Shown: positions 1-64,000 of the stretch, piece after piece | Layout: each line of letters begins with the position of its first letter | How positions within the stretch are numbered: the first letter of the stretch is position 1 | DNA from: Acidimicrobiales bacterium | GTDB lineage: Bacteria; Actinomycetota; Acidimicrobiia; Acidimicrobiales; Bog-793 | Assembly: GCA_049523315.1 (NCBI GenBank) | Contig: JBEKMZ010000003.1 | Location: forward strand, 14,510 to 78,509 | Direction: 5' to 3' | Length of the DNA stretch: 64,000 nucleotides | The notes under the pieces: generated by a model | Database searches by the model: none | Seen by the model: the letters and a program-made list of their open reading frames with translations, nothing else | What the model was told of the DNA's origin: nothing | Position numbers and translations under genes: made by a program

Positions 1-1272
1 GACCTGGCGGCTGAGGCGGGGGTGGACGATGTCGTCCTCATCGCGGCGCTCGCACTGCACCGCCGCATGACCGATCCCGAGCTTCGCCACGCCCTCGGCG
101 ATCGCGTCTTCGAGGCATTCGCCCCCCATGGGCTGCTCTTGCAGCACGACGCCGAGGACCCGACGAACCTGGTCCACCTCGGGCTCACCGATCATGGCGA
201 AGACGTGGAGATCAACCGCCGGGCGGCCGAGAGCGACCTCCTCGTGTACATCAACATCAACCTCGTCCCCATGGACGGGGGGCACAAGTCCGTCGCGACC
301 GGCCTCGCCTCGTACAAGAGCTTGAAGCACCACCACAACGTGCGCACGCTGCAGCACAGCCGCTCGTTGATGGACGAGAACAACTCAGAGCTGCGCAACT
401 CGAATTGGCGCATGGGGCGGCTCATCGCGGCCGCGGGCGTGAAGATCTTCCAGATCGAGACGACGCTGAACACCAACACATTCCCGGACCAGCTCGGATT
501 CCTGCAAAAGCGGGAATGGGAATGGTCACTTCGCGACCGGGCGAGCTTCCTCGCCACCTCCGCAGCACTCGCGCGGACGCCCGGGGGGATCAGCCGCAAG
601 ATCTTCCACTCGGTCTACGCGCCGCACAATCTCACCTCCGCACAGGCGGGCGAGGTCGAAGCGGTCCATCGGTCCACCCTCTCCAACATCTACCGCCAGC
701 AGTCGGTGGAGGTTTCAGGCCAGACCGATGTCCTTACCATGGGGCTGCCGTACATATGCCCCTACAACGTCAACTCGACGATGAACCCGATCCTCGTCGC
801 GTGCCTAGGCCTCGGGTACTTCTTCAACCTCTATCGCGGCAAGCCCCTCGTGCGCGAGGGGGGTGTCCTCATCATCTCGCACCCGACGCCGTGGGAGTTC
901 AACCCGGTCCACCACCCGAGCTACATCGACTTTTTCGAGCAGGTACTGGCCGAGACGACCGACCTGATCGAGATCGAGGCCAAGTACGAGGAAGCCTTCG
1001 CCACAGACCCCTGGTATATCCACCTTTACCGGACGAGCTACGCCTACCACGGCGTCCACCCCCTCTACATGTGGTACTGGTGCGCGCACGCCCTTCAGCA
1101 CCTCGGTCGGGTGATCGTGGTCGGAGGCGACCGGTCGGCCGTGCGACGGATGGGTTTCTCTCCCGCGTCAACGCTAAATGACGCCCTCGAGCTTGCCGAA
1201 GATACTGTCGGGAGGGAACCGACCATCACCCATCTCCACGTGCCCCCATTGCTGCTGGCCGAGGTCACATGA
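1..1272 (+). CDS. LarA-like protein (lactate racemase N-terminal domain / DUF2088 family), 5' end lies outside the window
   Basis: The frame of ORF 22..1272 stays open back to nt 1. Family-typical stretches are present: VVLIAALALHRRMT, NLVPMDGGHKSV (GG-x-K region) and PYICPYNVNSTMNPIL. These normally lie more than 100 aa into the protein, so the gene is truncated by the window edge. Confidence 0.65.
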   Translation, partial: DLAAEAGVDDVVLIAALALHRRMTDPELRHALGDRVFEAFAPHGLLLQHDAEDPTNLVHLGLTDHGEDVEINRRAAESDLLVYININLVPMDGGHKSVATGLASYKSLKHHHNVRTLQHSRSLMDENNSELRNSNWRMGRLIAAAGVKIFQIETTLNTNTFPDQLGFLQKREWEWSLRDRASFLATSAALARTPGGISRKIFHSVYAPHNLTSAQAGEVEAVHRSTLSNIYRQQSVEVSGQTDVLTMGLPYICPYNVNSTMNPILVACLGLGYFFNLYRGKPLVREGGVLIISHPTPWEFNPVHHPSYIDFFEQVLAETTDLIEIEAKYEEAFATDPWYIHLYRTSYAYHGVHPLYMWYWCAHALQHLGRVIVVGGDRSAVRRMGFSPASTLNDALELAEDTVGREPTITHLHVPPLLLAEVT

Positions 1273-2213
1273 CACGGCGTGTGCGCGGCGCGCTCGAGCC
1301 CGGCCGCGAGGGACTGCGCTTTGTGGCCGAGCGGCCGACTCGCCCGGGTGGCGTCGCCGTCCAGGCACCCAAGAGCACACTCGGCGTTGACTACGAGACG
1401 GCCTGGGCGCGCCGGTACTCGGTCCGACTCGCGCGGGCGATGGTCCTCGACGACTTCTCCCGGCCTGTGCTGCGCGTGGCACTGTCACCCCGGGTGACCG
1501 GCCTCGAGCACCTCGATCCCGTGCGGGGCCCGATGATCCTCGCCGCCAATCACGCCAGTCATCTCGACACCGCCCTGCTGCTGTCGGTACTGCCCTCTTG
1601 GTTGAGGCACCGGACGATCGTGGCGGCGGCGGCCGACTACTTCTTCGACCGGCACTGGAAAGCGGCTTTCTGGTCCTTCGGCCTTGGCGCGATCCCGATG
1701 GAGCGCACCAAGGTCAATCGCCGCTCGGCGGATCTTGCTGCCCATCTCATAGACGACGGCTGGAGCCTCATCATCTTCCCCGAGGGTGGGCGCACAGAGG
1801 ACGGCTGGGGTCGCGAGTTCAAAGGCGGCGCCTCTTACCTCGCAAAGCGCTGTGGCGTCCCGGTCATCCCGGTCCACATCCGTGGCACAAGGGCGGTGCT
1901 CGCCAAGAGCAGCTCACGCTTTCGCCCGGGGTCGACCGAGATACGCCTCGGTGATGCCCTCACGCCGAGGGTGGCCGAGGACGCCCGCAAGTTCGCAGCC
2001 CGCATCGAGCTCGCCGTCGCGGCCCTCGCAGACGAGGCGGAGTCGGACTGGTGGTCGGCGCGCCGGCGGGCGGCGGCCGGGACAACTCCACCGTTCCGTG
2101 GCCCTGAGGTCTCCGCCTGGCGCCGCGAGTGGGCCTTGCCGGACTCGGCCCGCAAGGACCAGCGCCCCGTGCGCGAGCGCTCGAGCCACAAGCCCTGGAA
2201 CCGTGATGAATGA
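1269..2213 (+). CDS. Lysophospholipid (1-acyl-sn-glycerol-3-phosphate) acyltransferase family protein
   Basis: HX4D catalytic motif (ANHASHLD) and the FPEGGRT motif of PlsC-type acyltransferases. Its start overlaps the upstream stop by 4 nt. Confidence 0.85.
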   Translation: MTRRVRGALEPGREGLRFVAERPTRPGGVAVQAPKSTLGVDYETAWARRYSVRLARAMVLDDFSRPVLRVALSPRVTGLEHLDPVRGPMILAANHASHLDTALLLSVLPSWLRHRTIVAAAADYFFDRHWKAAFWSFGLGAIPMERTKVNRRSADLAAHLIDDGWSLIIFPEGGRTEDGWGREFKGGASYLAKRCGVPVIPVHIRGTRAVLAKSSSRFRPGSTEIRLGDALTPRVAEDARKFAARIELAVAALADEAESDWWSARRRAAAGTTPPFRGPEVSAWRREWALPDSARKDQRPVRERSSHKPWNRDE

Positions 2214-2766
2214 CGGCGCGCCCGCGCATTGCCGCGGCCGTTCCGGTCGCCTCCCCATCGGCGCGCGCGCGGGCCTTGCGGGCCTTATCATTCTCGCCGT
2301 GTCGGCCACGGTCTCCGCCTGTGGCGCGAGCACTTCGCTCGGCAACGACTTCTTGGCCCCGCTCACGGCACTGCCCGCCACCGATGTCGTGTTCGAGACA
2401 AACCTACAAAGTGCGGTCCAAGGCGGGGTCGTGCAGGCAGGACTTTCGGGCACGTCGCAACTCGGTGGCCTGGCCGAGACCAGTGGCGCCCCTGCGACGA
2501 CGAGCGAGGTCAGTGTGGCGAGCGGCACGGGCGTGTCGGTGTATACCGCCTTCAACCCTGTCGACCGGCACTGCCTCGGGAGTTTTGTGATCCCCCCCGG
2601 GGCGGCGGTGACCGTCCTCGGCGAGAGCGACGCCGGAACCTATGACTTCTGGTTCTCGGCCACGACCGCAACCGGATGCACGGCCAGCATCTTCACGACT
2701 GAGATGTCGGTGCCTTCCGGATGGGCGTCGGGCGATCCTTCCTCGACAGGCTGGCCGAGCGCCTGA
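2206..2766 (+). CDS. Putative secreted lipoprotein, function unknown
   Basis: Internal ATG at 2206 of ORF 1786..2766. Basic N-terminus, hydrophobic helix and lipobox-like VSAC, then a Thr/Ser/Gly-rich mature part. The upstream part of the ORF overlaps plsC in another frame and is Arg/Ser-rich noise. Confidence 0.5.
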   Translation: MNDGAPAHCRGRSGRLPIGARAGLAGLIILAVSATVSACGASTSLGNDFLAPLTALPATDVVFETNLQSAVQGGVVQAGLSGTSQLGGLAETSGAPATTSEVSVASGTGVSVYTAFNPVDRHCLGSFVIPPGAAVTVLGESDAGTYDFWFSATTATGCTASIFTTEMSVPSGWASGDPSSTGWPSA

Positions 2767-2799
2767 CGAGCCGTCGGGCGGGCCGAGGCGCGAGTCAGG

Positions 2800-3612
2800 T
2801 CAGTTGCGCACGCCCGGGGGCACCATGCCCCACCTTGCGCCGAGGACGTAGCCCCGGCCCCGGACCAGGCTCCGGCGCCACTCCACCGGGCGATCCCCCG
2901 CATAGGCGACACGCTCAACCTCCAAGATGCCCTCGCCCCGGCCGGGCCGCAGCATCTTGCGCTCGGCAGGTGTGCAGGCGACCGCCCGCAGCTGTTCGGT
3001 GCCGCCGGTGATGCGCAGCCCGCAACGTGCCTCGAGCAGGGCGTAGAGGGATCCCTGGGTTAGATCACCACCGGCGAACGCGCGCCGTTGCGCGGCGTCG
3101 AGCGCGATCGCCGACAGGTCGAGCGCTAGCGGCTCATCGTCCGCGTAACGGAGGCGCTCTACCCATTGCACCACCTCGTGGCTACCTGTCCCGAGCGCCC
3201 GGGCGACGGTCTCGCCGGCTTCTGCCTCCTCGACTCGTAGCACCTTGCTCGCTTCCGCGAGCCCCGCCGCGGTAATCGCCTGGGCGAGGCCCGAGGTACC
3301 GAGGATCGGCGCGTCGAGATGACGGTGGACCACGAAGGTCCCGCTCCCCCGGCGGGCATCCAGCAGGCCCTCCCCTCGGAGACGCCGAATGGCCTCGCGT
3401 ACGGTCGCACGGCTGACGCTGAAAGCACCGGCGAGCTCGATCTCTGTCGGGAACCTCTCGTCGAACTCGCCTGAGGCGAGGCGCCGGCGCAGCTCACGGG
3501 CAAGTTGCGCCCACAGCGGGAGGGGGTCGCTCGAGTCGAGTGCCATGACCGCGGCCATCGGTGCGCTCCCACTGGCGCGGTCCGGATTGTCCGGGCTCAA
3601 GCGGTCAGCCAC
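2800..3612 (-). CDS. GntR family (HutC/UTRA-type) transcriptional regulator
   Basis: N-terminal winged-helix signature (FPTEIELAGAFSVSRATVREAIRRLRGEGLLDARRGSGTFV) followed by a roughly 150-aa effector domain. Overlaps the upstream DUF1634 gene, so it is the last gene of the operon. Confidence 0.85.
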   Translation of the reverse strand: MADRLSPDNPDRASGSAPMAAVMALDSSDPLPLWAQLARELRRRLASGEFDERFPTEIELAGAFSVSRATVREAIRRLRGEGLLDARRGSGTFVVHRHLDAPILGTSGLAQAITAAGLAEASKVLRVEEAEAGETVARALGTGSHEVVQWVERLRYADDEPLALDLSAIALDAAQRRAFAGGDLTQGSLYALLEARCGLRITGGTEQLRAVACTPAERKMLRPGRGEGILEVERVAYAGDRPVEWRRSLVRGRGYVLGARWGMVPPGVRN

Positions 3613-4040
3613 CCGATAAGGAAGGACCCCAAGATGACAGCAAGGACTGTCGCCGCAATCGCGCCGAACAGCCAGTCGCGCCGGCGGACGAAGGCGACGG
3701 CGCTTGTGACCAGGCCGGCGACGGGCGTCATGATCAAGACCAGGACTCCGGCGACGATTATCGCCTCCCCGCTGCCGTGGCGTATCCCGTCGAAAACCGC
3801 CGGGAACGAGTGTGGGAACCTCGCCCGTGCGCGCAGATTGGCTTGCTCTAGCGCGTGCGACGCGAACCCAGCGGGGTCCGAGACAAGGCCGACCACGTAG
3901 CCCAAGACGAGGAGCGTCGCGCTCGCGATAACACCTACGCGCAACACCCGTCCCACGGCGGCTCGCACTCCGTGCGGCGATGGAGGCACGAGTGCCCCGT
4001 AGGCCAGTGTCTCCGATGCCATCAGCTGATCCCCTTCCAC
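3597..4040 (-). CDS. DUF1634 family membrane protein (TauE partner)
   Basis: Small protein with 3-4 TM helices in the position typical for DUF1634 next to TauE/SafE. An alternative ATG at 4022 shares one nt with the tauE stop (TGATG), suggesting translational coupling. Confidence 0.7.
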   Translation of the reverse strand: MEGDQLMASETLAYGALVPPSPHGVRAAVGRVLRVGVIASATLLVLGYVVGLVSDPAGFASHALEQANLRARARFPHSFPAVFDGIRHGSGEAIIVAGVLVLIMTPVAGLVTSAVAFVRRRDWLFGAIAATVLAVILGSFLIGWLTA

Positions 4041-4882
4041 AACATCTGAACCGCCACAGCCAACAGGGCGATCACGAAGAGCACGCGCAGGCGGTCCGCG
4101 CGGATACCCGCCAAGAGCCTGGAACCCTGAGTAGCCCCGAGGAGGACACCGATCGCGACAGGCCCGGCAATGAGGGGATCGATGTCACCGCGGGAAAAAT
4201 AGACGACGGCGCTCGCAGCCGCTGTGAGGCCGATCAACAAGTTGCTCGTAGCCGTCGAGACTTTCATGGGGATGTGCATCGCCAGATCCATCGCCGGCAC
4301 CTTGAGCACGCCCGATCCGATCCCGAGCAGGCCGCTGATACCTCCCGCCAGGTACATGAGCCCCAAGCCGAGCCCCGTATTGGCCACGACGTAGGGCACC
4401 TCGGTGCGCTCGGCCTCGTCGTAATAGGCAGAGTCGAGGGCGAGGCGGTTCGTAAGGCGGCTCTTTACGCGAGCGGCCAGCACGACGGGCCGGCCCGACG
4501 CAGTCGGCCCCTGTCGGGAGCCGCGCAGCATTTGTACCCCGGAGAGCGCGAGCACGAGCCCGAACAACCCGAAGAGGAACCGCGCATCGAAGACACCCGA
4601 CAGCAGGGCGCCTGATACGGCGCCGATCGTCGTCGCTACGGCGAGCAAGGTCGCCACCCTCAAGTTCGTGATGCTCTGGCCCACGTTCCTGGCCGCTCCA
4701 GCTGAGGAGGTCGCCGCCACAGCGACGATCGACGTCCCGATCGCAAGCCGGATGTCGAGGTGAAAGGCCAACGTCAGTACGGGAACGATCACGAACCCGC
4801 CCCCGAGGCCGAGCAGAGAGCCAAGCACGCCCGCGAAGAGAGAGATCCCGAACAGCACCAGCGACAGCTCGACGACGCTCAC
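4022..4882 (-). CDS. TauE/SafE family sulfite/organosulfonate exporter
   Basis: 286-aa polytopic, Gly-rich membrane protein with the internal duplication typical of the TauE/SafE (DUF81) family. Confidence 0.85.
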   Translation of the reverse strand: MSVVELSLVLFGISLFAGVLGSLLGLGGGFVIVPVLTLAFHLDIRLAIGTSIVAVAATSSAGAARNVGQSITNLRVATLLAVATTIGAVSGALLSGVFDARFLFGLFGLVLALSGVQMLRGSRQGPTASGRPVVLAARVKSRLTNRLALDSAYYDEAERTEVPYVVANTGLGLGLMYLAGGISGLLGIGSGVLKVPAMDLAMHIPMKVSTATSNLLIGLTAAASAVVYFSRGDIDPLIAGPVAIGVLLGATQGSRLLAGIRADRLRVLFVIALLAVAVQMLWKGIS

Positions 4883-4899
4883 GCTCCTCAGCCTACATT

Positions 4900-4917
4900 A
4901 GTACGGACAACCGTACT
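4900..4917. promoter_or_regulatory. Perfect inverted repeat AGTACGG-N4-CCGTACT, candidate operator of the tauE operon
   Basis: Read directly: AGTACGGacaaCCGTACT sits 18-35 nt upstream of the tauE start (4882), in the tauE/lysR divergent region. The GTAC-containing dyad fits GntR/HutC-type operators. Confidence 0.4.
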
Positions 4918-5185
4918 CATCATCCATGCGGGCAACAGGACAGCCGCTGGCCGAGCGCTCGGGACGCCTTCCTACGGGCTCTGCGCCAAGGCCCGACTGG
5001 TAGCGTTCGGGTGCTCAATCTGTGCCCGGACGCGGAGAAAGGGCCGGTGGGGGGGATACCGGCCCCTTCTCAAGACTCATCAGTTGCTGGAGGGGGGATT
5101 CCGCTACTGAGGTCTGTATACATAGTGCACGAATTCACAGCATCGGTCAAACAGCTCTTACCGATAGCCGCTATCGTTCCCTGCG

Positions 5186-6157
5186 ATGGAGTTGCGGCAG
5201 CTGAGCGCGATAGTCGGGATCGCCGATCATGGGTCGTTCTCCGCTGCCGCCGACGCCCTGCAGACAGTGCAGTCGAACATCTCTGCGCATGTGAAAAAGC
5301 TCGAGCGAGAGCTCGGCTGTGATCTCGTCGATCGTGGGAGCGGTCAGCTAACAGAGGCGGGCGAGATAGTCGTCGCCCGCTCGCGCAGAGTCCAGGCGGA
5401 GCTCGACGCGATGCTCTCGGACGTGGTCGCGCTCACGCGTGAGGTGGCTGGGAGCGTCCGGATCGGGATGATCGGCACGACCGCCAGGTGGCTCGTGCCA
5501 CAGTTGCTGCGGGCGACGCCCGAGCGGTACCCCCACCTGCACCTCGTATTCGTCGAGACACCGATCACACGGCTCGATTCCCAGCTCGCGACCGGCCAAG
5601 TGGACATTGCCGTCGTGGACCTTCCCACAGAAGGCGACGCCGACATGGCCGTGACACCGCTGTTCGAGGAGGATCTCGTCCTCGTGGTGCCCATCGACCA
5701 CCCCCTTGCGTGTGCCGATGAGGTGAGCCTGAATGACTTAAAGGCGATCCCGTTGTTGCTGCCCCTAGCCGGGACGGCGTTTCGGGCCGACCTCGACACC
5801 GCCCTCGGCGCGACGGGCGCCACCTTGTTGGCCAGGGCCGAGGTCGACGGGACTCGCCTCATCGCTTCTTTGACCTTTGAAGGCTGGGGCCCAGCGATCC
5901 TGCCCGCGACGGCGGTGCCGACCTATCTCCTCGACCGCTTCGCGCTCGTGAAACTGACCGAGATACCGCGGCGCCTCGTCGGGGTCGTCAGGCGCGCGAC
6001 GGGCCTGCCCTCAGCTCCGGCGCGGGCGGTGCTCGAGCTTCTCACCGAGATCATCTTCGACCCGTCAAGGACGCCTGAGTGGCTCACCCCCGTCCCCCCC
6101 GACAGCGCCCGCGCACCTGAGGCTTCCACGAAGGCCTCAGGTGTCCTCCGGCTCTGA
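5186..6157 (+). CDS. LysR family transcriptional regulator
   Basis: N-terminal HTH (MELRQLSAIVGIADHGSFSAAADALQTVQSNISAHVKKLEREL) plus a LysR substrate-binding domain. Divergent from the tauE operon. Confidence 0.9.
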   Translation: MELRQLSAIVGIADHGSFSAAADALQTVQSNISAHVKKLERELGCDLVDRGSGQLTEAGEIVVARSRRVQAELDAMLSDVVALTREVAGSVRIGMIGTTARWLVPQLLRATPERYPHLHLVFVETPITRLDSQLATGQVDIAVVDLPTEGDADMAVTPLFEEDLVLVVPIDHPLACADEVSLNDLKAIPLLLPLAGTAFRADLDTALGATGATLLARAEVDGTRLIASLTFEGWGPAILPATAVPTYLLDRFALVKLTEIPRRLVGVVRRATGLPSAPARAVLELLTEIIFDPSRTPEWLTPVPPDSARAPEASTKASGVLRL

Positions 6158-6760
6158 GGACGGGCGAGGGTCGCGCCACATGAGCCACAGCCGTATAGAG
6201 GTCTCGGGGACGCTCACCTCGTCGATGACCTCGAAGCCATGCCGGTTGTAGAACGCGATATTGGCCTCGACCGAGACTTCGAGATATGCAGGCTTGCCTT
6301 CCCGGTCGCAGCGCTCGAGCACCGGCGCGAGCACCGCCGAGCCAAGGCCCCTGTGCTGCCAGCTCGGGTCGGTGCCGAGCCCACCGAGGTAGTAATGGGG
6401 CTTTCTCGGGTGCCGTGGCTCGACTAGCTGGACGAGACGCAGTGCCGCCCCGGCGCGACGCCCGAGGATGTAGAGCTTGGGCACCTGCGCGATCATCTCG
6501 CGGGCTCCCGGCGGCCCGGTGCGAGGGGGTACCCACAACGCCGTCGAGTGGCACCCTTCGGTGGTATATGCGAGCCCTCTCTCCTTCGGTGTCTGGCGTA
6601 GTTGAAGGGTGAAAAAGCGGTGCAGGGCTCGGCGCCTTGTCCGCGCTTCGGGAAACATGTACTCAAGCAGGGGGTCGTCGTAAAAGGCCCTCACCAACGA
6701 GGACGCCGCGGCCGGGACCTCCTCGGGACGCACCAGGTGAACCGGTTGCACCGCAGGCAT
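6137..6760 (-). CDS. GNAT family N-acetyltransferase
   Basis: Acetyl-CoA binding region (HRGLGSAVLAPVLERCDREGKPAYLE...NIAFYNRHGFE). The start is uncertain: ATGs at 6760, 6793 and 6859. I chose 6760 to avoid overlap with the divergent gene. Confidence 0.7.
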   Translation of the reverse strand: MPAVQPVHLVRPEEVPAAASSLVRAFYDDPLLEYMFPEARTRRRALHRFFTLQLRQTPKERGLAYTTEGCHSTALWVPPRTGPPGAREMIAQVPKLYILGRRAGAALRLVQLVEPRHPRKPHYYLGGLGTDPSWQHRGLGSAVLAPVLERCDREGKPAYLEVSVEANIAFYNRHGFEVIDEVSVPETSIRLWLMWRDPRPSSEPEDT

Positions 6761-6833
6761 GGTAGTGGCACCCCGGTTGGCCGAGGCGTCCATTCGGAGG
6801 GAATCTGCAGGTGCTGCGCGGGGTTCTTGTGTC

Positions 6834-7439
6834 ATGGCCCTTAATCGTTTCTCCGTCAACTGGGATTACCGCTGCCCTTTTGCCCGCAATGCACATGAGC
6901 ACCTCGTAACCGCCCTGCGGGGCGGCGCGCCCTTCGATGTCGAGTTCGTCCCCTTTTCGCTGAACCAGGTTCACGTTGAAGAGGGCGGCGTCCCGGTCTG
7001 GGACGACCCGCAACGCGAGGCCGACCTGCTCGCCGGCCAGGTCGGGATCGTCGTCCGCGACAGGTTCCCCGAGCAGTTCCTCACTACCCACCTCGGTCTG
7101 TTCGTCCTGCGCCACGACAAAGGGGCCGATCTGCGCGACAAGGCAGCCTTGGCCTCGGTGCTCAAGAGCGAACGCATCGATCCCGCCCGTGTCTTCGAGG
7201 AGATCGAGAGCGGCTGGCCGCTTGACGAGTTCCGCAAGTCCCACGAGTCGGCTGTGGCCGATCATTCCGTGTTCGGGGTTCCGACCTTCATCGCCGGTGC
7301 CGAGGCCGCGTTCGTCAGGATCATGACACGGCCGGCCGGCGACGTGGCCATGGCAAAAGCCACCATCGAGCACGTCTTGGACCTGCTCGAGGGACACGTC
7401 GAGCTAAACGAGTTCAAGCGCACGTCGATTCCCAAATAA
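6834..7439 (+). CDS. DsbA-like thioredoxin-fold protein (single-Cys CPF type)
   Basis: ATG at 6834. WDYRCPFA active-site region and the FGVPTF motif typical of DsbA/HCCA-isomerase-like proteins. Confidence 0.7.
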   Translation: MALNRFSVNWDYRCPFARNAHEHLVTALRGGAPFDVEFVPFSLNQVHVEEGGVPVWDDPQREADLLAGQVGIVVRDRFPEQFLTTHLGLFVLRHDKGADLRDKAALASVLKSERIDPARVFEEIESGWPLDEFRKSHESAVADHSVFGVPTFIAGAEAAFVRIMTRPAGDVAMAKATIEHVLDLLEGHVELNEFKRTSIPK

Positions 7440-7510
7440 TCGCAAGCGCTTCGCGGCATATCGACCGTCAGAAATGACTGGCGCGCGCCCTCACTGCTAG
7501 CGTCGGCCGC

Positions 7511-8767
7511 ATGCGGATCATCTCAGAGCACGAGCTCGGGAACCGCCTCGGTTCACTCACCGAGACAGCACCGCGGGTCGTCGTTTCCGGTAACTGGTCA
7601 ACCCCCAAGCGGGCTCTCGAGATCGTCGACGCTCACATCGAGAGCTACAGGCTGTTCGTGTTGGGCTTGCGGCACTCGGTCACGTCCCGACCAGGCGTTC
7701 GCCTCGAGACGCCATTTGTCGGGCCCGGCATGCGCAATTCGCCGGCACTCGACTACATCCCGATGCGGCTCTCCTTGGTCCCGCGGCTCTTTGCGATTTC
7801 CCGTCAGCCCGACGTCGTCCTCGTACACACCTCTACACCCAAAGCTGGGAAGGTCTCGCTCGGCATCGAGATCAACGTCCTTCCTGCGGCTTTGGAGGTG
7901 GCACGTGCGCGCGGCGCCCTCGTTGTCGCCCAGATCAATCCACGCATGCCGTACACATTCGGCGACGGGGAGATCCCTACGCGCATGATCGACCTCGCGA
8001 TCGAGGTCGACGAGCCCCTGCAGACGGTCAAGGTCGCTCCAGCAGACGACGTGAAGCGCCAGATCGGCGCCCACATCGCCCACCTCGTGCCGGACGGCGC
8101 CACGCTGCAACTCGGGATCGGCGGGATCCCCGATGCGACGCTCGGCAGGCTAGTGGAGCGACGCGGCCTGCGCATCTGGTCGGAGATGATCAGCGACGGA
8201 GTCCTCGTCCTCGAGAAAGCAGGCGCACTCGATCCCGAGAGCCAGGTGGTCACCTCGTTCATCGGCGGGTCGCATGAGCTCTACGACTGGGCCGACGGCA
8301 ATCCTAGGCTCCGGATGCACCGGACCGAGACCACCAACGACCCGGCGATGATCGCGCTGAATCCGATGATGATCTCGATCAATGCAGCCGTGCAGGTAGA
8401 CCTGTTTGCGCAGGCGAACGCAAGCTATGTGGGCGGCCGTATCTTCTCCGGCTTCGGCGGGCAGACCGACTTCATCGTCGGTGCGCTGCACTCGACCGGC
8501 GGCCAGGCGGTCATCGGCCTGCCTTCGTGGCACGAGAAGACGAAGTCGTCCACTATCGTCCCGCTCCTCGATTCGCCTGCAACCTCGTTCCAGCATTCGG
8601 TGATCGTGACCGACCAGGGCTCTGCCCACATCTTCGGCCGCAGCCAGCACGACCAGGCTCGCCTGCTCATCGAAGACGCAGCTGCTCCGGAGGCCCGCGA
8701 CGAGCTTTGGAAAGCGGCCGAACAACTGGGCCTCGCCGACCCGCAGAACTACACCAAGCCCGCTTAG
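7511..8767 (+). CDS. Acetyl-CoA hydrolase/transferase family protein (4-hydroxybutyrate CoA-transferase-like)
   Basis: 418 aa. Family-typical segments are LQLGIGGIPDA and SINAAVQVDLFAQANAS...SGFGGQTDF. Confidence 0.85.
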   Translation: MRIISEHELGNRLGSLTETAPRVVVSGNWSTPKRALEIVDAHIESYRLFVLGLRHSVTSRPGVRLETPFVGPGMRNSPALDYIPMRLSLVPRLFAISRQPDVVLVHTSTPKAGKVSLGIEINVLPAALEVARARGALVVAQINPRMPYTFGDGEIPTRMIDLAIEVDEPLQTVKVAPADDVKRQIGAHIAHLVPDGATLQLGIGGIPDATLGRLVERRGLRIWSEMISDGVLVLEKAGALDPESQVVTSFIGGSHELYDWADGNPRLRMHRTETTNDPAMIALNPMMISINAAVQVDLFAQANASYVGGRIFSGFGGQTDFIVGALHSTGGQAVIGLPSWHEKTKSSTIVPLLDSPATSFQHSVIVTDQGSAHIFGRSQHDQARLLIEDAAAPEARDELWKAAEQLGLADPQNYTKPA

Positions 8768-8798
8768 GACTCTGGTCCCCCAAGCCTCGCGGCGGCGC

Positions 8799-9854
8799 TC
8801 AGTCGAGCGAGATGGGCTCGTCGTCGTCGACGAGGCCCCCGGCCCCGATCGGCGTCTCGACGGCAAGGGTCTCCTTCTCGACCACGAGGCTGCGGATCCG
8901 TTGGTGGAGCTCAACCATCAGCTCGGGGCTGTCGCGCAGGAATTGCTTGGCGTTCTCCCGGCCCTGACCCAGCTGCTCGCCTTCATAGGTGTACCAGGCG
9001 CCTGACTTCTTCGCGATGCCGAGATCGACGGCCACATCGAGCACGGAGCCCTCCCGGCTGATGCCTTTGCCGTAGACAATGTCGAACTCGGCCATACGGA
9101 AGGGCGGGGCGCATTTGTTCTTCACGACCTTGACCCTGGTCCGGTTGCCGATTATCTCGGCTCCGTCCTTGATGGACTCCAAACGGCGGATGTCGAGGCG
9201 GACCGAGGAGTAGAACTTGAGGGCGCGCCCTCCGGGCGTCACTTCCGGCGATCCGTAGATGACGCCGACCTTTTCCCGCAACTGGTTGATGAATAGGGCG
9301 ATCGTCGAAGACTTGGACAAAGTACCGGTGAGCTTTCGCAGCGCTTGTGACATCAGGCGGGCCTGCAAGCCGACATGGGTGTCGCCCATGTCACCTTCGA
9401 GCTCGGCTCGCGGAGTGAGCGCCGCCACGGAGTCGATGACGATCACGTCCATCGCCCCGGAGCGGATCAGCATGTCGGCGATCTCGAGCGCTTGCTCACC
9501 GGTGTCCGGCTGGGAGATCAGCAGCTCGTCGATGTCGACACCTATCGCCTTCGCGTAGACAGGGTCGAGGGCGTGCTCGGCGTCGATGTAAGCGCAGATC
9601 CCACCGTTGCGCTGGGCTTCGGCGACGACGTGCAGGGCGAGGGTCGACTTGCCGGAGGACTCGGGCCCGAAGACCTCGATGATCCTGCCCCTCGGCAGAC
9701 CCCCGATGCCGAGTGCGAGATCAAGGGCCATCGCGCCGGTCGAGATCACTTCGATACCCATCCCGGTGTGCTCACCCATGCGCATGACCGAGCCCTTCCC
9801 GAACTGCTTCTCGATCTGGCCGAGCGCCGCCTCGAGTGCCTTGTCGCGCTCCAT
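8799..9854 (-). CDS. recA: Recombinase RecA
   Basis: [27 protein letters not shown]..., Walker [10 protein letters not shown], and the L1/L2 regions. The true ATG is at 9854; the 434-aa ORF is an upstream over-extension. Confidence 0.97.
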
Positions 9855-10034
9855 CGTCTGTCCTCTCCCCTCTCCTGCTGCTTGTCGACGCTTCTCTTCC
9901 AGGACAACATCTCCCTGCTGCGGTGTTGATTTGTCGCGGCTCGCCGTCACATCTCCGGTAGGCCGCAACCTACGAAACGGGTGTGTCACTCCCCCGACGG
10001 GTCCCTGCTGCGAGCTCATGACATGACTGTAGTT

Positions 10035-10050
10035 CCAAACATATGTTCGT
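10035..10050. promoter_or_regulatory. Candidate LexA (Cheo-type) SOS box upstream of recA
   Basis: CCAAACATATGTTCGT was read directly. It matches GAAC-N4-GTTC with one mismatch in the left half (AAAC) and lies about 185 nt upstream of the recA ATG. Confidence 0.5.
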
Positions 10051-10118
10051 TGGTGGACGGTGCTATCGCCATCGCTCCCCGCTCGCGCAGCGGGCCGCGC
10101 CAATCCGACTGTCGGGTC

Positions 10119-11381
10119 TTAAGGAACCTGGGCCGTCTCGACAAGCCGGCGCCGCAGGCTGTTTAGGGCCGAGATCGTCGCTAGCTGCCGAACGCGTTCC
10201 CGGTCGCCTGGGAGGCGGAACTCGAACGCCTCCGGCTCCGATCCGGGCAACGCCAGGCCGACGACGAGGGTCCCCACTGGCCGGCCCTCCTGCTCTGTTG
10301 GACCGGCAACACCGGTCGTGGCAAGGCCGACGTCGCTCCCTAGGACGCGCCTTGCACCCACGGCCATCGCCGCCGCGGCCTTTGGCGTGACGACCGGCCC
10401 GTCTTCGAGCCCGAGCACGGATCGTTTGACGCCGGCGTCGTAAGCGACGACTGCGCCCCGGAACCAGTCGCTCGCGCCGGGCACGGCGACAAGGCGCGCC
10501 GCCACGAGGCCACCGGTGAGCGACTCGGCGATCCCAAGGCTCAAGTTGCGCTCAACGAGGAGCCACCCGATGACCGACTCCATGGTCTCGTCGTCGAGGC
10601 CGAACACCGCCTCGCCCAGCAAGGCCCGCAGCTCTGTCTCCTCGGCATCTAGAGCCTTTTCAGCCGCCTCGTCATCGGCGGCTTTGACGGTGAGGCGAAC
10701 CTTGATCCCTTCCATGCCGCTCGCCAAAAAGGCGATCGTCGGCACGCCGGGACCTCCGCCTTCGAGCGCTTCGACGCGGGCCGCCACGGTCTCGGCGAGC
10801 CCGGACTCGCTGTAGCCCCAGGTCCTCAGTGTGCGGCTACGGATAACCGCCGCCTGACCCGATCGCCTCCGCAGATCGGGCAGCACGGCGCGCTCCATCA
10901 TGTCGTGCATCTCGTAAGGGACCCCGGGAAGGGCGTACATCACCTTGTCCCCGACCGGGCAGATGAGACCCGGCGCGGTGCCGAGGGTCTGGGGGATCAC
11001 GGTCGCGCCCTCCGGCACATCGGCTTGGCGCTCGTTGTTCGAGGGCATAGTCCGGCTCGGCCCGCGGGGGACAAAGCGCTTCTTGATGACTTCCAAGACG
11101 AAGTTATCGCGACGTAGTGGCACATCCATGACGAGCGCGATCGCCTCCCGGGTGAGGTCGTCCTGAGTCGGTCCGAGGCCGCCACAGATGATCACAGCTT
11201 CGTTGCGTTCGAGCGCCGCCCGGAACGCTGAGACCATCCGGGCGATGTTGTCGCCCACTCTCGTCTGGAAGTTGCAGTCGATCCCTGACAGGGCGAGCTG
11301 CTCGCCGATCCAGGCTGAGTTGGTGTCGACGACCTGGCCGAGCAGGAGCTCGGTCCCGACTGCTACGACCTCGGCTCGCAT
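10119..11381 (-). CDS. cinA: CinA family protein (competence/damage-inducible; MoCF-biosynthesis-like plus PncC-type NMN deamidase domains)
   Basis: MRAEVVAVGTELLLGQVVDTNSAWIGEQLA... N-terminal domain and C-terminal CinA domain. Conserved position upstream of recA. Confidence 0.9.
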   Translation of the reverse strand: MRAEVVAVGTELLLGQVVDTNSAWIGEQLALSGIDCNFQTRVGDNIARMVSAFRAALERNEAVIICGGLGPTQDDLTREAIALVMDVPLRRDNFVLEVIKKRFVPRGPSRTMPSNNERQADVPEGATVIPQTLGTAPGLICPVGDKVMYALPGVPYEMHDMMERAVLPDLRRRSGQAAVIRSRTLRTWGYSESGLAETVAARVEALEGGGPGVPTIAFLASGMEGIKVRLTVKAADDEAAEKALDAEETELRALLGEAVFGLDDETMESVIGWLLVERNLSLGIAESLTGGLVAARLVAVPGASDWFRGAVVAYDAGVKRSVLGLEDGPVVTPKAAAAMAVGARRVLGSDVGLATTGVAGPTEQEGRPVGTLVVGLALPGSEPEAFEFRLPGDRERVRQLATISALNSLRRRLVETAQVP

Positions 11382-11402
11382 CTGCTGTTGTCCGGCGACT
11401 GG

Positions 11403-12008
11403 TCAGGCGGCGCGGTGGCCGAGGTCTTTGGGCGATGAAGTCTGGGCTCCCGCGAGCAGCCGGCGCGAGTCACGCAGGTACTCGACCCCTGTCCAAAGTG
11501 TGATCAGGACGACCAACCAGAGCGCCCAACGGACGACACCCGCGTGATGGAGCCCGACAGGTGGCAAGAAGGCGAGCCCGATCACCACGTCTTGCAGCAG
11601 GGTCTTGGCCTTGGCCGAGTTCCGGGCGGGGACCGACACCCCGCGCCGGCCGGCATAGCCGCGGAACACGCTCATCGAGACTTCGCGGGCCCCGATTAGG
11701 ACCACCGGCAACCAACCCACCTCTCCTATCCCCGCCAGCGACGCCAGCACCCCGAGTACGACGAACTTGTCGGCGAGAGGGTCGAGGAATGCCCCCGAGC
11801 GCGTGGTGCCGTAGCGCCTCGCGATGACGCCGTCGAAGAAGTCCGAAGACGAGCAGATGAACCAGAGGCCCACGAGGAGCCAGCTCGAAGGCCCGGTTGT
11901 GATGACGAGCGCCACCATGACGGGCGTGGCGAGCAGCCTCGCCAGGGTAAGGGCATTCGCCGGCGTCAAGATGGCCGATGGCCCAAAGATCGTCTCCCGG
12001 CTGCTCAC
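11403..12008 (-). CDS. pgsA: CDP-diacylglycerol--glycerol-3-phosphate 3-phosphatidyltransferase
   Basis: CDP-alcohol phosphatidyltransferase motif DFFDGVIARR...GAFLDPLADK on a multi-TM protein. Confidence 0.9.
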   Translation of the reverse strand: MSSRETIFGPSAILTPANALTLARLLATPVMVALVITTGPSSWLLVGLWFICSSSDFFDGVIARRYGTTRSGAFLDPLADKFVVLGVLASLAGIGEVGWLPVVLIGAREVSMSVFRGYAGRRGVSVPARNSAKAKTLLQDVVIGLAFLPPVGLHHAGVVRWALWLVVLITLWTGVEYLRDSRRLLAGAQTSSPKDLGHRAA

Positions 12009-13327
12009 AGCGCCACCCCGGCTACGAGCTTGGAGGCCGGGACCGCCTCAAGGTCTGGGCCGCGCGCCCCGACGAAGCGGACCGAGCCGAGCCAACCTTG
12101 CGGGAGCGAGCGCGGTACGCGTACGACGCCGTCGATCTCCGGCGCCTCCCGGTACGACCGGGCTTGCCCGGGACGATCGACGAGCACCTCGCATGTCGTC
12201 CCGACGAGCTGCCGGCGTCGGCGGGCGGTTATCGAATCTTGCAGCTCTGAGCACTCCCGGAGCCGCTCGACGGCAAGGGTCGACGGGACCTGCTCGCCGA
12301 GGCCGGCGGCCAGGGTGCCCTCCTCGGGCGAGAACTTGAAAAAGCCCACCCAGTCGAGCTCGGCCTCCTCGAGGAACCTCAGCAGCTCGTCGTGGTCCTC
12401 CTCGCTTTCGCCGGGATAGCCGAGGATGAATGAGGACCGGAGCGCGGCCGCGGGCTCGAGACGCCGGATCGCTCCGATCCGTTCCAGGAACCGGGCGCCG
12501 TCGCCCCAGCGACGCATCCTTCTCAGCAAGGGACCCGAGGCGTGCTGCAAAGAGAGGTCGAAGTAGGCGATGCCCGTGGCGACGATGGTCTCGACGAGGC
12601 GGTCGCTGAGCGAGGAAGGGTAGAGATAAAGCAAGCGGAGACGCTCGACATGCGTCGTGGCGGCCTCGATGAGCTCGACGATGCCAGGGCTCTCGCCCCG
12701 GCGGTCGTCGGTACTTCTGTCGTGGCCGTAGGAGGCCAGGTCCTGGGCGATGAGAACGATCTCGCGTGCGCGCAGCCCGTCGATCTCTCGAAGGATCGAG
12801 ACAAGTGGCCTGGAGCGCTGCCTGCCCCGAAACGACGGGATCGCGCAGAAGCCGCACCTCCGGTCACAGCCCTCAGCCACCTTGACATAAGCCCATGGTG
12901 AGCCCGAGACGGACCTCGGCAACTCCAGGAGGTCGAAGCTCTGCGCCGAGGTGTCAAACCTCTCCATGGCATCGCCGGCCCGAACTACGCGTCTCGAGGT
13001 CTTCATCTCGACCGGGACGCCGAAGCCGGCGACGAGATCGATCTCGCCGAGGGCCGCCGCGAGGTCCTCACCGGAGCGCTCGGCGAGGCATCCAGTGACC
13101 ACGAGGCGGGATCCGGCCTTGCGCAGGCTGTCGAGCTCGAGGATGGTCTCGATCGACTCCTCGCGGGCCGCGTCGATGAATGCGCACGTGTTCACGACGA
13201 CGAGATCGGCATCACCCGGGCCGGTTGCGGGCTCGTACCCCCCCGCGGTCAAGCGACCGACGAGCTTGTCCGAGTCGACCTCGTTCTTCGGGCAACCGAG
13301 CGTGGTGATCCAGTAGCGCTCGTCCAC
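12005..13327 (-). CDS. rimO: Ribosomal protein S12 methylthiotransferase RimO
   Basis: UPF0004 N-terminal domain (ITTLGCPKNEVDS), radical SAM CDRRCGFCAIP, and a C-terminal TRAM domain. 4-nt overlap with pgsA. Confidence 0.9.
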   Translation of the reverse strand: MDERYWITTLGCPKNEVDSDKLVGRLTAGGYEPATGPGDADLVVVNTCAFIDAAREESIETILELDSLRKAGSRLVVTGCLAERSGEDLAAALGEIDLVAGFGVPVEMKTSRRVVRAGDAMERFDTSAQSFDLLELPRSVSGSPWAYVKVAEGCDRRCGFCAIPSFRGRQRSRPLVSILREIDGLRAREIVLIAQDLASYGHDRSTDDRRGESPGIVELIEAATTHVERLRLLYLYPSSLSDRLVETIVATGIAYFDLSLQHASGPLLRRMRRWGDGARFLERIGAIRRLEPAAALRSSFILGYPGESEEDHDELLRFLEEAELDWVGFFKFSPEEGTLAAGLGEQVPSTLAVERLRECSELQDSITARRRRQLVGTTCEVLVDRPGQARSYREAPEIDGVVRVPRSLPQGWLGSVRFVGARGPDLEAVPASKLVAGVAL

Positions 13328-13371
13328 CGTCGAAGCGTACCCAATGCGAGAGGACGAACCGCCGGCACGAC

Positions 13372-14181
13372 TCAGAGCCGGTCGAGAAGCTCCCGGCGCT
13401 TGTGCTCGTACTCGGCATCGGTGATGACACCATGGGCGTGCAGATCGGCGAGCTCGGTCATCTGCTGCGCGATCGTCGGGCCGACAGGCGCAGGGGCCGT
13501 GGGGTGAGCCGGCGCGGATGGGTAACCCGGTGTCGATTCAGCGGCCTGGTAGGGAGGCGGCGCGGCTTGGTATGGCGCCGGCGCGGCCTGTGTCGTCGAC
13601 GGGGCTACGGTGCGCGGCGTCGGGTCCGTCGTCGGCTCGGAGAGGTGTTCCTTCCTTGGTTCCGGTATGCCTGCCACCGGCGCTTGGTTGACCACGTACC
13701 CAGAGGCTGCCTGGGCCACGACGCGGTTGATGAGTGACTGCACCTCGGCGGGTCTGCTGATGTCGGGAAACGGGTCCTGCCCGTGACGCCCGGCGGATTC
13801 AACAGTCAGACTGCCTGCCCTCACGAGCCGCTCCACGACGGTCTGGTGGTAGGTCACGTCCTGTACCCGGCCGATCGGTATCTCGCGTCCCGTCCGGCGC
13901 AAAACTCCGGTCCGGTACACGATCCTCTGGGAGGTGACGACGAAAGAGGTCGTGCGCCAGGCCACATAGCGCAGGCCCAAGTACACGAGCGCCGCCAAGC
14001 CGCACCCGAGCAGGACCCAGGCCATGTATGTCGGTGCGCTCGACCACATCACGGCGACCGCGACGCATCCGCCGATGATGAGCAAGGTCAGCACACTCGG
14101 CCAGAACAGGAGCGACCAGTTCGGGAGCGAGTCGAGGTAGACCTCCTCGCCTGGAGCGAGCAACTTCGTCGGGAAGCTCAT
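13372..14181 (-). CDS. Membrane PH-domain (bPH_2/YdbS-like) protein with Pro/Ala-rich linker and C-terminal SHOCT domain
   Basis: ATG at 14181, then two TM helices. A bPH_2-like region follows (SQRIVYRTGVLRRTGREIPIGRVQDV), then a PAP/YQAA repeat linker. The C-terminus ends in LADLHAHGVITDAEYEHKRRELL (SHOCT). The upstream 117 aa of the ORF are Arg/Ser-rich noise. Confidence 0.7.
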   Translation of the reverse strand: MSFPTKLLAPGEEVYLDSLPNWSLLFWPSVLTLLIIGGCVAVAVMWSSAPTYMAWVLLGCGLAALVYLGLRYVAWRTTSFVVTSQRIVYRTGVLRRTGREIPIGRVQDVTYHQTVVERLVRAGSLTVESAGRHGQDPFPDISRPAEVQSLINRVVAQAASGYVVNQAPVAGIPEPRKEHLSEPTTDPTPRTVAPSTTQAAPAPYQAAPPPYQAAESTPGYPSAPAHPTAPAPVGPTIAQQMTELADLHAHGVITDAEYEHKRRELLDRL

Positions 14182-14209
14182 GGGGCCTTGCCTCGCACCT
14201 CCTCCCGGT

Positions 14210-15412
14210 TCATCCGAGCTTGCTCGCGATGGGGCCCGCGATCCTGAGCACCGAGCCGTCCGAGCCAGCCGAGGAGTACGCGGCTGCGGGCCGTGCGGCT
14301 GCCTCTGTGAGCAACTCGAGCAGAAGTGTCGTGAGCGGCAGGCGCGGGTCGATCCACAGGTAATGAGACAGCGAGCCCGGGATCGTATTGATCTCGTTGA
14401 TGAAAATGTCCTCTCCGTCGGACAGGAAATCCAGCCGCGCCACGCCGCGCAGGCCCACGAGCAAAGCGACATCGCGCGCCAGCTTGCGGATCTGCCCCTC
14501 GAGGCCGGAGTCGATCTTGGCGGGCAGCTCACGAGGAGCGGAGGTCATCCCTTCGGCACCTACGTACTTGTCCTGGTAGCCAAGGATCTCCGCCCCGGCC
14601 CGGGTCCTAAGCGGCCGCTCGATCGCGGACAGCTGGAGCTCGGGCCAGCTTCGAGCGGCCAGTTGAAGATCGAACATCGACTCGTGATACGGCTCGAGGA
14701 CGGCGCCCCGGCGTAGGTGGGCGTTCGCCTTGAGCCGGGCGCGGGCGGTGGCGAAGTCCGCGACAACGTCAATCCCGATGGAGGAGCCGCCGAAGCGCGG
14801 CTTCAAGATGTACGGAGGCGGAAAGGCCGGTTCTTCGCTGTCGTCGCTCAAGGGGACCCTCGCCAAGACCGGCAGACCCGCGTAGACCACGAGGGCGCCG
14901 AAGGCGAGCTTGTCCATACCAAGGGCAGCCCCGATCGCGGTAGGTCCGCTGTAGCGGATGCCAGTCAGGTCCAGTGCGCCCTGCAAGCTGCCGTCCTCGC
15001 CGGGGCCACCGTGACAGCAGATCAGCACGGCGTCTAGCTCGAGGCGGTCCTCCTTCGCACGCAACCCGCTTCCGGGCCTGACGAAGCCGCCGCCCGGTCC
15101 GCTTATCAGCCGCAGGCGCACCGCGTCCGGAGGGACGCCCTCGAGGAACCCCGCCGCTTCGATCGTCGGGTGAACCTCGAACCAGTCACCAGACTTGGAC
15201 CAGTACAAGGAGCGCACACGGGCGATTCCCGGCGCCCCACCTAGAGCGTGCACGGCCTGAAGACCGGTGAGGATCGAGACGTCGTGCTCGGGGGACGGTC
15301 CGCCGTATATCACCCCGACACGAGCGGGGAGGCCCCCCTCGCGCGGGCCGGGCGGCAAATTCGCACCGAGCGCTCCTCGGTCGTCGATACGCCGTTTCGC
15401 GCTCTTGCTCAT
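14210..15412 (-). CDS. ddl: D-alanine--D-alanine ligase family ATP-grasp enzyme
   Basis: VGVIYGGPSPEHDVSILTG, HGGPGEDGSLQGALD, KPRFGGSSIGI and RLDFL...INEINTIPG. This is the full Ddl motif set. Confidence 0.85.
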   Translation of the reverse strand: MSKSAKRRIDDRGALGANLPPGPREGGLPARVGVIYGGPSPEHDVSILTGLQAVHALGGAPGIARVRSLYWSKSGDWFEVHPTIEAAGFLEGVPPDAVRLRLISGPGGGFVRPGSGLRAKEDRLELDAVLICCHGGPGEDGSLQGALDLTGIRYSGPTAIGAALGMDKLAFGALVVYAGLPVLARVPLSDDSEEPAFPPPYILKPRFGGSSIGIDVVADFATARARLKANAHLRRGAVLEPYHESMFDLQLAARSWPELQLSAIERPLRTRAGAEILGYQDKYVGAEGMTSAPRELPAKIDSGLEGQIRKLARDVALLVGLRGVARLDFLSDGEDIFINEINTIPGSLSHYLWIDPRLPLTTLLLELLTEAAARPAAAYSSAGSDGSVLRIAGPIASKLG

Positions 15413-15507
15413 CGAGTGGTCACTCTACGGCCTTAGTGCGCCAGCGGCCATGACCCGCCTGCTCGGATCTCGAGCGACACGGTCGTGTCATGCGCTGAGC
15501 CACAGGA

Positions 15508-17058
15508 TCAGGGGAAGTGGTCGGGGAGGTCGTTCTCGAACAGCACGGCATCATCGGCTCCGAGCTCTGCTCGCGCCCAGTCCACTGCTTGTTTACGCCT
15601 GGCGACCAGCTTCATCGGCGGTGGGTCCGCCACGCGCCGGCACCCTTGCAGGAGCGCTGCCCGGTTCGTCCGCCCGACGATGACGACATCGGTCGCGATC
15701 CGCGCGGCTGTTTCGGCGAAGGCGGCATTCTCCTCGTGCTGGGCCCTGCCGAGCTCCACGATCCCGGGCGTTACGAGCATCCGCCGCCCCGAGCGAGCCG
15801 CGGACCCGAGCACCTCGAGTGCGTGACGGGCCCCGGCCGGGTTGGCGTTGAAGGTGTCGTCGAGGACGAGGTAGCCGCCCTCGGCGTAGTAGCGCTGCAA
15901 GCGATTGGGCACTCCAGGCAAGGAGCCGAGGCGGGCCAGCACCGCCTCGGGCGAGATGCCGAGCTCGAGTGCCACGGCGGCGGCGCACGCCGCGTTCGTC
16001 CTTATGGGTGTGTGCGACTCAGCCACGAACTCGACGACCCCGTACGCTCTGCCTGAGACGCGCAGCTCGAGCCCTTCAGCGTGTTCCAGCACGGCAACAT
16101 CCGCCGTGGCATCGGTTCCAGATACCCGGAGCACCTTGTGGGTCGCGTCGAGACGCTTCGCCAGGGACTCCAGGCGGGCGTCGTCGACGTTCAAGACCGC
16201 GACACGGGCGCCCGCTGTGATCTCCGCCTTCGCCTCGAGGGTCCGCTCGAGCGTGCCGAATCTCTCAAGGTGGGAGGGCCCGATCGAGGTGATAACCGCA
16301 ACCTCTGGCCGCAACCAGGCGCAAAGTGCTGCTATCTCGCCGCGGCCGTAGGCACCCATCTCGGCGACGAGCACATCGGTGTCGACTGTCAGGTGCTCGT
16401 TCACGGTGCGCGTCAGACCGGCGCGGTTGTTGAAGCTACGCGGGCTCGCCATGACGCTGCGGTCGCCGCTGAGCAGGTAGGCGAGGTAGTTCTTCGTCGT
16501 CGTCTTCCCGTATGACCCGGTGATCCCGACTACGAGAGGCCGGGCTCGGGCGAGCAGGTCTTCTGCCCGGCGCACGTATCGTTGTGCAAGCAGATCCTCC
16601 AGCGGGTGCAGGACGAAGAGAGCCATATCGACGAGCACGGGTGCTGCGAGGGCGACGAAGCCGGCCGCGACCACGGCGCCGGATAGGCCCGAGAAGGCGC
16701 CCGTCAATGCGAGCACCAAAGCTTCCAGGACCGCGCCGAGACCGGCGACAAGTGCCAGTCGGCGCGTCCATCTGAGGCGCGAAGTGCGGCCCCGCAGGCC
16801 GAAGCCGACTGGTCCGCTCGCGATGACGAGAGCAGTGGCGATCGCAACAGCGGGGATGACGGTGGCGACCGCAGCTGCCGCCAGCGCGGCGAGGGCGAGG
16901 AGGGCGTTGAGCACCGTGGAGGACCACCAGCGCCAAGCGAAGCGGCTGGCTGCCCCAGCCAGGTAGTGCTCGCGCTGGGCGACACGCAGCCACCTCAGGT
17001 CGGCGCAGGCAATCGAGATGACGGACACGCCGAGCGCAATGGCGTCGAGCGCGCTCAC
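15508..17058 (-). CDS. Mur ligase family protein (MurF-like) with N-terminal multi-TM domain
   Basis: The first ~170 aa form 4-5 hydrophobic helices. They are followed by the Mur ligase P-loop (VVGITGSYGKTTTKN), central domain and C-terminal domain (DDTFNANPAG). Confidence 0.8.
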   Translation of the reverse strand: MSALDAIALGVSVISIACADLRWLRVAQREHYLAGAASRFAWRWWSSTVLNALLALAALAAAAVATVIPAVAIATALVIASGPVGFGLRGRTSRLRWTRRLALVAGLGAVLEALVLALTGAFSGLSGAVVAAGFVALAAPVLVDMALFVLHPLEDLLAQRYVRRAEDLLARARPLVVGITGSYGKTTTKNYLAYLLSGDRSVMASPRSFNNRAGLTRTVNEHLTVDTDVLVAEMGAYGRGEIAALCAWLRPEVAVITSIGPSHLERFGTLERTLEAKAEITAGARVAVLNVDDARLESLAKRLDATHKVLRVSGTDATADVAVLEHAEGLELRVSGRAYGVVEFVAESHTPIRTNAACAAAVALELGISPEAVLARLGSLPGVPNRLQRYYAEGGYLVLDDTFNANPAGARHALEVLGSAARSGRRMLVTPGIVELGRAQHEENAAFAETAARIATDVVIVGRTNRAALLQGCRRVADPPPMKLVARRKQAVDWARAELGADDAVLFENDLPDHFP

Positions 17059-17092
17059 AGCTCGGGAGCACCCTCGATCGAAGCGGCGAGGA

Positions 17093-17896
17093 TCAAGGGC
17101 GCAGCCGTCCGATCGCGGCCCGCAGCTCGTCTGGGGCCGTGAACGGAGTGAGGTGGCCGGCCCCGCGACACACCACGAGGTGCGCGTCCGGGAGCTCGGT
17201 GACGAGTCGCTCGGCCACAGCGAGCGGAGCGGCGGTGTCGTCGTCGCCCCAGACCAGCTCTACGGGACAGCGCACCGCCGCCAGGACGGCTGTGTAGTCC
17301 TCCGATAGCGCACGCACGAGGATGTCGCGCATTACACCCGAGGCCGCCCGGTAGTCGTCGGACCCGTAACGCTGGCGCAGCGTCTCGATCCTGTCCTTGC
17401 TGACGAGGCCGCGTGCCGCGAGCGCGCGCGCCATCCTGAAGCGGAGCGGGGCCTTGGGCGGTGCCCCGGGGGCGCAGTGCAGCGGTGCCCCGCTCAACAC
17501 CAGGCCCGCAACCTGCTCTGGCTGGCCGGCGGCCAGCTGCACTGCGACGCGGCCCCCGAAAGAGTGGCCGATCACGACCACCCGCTGCCCCATCTCGTCC
17601 AGCACCGGGGCTACGGCCTCGGCATAGTCCAGTGAGCCCCAAGCCGCGCCCGGCGGCGGCGCACTTCCGAAACCGGGCAGGTCGAGCGCCACCGCGTCGA
17701 TCCCTCCAGCGGCGAAGACGCCTTCGAAGTCCTTGTGGTCGCGCCGCCACCCGTGCAGGGCGAGAACCCATGGTGTGCCCGTGCCGAAGCGCTGCCCGAA
17801 AAGGCGCGAGCCTGCGAAGGAGGTGAGCATCTCAAGAAAGCTAATGGTTTGCGGGTCAACTCCGTCGTCGGCGAGGCTGTGGCCCGAAGCCGCCAT
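17093..17896 (-). CDS. Alpha/beta hydrolase
   Basis: HGW oxyanion region, nucleophile elbow GHSFGG, and C-terminal G-A-G-H. Confidence 0.8.
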   Translation of the reverse strand: MAASGHSLADDGVDPQTISFLEMLTSFAGSRLFGQRFGTGTPWVLALHGWRRDHKDFEGVFAAGGIDAVALDLPGFGSAPPPGAAWGSLDYAEAVAPVLDEMGQRVVVIGHSFGGRVAVQLAAGQPEQVAGLVLSGAPLHCAPGAPPKAPLRFRMARALAARGLVSKDRIETLRQRYGSDDYRAASGVMRDILVRALSEDYTAVLAAVRCPVELVWGDDDTAAPLAVAERLVTELPDAHLVVCRGAGHLTPFTAPDELRAAIGRLRP

Positions 17897-17954
17897 GGAG
17901 GCTGGCCCGACGCGTCAGCCCGGCGATGAGGCACCGGACCGCTACGGTCTGCTT

Positions 17955-19871
17955 ATGGAGTCCGGGACGACTCGCTCGAATGCCATCGCCGGGCGACTGC
18001 TGGCCGGGTGCGACCCAGAGCAACGCGAGGCGATCACCACCGATGCGCGGCCGTTGTGCGTCTTGGCGGCTGCAGGCTCGGGCAAGACCCGTGTCCTCAC
18101 CCGCCGCATCGCATGGCGTGTGAACGGGGGCACTGCCTCTGCCCGGTACGTTCTCGCGCTCACCTTCACCCGCAAGGCCGCCTCTGAGCTGCGGGGTCGA
18201 CTCTCAGGCCTCGGCCTTGTAGAGCCCGCCACCGCCGGGACATTCCACGCGGTCGCACTTGGAGAGCTCCGGCGCCTCGCCTCTGAAAGAGGACGACCAG
18301 CTCCGGTGGTCCTCGCCTCCAAGGCCCGGCTTCTCGCCGCGGCGGCCGGCCATGAAATCCGACACGACCGGGCCGTGCTCTCTGAGGTCGCCTCAGAGAT
18401 CGAGTGGGCCCAGGCGCAATGTCTCGTCCCCCGTGAGTACCAGCGCGCGATCGACGCCTGTGGGCGGCCGAGCCCCACGGATCCCGCGATCGTCACAGAG
18501 CTCTGGAGGCGCTACGAGCGCGAGAAGCAGCGTCGTGGGGTACTGGACTTTGACGACCTCCTCCTGCGCTGTGCGAGCGAGCTCGAGAACGACCCGGAGT
18601 TTGCCGCCTCCGCACGATGGCGCTTCCGCCATGTCTTCGTCGACGAGTACCAAGACGTGAATCCGGCCCAGGTCAGGCTGCTTGAGGCATGGCTCGGGGG
18701 GAATGACGATCTCTGCGTGGTCGGCGACCCTGACCAGGCAATATACGCCTGGAACGGGAGCGATCCCCGTGCCCTCCTCGACTTCCCCGCACGCCATCGA
18801 GGCTCGCGCGTGGTGCGCCTGACAACGAACTACCGCTCGACAGACGCCGTCTTGGCTGTCGCATCATCGGTCTTGAGAGTCGGGGCGAATCCAGGCGGCG
18901 ACCGCGTAGGGGGCGTGGGGCCGCGCGGGCTCGGCGACGGCCCCGAGATGTTGGCCGTCTCGGGCTGCGGACGCCCGAGCACGAGGACACAGCCGATCGT
19001 CGCATACGAGACCGACACCGACGAGGCGTTCGGCGTCGTGAGCGCACTTAGGCACGCCCGCAGCCCCGGCATGACTTGGTCCAGCATTGCCGTCCTCGCG
19101 CGCACGAACGCCCAGCTGCTCCTCTTCGAGCGCGAGCTTGAAGCAGCCGGCGTCCCCTTCCGCAGCGGAGGCGGGCGCGCCTTTCTGGCCCGCCCCACGG
19201 TTCGGCGAGCCTTGGACCGCCTCACGAGCGGTACCAACGGGTCCGGGTTCCGTGCCTGGCTCGAGGATCTGATCGCGTCGGCACCCGGCCCCGTCGACGA
19301 CGGTACCGACGACGAGAGTGAGCTCCCCGAGGCCGCCGCCGGCGACATCGCCCTGAGCACTCCGCGCGGCGACGAAGATCTCGACGAGCTCGGGAATCTT
19401 GCCTTGGAGTACCTGCGCTATGACTCGAGCCCGACCGGAGACGGGTTCGTCTCGTGGCTGGAAGCGAGTCTGCGCTCCGATCCCCCCCGCCAGGCAGGCG
19501 ATGCCGTCGACCTCATGACCTTTCACCGCGCGAAGGGGCTCGAGTGGCGGACGGTTTTCGTGACCGGGCTCGAGGAGGGCCTAGTCCCCATAGCCCACGC
19601 GCGCGGTGCCGAGGCCATCTCCGAGGAGCGGAGGCTTCTTTACGTCGCCTGCACCCGAGCGATGGACGACCTGCGTTGCTCGTGGGCTCGTGAGCGCTCG
19701 TTCGGCGGGCGTCTGTCGGCTCGCAAGCCGTCACCGTACTTGGCTGCGATCGAAGCCACTCACCGAGAGCTTGCCCGCTTAGGCGAGCTCACGCCTGAGC
19801 GCTCGCGGGCCTCTAAGGAGCATGTGCGGGCCATCCTCGCCGGGCGGGAACCGGTGAGGCGCGACCCGTGA
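17955..19871 (+). CDS. UvrD/Rep/PcrA-type ATP-dependent DNA helicase
   Basis: Walker A AAAGSGKT, motif II VFVDEYQDVNP, TNYRS, and C-terminal TFHRAKGLEW...LLYVACTRA. I chose the ATG at 17955 to avoid overlapping the divergent hydrolase gene. Confidence 0.85.
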   Translation: MESGTTRSNAIAGRLLAGCDPEQREAITTDARPLCVLAAAGSGKTRVLTRRIAWRVNGGTASARYVLALTFTRKAASELRGRLSGLGLVEPATAGTFHAVALGELRRLASERGRPAPVVLASKARLLAAAAGHEIRHDRAVLSEVASEIEWAQAQCLVPREYQRAIDACGRPSPTDPAIVTELWRRYEREKQRRGVLDFDDLLLRCASELENDPEFAASARWRFRHVFVDEYQDVNPAQVRLLEAWLGGNDDLCVVGDPDQAIYAWNGSDPRALLDFPARHRGSRVVRLTTNYRSTDAVLAVASSVLRVGANPGGDRVGGVGPRGLGDGPEMLAVSGCGRPSTRTQPIVAYETDTDEAFGVVSALRHARSPGMTWSSIAVLARTNAQLLLFERELEAAGVPFRSGGGRAFLARPTVRRALDRLTSGTNGSGFRAWLEDLIASAPGPVDDGTDDESELPEAAAGDIALSTPRGDEDLDELGNLALEYLRYDSSPTGDGFVSWLEASLRSDPPRQAGDAVDLMTFHRAKGLEWRTVFVTGLEEGLVPIAHARGAEAISEERRLLYVACTRAMDDLRCSWARERSFGGRLSARKPSPYLAAIEATHRELARLGELTPERSRASKEHVRAILAGREPVRRDP

Positions 19872-20089
19872 GCCCAAGGCGCACGGCCAGCTACACCTTG
19901 TCGCGCCGATCGTGCCCTAAGAAGGCTCGTCCGAGTAGCATTGCGGGCGGACTAGGATTTTTGGTCCAACAGGGTCATGCCGCCACGGTGGCCACAGATC
20001 TAGCAACAGAATGGCGCTAATGGGCTTTTCCGTGAATCAACAAGACGCCGGGCGATTGCGTCGCAGTTGGCCTGGGAGGAGGGTGGCTG

Positions 20090-20581
20090 ATGCCTAAAGA
20101 CGGCGAGAGCGGCGCGTCTGACCTGGAGGCACGCAACCACTACCTGAGCATCATCGACGACGCCTGGGAGATTTACCGCGAGGCTGTCGAGGGCGCGTGG
20201 GGCGGCTACGAGGAAGCCCTGAAGCCGGTACGTGACGTCTACGAGCAAGCGCAGGGTGCTGCCGAGGAAGCTCATGGCAACGCCATTGACGCGGCTTGGG
20301 CCGACTACAAGCAAGCCGTCGCGAACGCGCCCACAACGATGCGGCGCGACATCGTGGCCCAGGCGCGTGCCACCTACAACGAGCTGGCCGCGCAGATCCG
20401 CAAGGCCTACAACGAGAGCATGGCGATCGCCCGCGACGAGTACCTGCGCTCCGTCGACGAGGCGCGGGCGGGGTACCGGGCGGCAGTGGACGGCGAGCTC
20501 GACTCCCACCGCGACGCGGTCCGGGCCGCATGGACCAGCTACCTGCAGGCGGTCGACTCCAGCCTGGCTGTCGAAGACTGA
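20090..20581 (+). CDS. Hypothetical all-helical repeat protein
   Basis: A good SD (GGAGGAGGG) lies upstream of the ATG. The sequence is acidic and Ala-rich with the recurring motif A-W-x-x-Y-x-x-A-V (DDAWEIYREAV, DAAWADYKQAV, RAAWTSYLQAV). I recognise no family. Confidence 0.55.
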   Translation: MPKDGESGASDLEARNHYLSIIDDAWEIYREAVEGAWGGYEEALKPVRDVYEQAQGAAEEAHGNAIDAAWADYKQAVANAPTTMRRDIVAQARATYNELAAQIRKAYNESMAIARDEYLRSVDEARAGYRAAVDGELDSHRDAVRAAWTSYLQAVDSSLAVED

Positions 20582-20629
20582 GCTGAAAGGGCACTGGGCT
20601 TCTTCCGCTGCTAGATTTTCCCTGCGTAA

Positions 20630-20655
20630 TCGACTCGCGAGATCGACTCACGAGC
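20630..20655. repeat. Tandem 13-nt direct repeat ATCGACTC(G/A)CGAG x2, candidate Rrf2 operator
   Basis: Read directly, 52-77 nt upstream of the Rrf2 ATG. A third partial copy (GTCGACTGG) lies at 20691-20699. Confidence 0.3.
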
Positions 20656-20706
20656 AGAACGGGCTTTCGTCCACAACGGCGGCCCCCTAGTCGACTGGAC
20701 GCGCCG

Positions 20707-21162
20707 ATGCACATCTCAGCCAGAATCGAGTACGCGCTGCGGGCGTTGTGCACCTTGGCCGCCCGCGAGGGCGAGCCGCTCACAGCCGAGGAGCTTGCGG
20801 AGGCCCAGGGCCTTCCCGTCCGGTTCCTACGGGCCATCTTGAACGATCTCCGGCGGGTAGGGATCGTCACGAGCCAGCGTGGCAACGAAGGCGGGTACAA
20901 GCTGGCTCGCCCGGCGTCAGAGATCACAGTCGGAGACGTATTTCGCCGTCTAGAGGGGCCCCTCGCCGAAGTTCGCGGGATGCGGCCGGAGTCGGCCAGC
21001 TACGAGGACGCCGCGGTGCACCTGCAAAAGGTCTGGGTCGCGGTCCGGGCCTGCCTGAGAGGCGTGCTCGATGAGGTCACCCTCGAACAGGTCGTCTCCG
21101 GCAAGCTTCCAAGCCAGGTCGTGCGGCTCGTCCAGCGCCCGGGAGCGTGGGAGCCACACTGA
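20707..21162 (+). CDS. Rrf2 family transcriptional regulator
   Basis: MHISARIEYALRALCTLA...LPVRFLRAILNDLRRVGIVTSQRGNEGGYKLARP is the canonical Rrf2 wHTH. I see no obvious 3-Cys cluster ligand set. Confidence 0.9.
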   Translation: MHISARIEYALRALCTLAAREGEPLTAEELAEAQGLPVRFLRAILNDLRRVGIVTSQRGNEGGYKLARPASEITVGDVFRRLEGPLAEVRGMRPESASYEDAAVHLQKVWVAVRACLRGVLDEVTLEQVVSGKLPSQVVRLVQRPGAWEPH

Positions 21163-21207
21163 TCGCGCCGGTGCCCCCCTCTGTTGGGGCCGCGTTGGAA
21201 CTTCCGG

Positions 21208-21609
21208 TTAACTCCGGGGTCCGGTTACGATCCAGCCGCCGTCAACCGCGTAGGGCTGGATCGGGAATCCGAGAGCAAGCAGGAGGGGCCCGAGCGCTTC
21301 GTTGAGGATGTCCACCGACTCGAGCTGGCGGGCTGGAACGGACTCTCCAGGTTCCGGTGTGTCCCGGAGCTGCCAACGCACGACCACGGCCTCGCCACCA
21401 TCACGGTCCACCTGCACTGTCGACAGGTAGCAGCCCGCGACCGGTGGCCCGGACTGCCCGGGCGAACCGAGAGCCAGGCCTAACTCTGCGATCGCGGTCA
21501 GGAGGTCATCACGAAGACCCTCGACCCCGCCCGGTTCCTCGTCATCGGTTCCGGGCCACGCCGAGTTATCGACGTCCTCGAACGTCTCTTCCTCTGTCTC
21601 GTCGCTCAT
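21208..21609 (-). CDS. Hypothetical protein with acidic N-terminus
   Basis: 133-aa ORF of plausible composition (MSDETEEETFEDVD...). No family recognised. Confidence 0.45.
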   Translation of the reverse strand: MSDETEEETFEDVDNSAWPGTDDEEPGGVEGLRDDLLTAIAELGLALGSPGQSGPPVAGCYLSTVQVDRDGGEAVVVRWQLRDTPEPGESVPARQLESVDILNEALGPLLLALGFPIQPYAVDGGWIVTGPRS

Positions 21610-22509
21610 CGGTGCCTGATCATTCGGTGCCCTCGGTTGTCACGTCTTCTCGACGACGCCGCTCGCGCCGACATCTCGTGCCTGAATCCAGCGCAGGTCA
21701 CGGTACTGATGCTACGTGGCCTGAGGCGCCCCGCCGCGGATTACTTGCTCTGAGGCGCGCGGAAGGGTCCGGCGCGTTGCCAGACGAAGATCGTAGGGCA
21801 ACGAAAAGAGCCAATTCCCTGCCTTTGACGAGCTATCCCAGACCGCTGCAAACCTCCAACTCCGCCTCCGCCTGCCCGCAAGCGGCTCAGTTCGCTCAAG
21901 CCGTCTTGGCGCGCTGGGACACGCGCGGAGTCTTCCCTACGTCCGGTCGGGGCCATTTTCGTTCCCATGGCACATCCTCGTTCATACCCATGGCAAATCC
22001 TCGAAGCGTGATGGCAAGCAAGCGCACGCCAGCAGTTCCGAAACGATTGCTCGCGACGCCCAAGCATGCAACAAGGTCGCCGTGGACCTGTCTACAACCT
22101 GGCGACCGACATATCCGGGCACACGGATACCGGGAGCGTGCTACCCCTCAACCGAGTAGTCCGCCGAAGCGCGGCGAACGAGGTCCGAGCCCAGCCGGTG
22201 TCCCTCATCGAATCGGGTCAGCTGCACGTGAACGATCACCTGACCTCTGGAGCCGAGCTGTTGTTTGTTCGTCTGTTGGACGAGCTCCGGGAAACATTGA
22301 AAGAGCAGACTCCCGCCGTTTCGACCGTGTGCAACGGGCGGGCAGGTCGTCAATTGGCAGGGCCGCCTCGAATGCGAGGCCCGCATGGTCTGCTGCACCT
22401 ACGGGGCGCTCAGCTGATGATTCCCCCGCAGCGGGTCAGGCGTCCAGTACCGACAGAGCTAAAAGCCAGGGGACGAAGGTATGGAGGCGACTCAGCACTC
22501 TCAGGTGCT

Positions 22510-23970
22510 CTAGGACCCCGCACCGTGCGCGCTGCTGTGGGTGTAGCTCTCGCAGTAATCACCCGAGAACACGCTCAACTTGGCTCGCCGGAGATCAGCG
22601 ATTTGCACGAGCAAGAGTTTCTTCTGGCGCGGCTTCAGCCCGCCGGAGTGATCGAAACGCGACAGCTGCGCAGTTGTGTAGGCACTCGGGTCACAAACCA
22701 TGTGCTTCAGCACGATGTAGTAAGCGCGCCTTGCTGCCGCCGGCCTGGCTTGGTTGACATCGTTACTGACAGCGAACGCGCAAAGCGCAGTCGCGAAGAG
22801 GCATGGCAGCGCGAACAAGCCGGCCCGCCTCAACCCGAGGACGGATCCCCGCCGATCGCCCTCGCCGATCGTGAGCAGCCGGACCAGAATCAAGTAGATC
22901 CCTATCAGGGCGGGAAGGGTAAGTGCCACGTATCTGGAAGACATCGCCGTGTCGAGGCCGAGCGACAAACGGCTCACTCCGGTTGCGACCGCACCCATGA
23001 AGCTGAAGGCGATCAGCCCTAGCGCGACCTGAACGGCCCTGTCCTCGCGAAAGCGACGGTCGGCGATGAACACACCGGCGATGATCGCGACCACGACCAC
23101 TTCTGCGATCCCGAGCGCGCGAGCGGTCACGAGCTGGTCGCCGCTTCCGCCGAGCAAGCCGTTGCCCAGGCAACTCAAGGCGAACTCCACGACCTTGCTG
23201 AGGTGGTGCAGTGGGTGCCCGGCTGCCACCTTTTTGTCGCCGGAGAAGTACACGCCAAGAAAGGCAATGCCAATACCCGAAAAGACAAGCTTCTCGACAA
23301 GGCGAGAACGAGAGAGGGGAACCCAGAGGACCAACCCGCACGCGATCCAAGACAGGGTGCCTGACTCCCCGGTGAAGGAGGCAACGGCACAAACCAATAT
23401 CGCCAATGACACTATGTAGAGGCTCCTGCCACGACCGGACCGAAGCCTCACGACGAGAAGGATGGCCAAAAAGGCGAGGGCGACGGCGGCGAGATTCATC
23501 AGGTTCCACTCGTCGAGGAGATTCTGCCAATTGCTCCAGCAGAAAATGGCGAGGGCCACGGGATATGCGGCGATCAGAACGACGACGGCCCGAGCCCGTG
23601 GCAGGACCAGGCGGACTGCCCAAATGGCACATGCGGTCTCGAGCAGGCCTACAACGACCGACAGGAGCTTGAGCAGCTGAACATTAAGGCCGAAGTACTT
23701 CGCGTCGAGCAGCAGTCCGAATCGCTCGAGGACAGGTCTGCCGTCTCCGTAGAACCGGGTTATATGGCCCCAATTTATGCTGCCCGTGGTTGTGAACTTG
23801 ACGATGATTCCGACGTAGCCCCACGTGTCAGAAATCGGAATGTTCGCGCTCGATCTCAGGATGAAAAGAGCTTCGGCAACTGGAAGTGCCAGATACGCCA
23901 GGATCACCGGGCCGAGGGCGACATGCGAGGGCCAGGAGCGAACCGTGCGCTTGTGTCTCGGCCGAGTCAT
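22510..23970 (-). CDS. Polytopic membrane protein (10 or more TM; GT-C / polymerase-like architecture), function unknown
   Basis: Long hydrophobic ORF directly downstream of, and co-directional with, the cysteine desulfurase. The ATG at 23970 follows a basic stretch. It looks visibly less GC-rich than its neighbours. Confidence 0.6.
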   Translation of the reverse strand: MTRPRHKRTVRSWPSHVALGPVILAYLALPVAEALFILRSSANIPISDTWGYVGIIVKFTTTGSINWGHITRFYGDGRPVLERFGLLLDAKYFGLNVQLLKLLSVVVGLLETACAIWAVRLVLPRARAVVVLIAAYPVALAIFCWSNWQNLLDEWNLMNLAAVALAFLAILLVVRLRSGRGRSLYIVSLAILVCAVASFTGESGTLSWIACGLVLWVPLSRSRLVEKLVFSGIGIAFLGVYFSGDKKVAAGHPLHHLSKVVEFALSCLGNGLLGGSGDQLVTARALGIAEVVVVAIIAGVFIADRRFREDRAVQVALGLIAFSFMGAVATGVSRLSLGLDTAMSSRYVALTLPALIGIYLILVRLLTIGEGDRRGSVLGLRRAGLFALPCLFATALCAFAVSNDVNQARPAAARRAYYIVLKHMVCDPSAYTTAQLSRFDHSGGLKPRQKKLLLVQIADLRRAKLSVFSGDYCESYTHSSAHGAGS

Positions 23971-24117
23971 GCGCTTGCCGAAAGTAGCAGACCCGATCCG
24001 AACGGCACTTGCATCTTCGGCAACGTGCCGGCGGTGGGGTGTCAACGGTGATCTAAAGCTTTTCTTATGTCGGCGCGCCGGGCTTGCCGGCAAGCCTGGC
24101 ACATCTGAACCGTGCCG

Positions 24118-25878
24118 TTACCGGCGGCTGCCGGCGTCCCCGGCCAAGCTGCGTAGCGCCGCCACCAGCAGATCGACCTCGACGTAGGTGTTGTACATCG
24201 CCAGAGAGGGCCGCACGGCCGACTCGAGGCCGTAGCGGCGGAGTATCGGCTGGGCGCAGTGGTGACCGGCCCGGACAGCTATCGCTTCCTGGTCCAGCGC
24301 CGAGCCGACCTCCTCGGGGCGGTAGCCCTCCAGTACGAAGGTGAGGACACTGGCTTTCTCAGGCGCCGTGCCGATGAGGCGAAGGCCGGGAACACTGCGG
24401 ATCTCTGCCATCGCGTAATGGAGCAGGTCGTGCTCGTAGCGCTCGATGATCGGCCGCCCGAGGCGGTCCAGGTACTCGAGCGCAGCCCCGAGGCCGACGG
24501 CACCGGCGATGTTGCCCGTGCCCGCCTCGAATTTGGCTGGTGGACGCTGGTACAGCGTCCGCTCGAAAGTAACGTCGGAGATCATGTTCCCGCCGCCCTG
24601 CCACGGCGGCATCTCCTCGAGAAGCTCCGCTTTGGCATACAACGCCCCGATGCCGGTGGGGGCGAAGATCTTGTGCCCAGAGAACACGTAGAAGTCGGCG
24701 TCCATCGCCTGGACGTCGACGACCATATGGGCCACTGCTTGCGCCCCGTCCACGAGCACCTTGGCCCCGACGCGGTGAGCCGTCTCGATCATCTCTTTGA
24801 CCGGAACGATCGTGCCGAGGACGTTGGAGACCTGGGCGATCGCGACGAGCTTGGTCCGCTCGCTCAGCAGGTCGCCGTAGGCGCCGAGGAGCAGGCTACC
24901 CTCCTCGTCGACGGGGATGACCTTCAGCTTGGCTCCGGTCTCGGCGGCGAGCTGCTGCCAGGGGACGATGTTGGCGTGGTGCTCGAGGTGCGAGACCACG
25001 ATCTCGTCTTCCCTGCCGATGTGCCGGCGTCCCCAGGACTGCGCCACCAGGTTGATCGCCTCGGTCGTGCCGCGCGTGAACACGACCTCTTCGGCCGATG
25101 GCGCGCCGAGAAATTTCGCCACCGTGGAGCGAGCCCCCTCGTAGGCGTCCGAGGATCGCGCCGCGAGGCTGTGAGCCGAGCGGTGGATATTCGAGTTCTC
25201 GTGCGAGTAGAAGTACGCCAGGCGGTCGATGACCACCTGCGGCTTTTGAGTCGTGGCCCCGTTGTCCAGCCAGACCAGCTGGCGCCCGTGGATACGCTCT
25301 GTCAACACCGGGAAGTCGCGACGTACCGCCTCTACATCGAAGGCCGGGTAGGCGTCCACCCGCCCTACCATGCGCGGGTCGCAGGCCGGTGTCCGGGCGG
25401 GACTGGCCTTGCGCTCCTCGATGAAATAGAACGACGGCGCACCAGCCGGGCTGGAACCGAGCACGGGCTTTGAGCGCTCTAGCTGGCCCGAGCCCTCGAT
25501 GCCCGCGATTGCTGCCGCCGCCGCAGCCGACAACCCCGGGATGGAACCAGCTGCGGGCTGAGCCGCAAGCGACGCCAGCCTCGCCGGAGCGGCTGCGGCC
25601 CTGTGGAAGCTCGACAACGCGTCGGGTGGTTGGTAGCCGGGCAGGTCGACCGCCCGGCGATAATCGGACACCACGGCCGTTGAGGCGTGAACGGCCGGAT
25701 CCGCGGCCTTATCTGGCGCGGACTCTTTTCCCGGCTGATCTGCCGGGGCTGCGGCGTCCGGCTTGTGCCCCGGCGTCGAGGCGAAGAACTCGCTCGCGAT
25801 CCTTGTCAGGGTCGCCTCGTCCGGCACCCAGTCTGGAACGGTGCCCGCGCCGTCACCGGTAGGAGTGCGAGTACTCAT
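24118..25878 (-). CDS. Class V aminotransferase-fold cysteine desulfurase (SufS/CsdA-like) with ~180-aa disordered N-terminal encapsulin cargo-loading domain
   Basis: The ATG at 25878 overlaps the shell gene's 3' end by 26 nt. The Ala/Pro-rich N-terminus contains LTRIASEFF, cf. the conserved LARLANEFF-type motif of Family 2A cargo. The catalytic part carries SGHKIFAPTGIGALY (PLP Lys) and RAGHHCAQP (catalytic Cys). Confidence 0.9.
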   Translation of the reverse strand: MSTRTPTGDGAGTVPDWVPDEATLTRIASEFFASTPGHKPDAAAPADQPGKESAPDKAADPAVHASTAVVSDYRRAVDLPGYQPPDALSSFHRAAAAPARLASLAAQPAAGSIPGLSAAAAAAIAGIEGSGQLERSKPVLGSSPAGAPSFYFIEERKASPARTPACDPRMVGRVDAYPAFDVEAVRRDFPVLTERIHGRQLVWLDNGATTQKPQVVIDRLAYFYSHENSNIHRSAHSLAARSSDAYEGARSTVAKFLGAPSAEEVVFTRGTTEAINLVAQSWGRRHIGREDEIVVSHLEHHANIVPWQQLAAETGAKLKVIPVDEEGSLLLGAYGDLLSERTKLVAIAQVSNVLGTIVPVKEMIETAHRVGAKVLVDGAQAVAHMVVDVQAMDADFYVFSGHKIFAPTGIGALYAKAELLEEMPPWQGGGNMISDVTFERTLYQRPPAKFEAGTGNIAGAVGLGAALEYLDRLGRPIIERYEHDLLHYAMAEIRSVPGLRLIGTAPEKASVLTFVLEGYRPEEVGSALDQEAIAVRAGHHCAQPILRRYGLESAVRPSLAMYNTYVEVDLLVAALRSLAGDAGSRR

Positions 25879-26794
25879 GGAACTTGCCGATTTCGACGTC
25901 GTCGAGGACTGCAAGCGCGTCGGGAGTGAGGACGGCGAGCGAGTAATAGAGAGAGACGAGGTAGGACGCGATTGCGTTGCGGCTGATCCCCATGAATCGC
26001 ACTGAAAGCCCGGGTGACTGCTCGCCTGTGAGGCCTGGCTGGTAAAGGCCAATTACACCCTGGCGTCGCTCACCGACGCGCAGCAGGAGCACCTTGGTCT
26101 TGCCCTTGACGATCGGCACCTTGTCGGAGGGGACGATCGGAAGGCCGCGCCAAGTGATGAACTGCGAGCCGTGGATGCTCACGGTCGCTGGCGGGACTCC
26201 GCGGCGCGTGCACTCGCGACCGAAGGCGGCGACGGCGAGCGGGTGGGCCAGGAAGAAGGCCGGCTCCTTCCAGACCTTTGTGATGAGCTCGTCGAGATCG
26301 TCCGGCGTCGGCGGCCCCGTCAAGGTGGAGATGCGCTGGGATGCGTCAGCGGCGGAGAGCATTCCGTAGTCGGCATTGTTGATGAGCTCGCTCTCCTGGC
26401 GCTCCTTTACGGTCTCGATCGTCAGCCTGATCTGCTCCGCGATCTGGTCGAAAGGGCTGCTGTAGAGATCGGAGATGCGGGTGTGGATGTCGACGATCGT
26501 CGCCACGGTGCTGAGGAAGTACTCGCGCGGCGTCTCGTAGTAGCCGACGTAGGTCGTCGGCAGCTCCGACTCGTCTCGCGCCGGAGTGGCGACGGTGACC
26601 GAGCCAGGGTCCTTGACCCGGTTCAGACGGTAGATACCCGCCTCGACCGGCACCCACTGCAGCATGTGGACCAGCCATCGCGGAGTGATCGTGTCGAGCT
26701 GTGCGGTGCTCTTGGTGGCATTCGTGAGTTGGCGCGCGGCGTCGTCGGTCAGCGCGAGATTTGTCGGCTCTTCGTTGGTCACTGCTCTAGGCAT
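25853..26794 (-). CDS. Family 2A encapsulin shell protein (SrpI-like, HK97 fold, no cNMP domain)
   Basis: Strong recollected similarity along the whole length to SrpI-type shells: ITPRWLVHMLQWVPVEAGIYRLNRVKD, DIHTRISDLYSSPFDQI, ERQESELINN, KEPAFFLAHPLAVAAFGRECTRRGVPPATV and LLLRVGERRQGVIGLYQP. At 313 aa it is the 2A type. Confidence 0.9.
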   Translation of the reverse strand: MPRAVTNEEPTNLALTDDAARQLTNATKSTAQLDTITPRWLVHMLQWVPVEAGIYRLNRVKDPGSVTVATPARDESELPTTYVGYYETPREYFLSTVATIVDIHTRISDLYSSPFDQIAEQIRLTIETVKERQESELINNADYGMLSAADASQRISTLTGPPTPDDLDELITKVWKEPAFFLAHPLAVAAFGRECTRRGVPPATVSIHGSQFITWRGLPIVPSDKVPIVKGKTKVLLLRVGERRQGVIGLYQPGLTGEQSPGLSVRFMGISRNAIASYLVSLYYSLAVLTPDALAVLDDVEIGKFHEYSHSYR

Positions 26795-26879
26795 TGCTCA
26801 GCCCTTCCCTGATCGACTGCCCGAACGGCTCGGTTTCCGGGAGCGTCCGGGACGTCAGATCGCCTCTCGATGGTGGCTC

Positions 26880-26945
26880 ATTCGTCACTATTTTTATAAA
26901 CTTAGCTCACCGGTAATAGGGTCCAAGGTCACTAATTTGAGGTCG
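26880..26945 (-). promoter_or_regulatory. AT-rich promoter/operator island upstream of the encapsulin gene
   Basis: The only AT-rich patch in the 26795-26971 gap. GTCACTA(T/A)TT occurs twice (26884 and 26928), 44 nt apart, flanking TTTTTATAAACTTAG. Confidence 0.35.
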
Positions 26946-26971
26946 TCGAGCCCACTCGCGTTGCCGTCAGA

Positions 26972-27502
26972 TCAGATGAAGAGCTGGATATCGGCCTTCG
27001 CGGCCATGTCGATGAAGCTGGCCGCACCGAGTGTGGGCTGCAGACCGTCGATGAAATCGGACGTCGACAGCCCGTAGAGGTCCATCGTCATCTGGCAGGG
27101 GTGCAGGCGCACGCCCACGTCGATCGCCATCTCCATCAGCTCGGTCACGCTCGCGACCTTGTGCTGCTTGGCGAGCAACTTGATCATCGAGGTCCCCATC
27201 CCGGCGAAGTGCACCTTGCTCAACTTCAAGTGCTCGCTCCCGCCGCGGTCGAACAGGGACTCTCCCTTCTGCATCCAGTTGTTGCCCGTCACGCGCTTGT
27301 CGTTCTTCTGCAGTACCCGCAGGCCCCAGAAGGTAAAAAAGACGTCGACCTCGAGGCCGGACGCGGCCCCAGTGGTGGCGAGGATCATCACCGGCCACAC
27401 CCGGTCGAGGTCGTTGCTCCAGCAGATGATGGCCATCCGCTTCGGTTCCTCCTCCTCGGAAGCCTTGGTAGAAGCGCTCAATGATGTGTCGGTGCTGTCC
27501 AT
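26972..27502 (-). CDS. DsrE/DsrF-like (COG2210-type) sulfur-carrier family protein
   Basis: MAIICWSNDLDRVWPVMILATTGAASGLEVDVFFTFWGL... and the conserved Cys context RLHPCQMTMD. Acidic Ser/Glu-rich N-terminal tail. AT-rich gaps flank it on both sides. Confidence 0.8.
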   Translation of the reverse strand: MDSTDTSLSASTKASEEEEPKRMAIICWSNDLDRVWPVMILATTGAASGLEVDVFFTFWGLRVLQKNDKRVTGNNWMQKGESLFDRGGSEHLKLSKVHFAGMGTSMIKLLAKQHKVASVTELMEMAIDVGVRLHPCQMTMDLYGLSTSDFIDGLQPTLGAASFIDMAAKADIQLFI

Positions 27503-27589
27503 GTCGGATCTCCTGACTCGGCGACGATGCCCTGGTCAGTTTGCCCCGCGTAGGGTGCTGCGATTAGGGCTGGTGAACGGGATCGGCGA

Positions 27590-27640
27590 TATCCAAATAC
27601 TACTTTCCAGCTAGATTACATAGTTAATACCTAGAGACCA
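27590..27640. promoter_or_regulatory. AT-rich island between lbpA and the dsrE-like gene (promoter/operator candidate)
   Basis: AAATACTACTTTCCAGCTAGATTACATAGTTAATACCTAG was read directly. It contains GATTAC-N5-TAATAC, similar to a motif upstream of cysK. Confidence 0.3.
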
Positions 27641-27701
27641 CGAGTTCCATGGTGGGATCGCCCTTCACAGAGCACACGCGGAGCCTCGGGAGCTCGTTCG
27701 A

Positions 27702-28136
27702 CTATCCGCACGTGATGCCCTCGGCGTCGAGGAACTGGCGGTACGCCTCGATACCCTCAGGCCCGGTGACGAGGTCGGCCGCATCGCCTGCCCAGTCGGA
27801 TGGACGTAGCCGCGCGACCCAGCCGGCCCCGTAGGGGTCCGAGTTCACGAGGCTCGGCGAGGCGAGAAGGGCATCGTTCACCTCGACGATCTCGCCGCTT
27901 ATGGGCGCCGTGACAGGGCCCACCCATTTGCCGCTCTCCACGGTGGCGATGTTCCGGCCCTTTTGGACGAGCTTGCCAGCCGCCTTCGGCGTAACGGCCA
28001 CGATCGTCTTTGCGAGGCTCTGGGCAACGTCGGTCATGCCGACCGTGACGAGTTCCCCGTCACGGCGGGCCCAGACGTGCCTTCCCACTATGTAGTACAG
28101 CTCCTCGGGAAGGTTGCACTTGTTGACGACGGTCAT
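27702..28136 (-). CDS. GcvH-like lipoate-binding protein (LbpA type)
   Basis: ATG at 28136. The glycine-cleavage-H fold pattern is VGMTDVAQSL...ATVESGKWVGPVTAPISGEIVEVN...DPYGAGW, with the lipoyl-Lys in VESGKW. Confidence 0.85.
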   Translation of the reverse strand: MTVVNKCNLPEELYYIVGRHVWARRDGELVTVGMTDVAQSLAKTIVAVTPKAAGKLVQKGRNIATVESGKWVGPVTAPISGEIVEVNDALLASPSLVNSDPYGAGWVARLRPSDWAGDAADLVTGPEGIEAYRQFLDAEGITCG

Positions 28137-28191
28137 GTTCTCTCCTTCAGCGCGACTTGCGGGCCGACGTGTCTCTCGCGTCTTCGCCGCA

Positions 28192-30354
28192 TCACACTGT
28201 GACCCCGACACTGGGCGGCCCGACCGGCCGATAGAGTGCCTCCCCGATGAGCGAGACGATGTCGCGCACGGCGATCCGGTTCTCGGCGCGGGTCGTCTTG
28301 ACCGCCTCGGAGAACATGACCAGGTCCTTGGGGCAGGCCACGACGAATCGTCCCACGTCCAAAGAAAGGGCCTCCTTTATCCGTATCTCACTCGGGCGCT
28401 CGGAGAGGTAGCTGTCGTCCATCCAGATTCGCCCTCCACCTGCGCCGCAACAGAACGTGTCCGTGCGGTTGCGGGGCAGCTCGACGAGCTCGCAGCCGAG
28501 TGACTGCAGGATCCGGCGAGGGGCGTCGACCACGCCGTTGTAGCGCGCCAGGTAGCACGGGTCGTGATAGGTGACCCGATACCCGAGCGGCCGCACCGCG
28601 ATCTCACCGGTCTCCAACAGGCTCGCGAGCAGCTCGGTGTAGTGCCGGACCGGGTAACTAGCCCCGAGCGACGGGTACTCGTTGCGAAACGCGTTGAGTG
28701 TGTGCGGGTCGGTCGTGAAGATCTCCTCGAAATGGGCCCCGGCCAGGGCCTCGAGGTTCTGCTGGGCGAGCATCTCGAACAAACCTTCCTCGCCGACGCG
28801 CCGGACATCGTTGCCCGAATTGCGCTCCGCCTCGTAGAGGAGGCCGAAGTTGACCCCGGCATCGTGCAGGATCCTCGCCAGGAGACGGCTGGTCTCGCCC
28901 AGCCGCTCGTCGAAGCTGGCGTAGTCGCCCACGAACCACAGATACCTCACGGGCTGCTTTCGGACATCGGGGATCTGGAACTCAAGCTCACGCGTCCAGC
29001 GTCCACGTGTCCGGGCCGACTTCCCGAAGGAATTCCCCTGCGCGGCCAGGTTCTGCAGCGCCTGTTGCAAGGTGTGGTCGAGATTCCCCTCGTTGACCAG
29101 GCTCCGTCGCAGCTGGATGATCGTGGGCACCTGTTCCACCCCGACAGGGCAGACGTCCACGCAGTGCATGCACGTCGTGCAAGACCACAAAGCCCCGGCC
29201 TCGATCACCTCGCCGGCGATCCTTACGCCCTTGGCGGGCGAGAGCGGACCACTGCGCTGCGGCCTTTGCTCGCGATCGAGCAGGGTCGTCCCTCCGGCCG
29301 AGGTGTCAACCCACTGGCGCAGGTCGAGGATCAGGTCGCGCGGCGACAGTGGCGCCCCGCCGGCACGTGCCGGGCAGACGTCGTGGCAGCGGCCACACTT
29401 CGTGCACGCGTCGAGGTCCAAGAGCTCTTTCCAGGTGAAGTCCGAAATCTCCTCGTAGCCGGGGTGCTTCGGTGCTGGCGCAGCCAGCCGGAGCGTCGCC
29501 GAACGGTCCGTCGCGACCAGGTTCACCCCGTCGAGCAGCATGTGCATCGCCTTGGAGTACGGGACATAAGCGACAAAACTCAGCGCGAGCACGACGTGGA
29601 TCCACCACATGACGGTGTGGGCCCTTATCGCCTGCGCGGACGTCATGCCAAGGCCGGAGAATATCTCCGCGACCGACCGGCCGAAGGGGCTGAACACCGT
29701 GAACCAGGCCATGTGCTGGCCGAGAATGCGCAGTCCAGTCAACAGGTAGGCAGTCACGAGGATGGCCCCGAGCAGCCCCAGGAACATCCAGTCGCCCTCG
29801 ACCATGGCTCTTCTCGAATAGCCGCCCGTGGGCGTGCCTGCCCGGTCGTAGGACAGCCGCTCTGGCTTGAGCATGCCCCTGCGCACCGCCATATAAGCCA
29901 GGGCGACGAGGAACGCGAAGCCCATGGTGTCGACAGCGAAGGTGTAGACGATGAAGAACGTGCCGTGGAAGAAACTGTCCTCGTGCCCGGCGACCAAGCG
30001 TGAAGCTGTCCGGACGACGTCGGTGTCGACCGTGAGGATCACCGTCGCCATGAAAGCGACGAGGAACCCCCAGAGCATGAAAAAGTGCGCGACGCCGGTG
30101 CCCCGGTTCGCTCTCGTGACCGTCGTGCCCTTGGCGATCGAGCGCAGTCGGCTGGCGAGCGCCGCCCGGATCGTCGGTCCTCGACCCGCCGCCCGGCCGA
30201 GCCTGTACTTGCGCACGCGCCGCCAGACACCCCATGCGAACACCGCCGTCGACAGCGTCGCCAGGCAGTAGAAGATCGCCTTGCCCACAGATCCGATTCC
30301 CTCGAACAAGGGCCGGCTCACGTCGGTCGCCAGCAGACCGAGCGAGCCTGTCAC
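28192..30354 (-). CDS. Membrane-bound HdrD/DsrMK-like Fe-S oxidoreductase, ETF:(mena)quinone oxidoreductase type (Emo / EtfD-like)
   Basis: N-terminal ~300 aa with 5-6 TM helices (NarI/DsrM-like). Two ferredoxin Cys clusters (CTKCGRCHDVCP, CTTCMHCVDVCP) and two CCG domains (HDPCYLARY, FCCGAGGG). Starts 2 nt after etfA. Confidence 0.85.
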   Translation of the reverse strand: MTGSLGLLATDVSRPLFEGIGSVGKAIFYCLATLSTAVFAWGVWRRVRKYRLGRAAGRGPTIRAALASRLRSIAKGTTVTRANRGTGVAHFFMLWGFLVAFMATVILTVDTDVVRTASRLVAGHEDSFFHGTFFIVYTFAVDTMGFAFLVALAYMAVRRGMLKPERLSYDRAGTPTGGYSRRAMVEGDWMFLGLLGAILVTAYLLTGLRILGQHMAWFTVFSPFGRSVAEIFSGLGMTSAQAIRAHTVMWWIHVVLALSFVAYVPYSKAMHMLLDGVNLVATDRSATLRLAAPAPKHPGYEEISDFTWKELLDLDACTKCGRCHDVCPARAGGAPLSPRDLILDLRQWVDTSAGGTTLLDREQRPQRSGPLSPAKGVRIAGEVIEAGALWSCTTCMHCVDVCPVGVEQVPTIIQLRRSLVNEGNLDHTLQQALQNLAAQGNSFGKSARTRGRWTRELEFQIPDVRKQPVRYLWFVGDYASFDERLGETSRLLARILHDAGVNFGLLYEAERNSGNDVRRVGEEGLFEMLAQQNLEALAGAHFEEIFTTDPHTLNAFRNEYPSLGASYPVRHYTELLASLLETGEIAVRPLGYRVTYHDPCYLARYNGVVDAPRRILQSLGCELVELPRNRTDTFCCGAGGGRIWMDDSYLSERPSEIRIKEALSLDVGRFVVACPKDLVMFSEAVKTTRAENRIAVRDIVSLIGEALYRPVGPPSVGVTV

Positions 30355-30356
30355 GC

Positions 30357-31319
30357 TCAGCCCCTGATCCGGTCCACGAGCTCGGGGACGAGATCGAACA
30401 GGTCGACGGATGTCCCGTAGTGGGCGACACCGAAAATTGGGGCCGCGGGATCGGTGTTGCAGGCGATGATCAGCTCCGCGCTACGCATGCCTTCGAGGTG
30501 TTCCGGGGCTCCCGAGATCCCGAGAGCGAGGTAAACCCTCGGCTTAACCTTCACGCCCGACTGCCCCACGTGGCGAGTCTTCGGCAGCCACCCCGCGTCC
30601 ACCACAGGGCGCGAAGCCGAGAGCGGGACGCCGAGGGCATCCGCGAGCTCGAGCACGATCTCGAGGTTGTCCTGCGACTCGATGCCTCGTCCTACCGAGA
30701 CGAGCATCTCGGCCGAGGTGATGTCCACATCTCCCTCAGTCGCTTCGATCACCCGGCGTAGTGACATCCGCAGGGTATCGAGGCCGGGCGATGGAGCTAG
30801 CCCCATGAACTCTGTCGTGACTGCCTTCGGGTCGGTCGATGTGGCGCAGGCGCCGCCCATGACGGTGGCGATCACGCGCTCGCCCGCAAGTTCGACGTCG
30901 GCGAGAACCTTCCCGCCCAGCATCTGTGCAGTGGCCACGATGGCACCGTCTTCGACCCAGAGATCACTCACGTAAGCCGCCAACGACGCATTCCAGTGCA
31001 CCGCGAGCGCCGCCCCGAGATCCAGGCCCACGGTCGCGTTCGACATGAGCAAGAGACGCGGGGACCGCTCTGCCAGCACCTCCAAGAGCTCGTGCTCGTA
31101 AGCCTCCGGGATGTACTGCGACAAGACAGGGTGTTCGACGCAGACCACGACGTCGGCACCGCCGAGTTGATCGGCGAGCTCTCGCGCTCCGAGCAGCACG
31201 ACCTCGGTCGTCCCACCGAGCGCCAATGCGAGCTCACGCGCCTTGCCGATGAGCTCGTAGGTCCCGTCGGAGACTTGCGCTCCCGTGTGCTCGGCGAGAA
31301 CCATGACGTTGTCGCTCAC
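30357..31319 (-). CDS. etfA: Electron transfer flavoprotein alpha subunit
   Basis: C-terminal FAD-binding signature PRVYLALGISGAPEHLEGMRSAELIIACNTDPAAPIF. Confidence 0.9.
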   Translation of the reverse strand: MSDNVMVLAEHTGAQVSDGTYELIGKARELALALGGTTEVVLLGARELADQLGGADVVVCVEHPVLSQYIPEAYEHELLEVLAERSPRLLLMSNATVGLDLGAALAVHWNASLAAYVSDLWVEDGAIVATAQMLGGKVLADVELAGERVIATVMGGACATSTDPKAVTTEFMGLAPSPGLDTLRMSLRRVIEATEGDVDITSAEMLVSVGRGIESQDNLEIVLELADALGVPLSASRPVVDAGWLPKTRHVGQSGVKVKPRVYLALGISGAPEHLEGMRSAELIIACNTDPAAPIFGVAHYGTSVDLFDLVPELVDRIRG

Positions 31320-31326
31320 TTGATGG

Positions 31327-32118
31327 TCACCCTTTCACCAGGCCACGTGTGCGAAGCATTCCCACGATCTGCTCGGCCACTTCCCCGGCACTGCCGGCGA
31401 GCATCTCGGCCTGACCCGTCCTCTCGGGTAGGTGCAAGCGGCGCACGAGCACCTCGGTTCCCGCCGATGCCACTGGTGAGACGGCCCTCTCCTCGATGGA
31501 GCCGGACTGCATGGCCTGTTTGATCCGACTGATCGGGGCGTAGCGCGGGACCTGGCGAGCGGACTGGACACCGATCACTGCAGGCATCTGCACCTCCAGC
31601 TCGTGTGACCGCCCGGCCGCGAACTCCTGTCGGACAATTATCGAGCCGCCCTCGGCCTCGATGCTCACGACCACCGACACGTGTGGGAGGCCAACGAGCG
31701 CGGCCAGCCTGGAGGGCAGCTGGCCGTCGGGGTCGTCACAGGCCTGCACGCCGGTGATCACCAGGTCGGCCGGCTCGGTCGCCAGGTATCCCGCCAGAAG
31801 GCGTGCCCGCTCGGACAGTTTGATTCCCGCTCGGAGCGGTTCTTTCCCGCTCGCGTCGGCGAGCTTGACCGCCGTGTCCGCTCCCTTGGCGAGCGCGGTG
31901 TAGAGGATCTGGTCGACCTCGGGGTCCGCGGCCATTCCGAGCGCGACCACCTCGGCCCCGTTCGCGTCCTTGATCAGCAGGGCCTCTTCGAGAGCCTGCG
32001 CGTCCCACTCGTTGACCACGAAGCTCAGATACTCCCGGTCGATCCCGGCCCCGTCCGCGGTTAGCTCGATCTCCTCCACGAGATCTGGCACCGCCTTCAT
32101 AGGCACCACGATTCGCAC
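31327..32118 (-). CDS. etfB: Electron transfer flavoprotein beta subunit
   Basis: MRIVVPMKAVPDLVEEIEL...NEWDAQALEEALLIKD is typical of EtfB/FixA. Confidence 0.9.
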   Translation of the reverse strand: MRIVVPMKAVPDLVEEIELTADGAGIDREYLSFVVNEWDAQALEEALLIKDANGAEVVALGMAADPEVDQILYTALAKGADTAVKLADASGKEPLRAGIKLSERARLLAGYLATEPADLVITGVQACDDPDGQLPSRLAALVGLPHVSVVVSIEAEGGSIIVRQEFAAGRSHELEVQMPAVIGVQSARQVPRYAPISRIKQAMQSGSIEERAVSPVASAGTEVLVRRLHLPERTGQAEMLAGSAGEVAEQIVGMLRTRGLVKG

Positions 32119-32119
32119 C

Positions 32120-33226
32120 TCAGCTCACCTCTCTACGCTCTTGTTTGACGAGATCGCCCAACCGCAGCTGCTCGCGGATCTCCTCGAGATCGCTCTCGGT
32201 GGGCGCAAACGGATAGTCACGGAAGGCCTCCGTGGGCCGGTACGACCCGTACGGCCTCGTGCAGCCCGGTGAGTGATCTTCGCCCGGGCAGCCGTTTGTC
32301 ATGAACGCCGTCGCGTCCGTGACGACTGCCTCGAGGGCGCCGTGGGGCGCCCGGACACACGCGATCCCGCCTTGCTCGTCGAAGCCGAAGCTCCCCAGCT
32401 CGTAGCCTTCGGTCTCGATCAGATGCCTGGCGAGCTGCAGCCTGCGCCACCGGCGCAGAGGCGGCTTCGGCTGTGACGCCATGCGCGAGCCCGGCTCCGG
32501 ATTGAAACAGAAAAGGTAGGAAAAGACCTCCCGGTCCCGCAGCTGGACGAACAAGGAGACCAGGTCGCGATCGGTCTCACCGAGACCCACGAGGGTGTGC
32601 ACGTTGACCTTCCAGGGCCCGAAGATCTCCCGGGCGTCGGTCACGATCTCCCAGTACTTGTCCCACCTGAGCCCGCCAGCGGGGACGTCTGTGCGGGTGC
32701 TCGCGAATAGTTCCTCGGTTACGGCATCGAGTCCGACGCCGATCATGTCGACGCCAATCGACTTGAACTCTTCGAGCCCCCGTCGTTTGAGCGTCGGCGG
32801 CGCAACGAGGATCGATATCGGCGTCCCGACGCGCGCAGCGATCCAGCGGGTGATGTCGCAGGTGTCGCGGTACGCCCGGCCGTGGGTGACCATCGAGATG
32901 CAGACCCGCGTGAGGGCCGGCTCGAAACGCGCCATGCGCTCTACGAGCTCATCGGTGCGCACAAGCGGCCACTCGACCCTGATGAACGACTTGTCCTCGT
33001 AGTTGCCCGGGCGGCTCCGGGCGAGCCCGCAGTAGCCGCAGCCCGAGCGGCACCCCTCATCGTAATTCAGAAGGATGTTGATGCCACCGAACTCGAAGTC
33101 TCGACCGAACCGGCCCGAGCGCATCCGCAGTGCGATAGCGCTCGCCATGGAAACTCTTACGTACTCCGGGCTGGTTCGTGTCACGGCGAGCGCTGACGGC
33201 GTGAATGGGACTTGGCGGACGGCCAC
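32120..33226 (-). CDS. Radical SAM protein, LipS1/LipS2-type (biotin/lipoyl synthase-like sulfur insertion)
   Basis: CRSGCGYCG (CX3CX2C) cluster motif and a TIM-barrel-like length. It is embedded between lipoate ligase and etf genes. I cannot say from sequence alone which LipS paralogue it is. Confidence 0.75.
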   Translation of the reverse strand: MAVRQVPFTPSALAVTRTSPEYVRVSMASAIALRMRSGRFGRDFEFGGINILLNYDEGCRSGCGYCGLARSRPGNYEDKSFIRVEWPLVRTDELVERMARFEPALTRVCISMVTHGRAYRDTCDITRWIAARVGTPISILVAPPTLKRRGLEEFKSIGVDMIGVGLDAVTEELFASTRTDVPAGGLRWDKYWEIVTDAREIFGPWKVNVHTLVGLGETDRDLVSLFVQLRDREVFSYLFCFNPEPGSRMASQPKPPLRRWRRLQLARHLIETEGYELGSFGFDEQGGIACVRAPHGALEAVVTDATAFMTNGCPGEDHSPGCTRPYGSYRPTEAFRDYPFAPTESDLEEIREQLRLGDLVKQERREVS

Positions 33227-33319
33227 GTCGCCTGCCCTTAGCTCGGATCGGTGGGCGCGGGTGCGCCCGGAGCGACCGGCGCTCCGACGAAGGAAGCGGA
33301 GCCCGCGGCCCGAACCGGC

Positions 33320-34384
33320 TCAGGCATCGGAACCTCGCGAGCTTGCGCCCGCCTCAATGATGATCTCGACGAGCTGCGCGGCGCTGACGCCGAGCGCGTC
33401 GGCCGCACCCGAGCGGGCAACCACGTCAAGGACAGAGGCGTGATCGAGGCGCCGCCAGCGCAGTCCCGACTCCATGGCCGCCATTTCGGGCGGCAGCTCG
33501 TTGAAGTCCCCGACCACCATCGCGCTCTTCACGAGCCCGCAGTGGGTGGCGAGATAGATCCTGGCAAGCCCGGCCGGCGTCTTCAACATCGCCGAGCCGC
33601 TGGCGTCGTCGGCAACGCTCCGCTCGTCGAGCCAGGACTGTGACCCGTAACGGCTGATGGCGAGGGCATTCGCGAGGGCCTCCTCCTCGGCGTCTACAAG
33701 GGCGGGGTCGAGATCCACTTCGAAGCCCGATTCGAAGCCCTTCGCGATGAAGGGTCGAATCCTCGCCGCGTCCCAGACGGAGCCCGTCTCGGCGGACACC
33801 GTCGTGATGCGCTCGCTCACGGCTGCAACGGCCCTATCGGCCAGCTTGGCTGCTGGTATCCGTAGCACCTCAAGCATGAGCCCGACGTCCAGGTGGGCGA
33901 GAACGCTCGCGTGGAAGATCATCGCTCCGGCCTCGTCGACATACAGGCCCAGCCCGGCGATCTTGCGACCGGCGACCTCGAGGTCGTTCTTGCCATGAAA
34001 GCTCGCCGTGATGCCGAGTTCGGCGAGACCTGCTACAAGCCCGTTCGCGAGCGCCGCGATGGTCTCCCGGGGGCGCTCACCAGCACGACACCTGTCCAGG
34101 TACGCGACGCCCAGCTGTCCGGCGCCCATCACGATGGCGCCGCCGCCGGTCAAGCGTCGGCTGACTTGCGTGTCGGTGCGGCGGCAAGCGGCGAGATCGA
34201 CCTCGGCGTTCAGGTTCTGGTATCGGCCGATCAGCGCGCAGTGGTCCCGATAGCTATACAGCCGGAGCGTCGGCGCGCTCTTCTGTGCCTCGTGGCGATA
34301 ACGGGCCATGAGGGCCTCGTCGAGGGCAAGGCCCTCCGCGGCGCCGACACCGTCATCGGCCAAGAGCCGCCATGCTCCGCTCAC
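33320..34384 (-). CDS. Lipoate-protein ligase family protein (LplA-like, copy 1)
   Basis: BPL/LplA/LipB catalytic pattern: LRLYSYRDHCALIGRYQN, SRRLTGGGAIVMG, AGRKIAGLG. The GTG start overlaps the upstream stop (GTGA). Confidence 0.85.
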   Translation of the reverse strand: MSGAWRLLADDGVGAAEGLALDEALMARYRHEAQKSAPTLRLYSYRDHCALIGRYQNLNAEVDLAACRRTDTQVSRRLTGGGAIVMGAGQLGVAYLDRCRAGERPRETIAALANGLVAGLAELGITASFHGKNDLEVAGRKIAGLGLYVDEAGAMIFHASVLAHLDVGLMLEVLRIPAAKLADRAVAAVSERITTVSAETGSVWDAARIRPFIAKGFESGFEVDLDPALVDAEEEALANALAISRYGSQSWLDERSVADDASGSAMLKTPAGLARIYLATHCGLVKSAMVVGDFNELPPEMAAMESGLRWRRLDHASVLDVVARSGAADALGVSAAQLVEIIIEAGASSRGSDA

Positions 34385-35361
34385 GATCCCACCTTCACCG
34401 CGTTGAAGCGGCTCTCGGATTCCCCGCTCCAGGTGAGAGAACAGCAGTACTCGAAGAGCCTCGGCGTCAGACCGCGCGACCTCGCGTACTCGATGGCGCC
34501 CTCGGCCGGATAGGCGATGCCGTTCAGGCCCAGGTCGATGGCGGCCTCGTCGAGCTCGCGCTTTTGGGCGCCGAGCGGGCGTGCACAGCCGAGGTTGATG
34601 CTGGTCGAGGGAACTGCGAGGCGAGCGGTAGCAAAGAAGTCCGTGACCTGGTCGACCGGCGGCGGTGCCAGATGCTCCATCGGCGTGCCGACGAGCGGCA
34701 CGAGCACCACCAGGATCAGGGTCGACACCTGGTACTGGGTAAGCATCTCCAGCGCTCGATGCTCGCCCAGAAACTGGCCATAATGCAGCCCGAGCACGAT
34801 GTGGGGCAAGATCCGCAGCCCATGGTCGGAGAGGAGCTGCAGGGACCGGCCCACGTCGACGACGGTGAGGTCCAGGTGGTAGACGTCGCGCAGCGTCTCG
34901 TCAGCCCCTACGACATCGAGCATGACACCGTCGACGCCCGATGCCGCCAAACCCTCGGCGAGCTCTGGTGAGACGAGGCCCGAATGAACGATGACCTTCA
35001 TTCCGAGCTCTTCACGAATCCGCGGGACGTGGCGCAGATGTCCCAACAGCGGCACCGCTCCGTAGCGTGTCGAGCCGCCGGAGACGAGTATCCCCTCGCT
35101 TCCCTGCTCACGGAGCTGTGCCGCGAGATCGAACAGGTCGCTGCCCGCCCTTACCGAGACCATGCCGCCCAGCACCTTGGCCTGACAGTGGTCGCAACAA
35201 AGCGCGCACGCCCTGCCCGTGACCGACACCGCCAAGAAACGGCGCGAGCTCGCGGGGACCCACTCAGAGGTCTGCCAGCGCTTAAGGCCCGGGGCGTAGA
35301 AGTCCATCACGTCGGGGAAATTCGACCGCCGCAGCGCGCTGGGCGATGCCGCCGTCGTCAT
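34381..35361 (-). CDS. Radical SAM protein, LipS1/LipS2-type (second paralogue)
   Basis: Cys cluster VTGRACALCCDHCQ. 326 aa with GG-rich SAM-binding stretches (ILVSGGS). Sandwiched between a GcvH-like gene and a ligase gene. Confidence 0.7.
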   Translation of the reverse strand: MTTAASPSALRRSNFPDVMDFYAPGLKRWQTSEWVPASSRRFLAVSVTGRACALCCDHCQAKVLGGMVSVRAGSDLFDLAAQLREQGSEGILVSGGSTRYGAVPLLGHLRHVPRIREELGMKVIVHSGLVSPELAEGLAASGVDGVMLDVVGADETLRDVYHLDLTVVDVGRSLQLLSDHGLRILPHIVLGLHYGQFLGEHRALEMLTQYQVSTLILVVLVPLVGTPMEHLAPPPVDQVTDFFATARLAVPSTSINLGCARPLGAQKRELDEAAIDLGLNGIAYPAEGAIEYARSRGLTPRLFEYCCSLTWSGESESRFNAVKVGS

Positions 35362-35822
35362 TCGGCGATGATCCCGCGAAGGCGGTAGCCGGCGATCTTG
35401 GCGGCGAACCAGGCGGTCACCTCAGCAGGGTCGCTGAGCAGCCCATCAAGTTGAGCGCCTTCCGAGCTCACGCTCGCCTCGATCAACCAGCCCTCGCCGT
35501 ACGGGTCCCGCTCGGCCAGGCCCGCGTCGAGTGCCACCGCCTCATTCACGGCTTCCAGCGCACCGGAGACCGGGCTCAAGAGCGGGCCGACGAACTTGGC
35601 GGCTTCGAGCTGACCGAACGGCCGGCCCGCGCTGAGATTGGTCCCTATCGCGAGGAAGGACAGCTGTGCCAAGGTGCCACTCGTCTCGATGCCGAGCGGG
35701 TCCATGCCGATCCTCACCCGACCCGACCCGCTCACGAGCACCCACATGTGCGACTCTGGCTCATAGCACCTGTCGAGTGCGAGCGGGAAGCCTTCCACCA
35801 AGATGAGCTCAGCCTCTCCCAT
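35358..35822 (-). CDS. GcvH-like lipoate-binding protein (LbpA type, second copy)
   Basis: HMWVLVSGSGRVRIGMDPLG...GQLEAAKFVGPLLSPVSGALEAVN...DPYGEGW. The lipoyl-Lys lies in LEAAKF. Confidence 0.8.
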   Translation of the reverse strand: MGEAELILVEGFPLALDRCYEPESHMWVLVSGSGRVRIGMDPLGIETSGTLAQLSFLAIGTNLSAGRPFGQLEAAKFVGPLLSPVSGALEAVNEAVALDAGLAERDPYGEGWLIEASVSSEGAQLDGLLSDPAEVTAWFAAKIAGYRLRGIIAE

Positions 35823-36850
35823 CAGAGCCTCCCTGGATCTGCGGCCGCGAAGACTGCGGCCACGCGGCGAGCCGGCTCACCGAAGCCGGCTAGCACTTCT
35901 GCGGCAGAGCGCAAAGGGACCCCGGTGAGGGCGTCCTCGACATGTCGGATCGATCCATTGAGTCCCGGGTCGTGCAGCCGCACCTTGTCGAGCGTTCCCC
36001 GGACGACGCTGGCGCTGACACTCGCACTCTTCCAGGCCGCGGCGAACGTCCAGACCCCGGCGCGCACCTTCACTTGTCGCGCTCTCGGAGCGGCGTCGCC
36101 TGCCGAAGACGGCCGGTTCGGGCCCGCAAGCCATTCCTCCGCCTCGAACGTCTCGTCAAGCTCGGCGAGAGTCGTCTCCTCGCTGACGGTCAACTTTCCA
36201 GCGCCGGGGACGAGGCCTAGTGCGGAGCCGTACGCGCTCGTCAACCCAGCCTGGAAAACGGCCGGATCAACCGGGGTCGCATTGACGAAACGGCGCATCA
36301 GCGCCAGCGTCTGATCGCGCTGGTTCCGATCGGCGAGGGCTAGCACCCTAGTCGCCCGGTCATGGTCGAACCGCTCGATCAAGTTCCCGCACACCACGAC
36401 CGCGTCTTCGATCTGACCTGCTCCGTGCCCGCAGATCTTGGCCTCTCCGACGCAGATCTCCATCTCCTCGTCGAGCACAGCTGGCACCCCGGCCGATCGA
36501 AAGGCCGTGACGGCCGGTTCGAGCAGCAAGCGCAGCGCCTCGCGCCGAGCCTGCGGCACGGCGCGAGCTGGCAGGCAAATCTGGAACAGAAGCTGGTCCC
36601 GGTCCAGATAGACCGGACCTCCGCCCACCATCCGACGCAAGATCGGCAGACCCTTCTTGCGGCAGTATTCGTGGTCCAGCTCTTCCACCTGGCGGTGGTA
36701 GCCGAGGCAAACGTACGGAGCCGCCGGGCGGGTGAACGACAGCGTCGCCGGAGCACCCGCCGAGACTCCGTGAGCTATCGCATGCCAAAGGGTCTGGGAG
36801 CGCAGCGGCGAGCAGCTGCCAGAATCGATGACGCGCAGCGGCTCAACCAT
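35822..36850 (-). CDS. Lipoate-protein ligase family protein (LplA-like, copy 2, divergent)
   Basis: YVCLGYHRQVEELDHEYCRKKGLPILRRMVGGGPVYLDRDQLLFQI and GEAKICGHGAGQI follow the LplA catalytic-domain pattern. A ~120-aa C-terminal accessory domain is present. Confidence 0.75.
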   Translation of the reverse strand: MVEPLRVIDSGSCSPLRSQTLWHAIAHGVSAGAPATLSFTRPAAPYVCLGYHRQVEELDHEYCRKKGLPILRRMVGGGPVYLDRDQLLFQICLPARAVPQARREALRLLLEPAVTAFRSAGVPAVLDEEMEICVGEAKICGHGAGQIEDAVVVCGNLIERFDHDRATRVLALADRNQRDQTLALMRRFVNATPVDPAVFQAGLTSAYGSALGLVPGAGKLTVSEETTLAELDETFEAEEWLAGPNRPSSAGDAAPRARQVKVRAGVWTFAAAWKSASVSASVVRGTLDKVRLHDPGLNGSIRHVEDALTGVPLRSAAEVLAGFGEPARRVAAVFAAADPGRL

Positions 36851-38150
36851 CCTGCGTGCCCCCGCCCATCGCCTCGTCGACGAGCTCTATGACATCGCAC
36901 ACCCTGAGCTCCTCGTGACCGGTCGCCTTTGCTGCATCGCTGAAACGCGAGACCTCATAAGGACAGCAGACCGCCAGCACATCGGCGCCGGTCTGAGCAG
37001 CCTCGCGGACCCTGCGCTCGGAGAGCCTCTCGGTCGTGTGGTCCCGCGTGAAACCGTCCAACCACATGCCGCCGCCCCCCCCTCCGCAGCAATAAGCGTT
37101 CTCCCGGCAGCGGCTCATCTCGACCAGCTCCAGACCCGGAATCGCCTCCAACAAGGCCCGGGGGGCGTCGTACTCGCCGTTCTGCCTGCCCAGGTAGCAG
37201 GGATCGTGGAACGTCACCTTCGCTCTCAGCTCCCTCGCCCATCGGATATGGCCGACGAGCGGAGCGAGGAGCTGTGTGTAATGCAGCGCGGCAAATTCGT
37301 GGCCGCGCCTAGGGTACTCGTTGACGAAGGCGTTAAAAGCGTGGGGATCGGGTGTCACGATCCGCTCGAACTGGTATTTCGACAGCACCGCCGCCACATC
37401 TTCGACCAACGCGTCGAACAAGCCCCTCTCCCCGGCGAGCCGTTGCGAGTCCCCGAGCGTCTTCTCCTCCGGACCGAGGATCGCCCAGTCGAGACCAAGG
37501 GCGGAGGCCACTCTGGCGAATGCTCGGGCGGCGTCCTGGCCACGGGGGTGGAAGCTCCAATAGTCCTCCACATAGAAAAGGACATCCACGGGCCCTGGCT
37601 GTTTGCCGAGGATCCTCACCGGGACGCCGGCGCTGTCTGCCCATTGTGCCCTACGTCGCTGGTTCTGGCCGAGCGCATTGCCGTGCCGGAAGGTCTTCTC
37701 CAAGACGTCTTGCAGTTCGCCGGGCACCTGCGTGCCGGCCAAGGCGGCCTCGCGCATGGCCGGCATGATCGAGATCATGTCGACCGCCTTGGGACAGACC
37801 CGCAGGCAGTTCCCGCAGGTGGTGCACAGCCAGAGGTCGGCGTCGGCCAACAGCTCGGTGCCGGTCTGGACCTTGCGGTGGATCTTGCGCGGGCCATAGT
37901 CCCCCACCATGTCGACCGGGCAGACCGCGTCGCACTTGCCACAGCCGAAGCACCACTCCAGGGACTCTCCGCCCGAGAGGGCTGAGATCGAGGCGAAACC
38001 GTCCGGGCCATAATCGGTGAGAACTCGAGGCTCGAACATCCGGTTCCACATCCCCGGCAGGTCCACCTCGCGTCCGGAAAGTGTCGATGCGACCGTCACC
38101 TGCTCTTTCTCCAGCGCCACGGGCGGGACCTTCCGGCCACTTACGGGCAC
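36843..38150 (-). CDS. Soluble HdrD-like protein (HdrC-type 2x[4Fe-4S] fused to HdrB-type CCG domains; sHdrB3-like)
   Basis: CFGCGKCDAVCP and CTTCGNCLRVCP, then HDPCYLGRQ and YCCGGGGGG. No TM segment. Its core is clearly paralogous to the C-terminal part of the membrane protein at 28192..30354. Confidence 0.8.
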   Translation of the reverse strand: MPVSGRKVPPVALEKEQVTVASTLSGREVDLPGMWNRMFEPRVLTDYGPDGFASISALSGGESLEWCFGCGKCDAVCPVDMVGDYGPRKIHRKVQTGTELLADADLWLCTTCGNCLRVCPKAVDMISIMPAMREAALAGTQVPGELQDVLEKTFRHGNALGQNQRRRAQWADSAGVPVRILGKQPGPVDVLFYVEDYWSFHPRGQDAARAFARVASALGLDWAILGPEEKTLGDSQRLAGERGLFDALVEDVAAVLSKYQFERIVTPDPHAFNAFVNEYPRRGHEFAALHYTQLLAPLVGHIRWARELRAKVTFHDPCYLGRQNGEYDAPRALLEAIPGLELVEMSRCRENAYCCGGGGGGMWLDGFTRDHTTERLSERRVREAAQTGADVLAVCCPYEVSRFSDAAKATGHEELRVCDVIELVDEAMGGGTQDG

Positions 38151-38153
38151 GGC

Positions 38154-38906
38154 CTAGGCCTCCGGCCCTTGAACGCCGAGCAGGCGGCGGACGATGTCGG
38201 GCAGCGACGGGATGACCCGGGTGAACTCGCGGGTCACACGCATCTGCAGGATCGTGTGCATGTACACCCCGTACACAACGGCCATGAGGACATCCATCCC
38301 GAACAAGCCAGCACCAGCGACGGAGAACCCGGCCGCCCTACAGGTCTCCTCGGCAAAGGCCGTCGCCCGACCGACGCTCATGTAGACCGCACCCCTCGTG
38401 GCTCCCGGGCTGCGCTCGAGTTCACAGTTGGTCAAAAGGCCTAGCGCCCCGGTTCCCGCGCCAGGGTCCCAGATCCACCTGGTCCATAACCAGTAACGCG
38501 CGGGCTGGGTGAAGTGCAGCAGCTCTGCTGGGAGATCGATCCCGGCGCCTGATAGCTCGCCTATTGAGCCGTCACCGCCGAGCGTGGCGTCGAAAAGGTC
38601 GATCCGCTCCGCCACCGGCGCGCCTGCATCGAGGAGCCGAGCGATCGCCCCTGCAAGTCGCTCGGGTCCGACAGCATCGACGATCCGGTCCGCGCGCCTT
38701 CGAGTTGCGAATACCCAACGCAGCACTTCGCGCAGCTCGGCGCGATCGAGCTGCGACGGGTCGTCTGACAAGAGCCCGCGAAGCGAAGCGGCCTTGCGCT
38801 GCAGGCCGGCAGTGATCACCAGCAGGTCGCTCTCGCCGATTCGGTCCATCGCCTCGCGTTGGAGATCCAGCGCGGTCGGGCTGGCGACAACGGGACCGGT
38901 GACCAC
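38154..38906 (-). CDS. Conserved hypothetical protein in the sHdrH position
   Basis: 250-aa soluble ORF between the hdrA-like and HdrD-like genes, which is where shdr clusters carry 'hyp/sHdrH'. I have no motif I can name, so the assignment is positional only. Confidence 0.5.
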   Translation of the reverse strand: MVTGPVVASPTALDLQREAMDRIGESDLLVITAGLQRKAASLRGLLSDDPSQLDRAELREVLRWVFATRRRADRIVDAVGPERLAGAIARLLDAGAPVAERIDLFDATLGGDGSIGELSGAGIDLPAELLHFTQPARYWLWTRWIWDPGAGTGALGLLTNCELERSPGATRGAVYMSVGRATAFAEETCRAAGFSVAGAGLFGMDVLMAVVYGVYMHTILQMRVTREFTRVIPSLPDIVRRLLGVQGPEA

Positions 38907-38918
38907 GAGATCGTCGCC

Positions 38919-40013
38919 TCAGCTCGTCGCCGCGACTGCGCGCGAGCGTAGGTAGCCGAGGGCCCTGACTGCGGCACCGGCCGCAGACGAGACGGTGTCC
39001 TCGAGATCGGCCGGGCCGAGCGCCGCCCCGCAGGCAAAGATCCCTTCGCGATCGGTGCTGACCGGGTCGAGCGGCGCGCCGACCGCTTCGATGAACCCAT
39101 ACCGGTTCTGTTTAACCCCGAGCAGTCCCGAGAGCTCGCGTGTCCCGGGAGACGGCTCCATACCGACCGACAGCACTACGAGGTCCATCAGAACCTCCAT
39201 CGGCCGCCCCATCGTGGTGTCCTCGCCCCGCACAAGCAAGCGATCACCTCGCGGCAGCACCTCGGTGATCAGGCCCTTCACGTACTGGACATGGTGCTGT
39301 TCTTGTGCCGGCCAGTAGATCTCGTTCTCCCAGTACCCGTACATGCGCATGTCGATGTAGAAGATGAGCACCTTCGACTCGGGCAGCAGCTCACGGATCT
39401 CGATGGCCTCTTTAGAGGCCACGCCGCAGCAGACCTTGGAGCAGTACTCGTTGCCGATCTGACGGTCACGACTGCCGACGCACTGGACGAAGCAAATCCG
39501 CTCCGGCATCTGGCCGTTGGAGGGACGTAGGACCCGGCCCTGCGAGAGCATCGCCTCGAGATCAGCCTGAGTGATGACGTCGGGGAACTCGTAGTAGCCG
39601 TACATCTGCGGCGAGCGCCCCGGGTCGAAGTGGCCGAACCCGGTGGCGATGATTATCGCTCCGCACTCAATTCGCTCCGCGCCTGGCACAGCTTCGCCGA
39701 CCCGGCCGTCGATCGACGACGAGCGCAAGCCCAGGGTGAACGCCCCCGGCTCCCGCGTCAGTTCTGCAAGCTCGGTGGCGACGCGGACCTCGATGAGCGG
39801 GCTGGAGGTGACCTCGTTGATCATCCGGAGGATCTGAGGCTGGGCGGGTTCACCGCGTGGCGTAAGTCCGCAGTAGTTCTCCGCGACCGGGGTCCCACCG
39901 AGGAACTCGCGTCGCTCTATCAGCACCACCCTTCCGCCCATCTCTGCGATGCAGTTCGCCGCACGCAGACCGCCTGGTCCCCCACCGATGACCACAACCG
40001 TGTCAGAGGACAT
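38919..40013 (-). CDS. HdrA-like FAD-dependent oxidoreductase (sHdrA)
   Basis: FAD fingerprint VVVIGGGPGGLRAA and the HdrA Cys motif CFVQCVGSRD...YCSKVCC. Confidence 0.85.
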   Translation of the reverse strand: MSSDTVVVIGGGPGGLRAANCIAEMGGRVVLIERREFLGGTPVAENYCGLTPRGEPAQPQILRMINEVTSSPLIEVRVATELAELTREPGAFTLGLRSSSIDGRVGEAVPGAERIECGAIIIATGFGHFDPGRSPQMYGYYEFPDVITQADLEAMLSQGRVLRPSNGQMPERICFVQCVGSRDRQIGNEYCSKVCCGVASKEAIEIRELLPESKVLIFYIDMRMYGYWENEIYWPAQEQHHVQYVKGLITEVLPRGDRLLVRGEDTTMGRPMEVLMDLVVLSVGMEPSPGTRELSGLLGVKQNRYGFIEAVGAPLDPVSTDREGIFACGAALGPADLEDTVSSAAGAAVRALGYLRSRAVAATS

Positions 40014-40021
40014 CTCTCACC

Positions 40022-41278
40022 TCAATCGTCGTGCTCGAACCTGGCATCGGATACCTGATGGGCGCTCTTGTCATGCTCACCATCCGCGTCGTCCCAGTCG
40101 AGATACTGCTTCTCGCCTGTCTCTAGCCGACGCAGGTCGCTCTGGAACTCCGCCCAGGCGCGTTCCCAATCGATGCCCATCTTCTCTAGCAGCGGCCGGT
40201 AGTCGGCCGAGTGCCAATGCAGTTGGCAAACGCGGTAAGGATGAGCGCCCATAGCCAAGGCGGCGAACTGCGCGTCACTGAGCACGGCGAGCCCGACGTT
40301 GCGCTCGTGCGCCTGCGCCGCGAACTGACTCTTGTCCAGGGTGGTCACGCACCCGGTGTCGTGAGTCAGCACGACGTCGGGGTTCGCCTCCTGTTTCATG
40401 ACCTCGATCTTGCGCAGCGTGGCAAAGGACCTCGTGAAGTCTCGCTGCACCAAGATGTGCCTGAAGCCGAAGCCGCAGCAATCGAACCAGGTCGAGTAAT
40501 CGCGCACCTCGGCACCAAGCGTCTCCGCCAGGGCAGTTACCACGGCGGTGCGTTGGCCCCCGTAGAAATCCTCGTCGTAGATCGCGTCGGCCGAGACGAT
40601 CTTGTAGTAGTGGCAGGCGGGATGGACTGTCACGACAATTCCCGACATGTCGCGGACCTGCTTTGCAGCGATCTCGTCACGCAGGGCGTGGAACCACTCC
40701 GAATAATGGACGATCTCCTCCGGCACCACGAGCGGCTTGCCGAGCTTGGCCATGATCTCGCGGACTTGAGCCCGTAGCTCCGGGTGCCGTATGAGCTGTT
40801 CCCGCACTTCTTTGTAGTGCCCGTACGACGTGCCGCAGTGGATGAGCGGGAAATAGCCCGTCTCGTAGGCCGCGGCGAAATTGCGCACGGCAACAGCAGC
40901 CTGGGCAGCAGTGTTGGAGGTGGCGCTCGCGTAGTAGTTCCAAGCCGTACAAGAGGTTTGGTCGTGCGGGTCGTGGTAGTCGTAGCCGAGCTTGCGCATC
41001 ACCCAAAAAATGGACGTGGAATAACCAGGGATGTGGCCACACTGACCGCAGGACTTGTGGTGCCACAGGTGTGCCTTTTGGATCCTCTTCACGCGCCCGT
41101 ATTTCGTCACCACCTCGATCGCTTCCTGATCGATCCTCTGCACTATCAGCTCGCCCTGACGCTCCAGCTCGAGCAGCTCGGTGCGCGGATCCTCGAGCGA
41201 CCGCCGGTCCGGAACCGTCTCGGCAGCTGGCTTGACGCGCCTACGGGCGTCGATCGGAGCCGCTATGGGAACTGTCAC
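40022..41278 (-). CDS. HdrB-like CCG-domain protein (sHdrB1)
   Basis: The GTG at 41278 overlaps the hdrC1 stop (GTGA). Cys-rich CCG-type segments: HHKSCGQCGH, TSCTAWNYY, FDCCGFGFRH, HDTGCVTT. The longer 484-aa ORF is an over-extension into hdrC1. Confidence 0.8.
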   Translation of the reverse strand: MTVPIAAPIDARRRVKPAAETVPDRRSLEDPRTELLELERQGELIVQRIDQEAIEVVTKYGRVKRIQKAHLWHHKSCGQCGHIPGYSTSIFWVMRKLGYDYHDPHDQTSCTAWNYYASATSNTAAQAAVAVRNFAAAYETGYFPLIHCGTSYGHYKEVREQLIRHPELRAQVREIMAKLGKPLVVPEEIVHYSEWFHALRDEIAAKQVRDMSGIVVTVHPACHYYKIVSADAIYDEDFYGGQRTAVVTALAETLGAEVRDYSTWFDCCGFGFRHILVQRDFTRSFATLRKIEVMKQEANPDVVLTHDTGCVTTLDKSQFAAQAHERNVGLAVLSDAQFAALAMGAHPYRVCQLHWHSADYRPLLEKMGIDWERAWAEFQSDLRRLETGEKQYLDWDDADGEHDKSAHQVSDARFEHDD

Positions 41279-42009
41279 AGCTCGATACCTTCTTCCTCGA
41301 GGCGCTCCTCCATCAGCTCTTGCAGGATCGAGTGCAAGCCGCTGTCGATTCCCGCGATCATCTCCAGGGCACCGGTTTCGAACCAGATGACGTAGAGCTC
41401 GAGCAGGGTCTTGTCTGCCACGGACCAGCCAGCCGATGTCGTGTGCATGGTCTCTGGAGGCAGCGCCCGGCGCCACAGGTCCAGGTTGTCCGCCACATCA
41501 CCCGTCTCGGGTCCCCAGTCCGGGAACGCCTCCGGTCGCAGCATGTCTGGCGAGACCTGCGTCCCGGTCGACATGATCTTGTAGATGATCCGCGAGTAAC
41601 CGACGAGCGCCGCCTTCGCCGAGGCGAGCCCGTTGTTCACGGCCACCTCCCGCATGATCGTGATGATCCCCCCGGGGTTATTGCCTCGCGGGCAGCGCAG
41701 ACACGAGAAGCACTGGGAGCACTCCCAGATGTCTTCCTGCATCTGCTGGTAGACGAGCTCCACGTCTTCACGTGCGGCAGCCTGCGCGACCCGGCGCGGG
41801 CTGAAGTCGTAGAACTTGGCCGACGGACAGGCGGCGACGCAAATGCCGCACTCATAACAGCCGTACAGGTAATCGGCGAAGCGGAGGTCGCCTTTCACCT
41901 GCTCGAACAGCTTCGCCTTGGTCTCGTACGGCACTTCGGTGTAGCCGGCGACTTCTGGGGCCTTGTAATAAGGGTCCGTCTTGGCCTGGGTGGCGGCTGT
42001 GACGGTCAT
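41275..42009 (-). CDS. HdrC-like 4Fe-4S dicluster protein (sHdrC1)
   Basis: CYECGICVAACP and CSQCFSCLRCPRGNNP ferredoxin motifs. Confidence 0.8.
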   Translation of the reverse strand: MTVTAATQAKTDPYYKAPEVAGYTEVPYETKAKLFEQVKGDLRFADYLYGCYECGICVAACPSAKFYDFSPRRVAQAAAREDVELVYQQMQEDIWECSQCFSCLRCPRGNNPGGIITIMREVAVNNGLASAKAALVGYSRIIYKIMSTGTQVSPDMLRPEAFPDWGPETGDVADNLDLWRRALPPETMHTTSAGWSVADKTLLELYVIWFETGALEMIAGIDSGLHSILQELMEERLEEEGIEL

Positions 42010-42017
42010 CGCGGTGC

Positions 42018-42401
42018 CTAAAAGCTGATCACGGCGTCAGCGGTGGCCGCGAGGTCGTTGAAGGCTGCGCCCCCGATCACCTCGACCCCATCGATCAGGT
42101 CGTTGAGGCGCAGATCGTTCAAGTCGAGTGAGGGCTGGCAGACCAAGAGCCGGACGCCGAGCCCGGTGGCCTGTTCGATGAAGTATCGCAAGGGCTGGCC
42201 CTGGTCGCCCTTCGGCCCGATCTTGTCGACAACGTCCTTTCGAAGCAGGGTAGGCCCGTACATCGTGAAATAGATCATGACCTCGAACTCCATCGCCGCC
42301 GCGGAGGCCGCGAGGAAAAATGGAGTCGCGCTCCGGCCCGGGTCGTCCGCTCCATGGGTCTGGACGTAAAGGATCTTTGTCTCAGAGTCTTCGGCCCACA
42401 T
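42018..42401 (-). CDS. DsrE family sulfurtransferase (DsrE3-like)
   Basis: 127 aa. DsrE fold pattern KILYVQTHG...EVMIYFTMYG...RLLVCQPSLD, with the active-site Cys in VCQ. Confidence 0.8.
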   Translation of the reverse strand: MWAEDSETKILYVQTHGADDPGRSATPFFLAASAAAMEFEVMIYFTMYGPTLLRKDVVDKIGPKGDQGQPLRYFIEQATGLGVRLLVCQPSLDLNDLRLNDLIDGVEVIGGAAFNDLAATADAVISF

Positions 42402-42410
42402 GAATGCTTC

Positions 42411-42659
42411 CTACTTCACTCGGCGGATGAGGACGTGGAAGACGTCCGCCTGCTTGGTGATGCCGAGAAGCTCATTGCCGGTGCGGCTGGCCCAGGCCCG
42501 CATGTCAGGCTCGACCCCCGCATCGGTGGCGAGTAGCTCGAGAACCTGCCCGGGGGCGAGATTCTTGATCGCCTGGGCGGTCTTCACGACCGGCAGCGGA
42601 CATGCCAACCCGACGCAGTCAAGCACCTGGTCTGCGGCTGGAGTCGCGGACTCGGGCAC
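42411..42659 (-). CDS. tusA: TusA-family sulfur carrier
   Basis: LDCVGLACPLPVVKT (the CPxP motif). The GTG at 42659 is preceded by AGGAGG 6-11 nt upstream. The longer ORF overlaps cysE and is not needed. Confidence 0.85.
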   Translation of the reverse strand: MPESATPAADQVLDCVGLACPLPVVKTAQAIKNLAPGQVLELLATDAGVEPDMRAWASRTGNELLGITKQADVFHVLIRRVK

Positions 42660-42678
42660 AACATCCTCCTTTTGAGTT

Positions 42679-43380
42679 TCAGATCGAGAAGTCTTCGCCG
42701 GACCAGACTCCGGCTTTGGACGGACGAACGTCATGACGATCCCGGTGGCCGTCGACCAGCATCTCCAGCTCGTCGACACGCGCCAGAAGCGACTGGAGGC
42801 TGGAGCCGAGGAGGTCGGGCATGAATGCCGACTCGAGATCGGGCCGGTCCGTGGCCCGATGAGGGCGGCTCCGGGCGATGATCTGACCGGGCACACCGAC
42901 TACGACCGAGTTCGCGGGAACAGACTTCACGACGACGGCATTGGCGCCGATGCGGCTGTCGTCACCGATTGTGATGGGCCCGAGGACCTTGGCCCCAGCG
43001 CCGATCGTCACACGGTTCCCCACCGTCGGGTGACGCTTCACCCGGTCGAGGCTCGTGCCGCCAAGGGTGACGCCCTGGTAGATGGTGACATCGTCACCCA
43101 CCTCAGCCGTCTCGCCGATGACCACACCACTAGCATGGTCGATGAACACACCCTGGCCGAGGATGGCTGCGGGGTGGATCTCGACCCCGGTCAGCCATCG
43201 TGCCAGCGCGGCAGCTGCACGCGCGACGAGCTTGAAGTCTTTCCGCCACAACGAATGACAGATTCTGTGGCTCCAGAGTGCGTGCACGCCCGAGTAGCAG
43301 ATCGCGATCTCGAGCGAGGAGCGCGCGGCGGGGTCACGGTCGCGCGCTGAGATCAGATCGCGCCGCAGGGTGGAGAGCAT
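42679..43380 (-). CDS. cysE: Serine O-acetyltransferase
   Basis: SATase N-terminal helices ([25 protein letters not shown]) and hexapeptide repeats ([32 protein letters not shown]). Confidence 0.92.
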
Positions 43381-43382
43381 GC

Positions 43383-44321
43383 TCAGTCGGTGAGACCCTC
43401 GAACAGCGCCGTCGAGAGGTAGCGCTCACCGAAAGACGGGACGATCACGACGACCAGCTTGCCCGCGTTGTTTGGACGCGCGGCCACCTGCAGTGCCGCC
43501 CAGATCGCCGCGCCGGACGAGATGCCGACCAGCAGGCCCTCATCGCGCGCCGCATGCCGCGCGATGTCGAATGCATCCGCGTTCTCGACGGTAATGATCT
43601 CGTCGACGACGTCAGTGTCCAAGATCCCGGGAACGAAGCCTGCCCCGATGCCCTGTATCGGATGAGGCCCCTTCTGACCCCCTGAAAGGACCGGCGAGGA
43701 CGCAGGCTCGACGGCCACCATCCTTACCGCCGGCTTGCGGGCCTTTAGTACCTGACCGACACCGGTGATCGTCCCACCCGTGCCGACGCCGCAGACGACG
43801 ATGTCAACCTCGCCATCGGTGTCGCCCCATATCTCCTCCGCGGTCGTGGCGCGGTGGATCGCGGGGTTCGCCGGATTCTCGAACTGCTGTGGGACGAAGT
43901 ACCGCAGGTCGCTCTTGGCCAACTCCTCAGCCTTGGCGATCGCGCCGGGCATGCCCTCCGGCCCCGGCGTCAGGATCAGCTCCGCTCCGTAGGCGCGCAG
44001 CAATGCCCGGCGCTCCTTGCTCATCGTCTCGGGCATCGTGAAGACGCACCGGTAGCCGCGCGCAGCGCACACCATCGCCAGTGCGATCCCGGTGTTCCCG
44101 CTTGTCGGCTCGAGGATGATCGTTTCCGGCCCGATGAGACCCGCCTGCTCGGCTGCGTCGATCATCGCTACCCCGATGCGGTCCTTGACGCTGTGAGCCG
44201 GGTTGAAAAACTCCAGCTTGGCAACGACCTGCGCACCGCCGTCCCTGGGCAGGTGACGCAGCCGGACGAGGGGCGTGTTCCCTATGAGCTGGGTGATGTC
44301 GTCCGCGATCTTCATGGTCAC
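43383..44321 (-). CDS. cysK: Cysteine synthase A (O-acetylserine sulfhydrylase)
   Basis: PLVRL..., [11 protein letters not shown] (PLP Lys), [18 protein letters not shown]. Confidence 0.95.
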
Positions 44322-44354
44322 CGGCCTTTCCCTTGTTTACCTCAGACGGAGCAA

Positions 44355-44400
44355 CCCGAACTTGAAAGTATTTCTATCGTAATCATGTATTGCATCTTAG
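44355..44400 (-). promoter_or_regulatory. AT-rich promoter/operator island upstream of cysK
   Basis: On the gene strand: ...ATGCAATACATGATTACGATAGAAATACTTTCAAGT..., 35-80 nt upstream of the cysK ATG. It contains GATTAC-N5-AAATAC. Confidence 0.3.
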
Positions 44401-45007
44401 CCCTAGGGCCAATCGGCCCTTTTCGGGAAGCGGAGCCCCGCGCGAGACGAGCTACCTCGCCTCGCGTACCCGTCACCTCGTCTCAGGTCCCGCCTTTCCA
44501 CGATCTCGCCCGAGCTTGAGCCACACCCGCGTCATCTAATCGCGTCTCACGTGAGCCCTGAAGGCTGTCGCGACTCGAGCTATCACCGGTTCGCCGTGTG
44601 GAGCTGGGGGGCCTCCCTCGGCCGCCCGTCTGGTTCTTTACGGCGGGAGGACATCCTCTCCGAGGGTACGGGCTGGCTCGGCCGTCAGGTTCCTAGCTTG
44701 CTAATCGAGCTGCAATCGAATAGCGGTGCCCGTGACAGCAACGACTCTGCGCGGTACCGCAAGACCCGGCCGCACTGCGCGGGCCTCCCTGAACCGGTGT
44801 CGACGCCGGTCACTGACTTGTCCTGCGCCCGCGTACCTTCATAGGGGTTCTATCGGACCTCGCCCGCATTGTTGCGAGGTCCTTTTAGCACCATCGCTGA
44901 CGTCAAGGCTCCAGGTGAAGTAGCTCAAGAACCGCAGGTGACCGGACGATATTACTTCTCGGTTCGCGACGACCGGGGCAGTTTGGCGACGACAGGAAAC
45001 TCCGCGC

Positions 45008-47599
45008 ATGAGGGATATGAACAGACGGCTCCAGTATCCGGAGTTCTATGCTCACCAAGCTGAATCGCGCCTCGCCGAACTGCACGATCCTTCTCTTCCT
45101 GGTATCGAACACGGCACTGAGCACAAGCCGACTCGACGGATCAACCGTCTGGCCTCCGCGCGCAGCGGCTGGAAGATTGTGCTCGCGCTCGCGCTCGTGT
45201 TGGGGTTGAGCGTCTCGGTCATCAGCGCCTGGGCGTGGTACGGGTACACGACTTCGCTTCGACACCAAACCGTGGCGTCCTCGCTGACAGACGTGAGGTC
45301 GATCCTGGCGCCGTCGCTCGAGCGAGACAGCGATCTCTTGGCAACCGTGAACGCCGAGGTCGCGACCCATCCTGAGCTCACCAACGGCGCGTTGGCGGCA
45401 ATGTTGGCCAAGCTCGATCTTTCACAGCGCTACCCGGGAAGCTTTGCGTTCACCTACGTCGAGAACGTCAGCAGGGCTGACCTGCCACGTTTCGAAGCGA
45501 TCGCGCGGCGCGATCCCTCCCTCGGAGTAGCCGTCGCCAGGTCACCTTTGGTGAAACCCTCGCGCAACGGCCGCTCCGGCTACTGCCTCACCCGCCTCGT
45601 CTCCGTGGACGTCACCGGCGACGGGATCGTCAAGAACGTGCTGCTGACCTGGATCTCCCCGTACATCTCGTCGTACTTCAACTTCTGTGCCTCCTCGTTC
45701 GAACATTTGTTCAACACTTCAGCAGAGACCGGTGCGACGGTGGCGGCCTCCGTGGTCAGTCTGATCAGACCCGGCCCAGGTCTGCCTCCCATGCCGGAGA
45801 CGCTCCACGCCCTGCTGCTCCGGCTCCCTATCTTCGTAGAGCTCAGCCCCGTGTACAAAGGGACCCAGGCCCCTACCACCGCCCAAACCCGGGCCAAGGC
45901 CCTGCTCGGTTGGACGATGGCCGTCTTCGATGCCGACCAGATCCTCAGTCCCGTCCTGGCGAGCGGCAAGGGCGTGTCCTTGGTGCTCGCTTACGCGCCA
46001 CCCGGAGGGAGCCCGGCAGTCCTAGCCCGGACGGGGCCGACCGAGTTTGGCGCGGCTGCCGAAACCATCAGCTTCCCCTCCGATCCCGGATGGGTCATCG
46101 ACGCCGCCATGAGCTCGCGCGACAGCGGACCGTCTCCGCTTCTCCAGGGTCTGGCGGTTCTGTTCGGGGCGTTGGCCCTAACTATCTTGTTGGTGATCCT
46201 GCTAGGCCTGCTCATAAGGTCGCGCCGCTCGGCACTGGAACTTGTCGAGAAGCGAACGGCCGAGCTGCGCCACCAGGCCCTGCACGACTCACTGACCGGG
46301 CTCCCCAACCGCTTCCTTGTCAACCAGAGAGCGCACCTGATAGTCAACCGGGCCCGAAGTGGCGGGCTTCCTATCGCGGTGTTCTTCATCGACCTCGACG
46401 ACTTCAAGAAGGTCAACGACACCTTGGGCCATGACGTCGGCGACGGGCTGTTGGAGGCGGTAGCAGCACGGCTGACCGACGCGGTCCGGAGCACTGACAC
46501 CGTAGGCCGCCTGGGCGGCGACGAGTTCGTCCTGCTGTCCGAGACATCGTTCTCAGATGGGGGGTTGGGCGCCATGGCCGAACGTATCCTCGCGGTCCTA
46601 CGGGAGCCCTTCTGCTTGGGAGACGCCACAAGGACGACCCTCTCGACCTCGGCCAGCATCGGCATCGCGACCGGAATGCGTTCAAGTCCAGAGGAGCTGC
46701 TCCGAAACGCCGATATCGCCATGTACCGGGCGAAGTCGATGGGGAAGAACTGCTACGTCCTGTTCGAGCCGGAGATGCACGAGGTTGTAAAAAAGCAGCT
46801 CACCTTGGAAACGGATCTGGCCGAGGCGTTCATAAAGAGGGAGTTCTTCCTCCTCTACCAGCCCATTGTCGATCTCGAGACCGGCCTGCCACGAGACTTC
46901 GAGGCCTTGTTACGCTGGCAGCACCCCGAGCGCGGCGTCGTCGGGCCAGCGGAGTTCATCTCCGTGCTGGAATCATCGGACCTGCTCATCGACGTCGGGC
47001 GCTTCGTACTGATGGAGGCTTGTCGCCAGGTCAAGGCCTGGCACGAACTTGGTCGCACGGTGGGGGTATCTGTGAACGTCGGTGCCCGTCAGCTCCGCTA
47101 CGACGTGCTCGTCGACCATGTCCGAGACGCGCTCGAGGCGGCCGACCTCGACCCGCACTACTTGACGGTCGAGGTCACCGAATCGATGTTGATGATCAAC
47201 TCCAACATCGCCGCCCAACGGCTGGCCGCCCTGTCCAAGCTCGGTGTGCGCATCGCTATCGACGACTTCGGGACGGGCTACGCCTCGCTCTCGTACCTGC
47301 GCGAGTTCCCTGCGGACATATTGAAGATCGACCGGTCCTTCGTCGCGCCGCTGACGACTTCGATGGGGAGCAACTTCCTCGACGCTCTAATTCACTTGGG
47401 CAAGTCGCTCGACCTCGTGACGATCGCGGAAGGCATCGAGGAGACCTCGCAGCTGGACCACGTCAAGCGCCAAGGTTGCGACTGGGGCCAGGGCTTTCTG
47501 TTCTCCAAGCCGCTCCCGCCAGAGGACATCAGGCAGATCATCCGGCGTTCGCGCTACGAAGTCGGAAGCTCTCTGGCTCCGCGCGCCACCGTCTCCTAG
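45008..47599 (+). CDS. Membrane sensor diguanylate cyclase/phosphodiesterase (extracytoplasmic CHASE-like domain, TM, GGDEF, EAL)
   Basis: Two TM helices flank a ~330-aa extracytoplasmic domain. GGDEF domain (RLGGDEFVLL). EAL domain (EALLRW, DDFGTGYASLSYL, KIDRSF). Confidence 0.9.
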   Translation: MRDMNRRLQYPEFYAHQAESRLAELHDPSLPGIEHGTEHKPTRRINRLASARSGWKIVLALALVLGLSVSVISAWAWYGYTTSLRHQTVASSLTDVRSILAPSLERDSDLLATVNAEVATHPELTNGALAAMLAKLDLSQRYPGSFAFTYVENVSRADLPRFEAIARRDPSLGVAVARSPLVKPSRNGRSGYCLTRLVSVDVTGDGIVKNVLLTWISPYISSYFNFCASSFEHLFNTSAETGATVAASVVSLIRPGPGLPPMPETLHALLLRLPIFVELSPVYKGTQAPTTAQTRAKALLGWTMAVFDADQILSPVLASGKGVSLVLAYAPPGGSPAVLARTGPTEFGAAAETISFPSDPGWVIDAAMSSRDSGPSPLLQGLAVLFGALALTILLVILLGLLIRSRRSALELVEKRTAELRHQALHDSLTGLPNRFLVNQRAHLIVNRARSGGLPIAVFFIDLDDFKKVNDTLGHDVGDGLLEAVAARLTDAVRSTDTVGRLGGDEFVLLSETSFSDGGLGAMAERILAVLREPFCLGDATRTTLSTSASIGIATGMRSSPEELLRNADIAMYRAKSMGKNCYVLFEPEMHEVVKKQLTLETDLAEAFIKREFFLLYQPIVDLETGLPRDFEALLRWQHPERGVVGPAEFISVLESSDLLIDVGRFVLMEACRQVKAWHELGRTVGVSVNVGARQLRYDVLVDHVRDALEAADLDPHYLTVEVTESMLMINSNIAAQRLAALSKLGVRIAIDDFGTGYASLSYLREFPADILKIDRSFVAPLTTSMGSNFLDALIHLGKSLDLVTIAEGIEETSQLDHVKRQGCDWGQGFLFSKPLPPEDIRQIIRRSRYEVGSSLAPRATVS

Positions 47600-48223
47600 C
47601 CTCGATGCGGCTCGCCGACCACGTCAAGCTCAAGCTGCACTGCGTCGCTTTAGGCCCGGATCTTCGATCGCCCGACGGCCGCCGATCCCTCTAGCCCGTT
47701 CGAAGCAATCTCCAAGCCGCTTCACAGGTCAGAGATATGTCCTGACCTTGTCCCCGGTGGCCCAGATGCGTGATGGCAGAGTGCTAAGAGCGTCCGCCTG
47801 GAATCGGAGACGACCGTGCACCCGCGACGGTGCCCTGGGAGCGCACCAACAATGCGATCAATGCCAGTTCCAATAGCGCCCAAGCCAGCGTTGGGGCCGC
47901 TCAAGGGCGCTTTGAGTGGGATGCGGAGCTGAGATGACACGAGTTCACCACGCAATAGACAATCTCGAGAAGCCGGGCATGTTGATTCGATTGAGCGGTG
48001 CCGACACCTCAGAGGCGATCAGCGTCAATCGGACAGTCTGGACAAGCATCCCGAGCCTGGCGAGCTGGATCTGGGACTCGGATGGGTGTCTGATCGCCGA
48101 GGACGAGACGCGCAAGATAGCTGACAACTGGGGCGCGACGCTTCCCGATTGACAGCAGTTCGTCTCGGGACCTCGGACCGGGCATCGCACTCGTCCGATG
48201 CTTCCGTCAGGACTTGAAACCGG

Positions 48224-48610
48224 TTGATCGGCCAGGCTGATCCTGTGTCTCGCGTGGCGCCCGAACGTCGCCCGGAGCGGCATCGCAGAACGCGGTTGGC
48301 GGCTCTCCTCGGCTTCCTTGGCCTGAACCTGGCCACTTTCGATGCTCCCCACACGCTTGCTGTCGACATCAGATGGCGCCTCGCCCGCGCCTATTGTGGC
48401 AACGAACTGGCAACCCAAGCTGCGCAGGCCGTGCTCGATTACGGCTTCGAGAATCTCAACCGCGACGAAATCGTCTCGTTCACACTTCGACCATTCGGCG
48501 CTTCCACGAGGACGCCCTCTCCGCCGCCACGTCCTCTCCCGGACTGCACGGCTGAACTGGGCGATGAGGAGGTCGAGCTCCTGACCACGCTTCGCTCGGG
48601 TACACAATAG
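48224..48610 (+). pseudogene. Probable GNAT (RimJ/RimL-type) acetyltransferase remnant
   Basis: Only one segment looks GNAT-like (RWRLARAYCGNELATQAAQAVLDYGFENLNRDEIVSFT). The sequence then loses the family pattern, and the N-terminal part is Arg-rich nonsense. This suggests frameshift/decay. Confidence 0.35.
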
Positions 48611-48648
48611 CTAAACCGTATCGAACGCATGTTCGCTACGGTTAGGGA

Positions 48649-48798
48649 GTGGCCGACCTGTCACCGGAGGAAGCCGAAGTGCTGCGGAGGTCGATCGCGA
48701 TGCTGCCGCCACAGGCGCCGAGCGGTCTGAGCCGTGAGCGGGCGCTTGCGATCCTGAATCAGCTCGTGCGGGCGCTGAGGGAACTGCGCAAGCGATAG
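48649..48798 (+). CDS. Possible small ORF (49 aa), unknown function
   Basis: My own translation is (V)ADLSPEEAEVLRRSIAMLPPQAPSGLSRERALAILNQLVRALRELRKR. It is not in the track (under 60 aa) and is followed 30 nt later by a strong hairpin. SD spacing is poor, so confidence is low. Confidence 0.25.
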   Translation: MADLSPEEAEVLRRSIAMLPPQAPSGLSRERALAILNQLVRALRELRKR

Positions 48799-48828
48799 AG
48801 CCGGTCGTTGGCGGACTTCCCGACGCGT

Positions 48829-48852
48829 CAGCACCCCCGGCGGGGGGTGCTG
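48829..48852 (+). terminator. Strong GC hairpin (10-bp stem, 4-nt loop)
   Basis: CAGCACCCCC-GGCG-GGGGGTGCTG was read directly. There is no U-tract, which is common in high-GC genomes. It lies downstream of the small ORF. Confidence 0.35.
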
Positions 48853-49135
48853 GAGGTGCTGACACTATGGGGGACGGCAGACTGCTCTCGCGGTCACCAT
48901 CTACCCCGCGACCAGGATGCGCGCGGGATGGCACCCGCACTGGTGTCAAAAGTCACATATTCCGCCCGCGGCGGAAGTCCGTACTCAGCCCACCGCCACG
49001 CCGCAACGCCCAATCGCGCGCTCGATGCGCCTCTCGTGGGAGCACCGACCATCAAGGTTCGCGCGCCCGATCGAGGTGCCGTTGTTGTTGGCCCAATGGA
49101 CGAACGCCTGCTTGTTAGCGGAGCTGGGCGCTCGT

Positions 49136-49179
49136 AGCGCCCCCGGGAGGACTCGATCCTCCGACCGTCTGCTTAGAAG
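49136..49179 (-). repeat. Orphan copy of the 3' half of tRNA-Arg(TCT) (att-like direct repeat)
   Basis: 44 nt match 54844..54887 at 43/44 positions; the single mismatch is 49157 T versus 54865 A, in the T-loop. The copy covers the tRNA from the anticodon to the 3' end plus 2 nt. The sequence diverges completely 5' of the anticodon. Confidence 0.85.
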
Positions 49180-49818
49180 CTACGTAGCACTGAGCGACGT
49201 GCGTGTGCAGGAAATCCCAGGTGGCAGTCGAGCGCAACGACAGAATTAGACACTGTCTCGAGAGGTGCTTGGTGCTTATGGACCGACCCGCTTTCCAGCC
49301 GCAAGCTTCGCTCGCCTCCGAAGGCTGCCCGTCCCCCCACCGTCCACAGAGGTGAGTGCAGACCGCACCTTGGAACGCCGATCGTCAAATATGTCCGTGG
49401 GATAGCCCTGGTCGACCGGCTCTCCGCGGCGCCGTCTCGGGCAGCGTCAAGTGGTCTCTTGAGGCGTCGACCACCGACCCCGGCGCCGAGCACTTCCGTA
49501 CGTCTCCGGGCGGCCTGGAGCTCGTCGCTTGCCGAAGCGCTGGCTGGAGTCTCGTGGTCGACATCGCGGTCAGAAGCCGGGCAACACAGCCGGGAGCAGC
49601 GCGTTTACGCGGGCACAGGACCTGCTGTGAAGGAAATCACTTGATCCTTAGAGGCGCCGGGCCCCCTTGCATAGCAAGAGCGCTTGCCGCGATGGGACAA
49701 CCCGTCGGCCTGCTTCCCCGTCAGCCGGCAAGGCGGTCGTGCCAAGTTTCCGAGGGTCGCCTCTCCCCCGTCGGGTATTCCTGGCGCTCCGCCGTGAGTA
49801 CCCGAGGGGGCGGCGTCG

Positions 49819-50715
49819 ATGTACCGTCAGCGGATGACATATAGGAGCCCGCCGTCTGAGCTCTCTATAGCCCCGCCGCCCCCGTTCGATGAGCCTTTGC
49901 CCCGTGTTGCGATGCGGCGCCGCATGCTGGTGTTCCTACGGTCTCGCTTTGGCGCGACCACGGCCATCGTTGCCGCCCTTGTTGTCATCGCCGCCCTCAC
50001 CGTGACCAACATGCGCATCTCGGATCGACCGGCACTAACCGCGAACCAGGTCAACAGCATGGTCAATCAGAAGGTGAGCACGGCGATATCGCAACTGCAG
50101 TCCCCCTCGAGCGTCGCAGGCAGCGTGTACAGGGCCGTCGAATACGGGATCGTCACAATCCAGTCGATACACCTCGGCGCGCCCGGCAGCGACGAACTCG
50201 GCACCGGGATCATTGTCGACAAACGGGGCGACATCCTCACGGCGCTTCACGTCGTCCAGGGCGCGTCTTCGATCAAGGTCTCCTTCGCCGATGGCACCCT
50301 CGCGAACGCGTCCGTATTGGCGGCCGACACCGGCGACGACATCGCGGTGCTGACACCCAGTCGGCTGCCAACTGTCATGGCACCCGAGGTGCTCGGCGGC
50401 AGCCCCCAGGTCGGAGACCCGATATTCGTCGTCGGCAATCCCCTGGGTCTGCTCGGCTCGCTGTCGGCGGGAGTCGTCTCCGGGCTCAACCGCTCCTTCG
50501 AGCTGGCGCCCGGGCGGCGGATGACGGGGATGATCCAGTTCGACGCCGCTGTAAACCCAGGCAGCTCCGGAGGCCCGCTGCTCAACGCCAAGGGCGAGGT
50601 GGTGGGGATCGTCACCGGCCTCGCCAACCCGGCGGGCGCCAATTCCTTTGCCGGCATAGGATTCGCCGTGCCCATCGCCACGGCCGGCCAGACCGCCGGC
50701 GCCCCGTCGAAGTGA
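49819..50715 (+). CDS. Membrane-anchored trypsin-like serine protease (S1C/HtrA-like, no PDZ)
   Basis: N-terminal TM helix. Catalytic triad contexts are TALHVV (His), DIAVL (Asp) and NPGSSGGPL (Ser). Its stop overlaps the MoxR GTG (GTGA). Confidence 0.85.
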   Translation: MYRQRMTYRSPPSELSIAPPPPFDEPLPRVAMRRRMLVFLRSRFGATTAIVAALVVIAALTVTNMRISDRPALTANQVNSMVNQKVSTAISQLQSPSSVAGSVYRAVEYGIVTIQSIHLGAPGSDELGTGIIVDKRGDILTALHVVQGASSIKVSFADGTLANASVLAADTGDDIAVLTPSRLPTVMAPEVLGGSPQVGDPIFVVGNPLGLLGSLSAGVVSGLNRSFELAPGRRMTGMIQFDAAVNPGSSGGPLLNAKGEVVGIVTGLANPAGANSFAGIGFAVPIATAGQTAGAPSK

Positions 50716-51698
50716 GCGCCGGCTCCAACGGCGGCCCGGAGGCCAGGTTCGAGGCGCTGCTGTACCACGTCAAGAGGGTCATCGTGGGCCAGGACGACCT
50801 TCTCGAGAAGATGGTCGTCGCCCTCGTCGCAGGGGGTCACCTTCTCGTGGAGGGCGTGCCCGGTCTCGCCAAGACGCTCGCGGTAAAGACCTTCGCCGAC
50901 GCACTCGGCGTCGAGTTCCAACGCATCCAGTTTACGCCCGACCTCGTACCGGCCGACATCGTCGGCACGAGGATCTACAACCAGAAGCTCGGCGAGTTCG
51001 AGGTTTCGCTCGGCCCCATTTTCGCCAACCTGGTTCTGGCGGACGAGATCAACCGGGCGCCGGCCAAGGTGCAGAGCGCGTTGTTGGAGGCGATGCAAGA
51101 GCACCAGGTGACGATCGGCAGGCAGACCCACGCCCTGCCCGACCCGTTCCTCGTCATGGCGACCCAGAATCCGATCGAGTCGGACGGGACTTATCCGCTC
51201 CCCGAGGCCCAGGTCGACCGGTTCATGTTCAAGGTGCTGGTCGACTACCCGACCGCCACCGAGGAGTTCGTCATCGTCGAGCGGATGGTCGCCGGCCTCG
51301 AGAAGGTGCACGAGGTGATGCACGTCGAGCAGCTCCGAGAGCTCCAGAAGGCGGTTCACACGGTGTTCGTCGATCCGGCCCTCATCGACTACGCAGTCCG
51401 GGTGGCTACAGCCACGCGGAAGCCCTCATCTGTCGGCCTGCAGGACCTCGCGCGCTATGTGTCCTACGGTGTGAGCCCACGTGCCTCGATCTACATGATC
51501 ACCGCGGCACAAGCCCTCGCGCTCGTGCGCGGCCGCCGTTACGTGCTCCCTGAGGACGTGCAATCGATCGCGCCCGACGTGCTGCGCCATCGGATGGTCC
51601 TTTCCTACGAGGCCCTCAGCGACGACGTAAGCGTGCAGCACGTCGTCGACGCCGTACTGCAAAGCGTCCCGCTCCCCGACGTCGTGCTGCGCGACTAG
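50712..51698 (+). CDS. MoxR-family AAA+ ATPase
   Basis: Walker A GVPGLAKT, Walker B LADEINRA, and TQNPIE...GTYPLPEAQVDRF. Confidence 0.92.
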   Translation: MSAGSNGGPEARFEALLYHVKRVIVGQDDLLEKMVVALVAGGHLLVEGVPGLAKTLAVKTFADALGVEFQRIQFTPDLVPADIVGTRIYNQKLGEFEVSLGPIFANLVLADEINRAPAKVQSALLEAMQEHQVTIGRQTHALPDPFLVMATQNPIESDGTYPLPEAQVDRFMFKVLVDYPTATEEFVIVERMVAGLEKVHEVMHVEQLRELQKAVHTVFVDPALIDYAVRVATATRKPSSVGLQDLARYVSYGVSPRASIYMITAAQALALVRGRRYVLPEDVQSIAPDVLRHRMVLSYEALSDDVSVQHVVDAVLQSVPLPDVVLRD

Positions 51699-51721
51699 GA
51701 CAGCTAGGCATCGGCGCGCAT

Positions 51722-52612
51722 ATGGAGACCGCCCCGCTGCTCGCGCCCGAACGAATCCTGCGCCGCATCGAATGGAAGGTGGTGAGGCGCCTCGAGGGCC
51801 TGCTCCAAGGCGAGTTCCACACGCTGCTTCGCGGTAGTGGTAGCGACTTCCTCGACCTGCGCGACTACCAGTGGGGTGACGACGTCCGCCACATTGACTG
51901 GAACGTCACGGCACGCATGGACGAACTGTTCGTCCGCGACTTCATGGAGGACCGCGAGCTCACGGCCTGGCTCCTTCTCGACCGCTCCAGGTCGATGACC
52001 TTCGGAACCGTCGAACGAACGAAGGAGCAGGTGCTCTCCGAGCTGGCCGCGGCGATCTGCCAACTCCTCGTGCGGGGAGGCAATCGCGTCGGAGCCGTGA
52101 TCTCCGACGGCATGCATGAGTGGAGCATCCCACCGCGCCAAGGCCGGAACCAGGTGTTGGCGATTGTGCGGGAACTTCTCCGGCCAGTCGGCGGCAGCCA
52201 GCTGACCGACCTCGGCAAGCTTCTTGAGACCGCGGCGCGACTCGTGCGCCGCCGGTCGCTCGTGGTGCTGATCTCGGACTTCATCAGCCAACCCGGATGG
52301 GAACGACCGTTGTGCCGACTCACAGAGCAGCACGAGGTTGTCGCCGTCCGGCTGTTCGACCCCCGCGAATACGAGCTCCCTGACGCGGGGCTGTTGTACG
52401 TGCAGGACGCGGAATCGGGGGAGCAACTGTTAGTGGACTCGAGCGATCCCGAACTACGCCGCCGCCTTCTCGAGGCCGGGCGATCGCGGGACGACACCAT
52501 CCGCCACAGCGTCGCCCGAGCCCGGGTGCGGCTCCACGCCCTGTCCACCGAGGACGATCTCCTCAGCGCTCTGATGCGCATCGCCGGGTCGGGCCGGGGT
52601 CCGCGCAGATGA
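51722..52612 (+). CDS. DUF58 domain protein (MoxR partner)
   Basis: GSGSDFLDLRDYQWGDDVRHIDWNVTAR is the hallmark DUF58 motif. Confidence 0.85.
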   Translation: METAPLLAPERILRRIEWKVVRRLEGLLQGEFHTLLRGSGSDFLDLRDYQWGDDVRHIDWNVTARMDELFVRDFMEDRELTAWLLLDRSRSMTFGTVERTKEQVLSELAAAICQLLVRGGNRVGAVISDGMHEWSIPPRQGRNQVLAIVRELLRPVGGSQLTDLGKLLETAARLVRRRSLVVLISDFISQPGWERPLCRLTEQHEVVAVRLFDPREYELPDAGLLYVQDAESGEQLLVDSSDPELRRRLLEAGRSRDDTIRHSVARARVRLHALSTEDDLLSALMRIAGSGRGPRR

Positions 52613-53598
52613 CCTTCACGTCGCCCGTGATGCTGCTGGGGCTTCTGCTGATTCCGGCCGTCGTCGCGGGCTACGCGTCGTCGAGGAGGAGGCGGCGTCG
52701 TCGCGTGGCCGCCCTTGCCGCGCACGGCCTCGTCGCGCGCGGCCCGGTCCGGCGGAGGCTGCGCGAGCATCTCCCCTTCGCCCTTCTTGTCGTCGCGCTC
52801 GTCTTGTTGGTCCTCGCCTGCGCCCGGCCGATCGCCATCATCAAGACGCCGCAGCGCACGGCAACGGTGGTCATAGCGCTCGACGTGTCGAACAGCATGG
52901 CAGCCACCGACGCCCAGCCGTCCCGCATCGGAGCCGCAAAAGCCGTAGCCAGCGACTTTGTTCGCCAGCAGCCGTCGGGAGTCCATATCGGCGTCGTGGG
53001 GTTCGGCGAAGGTGGCGTGATCACGCAGCCTCCCACCTCTGACCACGCCGACGTGCTGCGGGCGATCGACCACCTCTCCCTCGGAGGAAGCACCTCGATA
53101 GGAGCCGGCATCCTCACGGCGCTCGACGCCATCGCCGGCAAGACACTGCGCGTCAACCTGGCGAAGCTCGCCAACGACGACTCGGGCGAGATCGACCTCG
53201 GCTACTACGGAGGGGCGACAATCGTGCTGATCTCCGATGGGGAGGAGACGAGCGGGACCGATCCCGTGACGATGGCACGGTTAGCCTCAACCGCGGGTGT
53301 CCGCATCCAGACCGTCGGCGTCGGCACTGCGGCCGGCACGACCGTGCAGATCGACGGGTTCACCGTGGCCACGGCCCTCGACGCCCAAACGCTCGAGAAC
53401 GTGGCAAGGGTCACGAATGGCTCGTACCACCAAATCGGCGATAGCTCGCCCGCGAGCGCCGTCTCCCGGACGATACGACTGCACTTTGCGCTCGTAAGCG
53501 ATCGCACCGAGATCACGGCACTGTTCGCCGCGGCCGCAGGCCTCCTACTCGCCATCGGCGCCGCCATCTCGTTGCTCTGGTTCGGACGGGTCGTGTGA
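52609..53598 (+). CDS. VWA domain membrane protein (BatA-like)
   Basis: N- and C-terminal TM helices. MIDAS motif ALDVSNSM. ATGA overlap with the DUF58 gene. Confidence 0.85.
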   Translation: MTFTSPVMLLGLLLIPAVVAGYASSRRRRRRRVAALAAHGLVARGPVRRRLREHLPFALLVVALVLLVLACARPIAIIKTPQRTATVVIALDVSNSMAATDAQPSRIGAAKAVASDFVRQQPSGVHIGVVGFGEGGVITQPPTSDHADVLRAIDHLSLGGSTSIGAGILTALDAIAGKTLRVNLAKLANDDSGEIDLGYYGGATIVLISDGEETSGTDPVTMARLASTAGVRIQTVGVGTAAGTTVQIDGFTVATALDAQTLENVARVTNGSYHQIGDSSPASAVSRTIRLHFALVSDRTEITALFAAAAGLLLAIGAAISLLWFGRVV

Positions 53599-53599
53599 C

Positions 53600-54727
53600 A
53601 TGACCTTCATCTGGCCACTGGCGCTGCTGTTCGGGCTCGTCGTCCCGGTGCTGCTCGGGGTTTATCTCCTGGCGATGCGGCGCCGCCGATCGAAAGCGGT
53701 CACCTATTCGAGCGTCGCGTTGTTGCGCTCCGCACTCGCCCCCCAATTGCGGTGGCGCCGCCACCTCCCGGTCGCTCTGCTATTCGTTAGCCTCGCGTTG
53801 TTGGCAGTGGCGGCCGCCCGGCCGCAGATCACTTCGGACGTGCCCTTCGGGCACTCTACGGTCGTTCTCGCGCTCGACGAGTCCGGATCGATGTGCTCGA
53901 CGGATGTGGCGCCCAATCGGATCGCGGCCGCGCAGAAAGCCGCCCGCAAGTTCGTCGACTCACTCCCCAGCACGACGCTGGCGGGGCTGGTCGAATTCAA
54001 CGGCTTCGCCGAGATCGCCGTGGCGCCAACCACCGAGCGCACCGGGTTGGACCAGGCCATCGAGAACTTGAGCGTCGGCCCGGGCACGGCGATCGGCTCC
54101 GCAATCCTGGAGGCACTCGAAGCCATCGCCGAGGTCGACCCCGAGGTAAAGCCGGTCGCTAATGACATCGCGGACAACCCCCTGGAACCCGGCTCCAGCA
54201 GTACCGGAGACGGCACGCCGGGCACGCCGACCAAACCCGGCAAGGACGGCTATGTGCCCGATGTCATCGTCCTTTTGACAGACGGTGCCAACAACCGGGG
54301 GATCACGCCTTTCCAGGCCGTTCCGTACGCAGTCGCCCGGAGGGTCCGCGTCTACACGATCGGCTTCGGGACAACCCATCCGGGTCCGCTTGAGTGCACT
54401 CCACAGCAGATGGCGGGCGAGCTCGTAGGCGGTTTTGCAGGCGGTTTCACCGGTGGCGCTTACGGTAGGAGTTTCAGGTTTGCCCCCGGAGTCCCCAACC
54501 CCCTCGTCGCCGATCTGCCACCTCTTCGGCAGGTCTCCCAGTTCACCGGTGGCGTGAGCTACAGCGCCCAGGACGAGCCGCAGCTCGCCAAGGTGTTCGC
54601 CAGCTTGCCGAAGGAGATCGGCGTCCAGAAGGAGCGGCACGAGATCACATGGTTCTTCGCGTTCCTCGGTGCGCTGCTGGCCCTCGCCGCCGCTACTGCA
54701 TCGTTACGGTGGGCCCCCTACCCATAG
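53600..54727 (+). CDS. VWA domain membrane protein (BatB-like)
   Basis: N- and C-terminal TM helices. MIDAS motif ALDESGSM. LLTDGANN. Confidence 0.85.
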   Translation: MTFIWPLALLFGLVVPVLLGVYLLAMRRRRSKAVTYSSVALLRSALAPQLRWRRHLPVALLFVSLALLAVAAARPQITSDVPFGHSTVVLALDESGSMCSTDVAPNRIAAAQKAARKFVDSLPSTTLAGLVEFNGFAEIAVAPTTERTGLDQAIENLSVGPGTAIGSAILEALEAIAEVDPEVKPVANDIADNPLEPGSSSTGDGTPGTPTKPGKDGYVPDVIVLLTDGANNRGITPFQAVPYAVARRVRVYTIGFGTTHPGPLECTPQQMAGELVGGFAGGFTGGAYGRSFRFAPGVPNPLVADLPPLRQVSQFTGGVSYSAQDEPQLAKVFASLPKEIGVQKERHEITWFFAFLGALLALAAATASLRWAPYP

Positions 54728-54845
54728 CGCCAACGTTGCGTGCTCACCCCCGATCCGACCCGGGGCTACCAAGCCGTGGCCGAGGATGCGAACGGTGTCC
54801 CGAACAGGTGTGCAGGCCGCGCGGTCTCTCGCGACCTGACATGAG

Positions 54846-54919
54846 CGCCCCCGGGAGGACTCGAACCTCCGACCGTCTGCTTAGAAGGCAGCTGCTCTAT
54901 TCCGCTGAGCTACGGGGGC
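54846..54919 (-). tRNA. tRNA-Arg (anticodon TCT)
   Basis: Hand-folded cloverleaf: GCCCCCG/CGGGGGC acceptor, GCTC..GAGC D-arm, anticodon loop CTTCTAA, GGAGG-TTCGAGT-CCTCC T-arm, discriminator G. No encoded CCA. Confidence 0.93.
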
Positions 54920-55044
54920 CTTGCGTGGGATCCGTGACGCCTGCAAGCGTAGGTGATGTCGACACCTGCGCCGGTGAACGGCGACTCGACGAAGCGCCGA
55001 GCACAGCGCATTCAACTGGTTCTTCGCGACGAGAGAGGCTATCT

Positions 55045-55404
55045 GTGGCTGTCAGAATCGAGATCGGAATCGACAGCGTCATGCCGGAGGAACTCGCGCC
55101 TTTCTGGGCAGAAGCGCTCGGATACGCGATCGGCGACATGGACCGCGCCGGGACATATCTCGACCTCATCCCGCCTGGGAGGGAGATGCCGGTCGTCTAT
55201 CTGCAGCGAGTGCCCGAACGCAAGACGGTCAAGAACCGTTTGCACCTCGACCTTTGGACAGCCGAGGTCGAACAGACCATCGCGAGGCTGATCTCGCTCG
55301 GGGCCACCCGCCTAGGGAGTGTGGTCTCTGGCAGCGAAGGGGGCAGCTGGCAGGTAATGGCGGACCCCGAGGGCAACGAATTCTGCGTCTGCCGAGCGGA
55401 TTAG
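55045..55404 (+). CDS. VOC/glyoxalase-like domain protein
   Basis: In-frame GTG at 55045. FWAEALGY...NRLHLDL...[10 protein letters not shown] is typical of the glyoxalase-like family. The longer ORF runs antisense through tRNA-Arg and is not credible. Confidence 0.75.
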
Positions 55405-55492
55405 CGGGGCCGCCGAGAAGGACGACTTCGGGTGATCTCGCTCGCTGTGCCATGCTTGAGAGGTACCGAGAGGCAAACCACCTCCCGGTCGT

Positions 55493-55567
55493 GGTGGCCG
55501 TAGCTCAGTTGGTTAGAGCGCCAGGTTGTGGCCCTGGAGGTCGGGGGTTCAAGTCCCCTCGGTCACC
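55493..55567 (+). tRNA. tRNA-His (anticodon GTG), with encoded G-1
   Basis: Hand-folded: G-1, acceptor GTGGCCG/CGGTCAC (one G-U pair), anticodon loop TTGTGGC, T-arm GGGGG-TTCAAGT-CCCCT, discriminator C. Confidence 0.93.
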
Positions 55568-55616
55568 CTTTCGGGCAGCCTTACGCCGGGAGACCGGCTA
55601 AGCTGACCGGCCGGAT

Positions 55617-55690
55617 GCGCCTCTAGCTCAATTTGGCAGAGCAACGGACTCTTAATCCGCAGGTTCTGGGTTCGAGTCCCAGGGGGCGCA
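55617..55690 (+). tRNA. tRNA-Lys (anticodon CTT)
   Basis: Hand-folded: acceptor GCGCCTC/GGGGCGC, D-arm GCTC..GAGC, anticodon loop CTCTTAA, T-arm CTGGG-TTCGAGT-CCCAG, discriminator A. Confidence 0.93.
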
Positions 55691-56024
55691 CTTCAGGCGC
55701 ACAAAGGTTTCGCGCCACCACCGGGCCTGCGGCGCGGCGGGCGAGCTAAGTCGCGCGGACACCTCAGTACTACGCCGAGAGCCTGGGCACATGTTCATAT
55801 TGGGATCTCATCCTCGGCGGCGTTCAGCGTTCTCGAAACTGCGTGATCCAGCTCAATTGCGAGGCATGGTTCGGTCTCGCGGCTGGTCGGACCCCGGGCG
55901 GCACGCCGACTCACCTTGGTCTGCGGTACCGACGACCGGCCCATTTTGCTTGCCCACCTACGAGGTTCAACGGGCGCCGGACCTGCACGCGAGACTCCCC
56001 TGAGAGCACCTCGCCGGCGTCACC

Positions 56025-57317
56025 GTGACAATCGAGTGTCGCGGCGACGATCGACTTAGAGTCACCTCGATGCTCACGATGCCGTCCCATCCTCCGCCCA
56101 GAGGCGCGGCACCGATAGGCACGGCGCGGGCGGAAGGCGACCGGTCATCACCACCGGCGCGCTCCGAGTCCCGCAGACTGGTCGCAGTCGCGGTCGGCCT
56201 CAGCCTTGCCTCGAGCTTGGCCTGTCTCCTGGTCGTCAGGATCCTTCTTCCTCCCCACAGGAGCCTCTGGCATGTGCTGATGATGTGGGACGCTTTCTGG
56301 TATCGCGACATCGCACTCCACGGCTACTCGTGGAACCCGAGATTCACTGGTCAGCAGAACCCGAACTTCTTCCCGCTCTACCCACTGTTCGAGCGCGCCA
56401 GCCGCTTCCTCACCGGCTTGCCCATCAGTCGGCTCGCGGTCGCCTCGAGCATCCTCTTCCAGGCAGTCGCGGCCGCGCTGCTGACTCTCATAACCAGCGA
56501 GCAAGGCGCAACAAGGCGCGAGGCGCTCGCCTGGGTGACGTTGTTCATCGTCAGCCCCCCAGTTGTCGCCGACATCATGGGTTACTACAGCTCCTTGTTC
56601 TGCGTTTTGTTCTTCCTCTCGATTTACATGGCTCAACGGGGGCGGCTGTGGCTCGCCGCTCTCGCGGTTGGCCTCGCCGGTGCCGCGAACCCGCTCGGTG
56701 TCGCGTTTGCCGCCGGATTCACGACTTGGGCGCTAGTTGGCCTTGTGGCAACGCGGTCAGTCACATGGCGATCCTTGGCGCGCGTCGGAGGTCAGGCCCT
56801 CGTCTCGGTGTGCGGAGTGATCGGGTACGCGCTCTACCTGCTCGTCGCCTTCCGGGATCCCCTTGCCTTCTACCAGGCCACGAAGGGCTGGTCAGTCCCC
56901 TTGCCGCTCGTAACAGTGCTGGGCCGGATCGTGACCTTCGAGCCCGTGCGAGGCTCGGTGACGCGCTGGGCCGCATCACCATACGGGTCGGCGGTCAACT
57001 TCCTTCTCGACGCCTTAGTCGCGCTTGCCGTGGTGGCTCTAATCATCGCGCTCGTCGCTTTGGGCGACGCCGTCAGGAACCTAGGTTTCTGGCTCGTCGT
57101 CTTCGCGTTCCTTCTCCTCCAGGCTTTGTCAGCCCGATGGGGCTCCGAGATTGGCGCGATGCGCATCCTGCTACCGGTGGTCTTCGGGGCCGGTGCCCTC
57201 GGCCCTCTGCGCCGCGTGCTTACGAGACCAGTAGTCTTCACAGTGCTGCTGATCGTCCTCATGGCCACCACGGCGTTCTTGCTCCAGCACCTTGCGACCG
57301 GGCAATGGCTCGACTGA
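56025..57317 (+). CDS. GT-C-type integral membrane glycosyl(mannosyl)transferase-like protein (PIG-V/DUF2029-like)
   Basis: More than 10 TM helices. The N-terminal loop motif WDAFWYRDIALHGY...NFFPLYP is typical of PIG-V-like mannosyltransferases. The start is uncertain; an ATG 15 codons in (MLTMPS) is possible. Confidence 0.65.
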   Translation: MTIECRGDDRLRVTSMLTMPSHPPPRGAAPIGTARAEGDRSSPPARSESRRLVAVAVGLSLASSLACLLVVRILLPPHRSLWHVLMMWDAFWYRDIALHGYSWNPRFTGQQNPNFFPLYPLFERASRFLTGLPISRLAVASSILFQAVAAALLTLITSEQGATRREALAWVTLFIVSPPVVADIMGYYSSLFCVLFFLSIYMAQRGRLWLAALAVGLAGAANPLGVAFAAGFTTWALVGLVATRSVTWRSLARVGGQALVSVCGVIGYALYLLVAFRDPLAFYQATKGWSVPLPLVTVLGRIVTFEPVRGSVTRWAASPYGSAVNFLLDALVALAVVALIIALVALGDAVRNLGFWLVVFAFLLLQALSARWGSEIGAMRILLPVVFGAGALGPLRRVLTRPVVFTVLLIVLMATTAFLLQHLATGQWLD

Positions 57318-57880
57318 GCCAGCCTCCAGCTTCGCCGGAGCGCCGTGGCGGGCGGAGAAGACCCCGTCCCAGGCACCTCGTCGCCGCCAGTCTCGGCGCC
57401 TGGGTGCTTCTGGCGAGCCTCGTGCCGCTTTCCGGCACCCTCGGAGCGGCCCTCAGGACCGGGACCGCGGTGCGACGGCTGCACGGCGAGGCTGTAGTCC
57501 TGGGCGTCGGTTGGACGGGCAAGATCGAACACGTCCCAGACGCGGACGTTTCCACGGGGCCGCGGGCATGGGAGCTCTCGCTCGGCCCGACAGCGACGAT
57601 CCGACTCCGGCCTGACCGGCAGGCTGTCTCACTCGAGTTAGCCCCAGTGGGTTGTCGGTCCGAGCGCCTAGCTCTCGGGGCCCCTGGTGCCCGACCAGGG
57701 CAGAGTCTGCAACTACGTATCGGTTTCCACTGGTACACGATCGGCCTTGCCTTCGTGCACGACGCCCGTCGGCTCACTCTCTCGGCCCGCTGCGCTGTCC
57801 CCACGACGCCGCTCCCCACAGGCACAGCCAGGCCGCTCGCCGTCGCCATCGCAGGTCTCGCGTGGACCGATGGCCCCTAA
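57305..57880 (+). CDS. Hypothetical exported protein
   Basis: Internal ATG of the noise ORF 56285..57880. The Arg-rich N-terminus followed by a hydrophobic helix (LVAASLGAWVLLASLV) resembles a signal peptide. No family recognised. Confidence 0.4.
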   Translation: MARLSQPPASPERRGGRRRPRPRHLVAASLGAWVLLASLVPLSGTLGAALRTGTAVRRLHGEAVVLGVGWTGKIEHVPDADVSTGPRAWELSLGPTATIRLRPDRQAVSLELAPVGCRSERLALGAPGARPGQSLQLRIGFHWYTIGLAFVHDARRLTLSARCAVPTTPLPTGTARPLAVAIAGLAWTDGP

Positions 57881-57917
57881 TTCAGCTCTGAGACCACTCG
57901 CACGACAGTTGCGGCCC

Positions 57918-58060
57918 GTGGCAGCTCTGCTACCCTCGGACCGACGGCCTCGGTCGTCACGCTGCCAGAAGGGGAAGTCCGGTGAAAGTCCGGCGCTGGC
58001 CCGCAACCGTAGGCGAGACGAGTCCTCGCAAGCCGGGAAACCTGCTGGCAGTGAGTCCTA
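57918..58060 (+). promoter_or_regulatory. Cobalamin (B12) riboswitch
   Basis: Core read directly: AGAAGGGGAAGTCCGGTGAAAGTCCGGCGCTGGCCCGCAACCGTAGG...GAGTCC...GCCGGGAAACCTGCTGGCAG. The closing helix is CTGCCAG/CTGGCAG. It sits ~90 nt upstream of the ATG at 58147. Boundaries are approximate. Confidence 0.85.
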
Positions 58061-58146
58061 ACAACCGTCGAGGAACACGGCGACTGGGAACCGGCACGGC
58101 AGCACTCGCTCCGCTTCCGGGATCCAGTATCCGGGAGAGGACCTTC

Positions 58147-59289
58147 ATGCCGTCGTCTGCCAGTCGGACCGCTCGAACCTGCCTTGTTGTCACCTTGGTG
58201 TGCCTCGGAGCCCTATTCCCTCTCGGCGCGGCCTCGGGCACCGCCCGGGGATCCTCTGTCCTCGCCGGACCTCGCAGCACCCAAGCCCAGGTCGCAAACG
58301 CTACCGTGGCCGCCGCGGGGGCGGGCTGGATCGCTCGCGACCTCCGTTCCAGCGGAGCGCTCATCGACGCCGAGTCGCTCCAGCCCAGTGCGGGAGACAC
58401 GGCCAACGCGATCTTGGCCCTTGTCGCCGCCGGGTACGGCGCCAACCAGGTCAGGACGGCGACGACCTGGCTCGAACACAACTATGCGTCATATGTATCC
58501 TCCAACGGCACCGACAGCGCGGGCAGGCTCGCCCTGGTGATACTCGCCGGCGCCGCGGCCGGCGCAAGACCCAGCCAGTTCGGCGGAACGGCCGCGTCGG
58601 ACAATCTCGTCGCGCGACTCGAAGCGACCGAGCAGATGACTGGGGCGTCCGCCGGAGCCTTCGGCACCGGGCTCGCTGTGAACGCGTTCTATCAGTCGCT
58701 AGCCCTCCTCGCGCTTGCCGCGGTGAAGAAGCTCGGGAAGGGGACCAAGCTCGGCGAGACCTTCCTGGCGCAGCTGCAGTGCACCGACGGGGGTTGGGAG
58801 TACAGCCGGGCGGACGCCACCACCGCGTGCGTGACGCCGAACCCGAAAAACGTCGCCAGCCCCGACACGAACACCACAGCAGTGGCCGACCAGGCCATCG
58901 TGGCAACAGGGGGCCACTTCACGCACAACCCTGTCACCTTCTTCGCCGACTCACAGGAGACCAACGGCTCCTTCGGTGTCTACGGTGTCTCGGGCGAGGG
59001 CCAAACCGGCGACCCTGACTCGACCGGTTATGTGATCCAGGCGTTGATCGCGCTGCGCGCCCTCAACGACAAGATCTTCGTGCGCGGCGGAACCACACCC
59101 GAAGAGGCCTTGGCGCGGTTCCAGTACGGGTGCAAAGCCCCGGTCAGCGAACGTGGCGAGTTTGCCTACTACGGCAAGCCGAGCCAATTGGCCACATTGC
59201 AGGCAGTGCCTGCTGCCGCCGGAGTCGCGTTACCTGTCACTTCTCGCAAGCTGTCGGTCGCTGAGCCACGGCTCAGCTGTGCGTCCTGA
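58147..59289 (+). CDS. Secreted prenyltransferase/squalene-cyclase-repeat (alpha/alpha-barrel) protein, putative corrinoid-binding component
   Basis: ATG at 58147. Signal peptide (TCLVVTLVCLGALFPLGAASG). Terpenoid-cyclase-like repeat motifs (LQCTDGGWEYS, SQETNGSFGVYG, DSTGYVIQAL). First gene after the B12 riboswitch. Confidence 0.7.
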   Translation: MPSSASRTARTCLVVTLVCLGALFPLGAASGTARGSSVLAGPRSTQAQVANATVAAAGAGWIARDLRSSGALIDAESLQPSAGDTANAILALVAAGYGANQVRTATTWLEHNYASYVSSNGTDSAGRLALVILAGAAAGARPSQFGGTAASDNLVARLEATEQMTGASAGAFGTGLAVNAFYQSLALLALAAVKKLGKGTKLGETFLAQLQCTDGGWEYSRADATTACVTPNPKNVASPDTNTTAVADQAIVATGGHFTHNPVTFFADSQETNGSFGVYGVSGEGQTGDPDSTGYVIQALIALRALNDKIFVRGGTTPEEALARFQYGCKAPVSERGEFAYYGKPSQLATLQAVPAAAGVALPVTSRKLSVAEPRLSCAS

Positions 59290-60055
59290 GCCCGGGCAGG
59301 CCGCGGCCGTCGCATTAGTCTCAGCCGCGTTCTTGGTGGCGACGCTCGCAGCGACAGTCATACGGGCCGGGCCGCCCGCAGCAGCGAGCACGGCCCACGC
59401 ACCATCGCAGGCCTGGCAGAGCTGTGTCGCGCCTCGCCACCTCTCCGAGACTCAGATCGTCGTCCCAGTTGTCGTCGACTTCGGTGGCCCAGCCGCCAAG
59501 GTCCTCGTCACCTGCGTCGTGGCAAGCACCGGAGAGACAGGTGCCCAGGTCCTCGAGGCCCAGGCACACCTGGTCGGATACCCGACTCCGCGTTATGCGA
59601 CCTCTGGTTTGCTCTGTGCGATCGATGGCTACCCGAGGACTGGGTGCGGGTCAGAGCTGGGTGCGCATTACGCGTACTGGGCCTACTGGCACGCTGGGAG
59701 GCGCTGGCAGTACGCGAACGACGGCCCCGGGGAGTGGACGGTCTCCAAGGGCGACGTGGAGGGATGGCGCTTCGAGCCCGATGGAAGCGCCTCGCCCGCT
59801 GACCCGCCTCCCCGGGCCTTTTCGACCGCGGCCGCGCTCGAGGCGACCGTCAGGGCTCGGCCTTCGACAGGCGGCGCGACAACATTGGGATCATCCGCGA
59901 GTACCCCGAGCGGGGACGCAGCCGGCCCGATCCACCAGGTGGCGCGTTCCGGCGGCGCAACAACACCCCTCTTTGGAGCCTGTGTCGCCCTCATCGTCCT
60001 CATTGGCGCCGCGACGTTGCTGCGCGCACGGCGCGCGAGTGGTCGAGCCATATAG
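59279..60055 (+). CDS. DUF4430 (transcobalamin C-terminal-like) domain protein with N-terminal signal/anchor and C-terminal TM helix
   Basis: The GTG at 59279 overlaps the upstream gene by 11 nt. The DUF4430-like core is GLLCAIDGYP...HYAYWAYWHAGRRWQYANDGPGEWTVSKGDVEGWRF. A Ser/Ala/Pro linker and a C-terminal hydrophobic helix follow. Confidence 0.65.
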   Translation: MRPEPGQAAAVALVSAAFLVATLAATVIRAGPPAAASTAHAPSQAWQSCVAPRHLSETQIVVPVVVDFGGPAAKVLVTCVVASTGETGAQVLEAQAHLVGYPTPRYATSGLLCAIDGYPRTGCGSELGAHYAYWAYWHAGRRWQYANDGPGEWTVSKGDVEGWRFEPDGSASPADPPPRAFSTAAALEATVRARPSTGGATTLGSSASTPSGDAAGPIHQVARSGGATTPLFGACVALIVLIGAATLLRARRASGRAI

Positions 60056-61153
60056 ATGCTCCGCACCCGCGCGCAGCCGCTGCACCCGGTCGCCTGGTGG
60101 TGCTGGGCGGGGGCGCTCGCGGTCACGGCCAGCCGGACGACGAACTTGCTCGTTCTCAGCCTTATCCTGGCCGTCGTCGCGTGGGTCGTGACAACGAGAC
60201 GGGCCGACAGCCCATGGGCTCGGTCGTTCAGCGCCCTGTTGCGTCTCGGAGCGTTCGTGATCCTTGTCCGTCTCGTCGTCCAGGTCTTCTTTGGCGACCG
60301 CGTTCCGGGCGACACCTGGTTCACCCTCCCCTCGATCGCACTTCCCCATTGGGCTGCCGGCGTGGCCATCGGCGGACCGGTGACGGCCCAAGCTGTCCTT
60401 GGGGCGCTCTGCGAGGGACTGCAGATTGCCGTGATCCTGGCATGCTTCGGTGCCGCCAACTCCCTCGCGAGCTCGTTCCGGCTCCTGCGCTGCGTACCGG
60501 CCGGGCTGTACGAGGTTGCCGTAGCGGTGACAGTGGCAGTCTCGTTCACGCCCCAGGTCGTGCTCTCGATCGCACGGGTCAAGGACGCGCGTCGCCTGCG
60601 GGGTCGGCCCACGACCGGGTTAAAGGGATGGCGGGGTTTGGCCGTCCCGGTCCTCGACGGCGCCCTCGAGCGCTCCGTGGCACTCGCGGCTTCCATGGAC
60701 GCCCGCGGTTTTGGGCGCCGGTCGATCTCCCCGAGGCGTCGGCGGTTGACCGCCGCGGCCACCCTTGGGGGACTGATCGGTCTCGGTATCGGCATGTTCG
60801 ACGTGCTCGACTCGAGCTCCGCGTCGGGCATCGGACTCGCGGTCATCGGGCTCGGCGGCGCCCTCGTGGTCGGCGGGATGGCCGTCGCCTCCCACGGTTC
60901 GCGTAGCCGCTACCGGCCAGACCGTTGGCTCTCTGTCGAGTGGCTCGTGGTTGCTTCAGGGCTGGCGGCGATCGCGGGAGTCGTCGCTGCCGGCTGGAGC
61001 GATCCCGCCTCGCTCGTGCAGCCGCTCTACCCCCTCACTCTGCCCACGGTCCCTCTCAGCGCGCTGGCGGGCATAGTCCTCGCCGCCTTGCCGTCGGCTG
61101 TCGCTCCTAGCTTGGTGCCGGCACGACCCCGCCTGCGGGAGGCAGTGGCGTGA
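60056..61153 (+). CDS. ECF transporter transmembrane (T) component, CbiQ/EcfT family
   Basis: Polytopic protein with the conserved C-terminal Arg-containing coupling helices (VLSIARVKDARRLRG...SMDARGF). Confidence 0.85.
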   Translation: MLRTRAQPLHPVAWWCWAGALAVTASRTTNLLVLSLILAVVAWVVTTRRADSPWARSFSALLRLGAFVILVRLVVQVFFGDRVPGDTWFTLPSIALPHWAAGVAIGGPVTAQAVLGALCEGLQIAVILACFGAANSLASSFRLLRCVPAGLYEVAVAVTVAVSFTPQVVLSIARVKDARRLRGRPTTGLKGWRGLAVPVLDGALERSVALAASMDARGFGRRSISPRRRRLTAAATLGGLIGLGIGMFDVLDSSSASGIGLAVIGLGGALVVGGMAVASHGSRSRYRPDRWLSVEWLVVASGLAAIAGVVAAGWSDPASLVQPLYPLTLPTVPLSALAGIVLAALPSAVAPSLVPARPRLREAVA

Positions 61154-62781
61154 TCACCTTCGACCGCGTCACGGTCACCTACCCAGGCGCTTCGGCGCCG
61201 ACGCTCGAGAACGTGAGCCTGGAGATCGAAGAGGGGCACTTCGCTCTCGTCATCGGCGCCACGGGAGCGGGGAAGTCAACCTTGCTCCGCTGCGTGAACG
61301 GCCTGGTGCCCCACTTCTCCGGTGGGCTCCTCAACGGCAGCGTCACCGTCGACGGTAGAAGCACCGAAAACTACAGGCCGCGCGACCTTGCCGACGCGGT
61401 CGGCTATGTAGGACAGGACGCCGATGCGAGCTTCGTCGCCGACACCGTCGAGGACGAGCTCGCGTACGCCATGGAGAACTTAGGGGTGGAAGCCGCGACG
61501 ATGCGCCGGCGTGTCGAGGACGTGTTGGACGCCTTGAACCTGCATGCCCTGCGCCAGCGGGCGATCACGACCCTGTCTGGTGGCCAGCGCCAGCGCGTCG
61601 CCATCGGCGCCGCTTTCACAGCCGCACCGCGGGCCCTCGTGCTCGACGAGCCGACGTCCTCGCTCGACCCCGTCTCGGCAGAGGAGGTCCTCGCGTCCCT
61701 GGCGCGTCTCGTCCACGACCAGGGCACGACGATCCTCGTCGCCGAGCACCGTCTTGAGCGCATCGCCCAGTTCGCAGACGTCGTGGTCGAGCTCGGCACC
61801 GGCGCAGGTGAGCTTCGAAGCGGCCCGCCTGCTGTGGTCTTTGCCACTGCCGCCCTTGCGCCACCGGTCGTCCGGCTGGCCCGCCTGGCAGGGTGGTTCC
61901 CTGTCCCTCTCTCGGTCCGCGATGCGCGGCGCCACGCCCCAGAACTCAGGCGGCGCCTAGAGCCGAGATGGCATCCGGCAGCAATCGCCGAGCCCGGAGA
62001 GCGCGTCGCGCGTGTAAAGGGCCTCACCGCTGCTTACGGTCCGATCCCGGCGCTTGCGGACGTAAGCCTCGACCTTCGCGAAGGCGAAGTAGTCGCGCTC
62101 ATGGGAAGGAACGGAGCCGGCAAGTCGACGCTTCTGCACCACCTCGTCGGCCTTCGCCGGCCCCAGCACGGCTCGGTGGACGTCCTCGGACGGGCGCCCG
62201 CCGCCATCAGCCCCGCTGAAGCGATCCGGCTCGTGGGCCTCGTTCCCCAAGACCCCGGGGCTCTCCTATGCGCCGAGAGCGTGACGGCCGAGTGCGCAGA
62301 CGCCGACAGGGACGCACGGCTTGACACGGGGACGACTCGGGCCGTGCTCGAGTCGCTCGTGGAGGACATTCCCCCCAGCGCGCATCCGAAGGACCTCTCC
62401 GAAGGCCAACGCCTCGCCCTCGCACTTGCGATCGTCTTGGCGCCCGAGCCCCCGCTGCTCCTTTTGGACGAGCCGACTCGTGGTCTTGACTACACCGCGA
62501 AGGAGCGGCTGTCGCGCCATCTTCGCGAGCTCGCGGCGCGTGGCCGCTGCGTCGTGGTCGCGACTCACGACGTTGAGCTCGTCGCCGAGGTCGCTGACCG
62601 CGTTGTCGTGCTGGCCGACGGCGAGGTGATCACCGACGGTCCTGCCCGGTCAGTCGTCTGCCATTCGGCCGGTCTCGCTTCCCAGGTCTCCCGCATCCTC
62701 GCCCCGGCGGAGTGGTTGACAGTCGAGGAGGTCGAGGCCGCGTTCGGCGCGACTGCATCGAGAACCGAGTCGGCCCGGTGA
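61150..62781 (+). CDS. Fused tandem ABC ATPase (EcfA-EcfA')
   Basis: Two complete cassettes. Walker A: GATGAGKST and GRNGAGKST. Signature: LSGGQRQRV and LSEGQRLAL. Walker B: LVLDEPTS and LLLDEPTR. Confidence 0.92.
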   Translation: MITFDRVTVTYPGASAPTLENVSLEIEEGHFALVIGATGAGKSTLLRCVNGLVPHFSGGLLNGSVTVDGRSTENYRPRDLADAVGYVGQDADASFVADTVEDELAYAMENLGVEAATMRRRVEDVLDALNLHALRQRAITTLSGGQRQRVAIGAAFTAAPRALVLDEPTSSLDPVSAEEVLASLARLVHDQGTTILVAEHRLERIAQFADVVVELGTGAGELRSGPPAVVFATAALAPPVVRLARLAGWFPVPLSVRDARRHAPELRRRLEPRWHPAAIAEPGERVARVKGLTAAYGPIPALADVSLDLREGEVVALMGRNGAGKSTLLHHLVGLRRPQHGSVDVLGRAPAAISPAEAIRLVGLVPQDPGALLCAESVTAECADADRDARLDTGTTRAVLESLVEDIPPSAHPKDLSEGQRLALALAIVLAPEPPLLLLDEPTRGLDYTAKERLSRHLRELAARGRCVVVATHDVELVAEVADRVVVLADGEVITDGPARSVVCHSAGLASQVSRILAPAEWLTVEEVEAAFGATASRTESAR

Positions 62782-63614
62782 GCTCGCGACACTCCCCCCG
62801 TCCCATTGGCCTCGACAGGTTCGGGGCGACCGCGATCGCGATCGCATCTGTGCTCGGTGCGGTCTCGTTCCTGTGGCCGCTCTTCGTCCCATCACACGCT
62901 TCGGTCAACCAAGCTCACGCCGGTGATGCCCCGTGGATTGTGGCCGTCCTCCTCCCGCTCCTGCTCCTCGCCATTCTGGGCGAGTTCAGCTCCGGTGGAA
63001 TGGACGCGAAGGGTGTCGCGATGCTCGGTGTGCTCGGAGCCTGTGGTGCCGCCCTCCGACTCCCCTCGGGCGGTGCGGCCGGCTTCGAGCCGGTCTTCTT
63101 CTTGCTGTTCCCGGCGGGCTACATCTTCGGACGCCACTTCGGGTTCTTGTTGGGAGCGCTCACGCTTTTCGCCTCGGCTCTCGTCACCGGCGGCGTAGGG
63201 CCGTGGTTGCCTTTCCAGATGATGGCCGCAGCCTGGATCGGATTCGGGGCAGGGTGCCTTCCCCACTTGCGAGGCCGTCGCGAGCTCGCCGTCCTCGCCA
63301 CGTACGCGGCGGTCGCCTGCCTTGTCTACGGCTTGTTGATGGACCTGTGGTTCTGGCCCTTCGGCACCGGCACCTCCTCCACCCTCTCCTTTCAGCCCGG
63401 GGCCGGGGTGGCACACAACCTCGTCCGTTTCCTCCTGTTCCACGCCTCGAGCTCGCTCGGATTCGACATACCCCGCGCGGTTCTGAATGCCGGGCTCATC
63501 GTGGTCGCCGGTCGCCCTGTGCTCGCCGCCCTTCGGCGGGCCAGCCACCGCGCCGCCTTTGGCGCCCCGGTCGAGGTCCGCCCTCACCAGCTCGACGTTC
63601 CCGCAAGCTCGTAG
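62778..63614 (+). CDS. ECF transporter substrate-specific (S) component, predicted corrinoid-specific
   Basis: The GTG at 62778 overlaps the ATPase stop (GTGA). 6-TM small integral membrane protein. Last gene of the riboswitch-controlled unit. Specificity is inferred from context only. Confidence 0.65.
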   Translation: MSSRHSPRPIGLDRFGATAIAIASVLGAVSFLWPLFVPSHASVNQAHAGDAPWIVAVLLPLLLLAILGEFSSGGMDAKGVAMLGVLGACGAALRLPSGGAAGFEPVFFLLFPAGYIFGRHFGFLLGALTLFASALVTGGVGPWLPFQMMAAAWIGFGAGCLPHLRGRRELAVLATYAAVACLVYGLLMDLWFWPFGTGTSSTLSFQPGAGVAHNLVRFLLFHASSSLGFDIPRAVLNAGLIVVAGRPVLAALRRASHRAAFGAPVEVRPHQLDVPASS

Positions 63615-63674
63615 GGGGCCTCTCGCCCCAGGCTGGTGCATGCTTTGGCCGAGACGGCACCAGCACCGCTGTGA

Positions 63675-63962
63675 TCAGGACACGGGCACTCCGGCAGACG
63701 GGTCGTCCTCGATTCTGTGTTTCACGCTGACCATGAACCCCGGGCCCTCGGAGGTCTCGACCGACGTGCAGGTGATCTCGTCCGGGCTCATCTCCTCGAG
63801 ATCGAAGCCCAGGGCGTTCGCGAGCTCCGCCAGCTCGGCGTAAGCGCTCGCGTAGTCCTCCGGTCGCCGCCCGGCGCGGACCACCTGTGCGAACCATTCC
63901 TTCCCGACGGGCACGAGGTCCGACACCGATCGCCGTCTCGGTATCCGACCGATTCCGCCCAC
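63675..63962 (-). CDS. Hypothetical protein
   Basis: 95-aa ORF with plausible composition (…EDYASAYAELAELANALGFDLEEMSPDEIT…). No family recognised. Confidence 0.35.
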   Translation of the reverse strand: MGGIGRIPRRRSVSDLVPVGKEWFAQVVRAGRRPEDYASAYAELAELANALGFDLEEMSPDEITCTSVETSEGPGFMVSVKHRIEDDPSAGVPVS

Positions 63963-64000
63963 GGGCCAGGACGCCGAGGACTCTTGAGCCTGGTATCGAG

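Follow-up and report, generated by a model that had tools for sequence, protein, structure and literature searches.

Does a gene cluster that brings sulfur storage and sulfur oxidation together encode one coupled system, or two systems that became neighbours? The question is raised by a window of 64,000 nucleotides from an Acidimicrobiales bacterium (the whole stretch analysed here), in which a run of minus-strand genes was originally predicted to make, store and burn sulfane sulfur as a single system. We tentatively consider functional coupling the best model (probability about 0.45): cysteine sulfur would be converted to persulfide or S0, handed to DsrE and TusA proteins and oxidised by sHdr to sulfite. 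If this is true, cysteine-derived sulfur is stored and later oxidised for energy. The principal alternative, which we hold to be somewhat unlikely, is juxtaposition: one rearrangement placed a cluster for sulfur oxidation within an operon for storage under sulfur starvation, and the order has been kept by descent while the two modules work separately, one buffering sulfur for assimilation and the other carrying out dissimilatory oxidation of sulfane sulfur of external origin.

Two known modules in one cluster

ORF calls bear out 21 co-directional genes on the minus strand between 24118 and 44321, with every coordinate as predicted, and the gene labels are all upheld by Pfam and NCBIfam profile matches; a single gene, labelled hypothetical, had no domain match in that search and corresponds to shdrH.

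43383-44321, minus: cysK, O-acetylserine sulfhydrylase, first in the long operon (PALP domain, E 1.3e-75; TIGR01139, 461 bits, curated cut-off 351)
42679-43380, minus: cysE, serine O-acetyltransferase, the "AT" accessory gene of Family 2A operons (TIGR01172, 238 bits, curated cut-off 211)
42411-42653, minus: tusA, sulfur carrier (PF01206, E 2.3e-22; CPLP cysteine motif in the translation)
42018-42401, minus: DsrE-family sulfur transferase, placed as DsrE3A with the subtype given by position (PF02635 and PF13686)
41275-42009, minus: shdrC1 (Fer4 domain, distant HdrC match)
40022-41278, minus: shdrB1 (CCG domain, distant HdrB match)
38919-40013, minus: shdrA (Pyr_redox_2 domain, distant HdrA match)
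38154-38906, minus: shdrH
36843-38150, minus: shdrB3, fused HdrC2/HdrB2-like, type II marker (Fer4 dicluster and one CCG)
35822-36850, minus: sLpl-like, lipoate module (LplA-B_cat)
35358-35822, minus: lbpA1, lipoate module (GCV_H)
34381-35361, minus: lipS1, lipoate module (Radical_SAM; 223 bits, cut-off 230)
33320-34384, minus: second sLpl-like, lipoate module (LplA-B_cat)
32120-33226, minus: lipS2, lipoate module (Radical_SAM; 190 bits, cut-off 270)
31327-32118, minus: etfB (ETF domain)
30357-31319, minus: etfA (ETF_alpha domain)
28192-30354, minus: emo, 720 aa (Fer4 and CCG)
27702-28136, or from 28211 as the start is ambiguous, minus: lbpA2, second lipoate-binding protein (GCV_H, E 2.5e-33; ESGKW lysine motif in the translation)
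26972-27502, minus: DsrE2-like sulfur carrier (full-length PF13686, E 9e-45; NF047629 for DsrE2, 107 bits, under the cut-off)
25853-26794, minus: enc, Family 2A encapsulin shell protein, SrpI type (PF19307, E 9e-104; Family 2A model NF041162, 510 bits, cut-off 380; PDB 8T6R, E 7e-152, and 6X8M, E 2.5e-142)
24118-25878, minus: cargo cysteine desulfurase CyD (Aminotran_5 at residues 202-571; NF041166, 830 bits, cut-off 800), extended at its N-terminus by about 200 aa in which P, A, S and G are abundant

Two known systems are combined in the locus. One is a complete type II sHdr-LbpA cluster, made up of tusA, dsrE3, shdrC1B1AH-B3, the lipoate-assembly genes, etfBA, emo, lbpA2 and the dsrE2-like gene. 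The best PDB match of its sHdrA is the H. denitrificans sHdrA (6TJR, E 1.5e-80, full length). The soluble and membrane hdrD-like genes that had been noticed are real, but they are sHdrB3, a soluble protein of 435 aa carrying both domains on a single chain, and EMO, with five predicted transmembrane segments in its N-terminal part; a type II cluster with these two proteins has already been described (PMC11094781). As dsrE2 is also found in the examined sister clusters devoid of enc, it belongs to the sHdr set, and it borders directly on the desulfurase module.

The other system is a Family 2A cysteine-desulfurase encapsulin operon, the halves of which, cysK-cysE and enc-CyD, flank the sHdr cluster. 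The cysE gene is a standard accessory gene of such operons (PMC8346489, PMC10836720). Of 65 other Family 2A loci, 43 have cysE immediately upstream of enc in the same orientation and six more have it divergent, which identifies cysK-cysE and enc-CyD as halves of one known operon. A cysK gene is often near enc as well (22 of the 65 loci counted), and the window cysK is 78-81% identical to the enc-adjacent cysK of other Actinomycetota loci. The cysK-cysE pair, initially read as re-making the cysteine substrate from sulfide, is thus operon content inherited from Family 2A operons rather than a newly recruited step. A literature search found no description of a gene link between encapsulin and sHdr.

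Junctions and upstream boxes

The ORF coordinates agree with the tight packing that had been noted: neighbouring genes share 4 nt at 41275-41278, 35358-35361 and 34381-34384 and 8 nt at 36843-36850, and cysK and cysE are 2 nt apart. The most likely start of CyD is the ATG at 25878, giving a 26-nt overlap with enc. Two breaks only had been claimed; those at 27503-27701 and 26795-26971 are confirmed, but there is a third gap of 93 nt at 33227-33319. Between cysE and tusA the spacing is 25 nt, so that at least this half of the storage operon would be co-transcribed with sHdr, which argues against juxtaposition. Three upstream regions carry conserved boxes.

44322-44400, minus: AT-rich box upstream of cysK, about 44361-44397, GATGCAATACATGATTACGATAGAAATAC
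27503-27701, minus: intergenic, AT-rich box CTATGTAATCTAG at 27611-27623 and, after it, a TAGnAT hexamer
26795-26971, minus: intergenic, box at about 26878-26930, GACCTTGGACCCTA ... ATAGTGnnGAATG

The cysK box, probably the promoter or operator of the operon, is kept in six relatives, including L001 and L002. The second region is probably the dsrE2 promoter; its box is kept in 13 of 14 aligned relatives and has one exact site in the window. The third, probably the enc promoter, has a box common to the window, L004, L126 and L156, and the other relatives have a different conserved proximal block upstream of enc. The three boxes all differ, and no common operator for dsrE2, enc and cysK was found, which counts against coupling. 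The distinct dsrE2 and enc boxes, together with gaps that in most relatives measure about 150-500 nt, likewise favour juxtaposition. In L166, the gaps flanking dsrE2 measure just 54 and 61 nt (the latter on the enc side), compatible with a single transcript.

Recurrence and single origin

The shell and sHdr genes form a conserved single neighbourhood, and uniqueness to this genome is refuted: 12 further loci share the arrangement (13 with the window), in four other GTDB species (L003, L004, L005, L006), five metagenome contigs (L082, L083, L087, L126, L156) and three further assemblies (L164, L165, L166). Their hosts are uncultured Acidimicrobiales of peat and soil, all of one lineage, the window proteins are 59-98% identical to their counterparts, and such recurrence is beyond chance. 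All 13 loci group in a single Acidimicrobiales clade of type II clusters with bootstrap support of 100/100, and the arrangement is absent from 10 sister clusters outside it. The enc gene is found in each major subclade, and its tree is consistent with vertical co-inheritance.

By contrast with this clade, sHdr genes are absent within 10 kb of enc in all 74 Family 2A loci from outside the Acidimicrobiales, the sole carrier-type match being a 32%-identical TusA-like ORF 6.5 kb from enc in L056. The fusion therefore arose once, and its conservation could be inheritance without selection, as juxtaposition supposes. Part of the conservation in L003 and L004, where local synteny is kept beyond the cluster too, is plain relatedness. 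However, the link has outlasted new flanks (L005, L082, L166), an IS110 insertion (L165) and divergence down to 59% identity, which juxtaposition accounts for less readily.

Loss and replacement of modules

Deletion scars show that either module has been secondarily lost in some descendants. What is left in L001 and L002 is cysK, a stump of cysE and enc-CyD, the entire sHdr set being gone; L093, L162 and L163 keep sHdr, and of CyD just a frameshifted tail. That each module survives alone counts against coupling and is expected under juxtaposition.

In three members of the clade without a shell (L103, L108, L085), a free SufS-family desulfurase gene adjoins dsrE2. These enzymes are orthologous, with 68-85% mutual identity and 32% identity to the cargo enzyme, and have replaced the shell module. 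In L103 and L108, where cysE is still upstream of tusA, the gene is downstream and convergent; in L085 it is upstream and divergent, and dsrE2 itself has been relocated. A free desulfurase beside dsrE2 in two arrangements after loss of the shell supports coupling and speaks against juxtaposition.

The same is true of the regulators. Sister clusters whose sequence extends upstream of tusA have ArsR-type regulator genes there, one or two of them in L084, L161, L091, L153, L104, L143 and L149, and in L124, L128 and L130 such genes occupy other places in the locus; neither the clade nor the 64-kb window has any. The clade has lost these genes of its sister clusters. In Hyphomicrobium, shdr genes are under the control of ArsR-type repressors (PMC12423496).

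Proposed coupling of storage and oxidation

An ancestor of the clade joined a complete type II sHdr-LbpA cluster with a Family 2A encapsulin operon, and the sHdr set now begins behind the predicted cysK promoter. In the coupled system, CysE and CysK would make cysteine, possibly with sulfide trapping, and the encapsulated desulfurase would strip its sulfur and deposit persulfide or S0 within the shell. The DsrE2-like protein, TusA and the DsrE3-type protein would carry sulfane sulfur to sHdr for oxidation to sulfite, with electrons passing from lipoyl-LbpA through EtfAB and EMO to menaquinone. We infer all the sulfur-transfer steps and the direction of flux.

Stored S0 lies behind 6-Å shell pores, and carrier access is a point against coupling, as is the lack of any sulfite-handling gene linked to the cluster. 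The shell is known to accumulate crystalline S0, the remobilisation of which was left open, with a dedicated external sulfur acceptor proposed (PMC10836720), which favours coupling. Sulfur starvation turns on CD encapsulins in both organisms that were studied (PMC10836720), a poor fit with burning sulfur for energy and a trigger in line with juxtaposition.

A distinctly unlikely explanation is that the desulfurase, encapsulated or free, supplies cofactors rather than sHdr substrate, its sulfur serving the assembly and repair of the many Fe-S clusters in sHdr, EMO and LipS1/LipS2 and of the LbpA lipoyl groups. Lipoyl synthases use up cluster sulfur, and the usual Fe-S sulfur donors are SufS-family enzymes; the cluster has genes for seven or more Fe-S proteins and for two lipoyl synthases of the radical-SAM type, and the replacement desulfurase is SufS-like. 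However, SufBCD, SufU, SufE and Nfu scaffold genes are absent from the cluster and the window, and the examined sister type II clusters bear an equal Fe-S and lipoate load with no desulfurase detected within those loci. Moreover, the gene that remains adjacent to the desulfurase encodes a sulfane-sulfur carrier of the DsrE2 type and no Fe-S scaffold, and a shell accumulating crystalline S0 would be an odd device for cofactors.

Least probable is that the modules are coupled but sHdr reclaims stored S0 under sulfur limitation, via sulfite and an assimilatory sulfite reductase to sulfide re-fixed by CysK/CysE, any energy gain being incidental: the starvation trigger, the cysteine-synthesis genes heading the operon, the missing sulfane-responsive ArsR genes and a nearby CymR-like regulator (below cut-off) fit, but the route is a six-electron detour where thiol reduction would suffice, no sulfite reductase is linked, and the whole electron-export branch (EtfAB, EMO) is kept.

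Surroundings of the cluster

A TauE sulfite exporter operon had been noted at 4022-4882. The gene is real (E 5.6e-46) but stands singly, with a LysR regulator gene divergent from it; between it and the cluster, 20 kb off, lie recA, cinA, mur-ligase and uvrD genes, and it is not demonstrably connected with the cluster. A 22nd co-directional gene (22510-24102) starts at most 15 nt past the CyD stop codon; its product, with about 10 transmembrane segments, is conserved in L003 and L004. An Rrf2-family regulator, 97-99% conserved in the same two loci, lies 3 kb from the cluster; its closest specific model is CymR, with a score under the cut-off.

Gene content of the cluster

The original prediction placed 21 consecutive minus-strand genes at 24118–44321, in a window whose G+C content is 62–71%. 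ORF calls returned the same 21 genes, domain searches agreed with every label given to them, and the junction overlaps and gaps were found as claimed. The run had also been said to contain only two breaks; however, an additional gap of 93 nt is present at 33227–33319.

Products of cysK, cysE and the sHdr cluster (all encoded on the minus strand)
CysK: PALP domain; TIGR01139, 461 bits (cut-off 351)
CysE: hexapeptide; TIGR01172, 238 bits (cut-off 211)
TusA and a 127-aa DsrE-family protein: family membership by domain search
HdrC-like dicluster ferredoxin and HdrB-like CCG protein: domain search
Flavoprotein, 364 aa: closest solved structure 6TJR, sHdrA of Hyphomicrobium denitrificans (E 1.5e-80, full length)
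Protein of 250 aa: no domain match
sHdrB3: soluble Fer4+CCG protein
LplA-like ligases, GcvH-like proteins and radical-SAM proteins, two of each: domain search
Radical SAM 1: LipS1 model, 223 bits (cut-off 230)
Radical SAM 2: LipS2 model, 190 bits (cut-off 270)
EtfB and EtfA: domain search
EMO: 720 aa, adjoins etfAB; Fer4 + CCG, 5 hydrophobic segments within the first 270 residues
DsrE-family protein with full-length PF13686 (DsrE2-like)

The two proteins initially labelled 'soluble hdrD-like' and 'membrane hdrD-like' have the expected domains, and only their names were changed, to sHdrB3 and EMO, because of the type II definitions (PMC11094781). Both lipoyl-synthase-like proteins score below the curated NCBIfam cut-offs, LipS1 just under and LipS2 somewhat under, and the LbpA proteins carry GCV_H domains and the lipoyl-lysine motif. 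The DsrE-family proteins score below the NF047629 cut-off, a score that does not distinguish the subtype (E3A, E2 or another). As shdrC1B1AH, shdrB3 and etfAB lie in a single syntenic cluster, which is what defines type II (PMC11094781), the stretch 26972–42653 is, at the sequence level, a standard type II cluster.

The shell protein encoded by enc matches the SrpI-like family PF19307 (E 9e-104) and the Family 2A model NF041162 (510 bits, cut-off 380), and among solved structures it comes closest to the Family 2A shells of Acinetobacter and Synechococcus (phmmer; 8T6R, E 7e-152; 6X8M, E 2.5e-142). It is a 313-aa protein with one Pfam domain and no cNMP-binding insertion, to which the 2B model aligns C-terminally only (model positions 212–449). 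An exact look-up of this protein returned no record. The cargo cysteine desulfurase (CyD) scores 830 bits with NF041166 (cut-off 800); its catalytic domain (class-V aminotransferase, Aminotran_5) begins at residue 202, after a long N-terminal extension, the putative loading domain, whose disorder was judged from composition only. The CyD gene overlaps the enc stop and probably starts at 25878. Shell assembly, loading of the cargo and S0 deposition are predicted. A 22nd co-directional gene (22510–24102, −) starts at most 15 nt after the CyD stop and encodes a polytopic membrane protein with ~10 hydrophobic segments and no Pfam or NCBIfam match; it is kept in the related loci L003 and L004 (59–63% identity), whereas no counterpart was found in L001, L002, L005 or L006.

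The adjacency is conserved in one Acidimicrobiales clade

A shell-centred scan of GTDB species representatives yielded 80 loci, which were screened with all window proteins. Six of the 80 are from Acidimicrobiales: L003–L006 share the window order sLpl ... emo-lbpA2-dsrE2-enc-CyD, with proteins 64–92% identical to those of the window, and L001 and L002 have cysK-enc-CyD without sHdr. None of the 74 non-Acidimicrobiales Family 2A loci (other Actinomycetota, Proteobacteria and others) has sHdr-cluster genes within 10 kb of enc; in L056 one TusA-like ORF lies 6.5 kb from enc. Among the 65 non-Acidimicrobiales loci with enough upstream sequence, cysE is directly upstream of enc on the same strand in 43 and divergent in six more.

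A LipS1-centred scan of JGI metagenomes provided 80 further loci. The full cysK-cysE-tusA ... dsrE2-enc-CyD arrangement is present in L082, L087 and L126, and dsrE2 is followed by enc-CyD in L083 and L156; L164, L165 and L166 were added through look-ups of LipS1 homologues. Conservation of the linkage in relatives was a check set by the original prediction, and the linkage is retained in L003–L006, L082, L083, L087, L126, L156 and L164–L166. In L165 an IS110-family transposase gene (17976–19067) lies between lbpA2 and dsrE2, but dsrE2 still adjoins enc and the cluster is otherwise intact. L166 is a divergent, compact version with gaps of just 54 and 61 nt on the two sides of dsrE2. Outside the cluster, synteny is common to the window, L003 and L004 but not to L005, L082 and L166, and the link has therefore outlived changes in the flanks.

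In L166 and in one subclade cysK-cysE is absent upstream of tusA; in L166 a PALP-family gene (20787–21008, −), possibly cysK, is convergent immediately after CyD. The genomes that come closest are MAGs from peat and bog (SPRUCE, bog_793, Microflora Danica). The products of a 2-kb JGI contig (L098, Ga0187862_10099175, 1–2022) are 100% identical to those of the window's sLpl-lbpA1-lipS1 region, so the same organism was sampled in that metagenome.

Comparison with known systems and a model for sulfur transfer

Over 1,400 desulfurase-encapsulin operons of Family 2A have been described and fall into four types (R-AT-Enc-CD, AT-Enc-CD, R-Enc-CD and Enc-CD), where AT is a serine O-acetyltransferase (cysE) and R a rhodanese proposed as outside sulfur acceptor (PMC8346489, PMC10836720); one or both of these genes are common but not obligatory. 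The window resembles such operons (SrpI of Synechococcus elongatus; the R-AT-Enc-CD operon of Acinetobacter baumannii 118362) in the shell, the cargo and its N-terminal extension, and in having cysE and cysK in the same gene string, as in most relatives. The encapsulin neighbourhood already described includes cysE, together with cysK, which is therefore no new addition. However, the window's cysE is 16 kb upstream of enc, from which it is separated by ~16 kb of sulfur-oxidation genes, and domain searches found no rhodanese among the cluster genes, which encode TusA and two DsrE-family carriers instead. This layout falls outside the four published types (PMC10836720).

Type II is one of two kinds of sulfur-oxidising Hdr-like clusters distinguished by Tanabe et al. 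(2024) and consists of shdrC1B1AH-B3, etfAB and emo, usually with TusA and DsrE3A; sHdrB3 is an HdrC2-HdrB2 fusion and EMO an ETF:(methyl)menaquinone oxidoreductase (PMC11094781). It was found in 130 GTDB assemblies, mainly of Chloroflexota, Actinobacteriota and Bacillota, so that the window belongs to one of the main carrier phyla (PMC11094781). The cluster in the window has the same genes in the same order, including sHdrB3, EtfAB, EMO, LbpA, sLpl and LipS1/S2, but is headed by cysK-cysE and ends with enc-CyD, and the words encapsulin and cysteine desulfurase are absent from the text on type II (PMC11094781). The original prediction knew of no description of the two systems as one unit, and no paper in the library searched relevantly links encapsulins to sHdr, DsrE, TusA, LbpA, heterodisulfide reductase or sulfur oxidation. 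Both modules are known, and their composite is absent from the published encapsulin operon types and type II descriptions. Relays from a cysteine desulfurase to a carrier, such as IscS-TusA and CsdA-CsdE of E. coli, operate in biosynthesis. As in these relays, a PLP-dependent desulfurase is encoded in the window beside a small cysteine-persulfide carrier, but the E. coli relays supply tRNA thiolation or cofactor synthesis and involve neither a respiratory oxidation complex nor a shell.

Two open questions converge here. Crystalline S0 accumulates in the Family 2A shell, but its remobilisation and physiological role were left open (PMC8346489, PMC10836720), and a dedicated outside acceptor was postulated and not found (PMC10836720). 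Conversely, the sulfur source of type II sHdr systems in non-lithotrophic Actinobacteria is open, and oxidation of protein-bound sulfane sulfur to sulfite has not been directly demonstrated for any type II system (PMC11094781). The best-supported model, to which we give a probability of about 0.45, is that cysteine sulfur is a substrate of the window's sHdr system, all transfer steps being inferred. Cysteine made by CysE and CysK would be used by CyD, which would turn its sulfur into persulfide or S0 within the shell; the DsrE2-like protein, TusA and the DsrE3-type carrier would deliver this sulfur to sHdr, which would release sulfite, and electrons would leave from LbpA through EtfAB and EMO to menaquinone.

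The fusion arose once and was followed by losses

A neighbour-joining tree was built from concatenated LipS1, sLpl, LipS2, EtfB and EMO of 34 clusters (2,130 columns). All clusters with enc, a CyD remnant, a SufS-like gene or upstream cysK/cysE fall in one clade of 24, separated from ten sister clusters with a bootstrap of 100/100. Because enc occurs in every major subclade, the sHdr-enc fusion dates back to the ancestor of the clade. A tree of the shells is in accord with this: those of Acidimicrobiales form a monophyletic group, in which L005 and L006 branch at the base and L001 and L002 are nested among the sHdr-linked shells. In these last two loci, cysK and an N-terminal stump of cysE (residues 5–82, ~80 codons) directly precede the enc upstream region. 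The stump and the nested enc exclude a simple 'pre-insertion' state and identify L001 and L002 as deletion derivatives. In L093, L162 and L163, dsrE2 is followed by a frameshifted CyD fragment (residues 401–572). The scars in these five loci confirm secondary losses. A single-domain rhodanese gene (650–1069, −) lies ~1 kb upstream of cysK in L001, on the opposite strand, and recalls that of canonical Family 2A operons. In the sister cluster L161, etfA (14083–15056) is called as two genes, of 189 and 135 aa, as would result from a frameshift or from faulty assembly.

A link that arose once between separable modules would also be seen if the juxtaposition were simply inherited and the two modules had independent functions. 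Three clade members that lack a shell argue against this. L103, L108 and L085 each have an orthologous free SufS-family desulfurase of 475–481 aa, without the N-terminal loading domain; these enzymes share 68–85% identity among themselves and 32% with the cargo enzyme, and score 246–269 bits with the sufS subfamily model. Their genes adjoin dsrE2 in two layouts, convergent downstream in L103 and L108 and divergent upstream in L085, where dsrE2 itself is relocated to the front of tusA; cysE is still in front of tusA in L103 and L108. The recurring partner of this sHdr cluster is thus a cysteine desulfurase, shell or no shell, and on gene order the DsrE2-like carrier is the recurring contact gene. 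This replacement, together with the tight packing of cysE and tusA, would not be expected from inherited juxtaposition.

A desulfurase in this position could instead serve Fe-S and lipoate biogenesis, since the cluster has a great need of both cofactors. However, scaffold genes are absent and no desulfurase was detected in the sister clusters within the fetched loci, so that we regard this explanation as quite unlikely.

Regulation of the locus

One ArsR-family regulator gene, or two in tandem, is located within ~1.5 kb upstream of tusA in L084, L161, L091, L153, L104, L143 and L149, and an ArsR-type homologue is present elsewhere in the locus in L124, L128 and L130. In contrast to the sister type II clusters, no ArsR-type regulator gene was found in any clade member or in the 64-kb window. 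In Hyphomicrobium, shdr genes are controlled by the ArsR-type sulfane-sulfur-responsive repressors sHdrR and SoxR (PMC12423496). The window sHdr genes sit behind the cysK promoter region. The loss of the ArsR gene in the clade therefore indicates that the fusion coincided with changed control of the sHdr genes, a further point against independent modules. Besides ArsR genes, the sister clusters L084, L161, L091, L104, L153, L143 and L149 have a small Cys-rich gene before tusA, and L161 has a Rieske protein gene on its downstream side and a Psr-like gene, NrfD/Fer4_11, on its upstream side. The window has one lbpA2 before dsrE2 whereas the sisters have two paralogues, and neither paired lbpA2 nor the Cys-rich, Rieske and NrfD/Fer4_11 genes were found in the enc-linked clade.

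Three upstream regions of the window contain conserved AT-rich boxes.

Conserved AT-rich boxes
About 44361–44397: upstream of cysK
27611–27623: CTATGTAATCTAG, with a TAGnAT hexamer, upstream of dsrE2
About 26878–26930: upstream of enc

These boxes look like three putative promoters and differ from each other. The dsrE2 box CTATGTAATCTAG has one exact site in the window and, with 3 mismatches, 6 matches against 2.1 expected, never upstream of cysK or enc; no operator common to the three regions was found. A GTAATC hexamer common to the cysK and dsrE2 boxes was spotted post hoc and is not significant. Consensus scans for promoters and terminators in the gaps and upstream of cysK did not exceed the shuffled expectation, and an Rfam scan of the window revealed no riboswitch or RNA element within the cluster. 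An unusually long intergenic region (44322–45007, 686 nt) separates cysK from a divergent CHASE-GGDEF-EAL gene (45008–47599); this region is conserved in relatives only over ~80 nt beside cysK and has no Rfam match.

The separate boxes favour independent modules joined by inheritance, as does the starvation-type induction of Family 2A systems elsewhere; weighed against the shell replacement and the ArsR loss, we consider that explanation somewhat unlikely. Induction by starvation and an operon headed by cysteine genes would also suit coupled modules used for assimilatory retrieval of stored sulfur, but this would impose a six-electron detour and leave the electron-export branch, which is kept, unaccounted for, and is improbable.

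A gene for an Rrf2-family regulator (20707–21162, +), whose nearest specific model is CymR, below cut-off, lies 3 kb past CyD and may regulate the locus. Its product is 97–99% identical in L003 and L004, and the pair that it forms with a neighbouring 163-aa coiled-coil-like gene (20090–20581, +) is 91–99% identical; both are conserved much more strongly than the genes of the cluster. In L005 another Rrf2 gene (12686–13141, 44% identity) directly follows CyD on the same strand.

A possible cysteine shunt

In a more far-reaching scheme, these Acidimicrobiales would oxidise sulfur dissimilatorily through a 'cysteine shunt', with the shell as a reserve of electron donor; we hold this to be rather unlikely. 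Sulfide would be captured by CysK, or cysteine imported, and the desulfurase would turn the sulfur into S0 within the shell, which in a Gram-positive heterotroph would be the protein-based equivalent of sulfur globules. Shell-docked DsrE2-like and TusA carriers would supply sHdr, and control would have passed from an ArsR repressor that senses sulfane sulfur to a signal of cysteine status. Such a shunt would mean that the Family 2A shell takes part in bioenergetics, and would reveal the sulfur acceptor that has long been sought for it.

The conserved fusion, the DsrE2-type carrier at the joint and the free desulfurase that replaces the shell provide concrete, clonable candidates for transfer assays: CyD, the DsrE2-like protein, TusA and DsrE3, as shell sulfur acceptor or type II sHdr input. 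The weight of the finding is limited by the single origin, the repeated loss of either half and the uncultured hosts. Since the hosts abound in metagenomes from peat and soil, a route from cysteine to sulfite would be relevant to the turnover of organic sulfur in these habitats.

Surroundings of the cluster

A TauE sulfite exporter operon had been noted at 4022–4882. The TauE gene exists, but no connection to the cluster was demonstrated; being 20 kb distant, behind housekeeping genes, it was rejected as a component for lack of evidence, a judgement made on the window itself. No other sulfur genes were found at 1–24 kb and 44–64 kb of the window. Far from the cluster, a cobalamin riboswitch (57928–58063, +; 49.5 bits, Rfam) precedes a region (60056–62781, +) that includes a CbiQ-like and a double-ATPase ECF/ABC transporter component, and three tRNA genes are located at 54846–54919, 55494–55567 and 55617–55690.

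Follow-up and report, generated by a model that had tools for sequence, protein, structure and literature searches.

The window, that is, the whole stretch of 64,000 nucleotides analysed here, carries two adjacent genes on its minus strand, enc and cyd, which encode a Family 2A encapsulin shell protein and, directly downstream of it, a cysteine desulfurase (CyD) of the encapsulin cargo type. The cyd reading frame begins inside enc and opens with a long disordered domain, and a block of sulfur oxidation genes separates the pair from cysE and cysK (Table 1). The source organism is an uncultured MAG with a genome that is 93% complete. Beyond cyd lies a gene for a membrane protein that has no match in Pfam, NCBIfam or the PDB; it is a variable third gene, present in L003 and L004 only among the related loci.

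Table 1. Positions of the genes and sequence features discussed, numbered along the window.
Feature	Position	Strand	Basis or remark
cysK	43383-44321	minus	cysteine-synthesis half of canonical 2A operon
cysE	42679-43380	minus	cysteine-synthesis half of canonical 2A operon
Type II sHdr-LbpA module, ~16 kb, between cysE and enc	26972-42650	minus	domain matches and gene order
AT-rich spacer upstream of enc, 177 nt	26795-26971	minus	z-score 0.17
Family 2A encapsulin shell (enc), 313 aa	25853-26794	minus	NCBIfam NF041162 (encap_f2a), Pfam PF19307 (SrpI-like), PDB 8T6R/6X8M/8WOL
Out-of-frame overlap, shell 3' end/cargo start, 26 nt	25853-25878	minus	ATG at -26, CAT bias
Encapsulin cargo cysteine desulfurase CyD (cyd), 586 aa	24118-25878	minus	NCBIfam NF041166, TIGR01979 SufS, PDB 8KG1
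Disordered N-terminal cargo-loading domain, residues 1-185	25324-25878	minus	22% Ala, 12% Pro
LTRIASEFF, LARLANEFF-type loading motif, residues 24-32	25783-25809	minus	conserved block, published motif
PSFYFIEE, AASPYYFLDG-type second motif, residues 148-155	25414-25437	minus	conserved columns of 56-sequence alignment
SGHK, PLP-binding Lys403	24670-24681	minus	alignment to solved desulfurases 8KG1 and 4W91
HHCAQP, persulfide-forming Cys541	24247-24264	minus	alignment to 8KG1 and 4W91
Membrane protein, ~10 TM helices, no family match	22510-24102	minus	hydropathy; 16 nt downstream of cyd

The shell protein scores 510.2 bits against the NCBIfam Family 2A model, for which the curated cut-off is 380 bits, and covers all of its profile positions (1–295 of 295); the match to the SrpI-like Pfam family reaches 346 bits. 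Residues 7–313 align without gaps to the shell of Acinetobacter baumannii 118362 (PDB 8T6R, E 7e-152), and SrpI (6X8M), Mmp1 (8WOL) and 9KSL are further matches in the PDB. The full-length resemblance to SrpI-type shells, which an earlier note on this DNA had described from the translation, is thus borne out, as is its statement that a cNMP-binding insertion is absent: the Pfam and NCBIfam profile search found no cNMP_binding domain in the 313 residues, and with the 2B model the C-terminal half alone aligns (model positions 212–449). Homology to the solved shells predicts an HK97-type fold that includes the Family 2 N-terminal arm, and the identity of ~70–75% to shells that are known to assemble suggests that the protein forms a T=1 icosahedral compartment. 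An AlphaFold2 model, for which 20 homologous shells of related loci (72–91% identity) gave too shallow an alignment, has a mean pLDDT of 39 and is uninformative. A Shine-Dalgarno-like sequence, GGGAAGGG, is located 7 nt upstream of the shell ATG.

CyD matches the NCBIfam cargo model (f2_encap_cargo1) with 829.9 bits, 30 above the cut-off of 800 bits, over profile positions 188–623; positions 1–187, which represent the loading domain, fall outside the aligned stretch. In the profile-HMM search that had been proposed for them, both proteins score above the curated cut-offs. The SufS-like character of the cargo is confirmed by a TIGR01979 score of 552 bits and by the match of residues 175–580 to Enc-CD from Mycobacterium smegmatis (8KG1, E 5e-180). 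The PLP-binding lysine and the catalytic cysteine, read as intact in the earlier note, align with their counterparts in both 8KG1 and 4W91. Because a second SufS (507 bits) is encoded at another place in the genome, CyD is an extra, dedicated copy.

Alignments to the same two structures place the start of the desulfurase fold at about residue 175–180, in agreement with the ~180 low-complexity, Ala/Pro-rich residues originally described. The preceding 185-residue domain matches nothing in the PDB or Pfam, and its length and composition can be compared with family medians of 206 aa, 18% Ala and 15% Pro. When 56 homologous N-terminal domains are aligned, LTRIASEFF lies in the most conserved block (consensus GLPDEATLxRLAxEFFxALPG), so that its suspected likeness to a 2A cargo-loading motif holds. 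Together with the second motif it represents the two published types of loading motif, LARLANEFF and AASPYYFLDG (PMC8049743).

The pair belongs to a known kind of system, with characterised examples in Synechococcus, Acinetobacter and Mycobacterium, where the function of the homologues was established experimentally (PMC8049743, PMC10836720, PMC11659603). As in the window, the A. baumannii 118362 shell is paired with a CyD cargo whose N-terminal loading domain is long, disordered and marked by conserved short motifs (PMC10836720), and a serine O-acetyltransferase gene lies in the operon; this encapsulin stores crystalline elemental sulfur (Benisch et al. 2024, PMC10836720). The Acinetobacter operon is arranged as Rhd-AT-Enc-CD, whereas the window has no rhodanese gene, has cysK before cysE, and has the 16-kb sHdr module separating cysE from enc. 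A closer parallel in gene order is the SrpI/CyD locus on plasmid pANL of Synechococcus elongatus (PDB 6X8M, PMC8049743), which follows the same sequence cysK-cysE(epsC)-shell-cyd, also has an Rrf2 regulator nearby, and encodes a shell that is 69% identical to the one described here. In S. elongatus the N-terminal domain is needed for cargo loading (Nichols et al. 2021, PMC8049743), but the cyanobacterial domain is longer (225 aa) and its LARLANEFF-type motif degenerate, and unlike the window, the locus has a downstream rhodanese gene. The closest solved cargo is that of the mycobacterial Mmp1/Enc-CD system (PDB 8WOL, 8KG1), likewise actinobacterial, where the disordered N-terminal domain is of similar length (155 aa, against 185 aa here), and where loading needs several motifs together (Tang et al. 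2024, PMC11659603). The mycobacterial loci occupy a different genomic context, and no sHdr module has been reported for them. By analogy with these homologues, CyD would be encapsulated and its sulfur deposited in the shell lumen.

The order cysK-cysE(epsC)-enc(srpI)-cyd is found on pANL and in at least 40 of 80 related loci, and enc-cyd is the distal half of such an operon, split by the sHdr module as judged from gene order and domain content, a setting that the earlier note had missed. The inserted block has the gene set and order of a type II sHdr-LbpA cluster (Tanabe et al. 2024, PMC11094781), a call made from domain-level matches and not from dedicated sHdr HMMs: tusA, dsrE3, shdrC1, B1, A, H, B3, lpl, lbpA2, lipS1, slpl(AB), lipS2, etfB, etfA, emo, lbpA1 and a dsrE2B-like gene. 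The tusA, dsrE3, lbpA and lipoate-maturation genes accompany the defining set. At the two ends of the module, tusA lies at 42411–42650, dsrE3 at 42018–42401 and the dsrE2B-like gene at 26972–27502. Positions 36843–42009 encode, in order, HdrC, HdrB, HdrA, a hypothetical protein and an HdrC/B fusion, and 28192–32118 encode EtfB, EtfA and the membrane HdrC/B-like EMO; shdrC1B1AHB3 and etfAB hence occur in one syntenic cluster, as the published definition of the type demands (PMC11094781). The tusA to dsrE2 module stands without cysKE or enc-cyd in four other genomes, and the composite arrangement is present in six genomes that form a single Acidimicrobiales clade from peat, the deepest branch (L005/L006) included, with shells that are 81–100% identical. 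In the literature searched, no sHdr cluster adjoining an encapsulin is described, and no paper names both.

Two candidate interpretations were rejected. The dsrE2-like gene was considered as an encapsulin-specific sulfur acceptor that replaces the rhodanese, but genomes devoid of the encapsulin also close their sHdr clusters with such a gene, and it therefore belongs to the module. The L001/L002 loci, with the order cysK-cysE'-enc-cyd, were considered as the ancestral empty site, but in the trees both fall within the composite clade, and the cysE gene of each is truncated. They resemble a secondary copy from which the module has been lost.

The 177-nt spacer upstream of enc may hold a promoter of the enc-cyd pair. 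It lacks a terminator and any significant RNA structure, and like the second AT-rich spacer, upstream of dsrE2, it folds no better than shuffled sequence. A promoter scan of the spacers gave nothing convincing, the upstream regions of cysK, dsrE2, enc and the Rrf2 gene were found to have no operator-like repeat in common, and no riboswitch or other Rfam family was detected near the pair. Missing from the enc leader in the window is a ~45-nt block that five close relatives have kept, and expression could therefore differ.

With respect to the meaning of the insertion, we lean towards a neutral or merely regulatory juxtaposition, in which the module landed in the cysE-enc spacer and was retained because the two systems both react to sulfur status, although they have no metabolic pathway in common. 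The module boundaries are sharp and identical to those of free-standing sHdr clusters, and the linkage is limited to one clade; within it, genome G401 has lost the linkage, and both G401 and G402 have a second enc-cyd locus that lacks the module. Less easily reconciled with this explanation are the conserved orientation, the tight cysE-tusA junction of ~28 nt, and the persistence of the arrangement through divergence to 81% shell and ~75% CyD identity.

A functional coupling of the two systems, in which an sHdr-type sulfur oxidiser would make, store and burn sulfur and the encapsulin would be its cytoplasmic store, appears rather unlikely to us. CysK and CysE would fix sulfide into cysteine, from which the encapsulated CyD would produce stored sulfane sulfur; a TusA/DsrE3/DsrE2B relay would hand the stored sulfur on to LbpA and sHdr, where it would be oxidised to sulfite, and menaquinone would receive the electrons by way of EtfAB and EMO. 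Such a scheme is consistent with the organisation of all 21 genes on one strand, with no terminator-like site in the gaps, and with the retention of the composite arrangement in the six genomes down to the deepest branch. SoxB and a YeeE/SoxT-type importer are also absent from the genome (93% complete), and another cytoplasmic source of sulfane sulfur is therefore needed; moreover, the remobilisation of encapsulin-stored sulfur is an acknowledged open question (PMC10836720). However, among 401 sampled genomes of the order, 13 of the 15 that bear sHdr have no 2A encapsulin, and two of the four with a 2A encapsulin have no sHdr. The dsrE2-like gene at the seam is part of the sHdr module, G401 carries the two systems on separate contigs with nothing encapsulin-related after dsrE2, and the AT-rich spacers upstream of dsrE2 and enc suggest separate promoters. 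The route would also consume one acetyl-CoA for each sulfur atom. In 401 sampled genomes of the phylum, a single additional true 2A shell was found, too few for a wider test of linkage.

The junction between enc and cyd is a family-wide feature and not particular to the window. The cargo frame is open from 26052, its sole ATG is at 25878, and the shell stop codon ends at 25853, exactly the out-of-frame start 26 nt inside the shell gene that had been reported from the sequence. Of 70 related loci from Actinomycetota and Pseudomonadota, 62 have an ATG at -26, and the ORF is intact in 56. This ATG is kept across phyla by a non-preferred histidine codon of the shell gene: in 71 of 80 loci the codon that gives rise to the ATG is CAT, whereas CAT makes up 35% (132 of 374) of the other His codons in the same genes (Fisher p = 2e-19, with no correction for relatedness). 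Neither here nor in 53 of 71 loci is the cargo ATG preceded by a Shine-Dalgarno-like sequence. Because this ATG lies 26 nt inside the shell gene and has no Shine-Dalgarno sequence of its own, cargo translation is probably coupled to that of the shell, which might result in a fixed shell:cargo ratio as the earlier note had suggested. In S. elongatus, a gap of 234 nt lies between SrpI and cyd where the window has the 26-nt overlap, and the cargo is still loaded; the overlap is therefore not required for loading. That the cargo instead starts at TTG 25914 (-62) or GTG 25827 (+25), which would make overlap and coupling annotation artefacts, is quite improbable: a start-type codon does occur at +25 in the window and in L001–L004, and some loci have extra in-frame ATGs at -47, -50 or -68, the last adopted in the Variovorax RefSeq annotation, but the family consensus at +25 is Leu with no start codon, and the ATG at -26 is the only one in the open cargo frame and is maintained against codon bias across phyla. 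Across the four main papers checked (PMC10836720 and PMC11659603 among them), the word 'overlap' occurs once, in a single paper and in an unrelated context.

Taken together, we consider it very probable that the locus encodes a standard Family 2A desulfurase encapsulin with a cargo start inside the shell gene, in an operon split by an inserted sHdr module. By homology, the shell protein would assemble into a ~24-nm T=1 icosahedron and capture the SufS-type cargo through several short motifs in its disordered N-terminal domain. CyD would then convert cysteine to alanine inside the shell, where the sulfur would be laid down as protected elemental sulfur or polysulfide. The self-contained type II sHdr-LbpA module probably entered the cysK-cysE-enc-cyd operon in an ancestor of the peat Acidimicrobiales clade.

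The shell-cargo pair in itself adds nothing new to encapsulin biology, and curated NCBI models would name both genes. The conserved overlap, on the other hand, provides a concrete handle on a possible setting of cargo stoichiometry. The less ordinary feature of the locus is the complete sulfur oxidation gene set inside an encapsulin operon. It is unlikely, in our estimate, that the encapsulin was recruited in this clade as a store or entry point of sHdr-LbpA dissimilatory sulfur oxidation; if that were true, sulfur stored in encapsulins would have its first defined exit route, and the compartment would be a protein-shell equivalent of sulfur globules. With the compartment genes directly next to a full system for sulfane-sulfur relay and oxidation, the clade offers a natural test system for such an exit route.

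Judged from their sequences, the shell gene (enc) and the cargo gene (cyd) form a typical Family 2A desulfurase encapsulin, and both proteins score above the curated cut-offs in the profile-HMM comparison that the earlier note had suggested. The shell matches NCBIfam encap_f2a at 510 bits (cut-off 380) over 295 of 295 profile positions, while the 2B model matches only its C-terminal half. SrpI-like (PF19307, 346 bits) is the sole Pfam family in the protein, and Pfam and NCBIfam profile searches gave no cNMP-binding domain, in agreement with the proposed SrpI-type shell without a cNMP-binding insertion. In a PDB search, the A. baumannii shell 8T6R gave a gap-free alignment over residues 7–313 (E 7e-152), with further matches to SrpI (6X8M) and to Mmp1 of mycobacteria (8WOL, 8WON and 9KSL). 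An alignment of 20 homologues drawn from several phyla has a mean column identity of 83%; an AlphaFold model built on this shallow alignment had an uninformative pLDDT of 39.

The cargo passes the NCBIfam f2_encap_cargo1 model (829.9 bits, cut-off 800) and scores 552 bits against the SufS model. Residues 175–580 align with the M. smegmatis encapsulin-associated desulfurase 8KG1 (E 5e-180), and conservation of the GHK and GHHCAQP segments places the PLP lysine and the catalytic cysteine, both intact as predicted, at Lys403 and Cys541. The Ala/Pro-rich extension, estimated earlier at about 180 residues, comprises 185 residues (22% Ala, 12% Pro) and ends at R-x-DFP; the family median for this N-terminal domain is 206 residues. 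Nichols et al. described two motifs in the domain, LARLANEFFS and AASPYYFLDG (PMC8049743), and when 56 homologous N-terminal domains are aligned, the conserved blocks are MTTxTPT, GLPDEATLxRLAxEFFxALPG, FxLPG and PxFYFxD. LTRIASEFF (residues 24–32), singled out in the earlier note as resembling the loading motif, falls at the second of these blocks, and PSFYFIEE (residues 148–155) is the counterpart of the other motif. Removal of the domain abolishes loading in Synechococcus (PMC8049743) and M. smegmatis (PMC11659603), so that the proposed truncation experiment has already been done in homologues, where single loading motifs are insufficient for loading (PMC8049743, PMC11659603). Because a second SufS (507 bits) is encoded on a different contig of the same genome, the encapsulin-linked enzyme is a dedicated additional copy.

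The coordinates and the 26-nt overlap between the two genes proved exact in the ORF map and sequence. The cargo's reading frame on the minus strand stays open between 26052 and 24118, and its only ATG, at 25878, lies 26 nt upstream of the final base of the shell stop codon. An ATG at exactly this distance is present in 62 of the 70 related loci that hold both genes, and in 56 of these 62 the frame continues intact into the desulfurase domain. The ATG arises where the His and Asp/Glu codons meet in the conserved tail of the shell protein, GK(F/Y)H(D/E)Y. This histidine is encoded by CAT in 71 of 80 loci, whereas CAT accounts for only 132 of 374 other His codons in the same genes (odds ratio 14, Fisher p 2e-19, uncorrected for relatedness). 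A Shine-Dalgarno-like sequence is absent upstream of the ATG both in the window and in 53 of 71 loci. The retained position, the codon bias and the missing Shine-Dalgarno sequence together support a real, selected start within the shell gene, and make coupling of shell and cargo translation by termination-reinitiation plausible; the fixed ratio of shell to cargo that had been suggested is still an inference. In S. elongatus, by contrast, srpI ends 234 nt before cyd. Of the three principal papers, two do not use the word "overlap" in their main text, and the third uses it once, in another context.

Features of the window and gene order upstream of enc
Feature	Position (nt)	Strand	Remarks
Rrf2-family regulator	20707-21162	+	CymR-like, 83 bits, below cut-off
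Stretch between Rrf2 and membrane-protein genes	21163-22509		~1.3 kb, no convincing gene
Membrane protein	22510-24102	-	530 aa, ~10 TM helices; starts 16 nt after cyd
cyd (cargo)	24118-25878	-	586 residues from the ATG
enc (shell)	25853-26794	-	313 aa
enc leader	26795-26900		
Type II sHdr-LbpA module, tusA to dsrE2B-like gene	26972-42650	-	Complete, between cysE and enc
Genes nearest enc, nearest first		-	DsrE2B-like (PDB 2QS7-like), LbpA/GcvH-like, membrane HdrC/B-like EMO, EtfA, EtfB
Next outward		-	LipS2, sLpl(AB), LipS1, second LbpA, second Lpl-like ligase
Next outward		-	HdrC/B fusion (sHdrB3), hypothetical gene, sHdrA, sHdrB1, sHdrC1, DsrE3, TusA
Outermost		-	CysE, then CysK
sHdrB1, longest ORF	40022-41476	-	Overlaps sHdrC1 by ~200 nt; true start probably further downstream
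sHdrC1	41275-42009	-	
Three tRNA genes	54846-55690		
Cobalamin riboswitch	57928-58063	+	49.5 bits

The canonical 2A operon has the order cysK-cysE-shell-cyd, as on S. elongatus pANL, and in most of 80 related loci cysE directly precedes the shell gene. Here the two halves are separated by a gene set that satisfies the type II sHdr-LbpA cluster definition of PMC11094781, including two LbpA genes, two Lpl-like ligases, LipS1/LipS2, EtfAB and the membrane EMO. In four Acidimicrobiales genomes with sHdr that lack Enc, the module runs from tusA to a dsrE2-like gene, flanked by neither cysK-cysE upstream nor enc-cyd downstream. Given this free-standing occurrence and the canonical operon order, the module is a discrete block within the encapsulin operon, and the dsrE2-like gene at the seam belongs to the module.

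AT-rich spacers of 199 and 177 nt lie upstream of the dsrE2-like gene and of enc, respectively, and neither contains terminator-like sites, significant RNA structure or an Rfam match. The enc leader lacks a ~45-nt block, including the palindrome-like CCGCATCTGCGG, that is conserved in five relatives (loci L001–L004 and L109). In loci L005 (9555–10000) and L006 (9503–10000) the dsrE2-enc spacer is ~450 nt and conserved between both. On the other side of the operon, the Rrf2 regulator shares 97–99% identity with the corresponding proteins of L003 and L004, whereas the neighbouring proteins are only 59–92% identical; L005, L051, L101 and S. elongatus pANL likewise have Rrf2 genes next to their 2A operons. 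The membrane protein matches nothing in Pfam, NCBIfam or the PDB, is found only in L003 and L004 among the relatives, and is encoded in a stretch of lower GC (0.60–0.62) and strong AT skew.

The composite arrangement is present in the window's genome and in five others, G402 (contig 44) and G403–G406; their shells group in a single well-supported clade, with L005 and L006 as its deepest branch. Among 401 genomes sampled across the order, a true 2A shell is encoded in four and an sHdrA orthologue in 15; no genome outside the window's genus has both. The close relatives G401 and G402 carry a second locus, cysK2-cysE'-enc-cyd, with a truncated cysE' (~80 aa) and no sHdr module (L001, 1987–6005; L002, 2720–6822). 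G402 holds this locus as well as the composite one; in G401 nothing encapsulin-like follows dsrE2. Nucleotide identity between cysK2 and the main cysK copy in its own MAG is only 79%. The second locus could be a real duplication or could reflect a MAG mixing two strains. The linkage between sHdr and encapsulin is therefore clade-specific and not obligatory.

No paper mentioning both "encapsulin" and "sHdr" was found in the literature searched. Neither SoxB (TIGR04486) nor a YeeE/SoxT-type sulfur transporter (PF04143) was detected in the window's sHdr-bearing genome, which is 93% complete; this leaves room for cysteine-derived sulfane sulfur feeding sHdr, and favours such a route only weakly. 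By homology, sulfur released from cysteine by CyD would be stored inside a T=1 shell (PMC10836720, PMC11659603), and a functional coupling of this compartment to sHdr, although we consider it rather unlikely, may exist in this clade.

Follow-up and report, generated by a model that had tools for sequence, protein, structure and literature searches.

A type II sHdr-LbpA gene cluster within a family 2A encapsulin operon of an uncultured Acidimicrobiales bacterium

The window analyzed here, a 64-kb stretch of DNA from an uncultured Acidimicrobiales bacterium, contains a gene cluster that on sequence grounds clearly belongs to an already described kind, the type II sHdr systems. As a type II sHdr-LbpA cluster, it probably encodes the cytoplasmic pathway proposed for such systems, in which protein-bound sulfane sulfur is converted to sulfite and electrons pass from sHdrB3 through ETF and EMO to menaquinone. 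What is unusual is its location, within the operon for a sulfur-storing protein compartment.

ORF calls and profile searches recovered all of the genes named in the first-pass annotation on the minus strand between positions 28192 and 42659 (Table 1), and the peptide strings quoted there occur in the translations. The order is tusA-dsrE-shdrC1-B1-A-H, a gene for a 435-aa ferredoxin and CCG protein, five lipoate-assembly and LbpA genes, etfB-etfA, and the gene for a 720-aa membrane protein. Downstream of emo come lbpA2 and another dsrE-family gene, the latter ending the shdr block and 72 to 98% identical in related loci. The block occupies a single strand throughout; no intergenic gap exceeds 199 nt, and several stop and start codons overlap, among them the shdrC1 stop and the GTG start of shdrB1. 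The tusA gene starts with a GTG at 42659 behind an AAGGAGG ribosome-binding site, and its orthologue in locus L105 also encodes 82 aa; lbpA2 has an ATG start at 28136 and a ribosome-binding site.

TABLE 1 Features of the shdr block and of the adjoining encapsulin operon genes
Feature	Coordinates	Strand	Evidence
cysK-cysE, immediately upstream of tusA	42679..44321	-	Pfam PALP, E 1e-75; Hexapep, E 1e-14
tusA (sulfur carrier, 82 aa)	42411..42659	-	Pfam TusA, E 1.4e-21
dsrE-family sulfurtransferase (127 aa, single Cys88)	42018..42401	-	Pfam DsrE/DrsE_2
shdrC1 (two CxxCxxCxxxC-type motifs)	41275..42009	-	Pfam Fer4_8
shdrB1 (HdrB-like, CCG domain)	40022..41278	-	Pfam CCG, E 7.9e-11
shdrA (short HdrA-like Fe/S flavoprotein, 364 aa)	38919..40013	-	Pfam Pyr_redox_2
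shdrH (conserved hypothetical, 250 aa)	38154..38906	-	Position, orthologues
shdrB3 (soluble HdrC+HdrB-like fusion, 435 aa)	36843..38150	-	Pfam Fer4 and one CCG stretch
Lipoate:protein ligase-like gene 1 (342 aa)	35822..36850	-	Pfam LplA-B_cat, E 5.7e-22
lbpA1 (GcvH-like lipoate-binding protein)	35358..35822	-	Pfam GCV_H, E 4.7e-19
Radical SAM protein (LipS1/LipS2 type)	34381..35361	-	Pfam Radical_SAM
Lipoate:protein ligase-like gene 2 (354 aa)	33320..34384	-	Pfam LplA-B_cat, E 4.4e-35
Second radical SAM protein (LipS1/LipS2 type)	32120..33226	-	Pfam Radical_SAM, E 1.6e-14
etfB	31327..32118	-	Pfam ETF
etfA	30357..31319	-	Pfam ETF and ETF_alpha
emo (ETF:(methyl)menaquinone oxidoreductase/EtfD homologue, 720 aa)	28192..30354	-	PDB 9OJN match
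lbpA2 (GcvH-like lipoate-binding protein, 144 aa)	27702..28136	-	Pfam GCV_H, E 2.5e-33
Second dsrE-family gene (DrsE_2, 176 aa)	26972..27502	-	Pfam DrsE_2, E 9e-45
Family 2A encapsulin shell, immediately downstream of the block	25853-26794	-	Pfam SrpI-like, E 9e-104
Cysteine desulfurase cargo	24118-25878	-	Aminotran_5, E 4e-144

Type II sHdr is defined as shdrC1B1AHB3-etfAB-emo (Tanabe et al. 2024, PMC11094781; definition and model also in PMC11582611) and operationally by the presence of shdrC1B1AHB3 and etfAB within a single syntenic cluster (PMC11094781), which is the combination found in the window; the gene set fits, and the label proposed in the first-pass annotation stands. Core genes and their order match the type II clusters of Sulfobacillus, Chloroflexota, Actinobacteriota and others (Justice 2014; Cao 2018; Kumpel 2024; Tanabe 2024, PMC11094781), which also share a B3 with a single noncubane site, etfBA and emo within the cluster, TusA, DsrE-family transferases, LbpA and dedicated lipoylation genes. 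Nothing essential differs, the window block being set apart by its embedding in an encapsulin operon. Type I systems (shdrC1B1AHC2B2; Hyphomicrobium denitrificans, Aquifex, Acidithiobacillus) have C1, B1, A, H, LbpA, lipoate assembly genes and sulfur transferases in common with the window, but their C2 and B2 are separate, B2 has two noncubane sites, and they possess neither ETF nor a membrane partner. Separate hdrC2 and hdrB2 genes had been reported as missing here, and a tblastn search of the 64-kb window with the cluster's own proteins likewise detected no further HdrB- or HdrC-like gene.

Several proteins of the cluster score under the cutoffs of their NCBIfam models, including the 127-aa DsrE (DsrE2), sHdrC1 (HdrC, E 3.6e-22) and sHdrB1 (HdrB, E 1.1e-37). 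The sHdrC1 cysteines lie at residues 51, 54, 57 and 61 and at 97, 100, 103 and 106. The match of sHdrA to NCBIfam HdrA/HdrA2 (E 1e-69) is confined to residues 113-356, and its cluster motif comprises Cys174, 178, 191, 195 and 196. Searches of Pfam and NCBIfam returned no matches to sHdrH, orthologues of which (31 to 66% identity) occupy the equivalent position in those related loci that reach that far. By analogy with the family literature, the sHdrC1B1A(H) core would receive persulfide sulfur from TusA and the DsrE proteins and work together with lipoylated LbpA.

The genes that would mature LbpA lie midoperon, between shdrB3 and etfB, in the order Lpl-like, LbpA, radical SAM, Lpl-like, radical SAM (33320-36850 and 32120-33226); all five were absent from the first-pass annotation. 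The first ligase-like gene is kept at the equivalent position in related loci, LbpA1 falls under the NCBIfam GcvH cutoffs, and the LipS1/LipS2-type context of the first radical SAM gene is that of the sLpl(AB)-LipS1/S2 pathway (PMC10332631). That the operon keeps both lbpA genes and a complete set for lipoylation would suit a division of electrons, in which dihydrolipoyl-LbpA is reoxidized by a lipoamide dehydrogenase encoded elsewhere, yielding NADH as proposed for type I, and only part travels via B3-ETF-EMO to quinone. The first-pass annotation had allowed for this in its phrase "as well as NAD+," but neither the cluster nor the ten neighboring ORFs scanned include a dihydrolipoyl dehydrogenase gene, and we consider such sharing unlikely.

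In the preferred B3-ETF-EMO route, electrons would leave the core through sHdrB3, a C2+B2 fusion described as binding one noncubane cluster only (PMC11094781), which would pass them to the FAD of EtfAB by way of one noncubane-type and two cubane clusters. The protein has two cubane motifs, one noncubane-type site and no hydrophobic segments, and its PDB matches include EtfD (9OJN, E 3.4e-48) and HdrC (E 1e-17). Invariant among 128 family members are the eight ferredoxin cysteines, C318, C354, C355, C396 and E399. Two further cysteines, C348 and C395, are nearly invariant, and together with Glu399 they suggest that the B3 cluster might have a catalytic function and not just relay electrons. At the first noncubane site, the four cysteines of Mycobacterium smegmatis EtfD are replaced by D/T/D/A. 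The description of two CCG domains holds for the fold only; in each HdrD-like protein cysteines are kept in just one domain, and Pfam scores one stretch each (residues 312-397 in B3 and 594-676 in Emo). B3 and Emo are paralogous at the superfamily level (34% identity, E 6e-70, between B3 residues 51-428 and Emo residues 299-707, its C-terminal ~410 residues), but B3 scores no higher against the Emo of its own cluster (233 bits) than against the EMO of other organisms (213 to 271 bits).

Homology places the 720-aa protein in the EMO/EtfD family; it combines a predicted cytochrome-b-like five-TM domain with two cubane motifs and one noncubane-type site. A phmmer match to 9OJN spans its TM and soluble parts (E 3e-76), and the AlphaFold model (pLDDT 72) matches 9OJN (Foldseek E 2.5e-27, TM 0.65) and NarI (probability 1.0), in agreement with the kinship and the membrane-spanning N terminus first noticed. 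Five helices are modeled at about residues 22-51, 81-122, 131-162, 182-212 and 239-266. H90, H253, H271, R159, R322, F97, F260 and the cluster cysteines are invariant in 32 homologues. Among the heme ligands, H90/H271 align with H78/H241 of M. smegmatis EtfD, and H253 corresponds to the third family histidine (H223 in MsEMO, H233 in SaEMO); the quinone-site Phe, the heme-propionate Arg residues and all eight cubane cysteines are also retained in the alignment. Where EtfD has the four first-site noncubane cysteines, Emo has D477, N512, D549 and T552, indicating that it can bind at most one noncubane cluster. At the second site, the fifth cysteine ligand is replaced by Asp677, which makes the cluster type uncertain. 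Emo also has an additional invariant cysteine, Cys621.

M. smegmatis EtfD (9OJN; PMC13083937) shares with Emo the five-TM domain, the heme b histidine pair, the quinone-site Phe, two cubane clusters, the noncubane-cluster His ligand and an ETF partner. It differs in having a linear [3Fe-4S] cluster on the four first-site cysteines, a disordered C-terminal tail of roughly 265 residues that Emo lacks, and a context of beta-oxidation rather than sulfur oxidation. The Syntrophus aciditrophicus EMO (preprint 10.64898/2026.08.18.745454) has the same three-domain architecture and three conserved histidines, including the ligand of the distal twin heme, but it carries two noncubane clusters ([4Fe-4S] and [4Fe-5S]); its three hemes, as against one in M. 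smegmatis EtfD, drive a reverse redox loop. Emo may carry either number, which would bear on the membrane face at which it reduces quinone. In the Syntrophus complex, ETF docks through EtfB on the noncubane-cluster domain, which positions its flavin to pass electrons to those clusters (10.64898/2026.08.18.745454). The ETF-dependent FadF of Bacillus subtilis and DgcB of Pseudomonas lack the first-site cysteines, like Emo, and electrons are thought to enter them at the second site (PMC13083937); their roles lie in fatty-acid and dimethylglycine catabolism, respectively.

From these relatives, the homologous soluble domain of Emo would be the ETF docking site, and menaquinone would be reduced by electrons traveling from its one noncubane-type cluster across the two cubanes and then heme b (His90/His271). 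ETF may shuttle between two homologous docking domains, a soluble one on the donor side and a membrane-bound one on the acceptor side. The direction of electron flow, and the roles of sHdrB3 and LbpA in type II systems, we infer by analogy; the passage of electrons to quinone via ETF, put forward in the first-pass annotation, agrees with the ETF-to-EMO-to-menaquinone route of PMC11094781 (citing Kumpel et al.), which has the standing of a proposal there as well as here. The best PDB matches of the two ETF subunits are split, EtfB being closest to the nonbifurcating Methylophilus methylotrophus ETF beta (1o94_C, E 1.9e-32) and EtfA to the bifurcating CarE and LctC (E 4e-46); this ETF may be of either kind.

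The superfamily shared with mycobacterial EtfD, and the first noncubane site missing as in FadF and DgcB, could also indicate a conventional module for fatty-acid or amino-acid oxidation that merely neighbors shdr. Against this, the block contains no acyl-CoA dehydrogenase gene, and emo adjoins shdr genes in 28 loci from four phyla (Actinomycetota, Gemmatimonadota, Bacteroidota and Acidobacteriota), namely, 22 GTDB loci and L023, L024, L105, L107, L108 and L112. These are the relatives above about 41% identity (range, 41 to 80%) whose surroundings were examined, and all 28 lie within shdr clusters, making such an unrelated module very improbable. The linkage that the first-pass annotation had made decisive is conserved, and the protein is indeed a member of the EMO/EtfD superfamily.

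A sulfur-oxidation role for EtfAB-EMO has a further competitor, in which the proteins work in reverse or for another client, delivering electrons from the quinol pool or another donor to the upstream radical SAM lipoyl synthases. They would replace LipT, which probably supplies the electrons in the proteobacterial (type I) lipS1-slpl(AB)-lipT-lipS2 clusters (PMC10332631); a LipT-like FAD oxidoreductase is absent from the window block, L023 and L024, and etfB starts 1 nt past the second radical SAM gene. However, although in the window, Saccharomonospora marina and a Gemmatimonadota MAG the five lipoate genes separate shdrB3 from etfB, in L019, L107 and L112 etfBA-emo directly follows shdrB3. 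Moreover, in L109, L110 and L111, genes for a B3-like protein, EtfB, EtfA and EMO form a free-standing quartet without any lipoate genes, and low-potential electrons for radical SAM enzymes would be an odd product for a membrane quinone enzyme. We regard this role as decidedly unlikely.

The free-standing quartets lack shdrC1/B1/A/H, tusA, dsrE and lbpA, and their proteins carry the same residue signatures as those of the window. These three loci, together with an unbootstrapped neighbor-joining tree, suggest that sHdrB3, EtfB, EtfA and EMO constitute one transferable electron-transfer module, which type II clusters would pair with the C1B1A(H) core.

The 15.7-kb shdr block is situated between cysE and a family 2A encapsulin/cysteine desulfurase pair, such that cysK-cysE is the 5' half of a split encapsulin operon; the same cysK-cysE-tusA junction occurs in L105. 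Family 2A cysteine desulfurase operons (rhodanese, serine acetyltransferase, Enc, CD; PMC8049743, PMC10836720) share with the window the SrpI-like shell, the upstream serine acetyltransferase gene and a desulfurase bearing both cargo motifs, which appear in its disordered N terminus as LTRIASEFFAS and GAPSFYFIEE (PMC8049743). In the window, unlike in those operons, a sulfur-oxidation block with TusA and DsrE carriers separates the acetyltransferase from the shell gene, rhodanese is missing among the operon genes, and cysK is present. The cysE-encapsulin junction that the block occupies bears deletion scars in close relatives.

Gene content and order support the assignment of the window's cluster to the type II sHdr systems, a kind that is already published. 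Tanabe et al. 2024 (PMC11094781) distinguished type I clusters (shdrC1B1AHC2B2) from type II clusters (shdrC1B1AHB3-etfAB-emo) and counted 130 GTDB assemblies with the latter, a large share of them from Actinobacteriota; a cluster is operationally of type II when it combines shdrC1B1AHB3 with etfAB (PMC11094781, also PMC11582611). As cited in PMC11094781, the primary source of the ETF/EMO proposal is Kumpel et al. 2024. The window, which has a G+C content of 62 to 70% and whose nearest database relatives are metagenome-assembled Acidimicrobiales, carries a run of 21 minus-strand genes from 44321 down to 24118, with gaps of at most 199 nt and several overlapping stop/start pairs. Gene identities were taken from Pfam and NCBIfam scans.

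Genes of the minus-strand run, listed 5' to 3'
Gene(s)	Position	Strand	Remarks
cysK, cysE	42679-44321	minus	first in the run, directly 5' of tusA
tusA, dsrE		minus	after cysE; sulfur-carrier genes
shdrC1, shdrB1, shdrA		minus	after the first dsrE
shdrH		minus	250 aa; without family match, named from position
shdrB3	36843-38150	minus	soluble 435-aa ferredoxin+CCG protein
Lpl-like ligase, lbpA, radical SAM, Lpl-like ligase, radical SAM		minus	between shdrB3 and etfB
etfB	31327-32118	minus	
etfA	30357-31319	minus	
emo	28192-30354	minus	720-aa membrane ferredoxin+CCG protein
second lbpA, second dsrE		minus	after emo
family 2A encapsulin shell, cysteine desulfurase	24118-26794	minus	last in the run

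The genes shdrC1, B1, A, H and B3 form one syntenic cluster, in which domains and order were confirmed; shdrH was recognized from where it lies and from its orthologues at other type II loci rather than by comparison with a reference sequence. Both etfA and etfB lie on the same strand as shdrB3, 4.7 kb downstream, in agreement with the HMSS2 criterion (PMC11094781), and emo is present within the cluster. The type II protein sHdrB3 has been described as a fusion of C2 and B2 with one noncubane site (PMC11094781), and the soluble protein here joins a ferredoxin-like part to a CCG part with the capacity for one noncubane cluster. Within the 64-kb window, the search found neither a separate shdrC2 or shdrB2 nor any additional gene resembling HdrB or HdrC. 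Because shdrC1B1AHB3 and etfAB stand together, the type II interpretation offered by the first-pass annotation is the published one. Its interval, 28192-42659, is bounded exactly by the stop codon of emo and the start codon of tusA, and the peptide strings it quoted occur in the translations; the genes it named are all present, but its list omitted the five lipoate-related genes that separate shdrB3 from etfB.

In all, the block contains two GCV_H (LbpA), two LplA-like, two radical SAM, one TusA and two DsrE-family genes. The lipoate genes fit the published sLpl(AB)-LipS1/S2 pathway of shdr-lbpA clusters (PMC10332631). Whereas a single ligase is accompanied by LipT in published proteobacterial clusters, the block here encodes two lipoate:protein ligase-like proteins (342 and 354 aa, within 33320-36850) and lacks a LipT-like oxidoreductase, an arrangement that recurs in Saccharomonospora marina and in a Gemmatimonadota metagenome-assembled genome (MAG). 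Models for sHdr subunits and for EMO are missing from NCBIfam, where all matches fell under cutoff, and its TfrB model scores B3 and Emo alike and so permits no classification. PDB matches of the ETF point to both bifurcating and non-bifurcating ETFs. A promoter and terminator scan of 25200-45100 returned counts equal to the shuffled expectation, making it uninformative on transcription units.

By alignment and by predicted fold, Emo is a homologue of EMO/EtfD. The identical protein is encoded on one JGI contig, and other Acidimicrobiales proteins are 75 to 80% identical. The alignment of Emo with Mycobacterium smegmatis EtfD (MsEtfD; PDB 9OJN, PMC13083937) spans the membrane and soluble parts (E = 3e-76). 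An AlphaFold model of Emo, built from 32 homologues (mean pLDDT, 72), has five long helices, all before residue 270, and Foldseek ranks 9OJN first, with a match along the full length (E = 2.5e-27; TM, 0.65), and HdrB, LutA and NarI chains after it (NarI probability, 1.0); an N-terminal five-helix NarI-like membrane domain is present. Two EMO/EtfD structure studies (2025-2026) can now be applied to a sulfur system to predict the residues that hold hemes and clusters, and the ligands listed for EtfD (PMC13083937) were transferred to Emo through the Emo/9OJN alignment.

EtfD ligands and the residues of Emo aligned with them
Site	EtfD	Emo
Heme b ligands	H78, H241	H90, H271
Quinone-site Phe	F85, F230	F97, F260
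Heme-propionate Arg	R137, R306	R159, R322
Two cubane [4Fe-4S] clusters	eight Cys	C317/320/323/327 + C392/395/398/402
Linear [3Fe-4S] site	C503, C538, C581, C584	D477, N512, D549, T552
Noncubane site	C637, C672, C673, C709, H583	C600, C635, C636, C674, H551
Noncubane site, fifth Cys	C712	D677

The mapped residues are invariant in 32 Emo homologues (61 to 80% identity), with two exceptions, N512 (conserved in at least 90%) and the variable T552; beyond the EtfD ligand set, Emo has one more invariant cysteine, Cys621. A third family histidine, H253 in Emo and H223 in MsEtfD, is also invariant in the 32 homologues. In Syntrophus aciditrophicus EMO (SaEMO; preprint 10.64898/2026.08.18.745454) this histidine is a ligand of the distal twin heme, and in MsEtfD it is idle; since MsEtfD keeps it without a distal heme, its presence in the Emo sequence does not indicate the number of hemes. 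At the noncubane site, the five-Cys-plus-His set of EtfD is not complete in Emo, which has four Cys and His551, with an invariant Asp677 in the fifth position. The second cluster, in the first CCG domain, is a linear 3Fe-4S in MsEtfD and a 4Fe-5S in SaEMO, whereas Emo lacks its cysteines. In this respect Emo resembles FadF and DgcB, also reported to be without first-site cysteines, a precedent that led the EtfD authors to suggest direct electron delivery from ETF to the second site (PMC13083937). Unlike methanogen HdrDE, in which a separate HdrE cytochrome accompanies an HdrD with two catalytic noncubane sites, Emo is a single polypeptide with one Cys-bearing site.

The claim that the core of Emo is a paralogue of the soluble B3 is borne out by their alignment (Emo 299-707 versus B3 51-428; 34% identity; E = 6e-70). 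The description of B3 as having two CCG domains holds for the fold, but Pfam scores one CCG stretch per protein, and no Cys occupies the first-site positions. B3 has no hydrophobic segment and combines two CxxCxxCxxxC motifs with its one scored CCG stretch. Its matches include EtfD (E = 3.4e-48) and methanogen HdrC (E of about 1e-17), and none is to HdrB at E of 0.01 or below. Among 128 family members, the eight ferredoxin Cys, C318, C354, C355, C396 and E399 are invariant, E399 occupying the position of EtfD C712, and all of the B3 and B3-like sequences examined retain the histidine that aligns with EtfD H583. Close relatives nearly always have C348 and C395, which distant ones have lost. The residue patterns of B3 and Emo therefore amount to a common reduced design, in which first-site Cys are absent, the His is kept and an acidic residue replaces the last Cys, and they point to a noncubane-type cluster with an unusual predicted ligand set in both proteins. 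This one-site design is common to both HdrD-like proteins of type II clusters. The acidic residue, Emo D677 or B3 E399, stands where EtfD and HdrB have the last Cys of CxnCCxnCxxC.

The first-pass annotation had named an alternative in which the 720-aa protein belongs with the EtfD proteins of fatty-acid oxidation and its linkage to shdr genes is not conserved. With Emo as the query, a scan of GTDB species representatives recovered 22 loci, all in Actinomycetota and 54 to 80% identical, and in all 22 emo adjoins etfBA and shdr or lipoate genes. The same gene order occurs in cultured Saccharomonospora marina XMU15 and in the Gemmatimonadota MAG, and more distant relatives of Emo (41 to 48% identity) lie in type II clusters of three further MAGs, of which one is from Bacteroidota and one from Acidobacteria. 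The shdr context in all these loci argues against the fatty-acid alternative and for a conserved emo-shdr linkage. Downstream of the shdr/emo block, S. marina (L023, 14551-15219), the Gemmatimonadota MAG (L024, 14141-14893) and the Acidobacteria MAG (L108, 12099-12767) encode a Rieske-domain protein that is absent from the window.

The analysis itself shows which genes are present and in what order, their cofactor motifs, the homology of Emo to solved EMO/EtfD structures and the conserved synteny. To this the literature would add a pathway in which TusA and DsrE deliver sulfur, oxidation takes place at sHdrB1 with LbpA, and electrons leave from B3 through ETF and EMO to menaquinone. As one more Acidimicrobiales example of a system present in 130 genomes, the finding is mainly of confirmatory value. 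Only two parts go beyond the descriptions found in the literature, namely, a modular quartet and the embedding in an encapsulin operon; both are testable by-products that could matter more than the confirmation.

The quartet emerged from a search with B3 of 1.8 billion cluster representatives. In a neighbour-joining tree of the shared core, which covers the 150 nearest cluster representatives in place of sHdrC2/sHdrB2, HdrD and DsrK references and carries no support values, three groups appear: a B3 clade, a large membrane-protein subclade with a D-N-D...D signature that includes the window's Emo, and a subclade whose first site has all four cysteines, like that of EtfD. In this tree B3 does not fall inside its own Emo lineage. 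At three loci (L109, 8188-14212; L110, 855-5880; L111, 10001-15008), a B3-like gene, etfB, etfA and an EMO gene form a free-standing four-gene set with the same residue signatures as type II B3/EMO, and none of these loci contains shdrC1/B1/A/H, tusA, dsrE or lbpA. The L110 quartet adjoins HdrA-like, MvhD-like and NiFe-hydrogenase genes, and on a short contig starting inside etfA (L113), etfA-EMO adjoins HdrA-like and MvhD-like genes. We infer that B3, EtfBA and EMO constitute a portable electron-exit module, which type II clusters pair with a C1B1A(H) core; ETF and EMO, and not the Hdr core, may be the proteins to which sHdrB3 belongs. A portable module would fit an ETF that shuttles between two homologous docking domains. 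The B3-like protein of L109 has an N-terminal HTH_11/WCX domain. P0242, a candidate membrane-anchored B3 from its length, was ruled out as such, its N-terminus being an HTH_11/WCX regulator-like domain.

The last two genes of the run are a bona fide family 2A encapsulin system. The shell protein matches the Pfam SrpI-like family (E = 9e-104), and the disordered N-terminus of the desulfurase contains LTRIASEFFAS and GAPSFYFIEE, matching two published cargo motifs. Published family 2A operon types follow the pattern (rhodanese)-(serine acetyltransferase)-Enc-CD (PMC10836720). In most of the best 80 of 576 metagenome loci encoding a relative of the shell, cysE lies beside the shell gene, either directly upstream, often after cysK, or divergent together with cysK. 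Since cysK-cysE and enc-CyD are neighbours in many related metagenome loci and the window has the 15.7-kb tusA...dsrE block between cysE and enc, the block appears to lie inside an acetyltransferase-Enc-CD operon. The same split arrangement occurs in another species (L105 together with L032), and the block adjoins enc-CyD in seven further loci (L002, L006, L008, L010, L014, L028 and L030).

Each half can be lost independently in relatives. The four loci with the most similar shells (90 to 93%) have cysK, a cysE remnant (the first 71 to 81 codons), about 250 to 300 bp and then enc-CyD; their DNA homology to the window breaks off at 43138 and starts again between 26819 and 26811, which looks like a deletion of the block. 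In an Acidimicrobiaceae MAG (L003), the block is kept, the shell gene is absent after it, and only the C-terminal third of the desulfurase (13707-14263) follows dsrE, which looks like a deletion scar and shows that the encapsulin half is also losable. A 495-aa class-V aminotransferase (Aminotran_5) of the Acidobacteria MAG (L108, 600-2087), encoded between shdrB3 and etfB, was considered as a second desulfurase link and rejected; it has no match to the window's desulfurase at E = 1e-6.

A sulfur-oxidation block is intercalated, in one bacterial family, in the operon of a sulfur-storing nanocompartment, for which remobilization of the stored sulfur is stated as unknown (PMC10836720). Our literature search found no paper combining encapsulins with sHdr or DsrE. 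From their adjacency within this family, a functional link between encapsulin and shdr block is plausible. That the block landed there non-randomly, being wired as cysK-cysE / tusA...dsrE / enc-CyD, is a tentative and rather improbable proposal. Under such wiring, the encapsulated desulfurase would make sulfane sulfur from cysteine, with elemental sulfur possibly stored in the shell; TusA/DsrE carriers would pick up the desulfurase-derived sulfane sulfur; and sHdr would oxidize the carrier-bound sulfur, passing electrons via ETF and EMO to menaquinone. If true, the encapsulin sulfur store would gain both remobilization and an energy-yielding outlet, and type II sHdr organisms, from whose genomes SoxT importers are reported absent (PMC11582611), would have an internal sulfur source.

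Two further genes flank the run. After the desulfurase, on the same strand, comes a gene for a multi-pass membrane protein of 530 aa (22510-24102) that lacks a Pfam match; L028 and L030 have it in the same place, at about 60% identity. At the other end, a CHASE-GGDEF-EAL signalling protein (45008-47599) is divergent from cysK across a 686-bp intergenic region, which probably holds the operon promoter.
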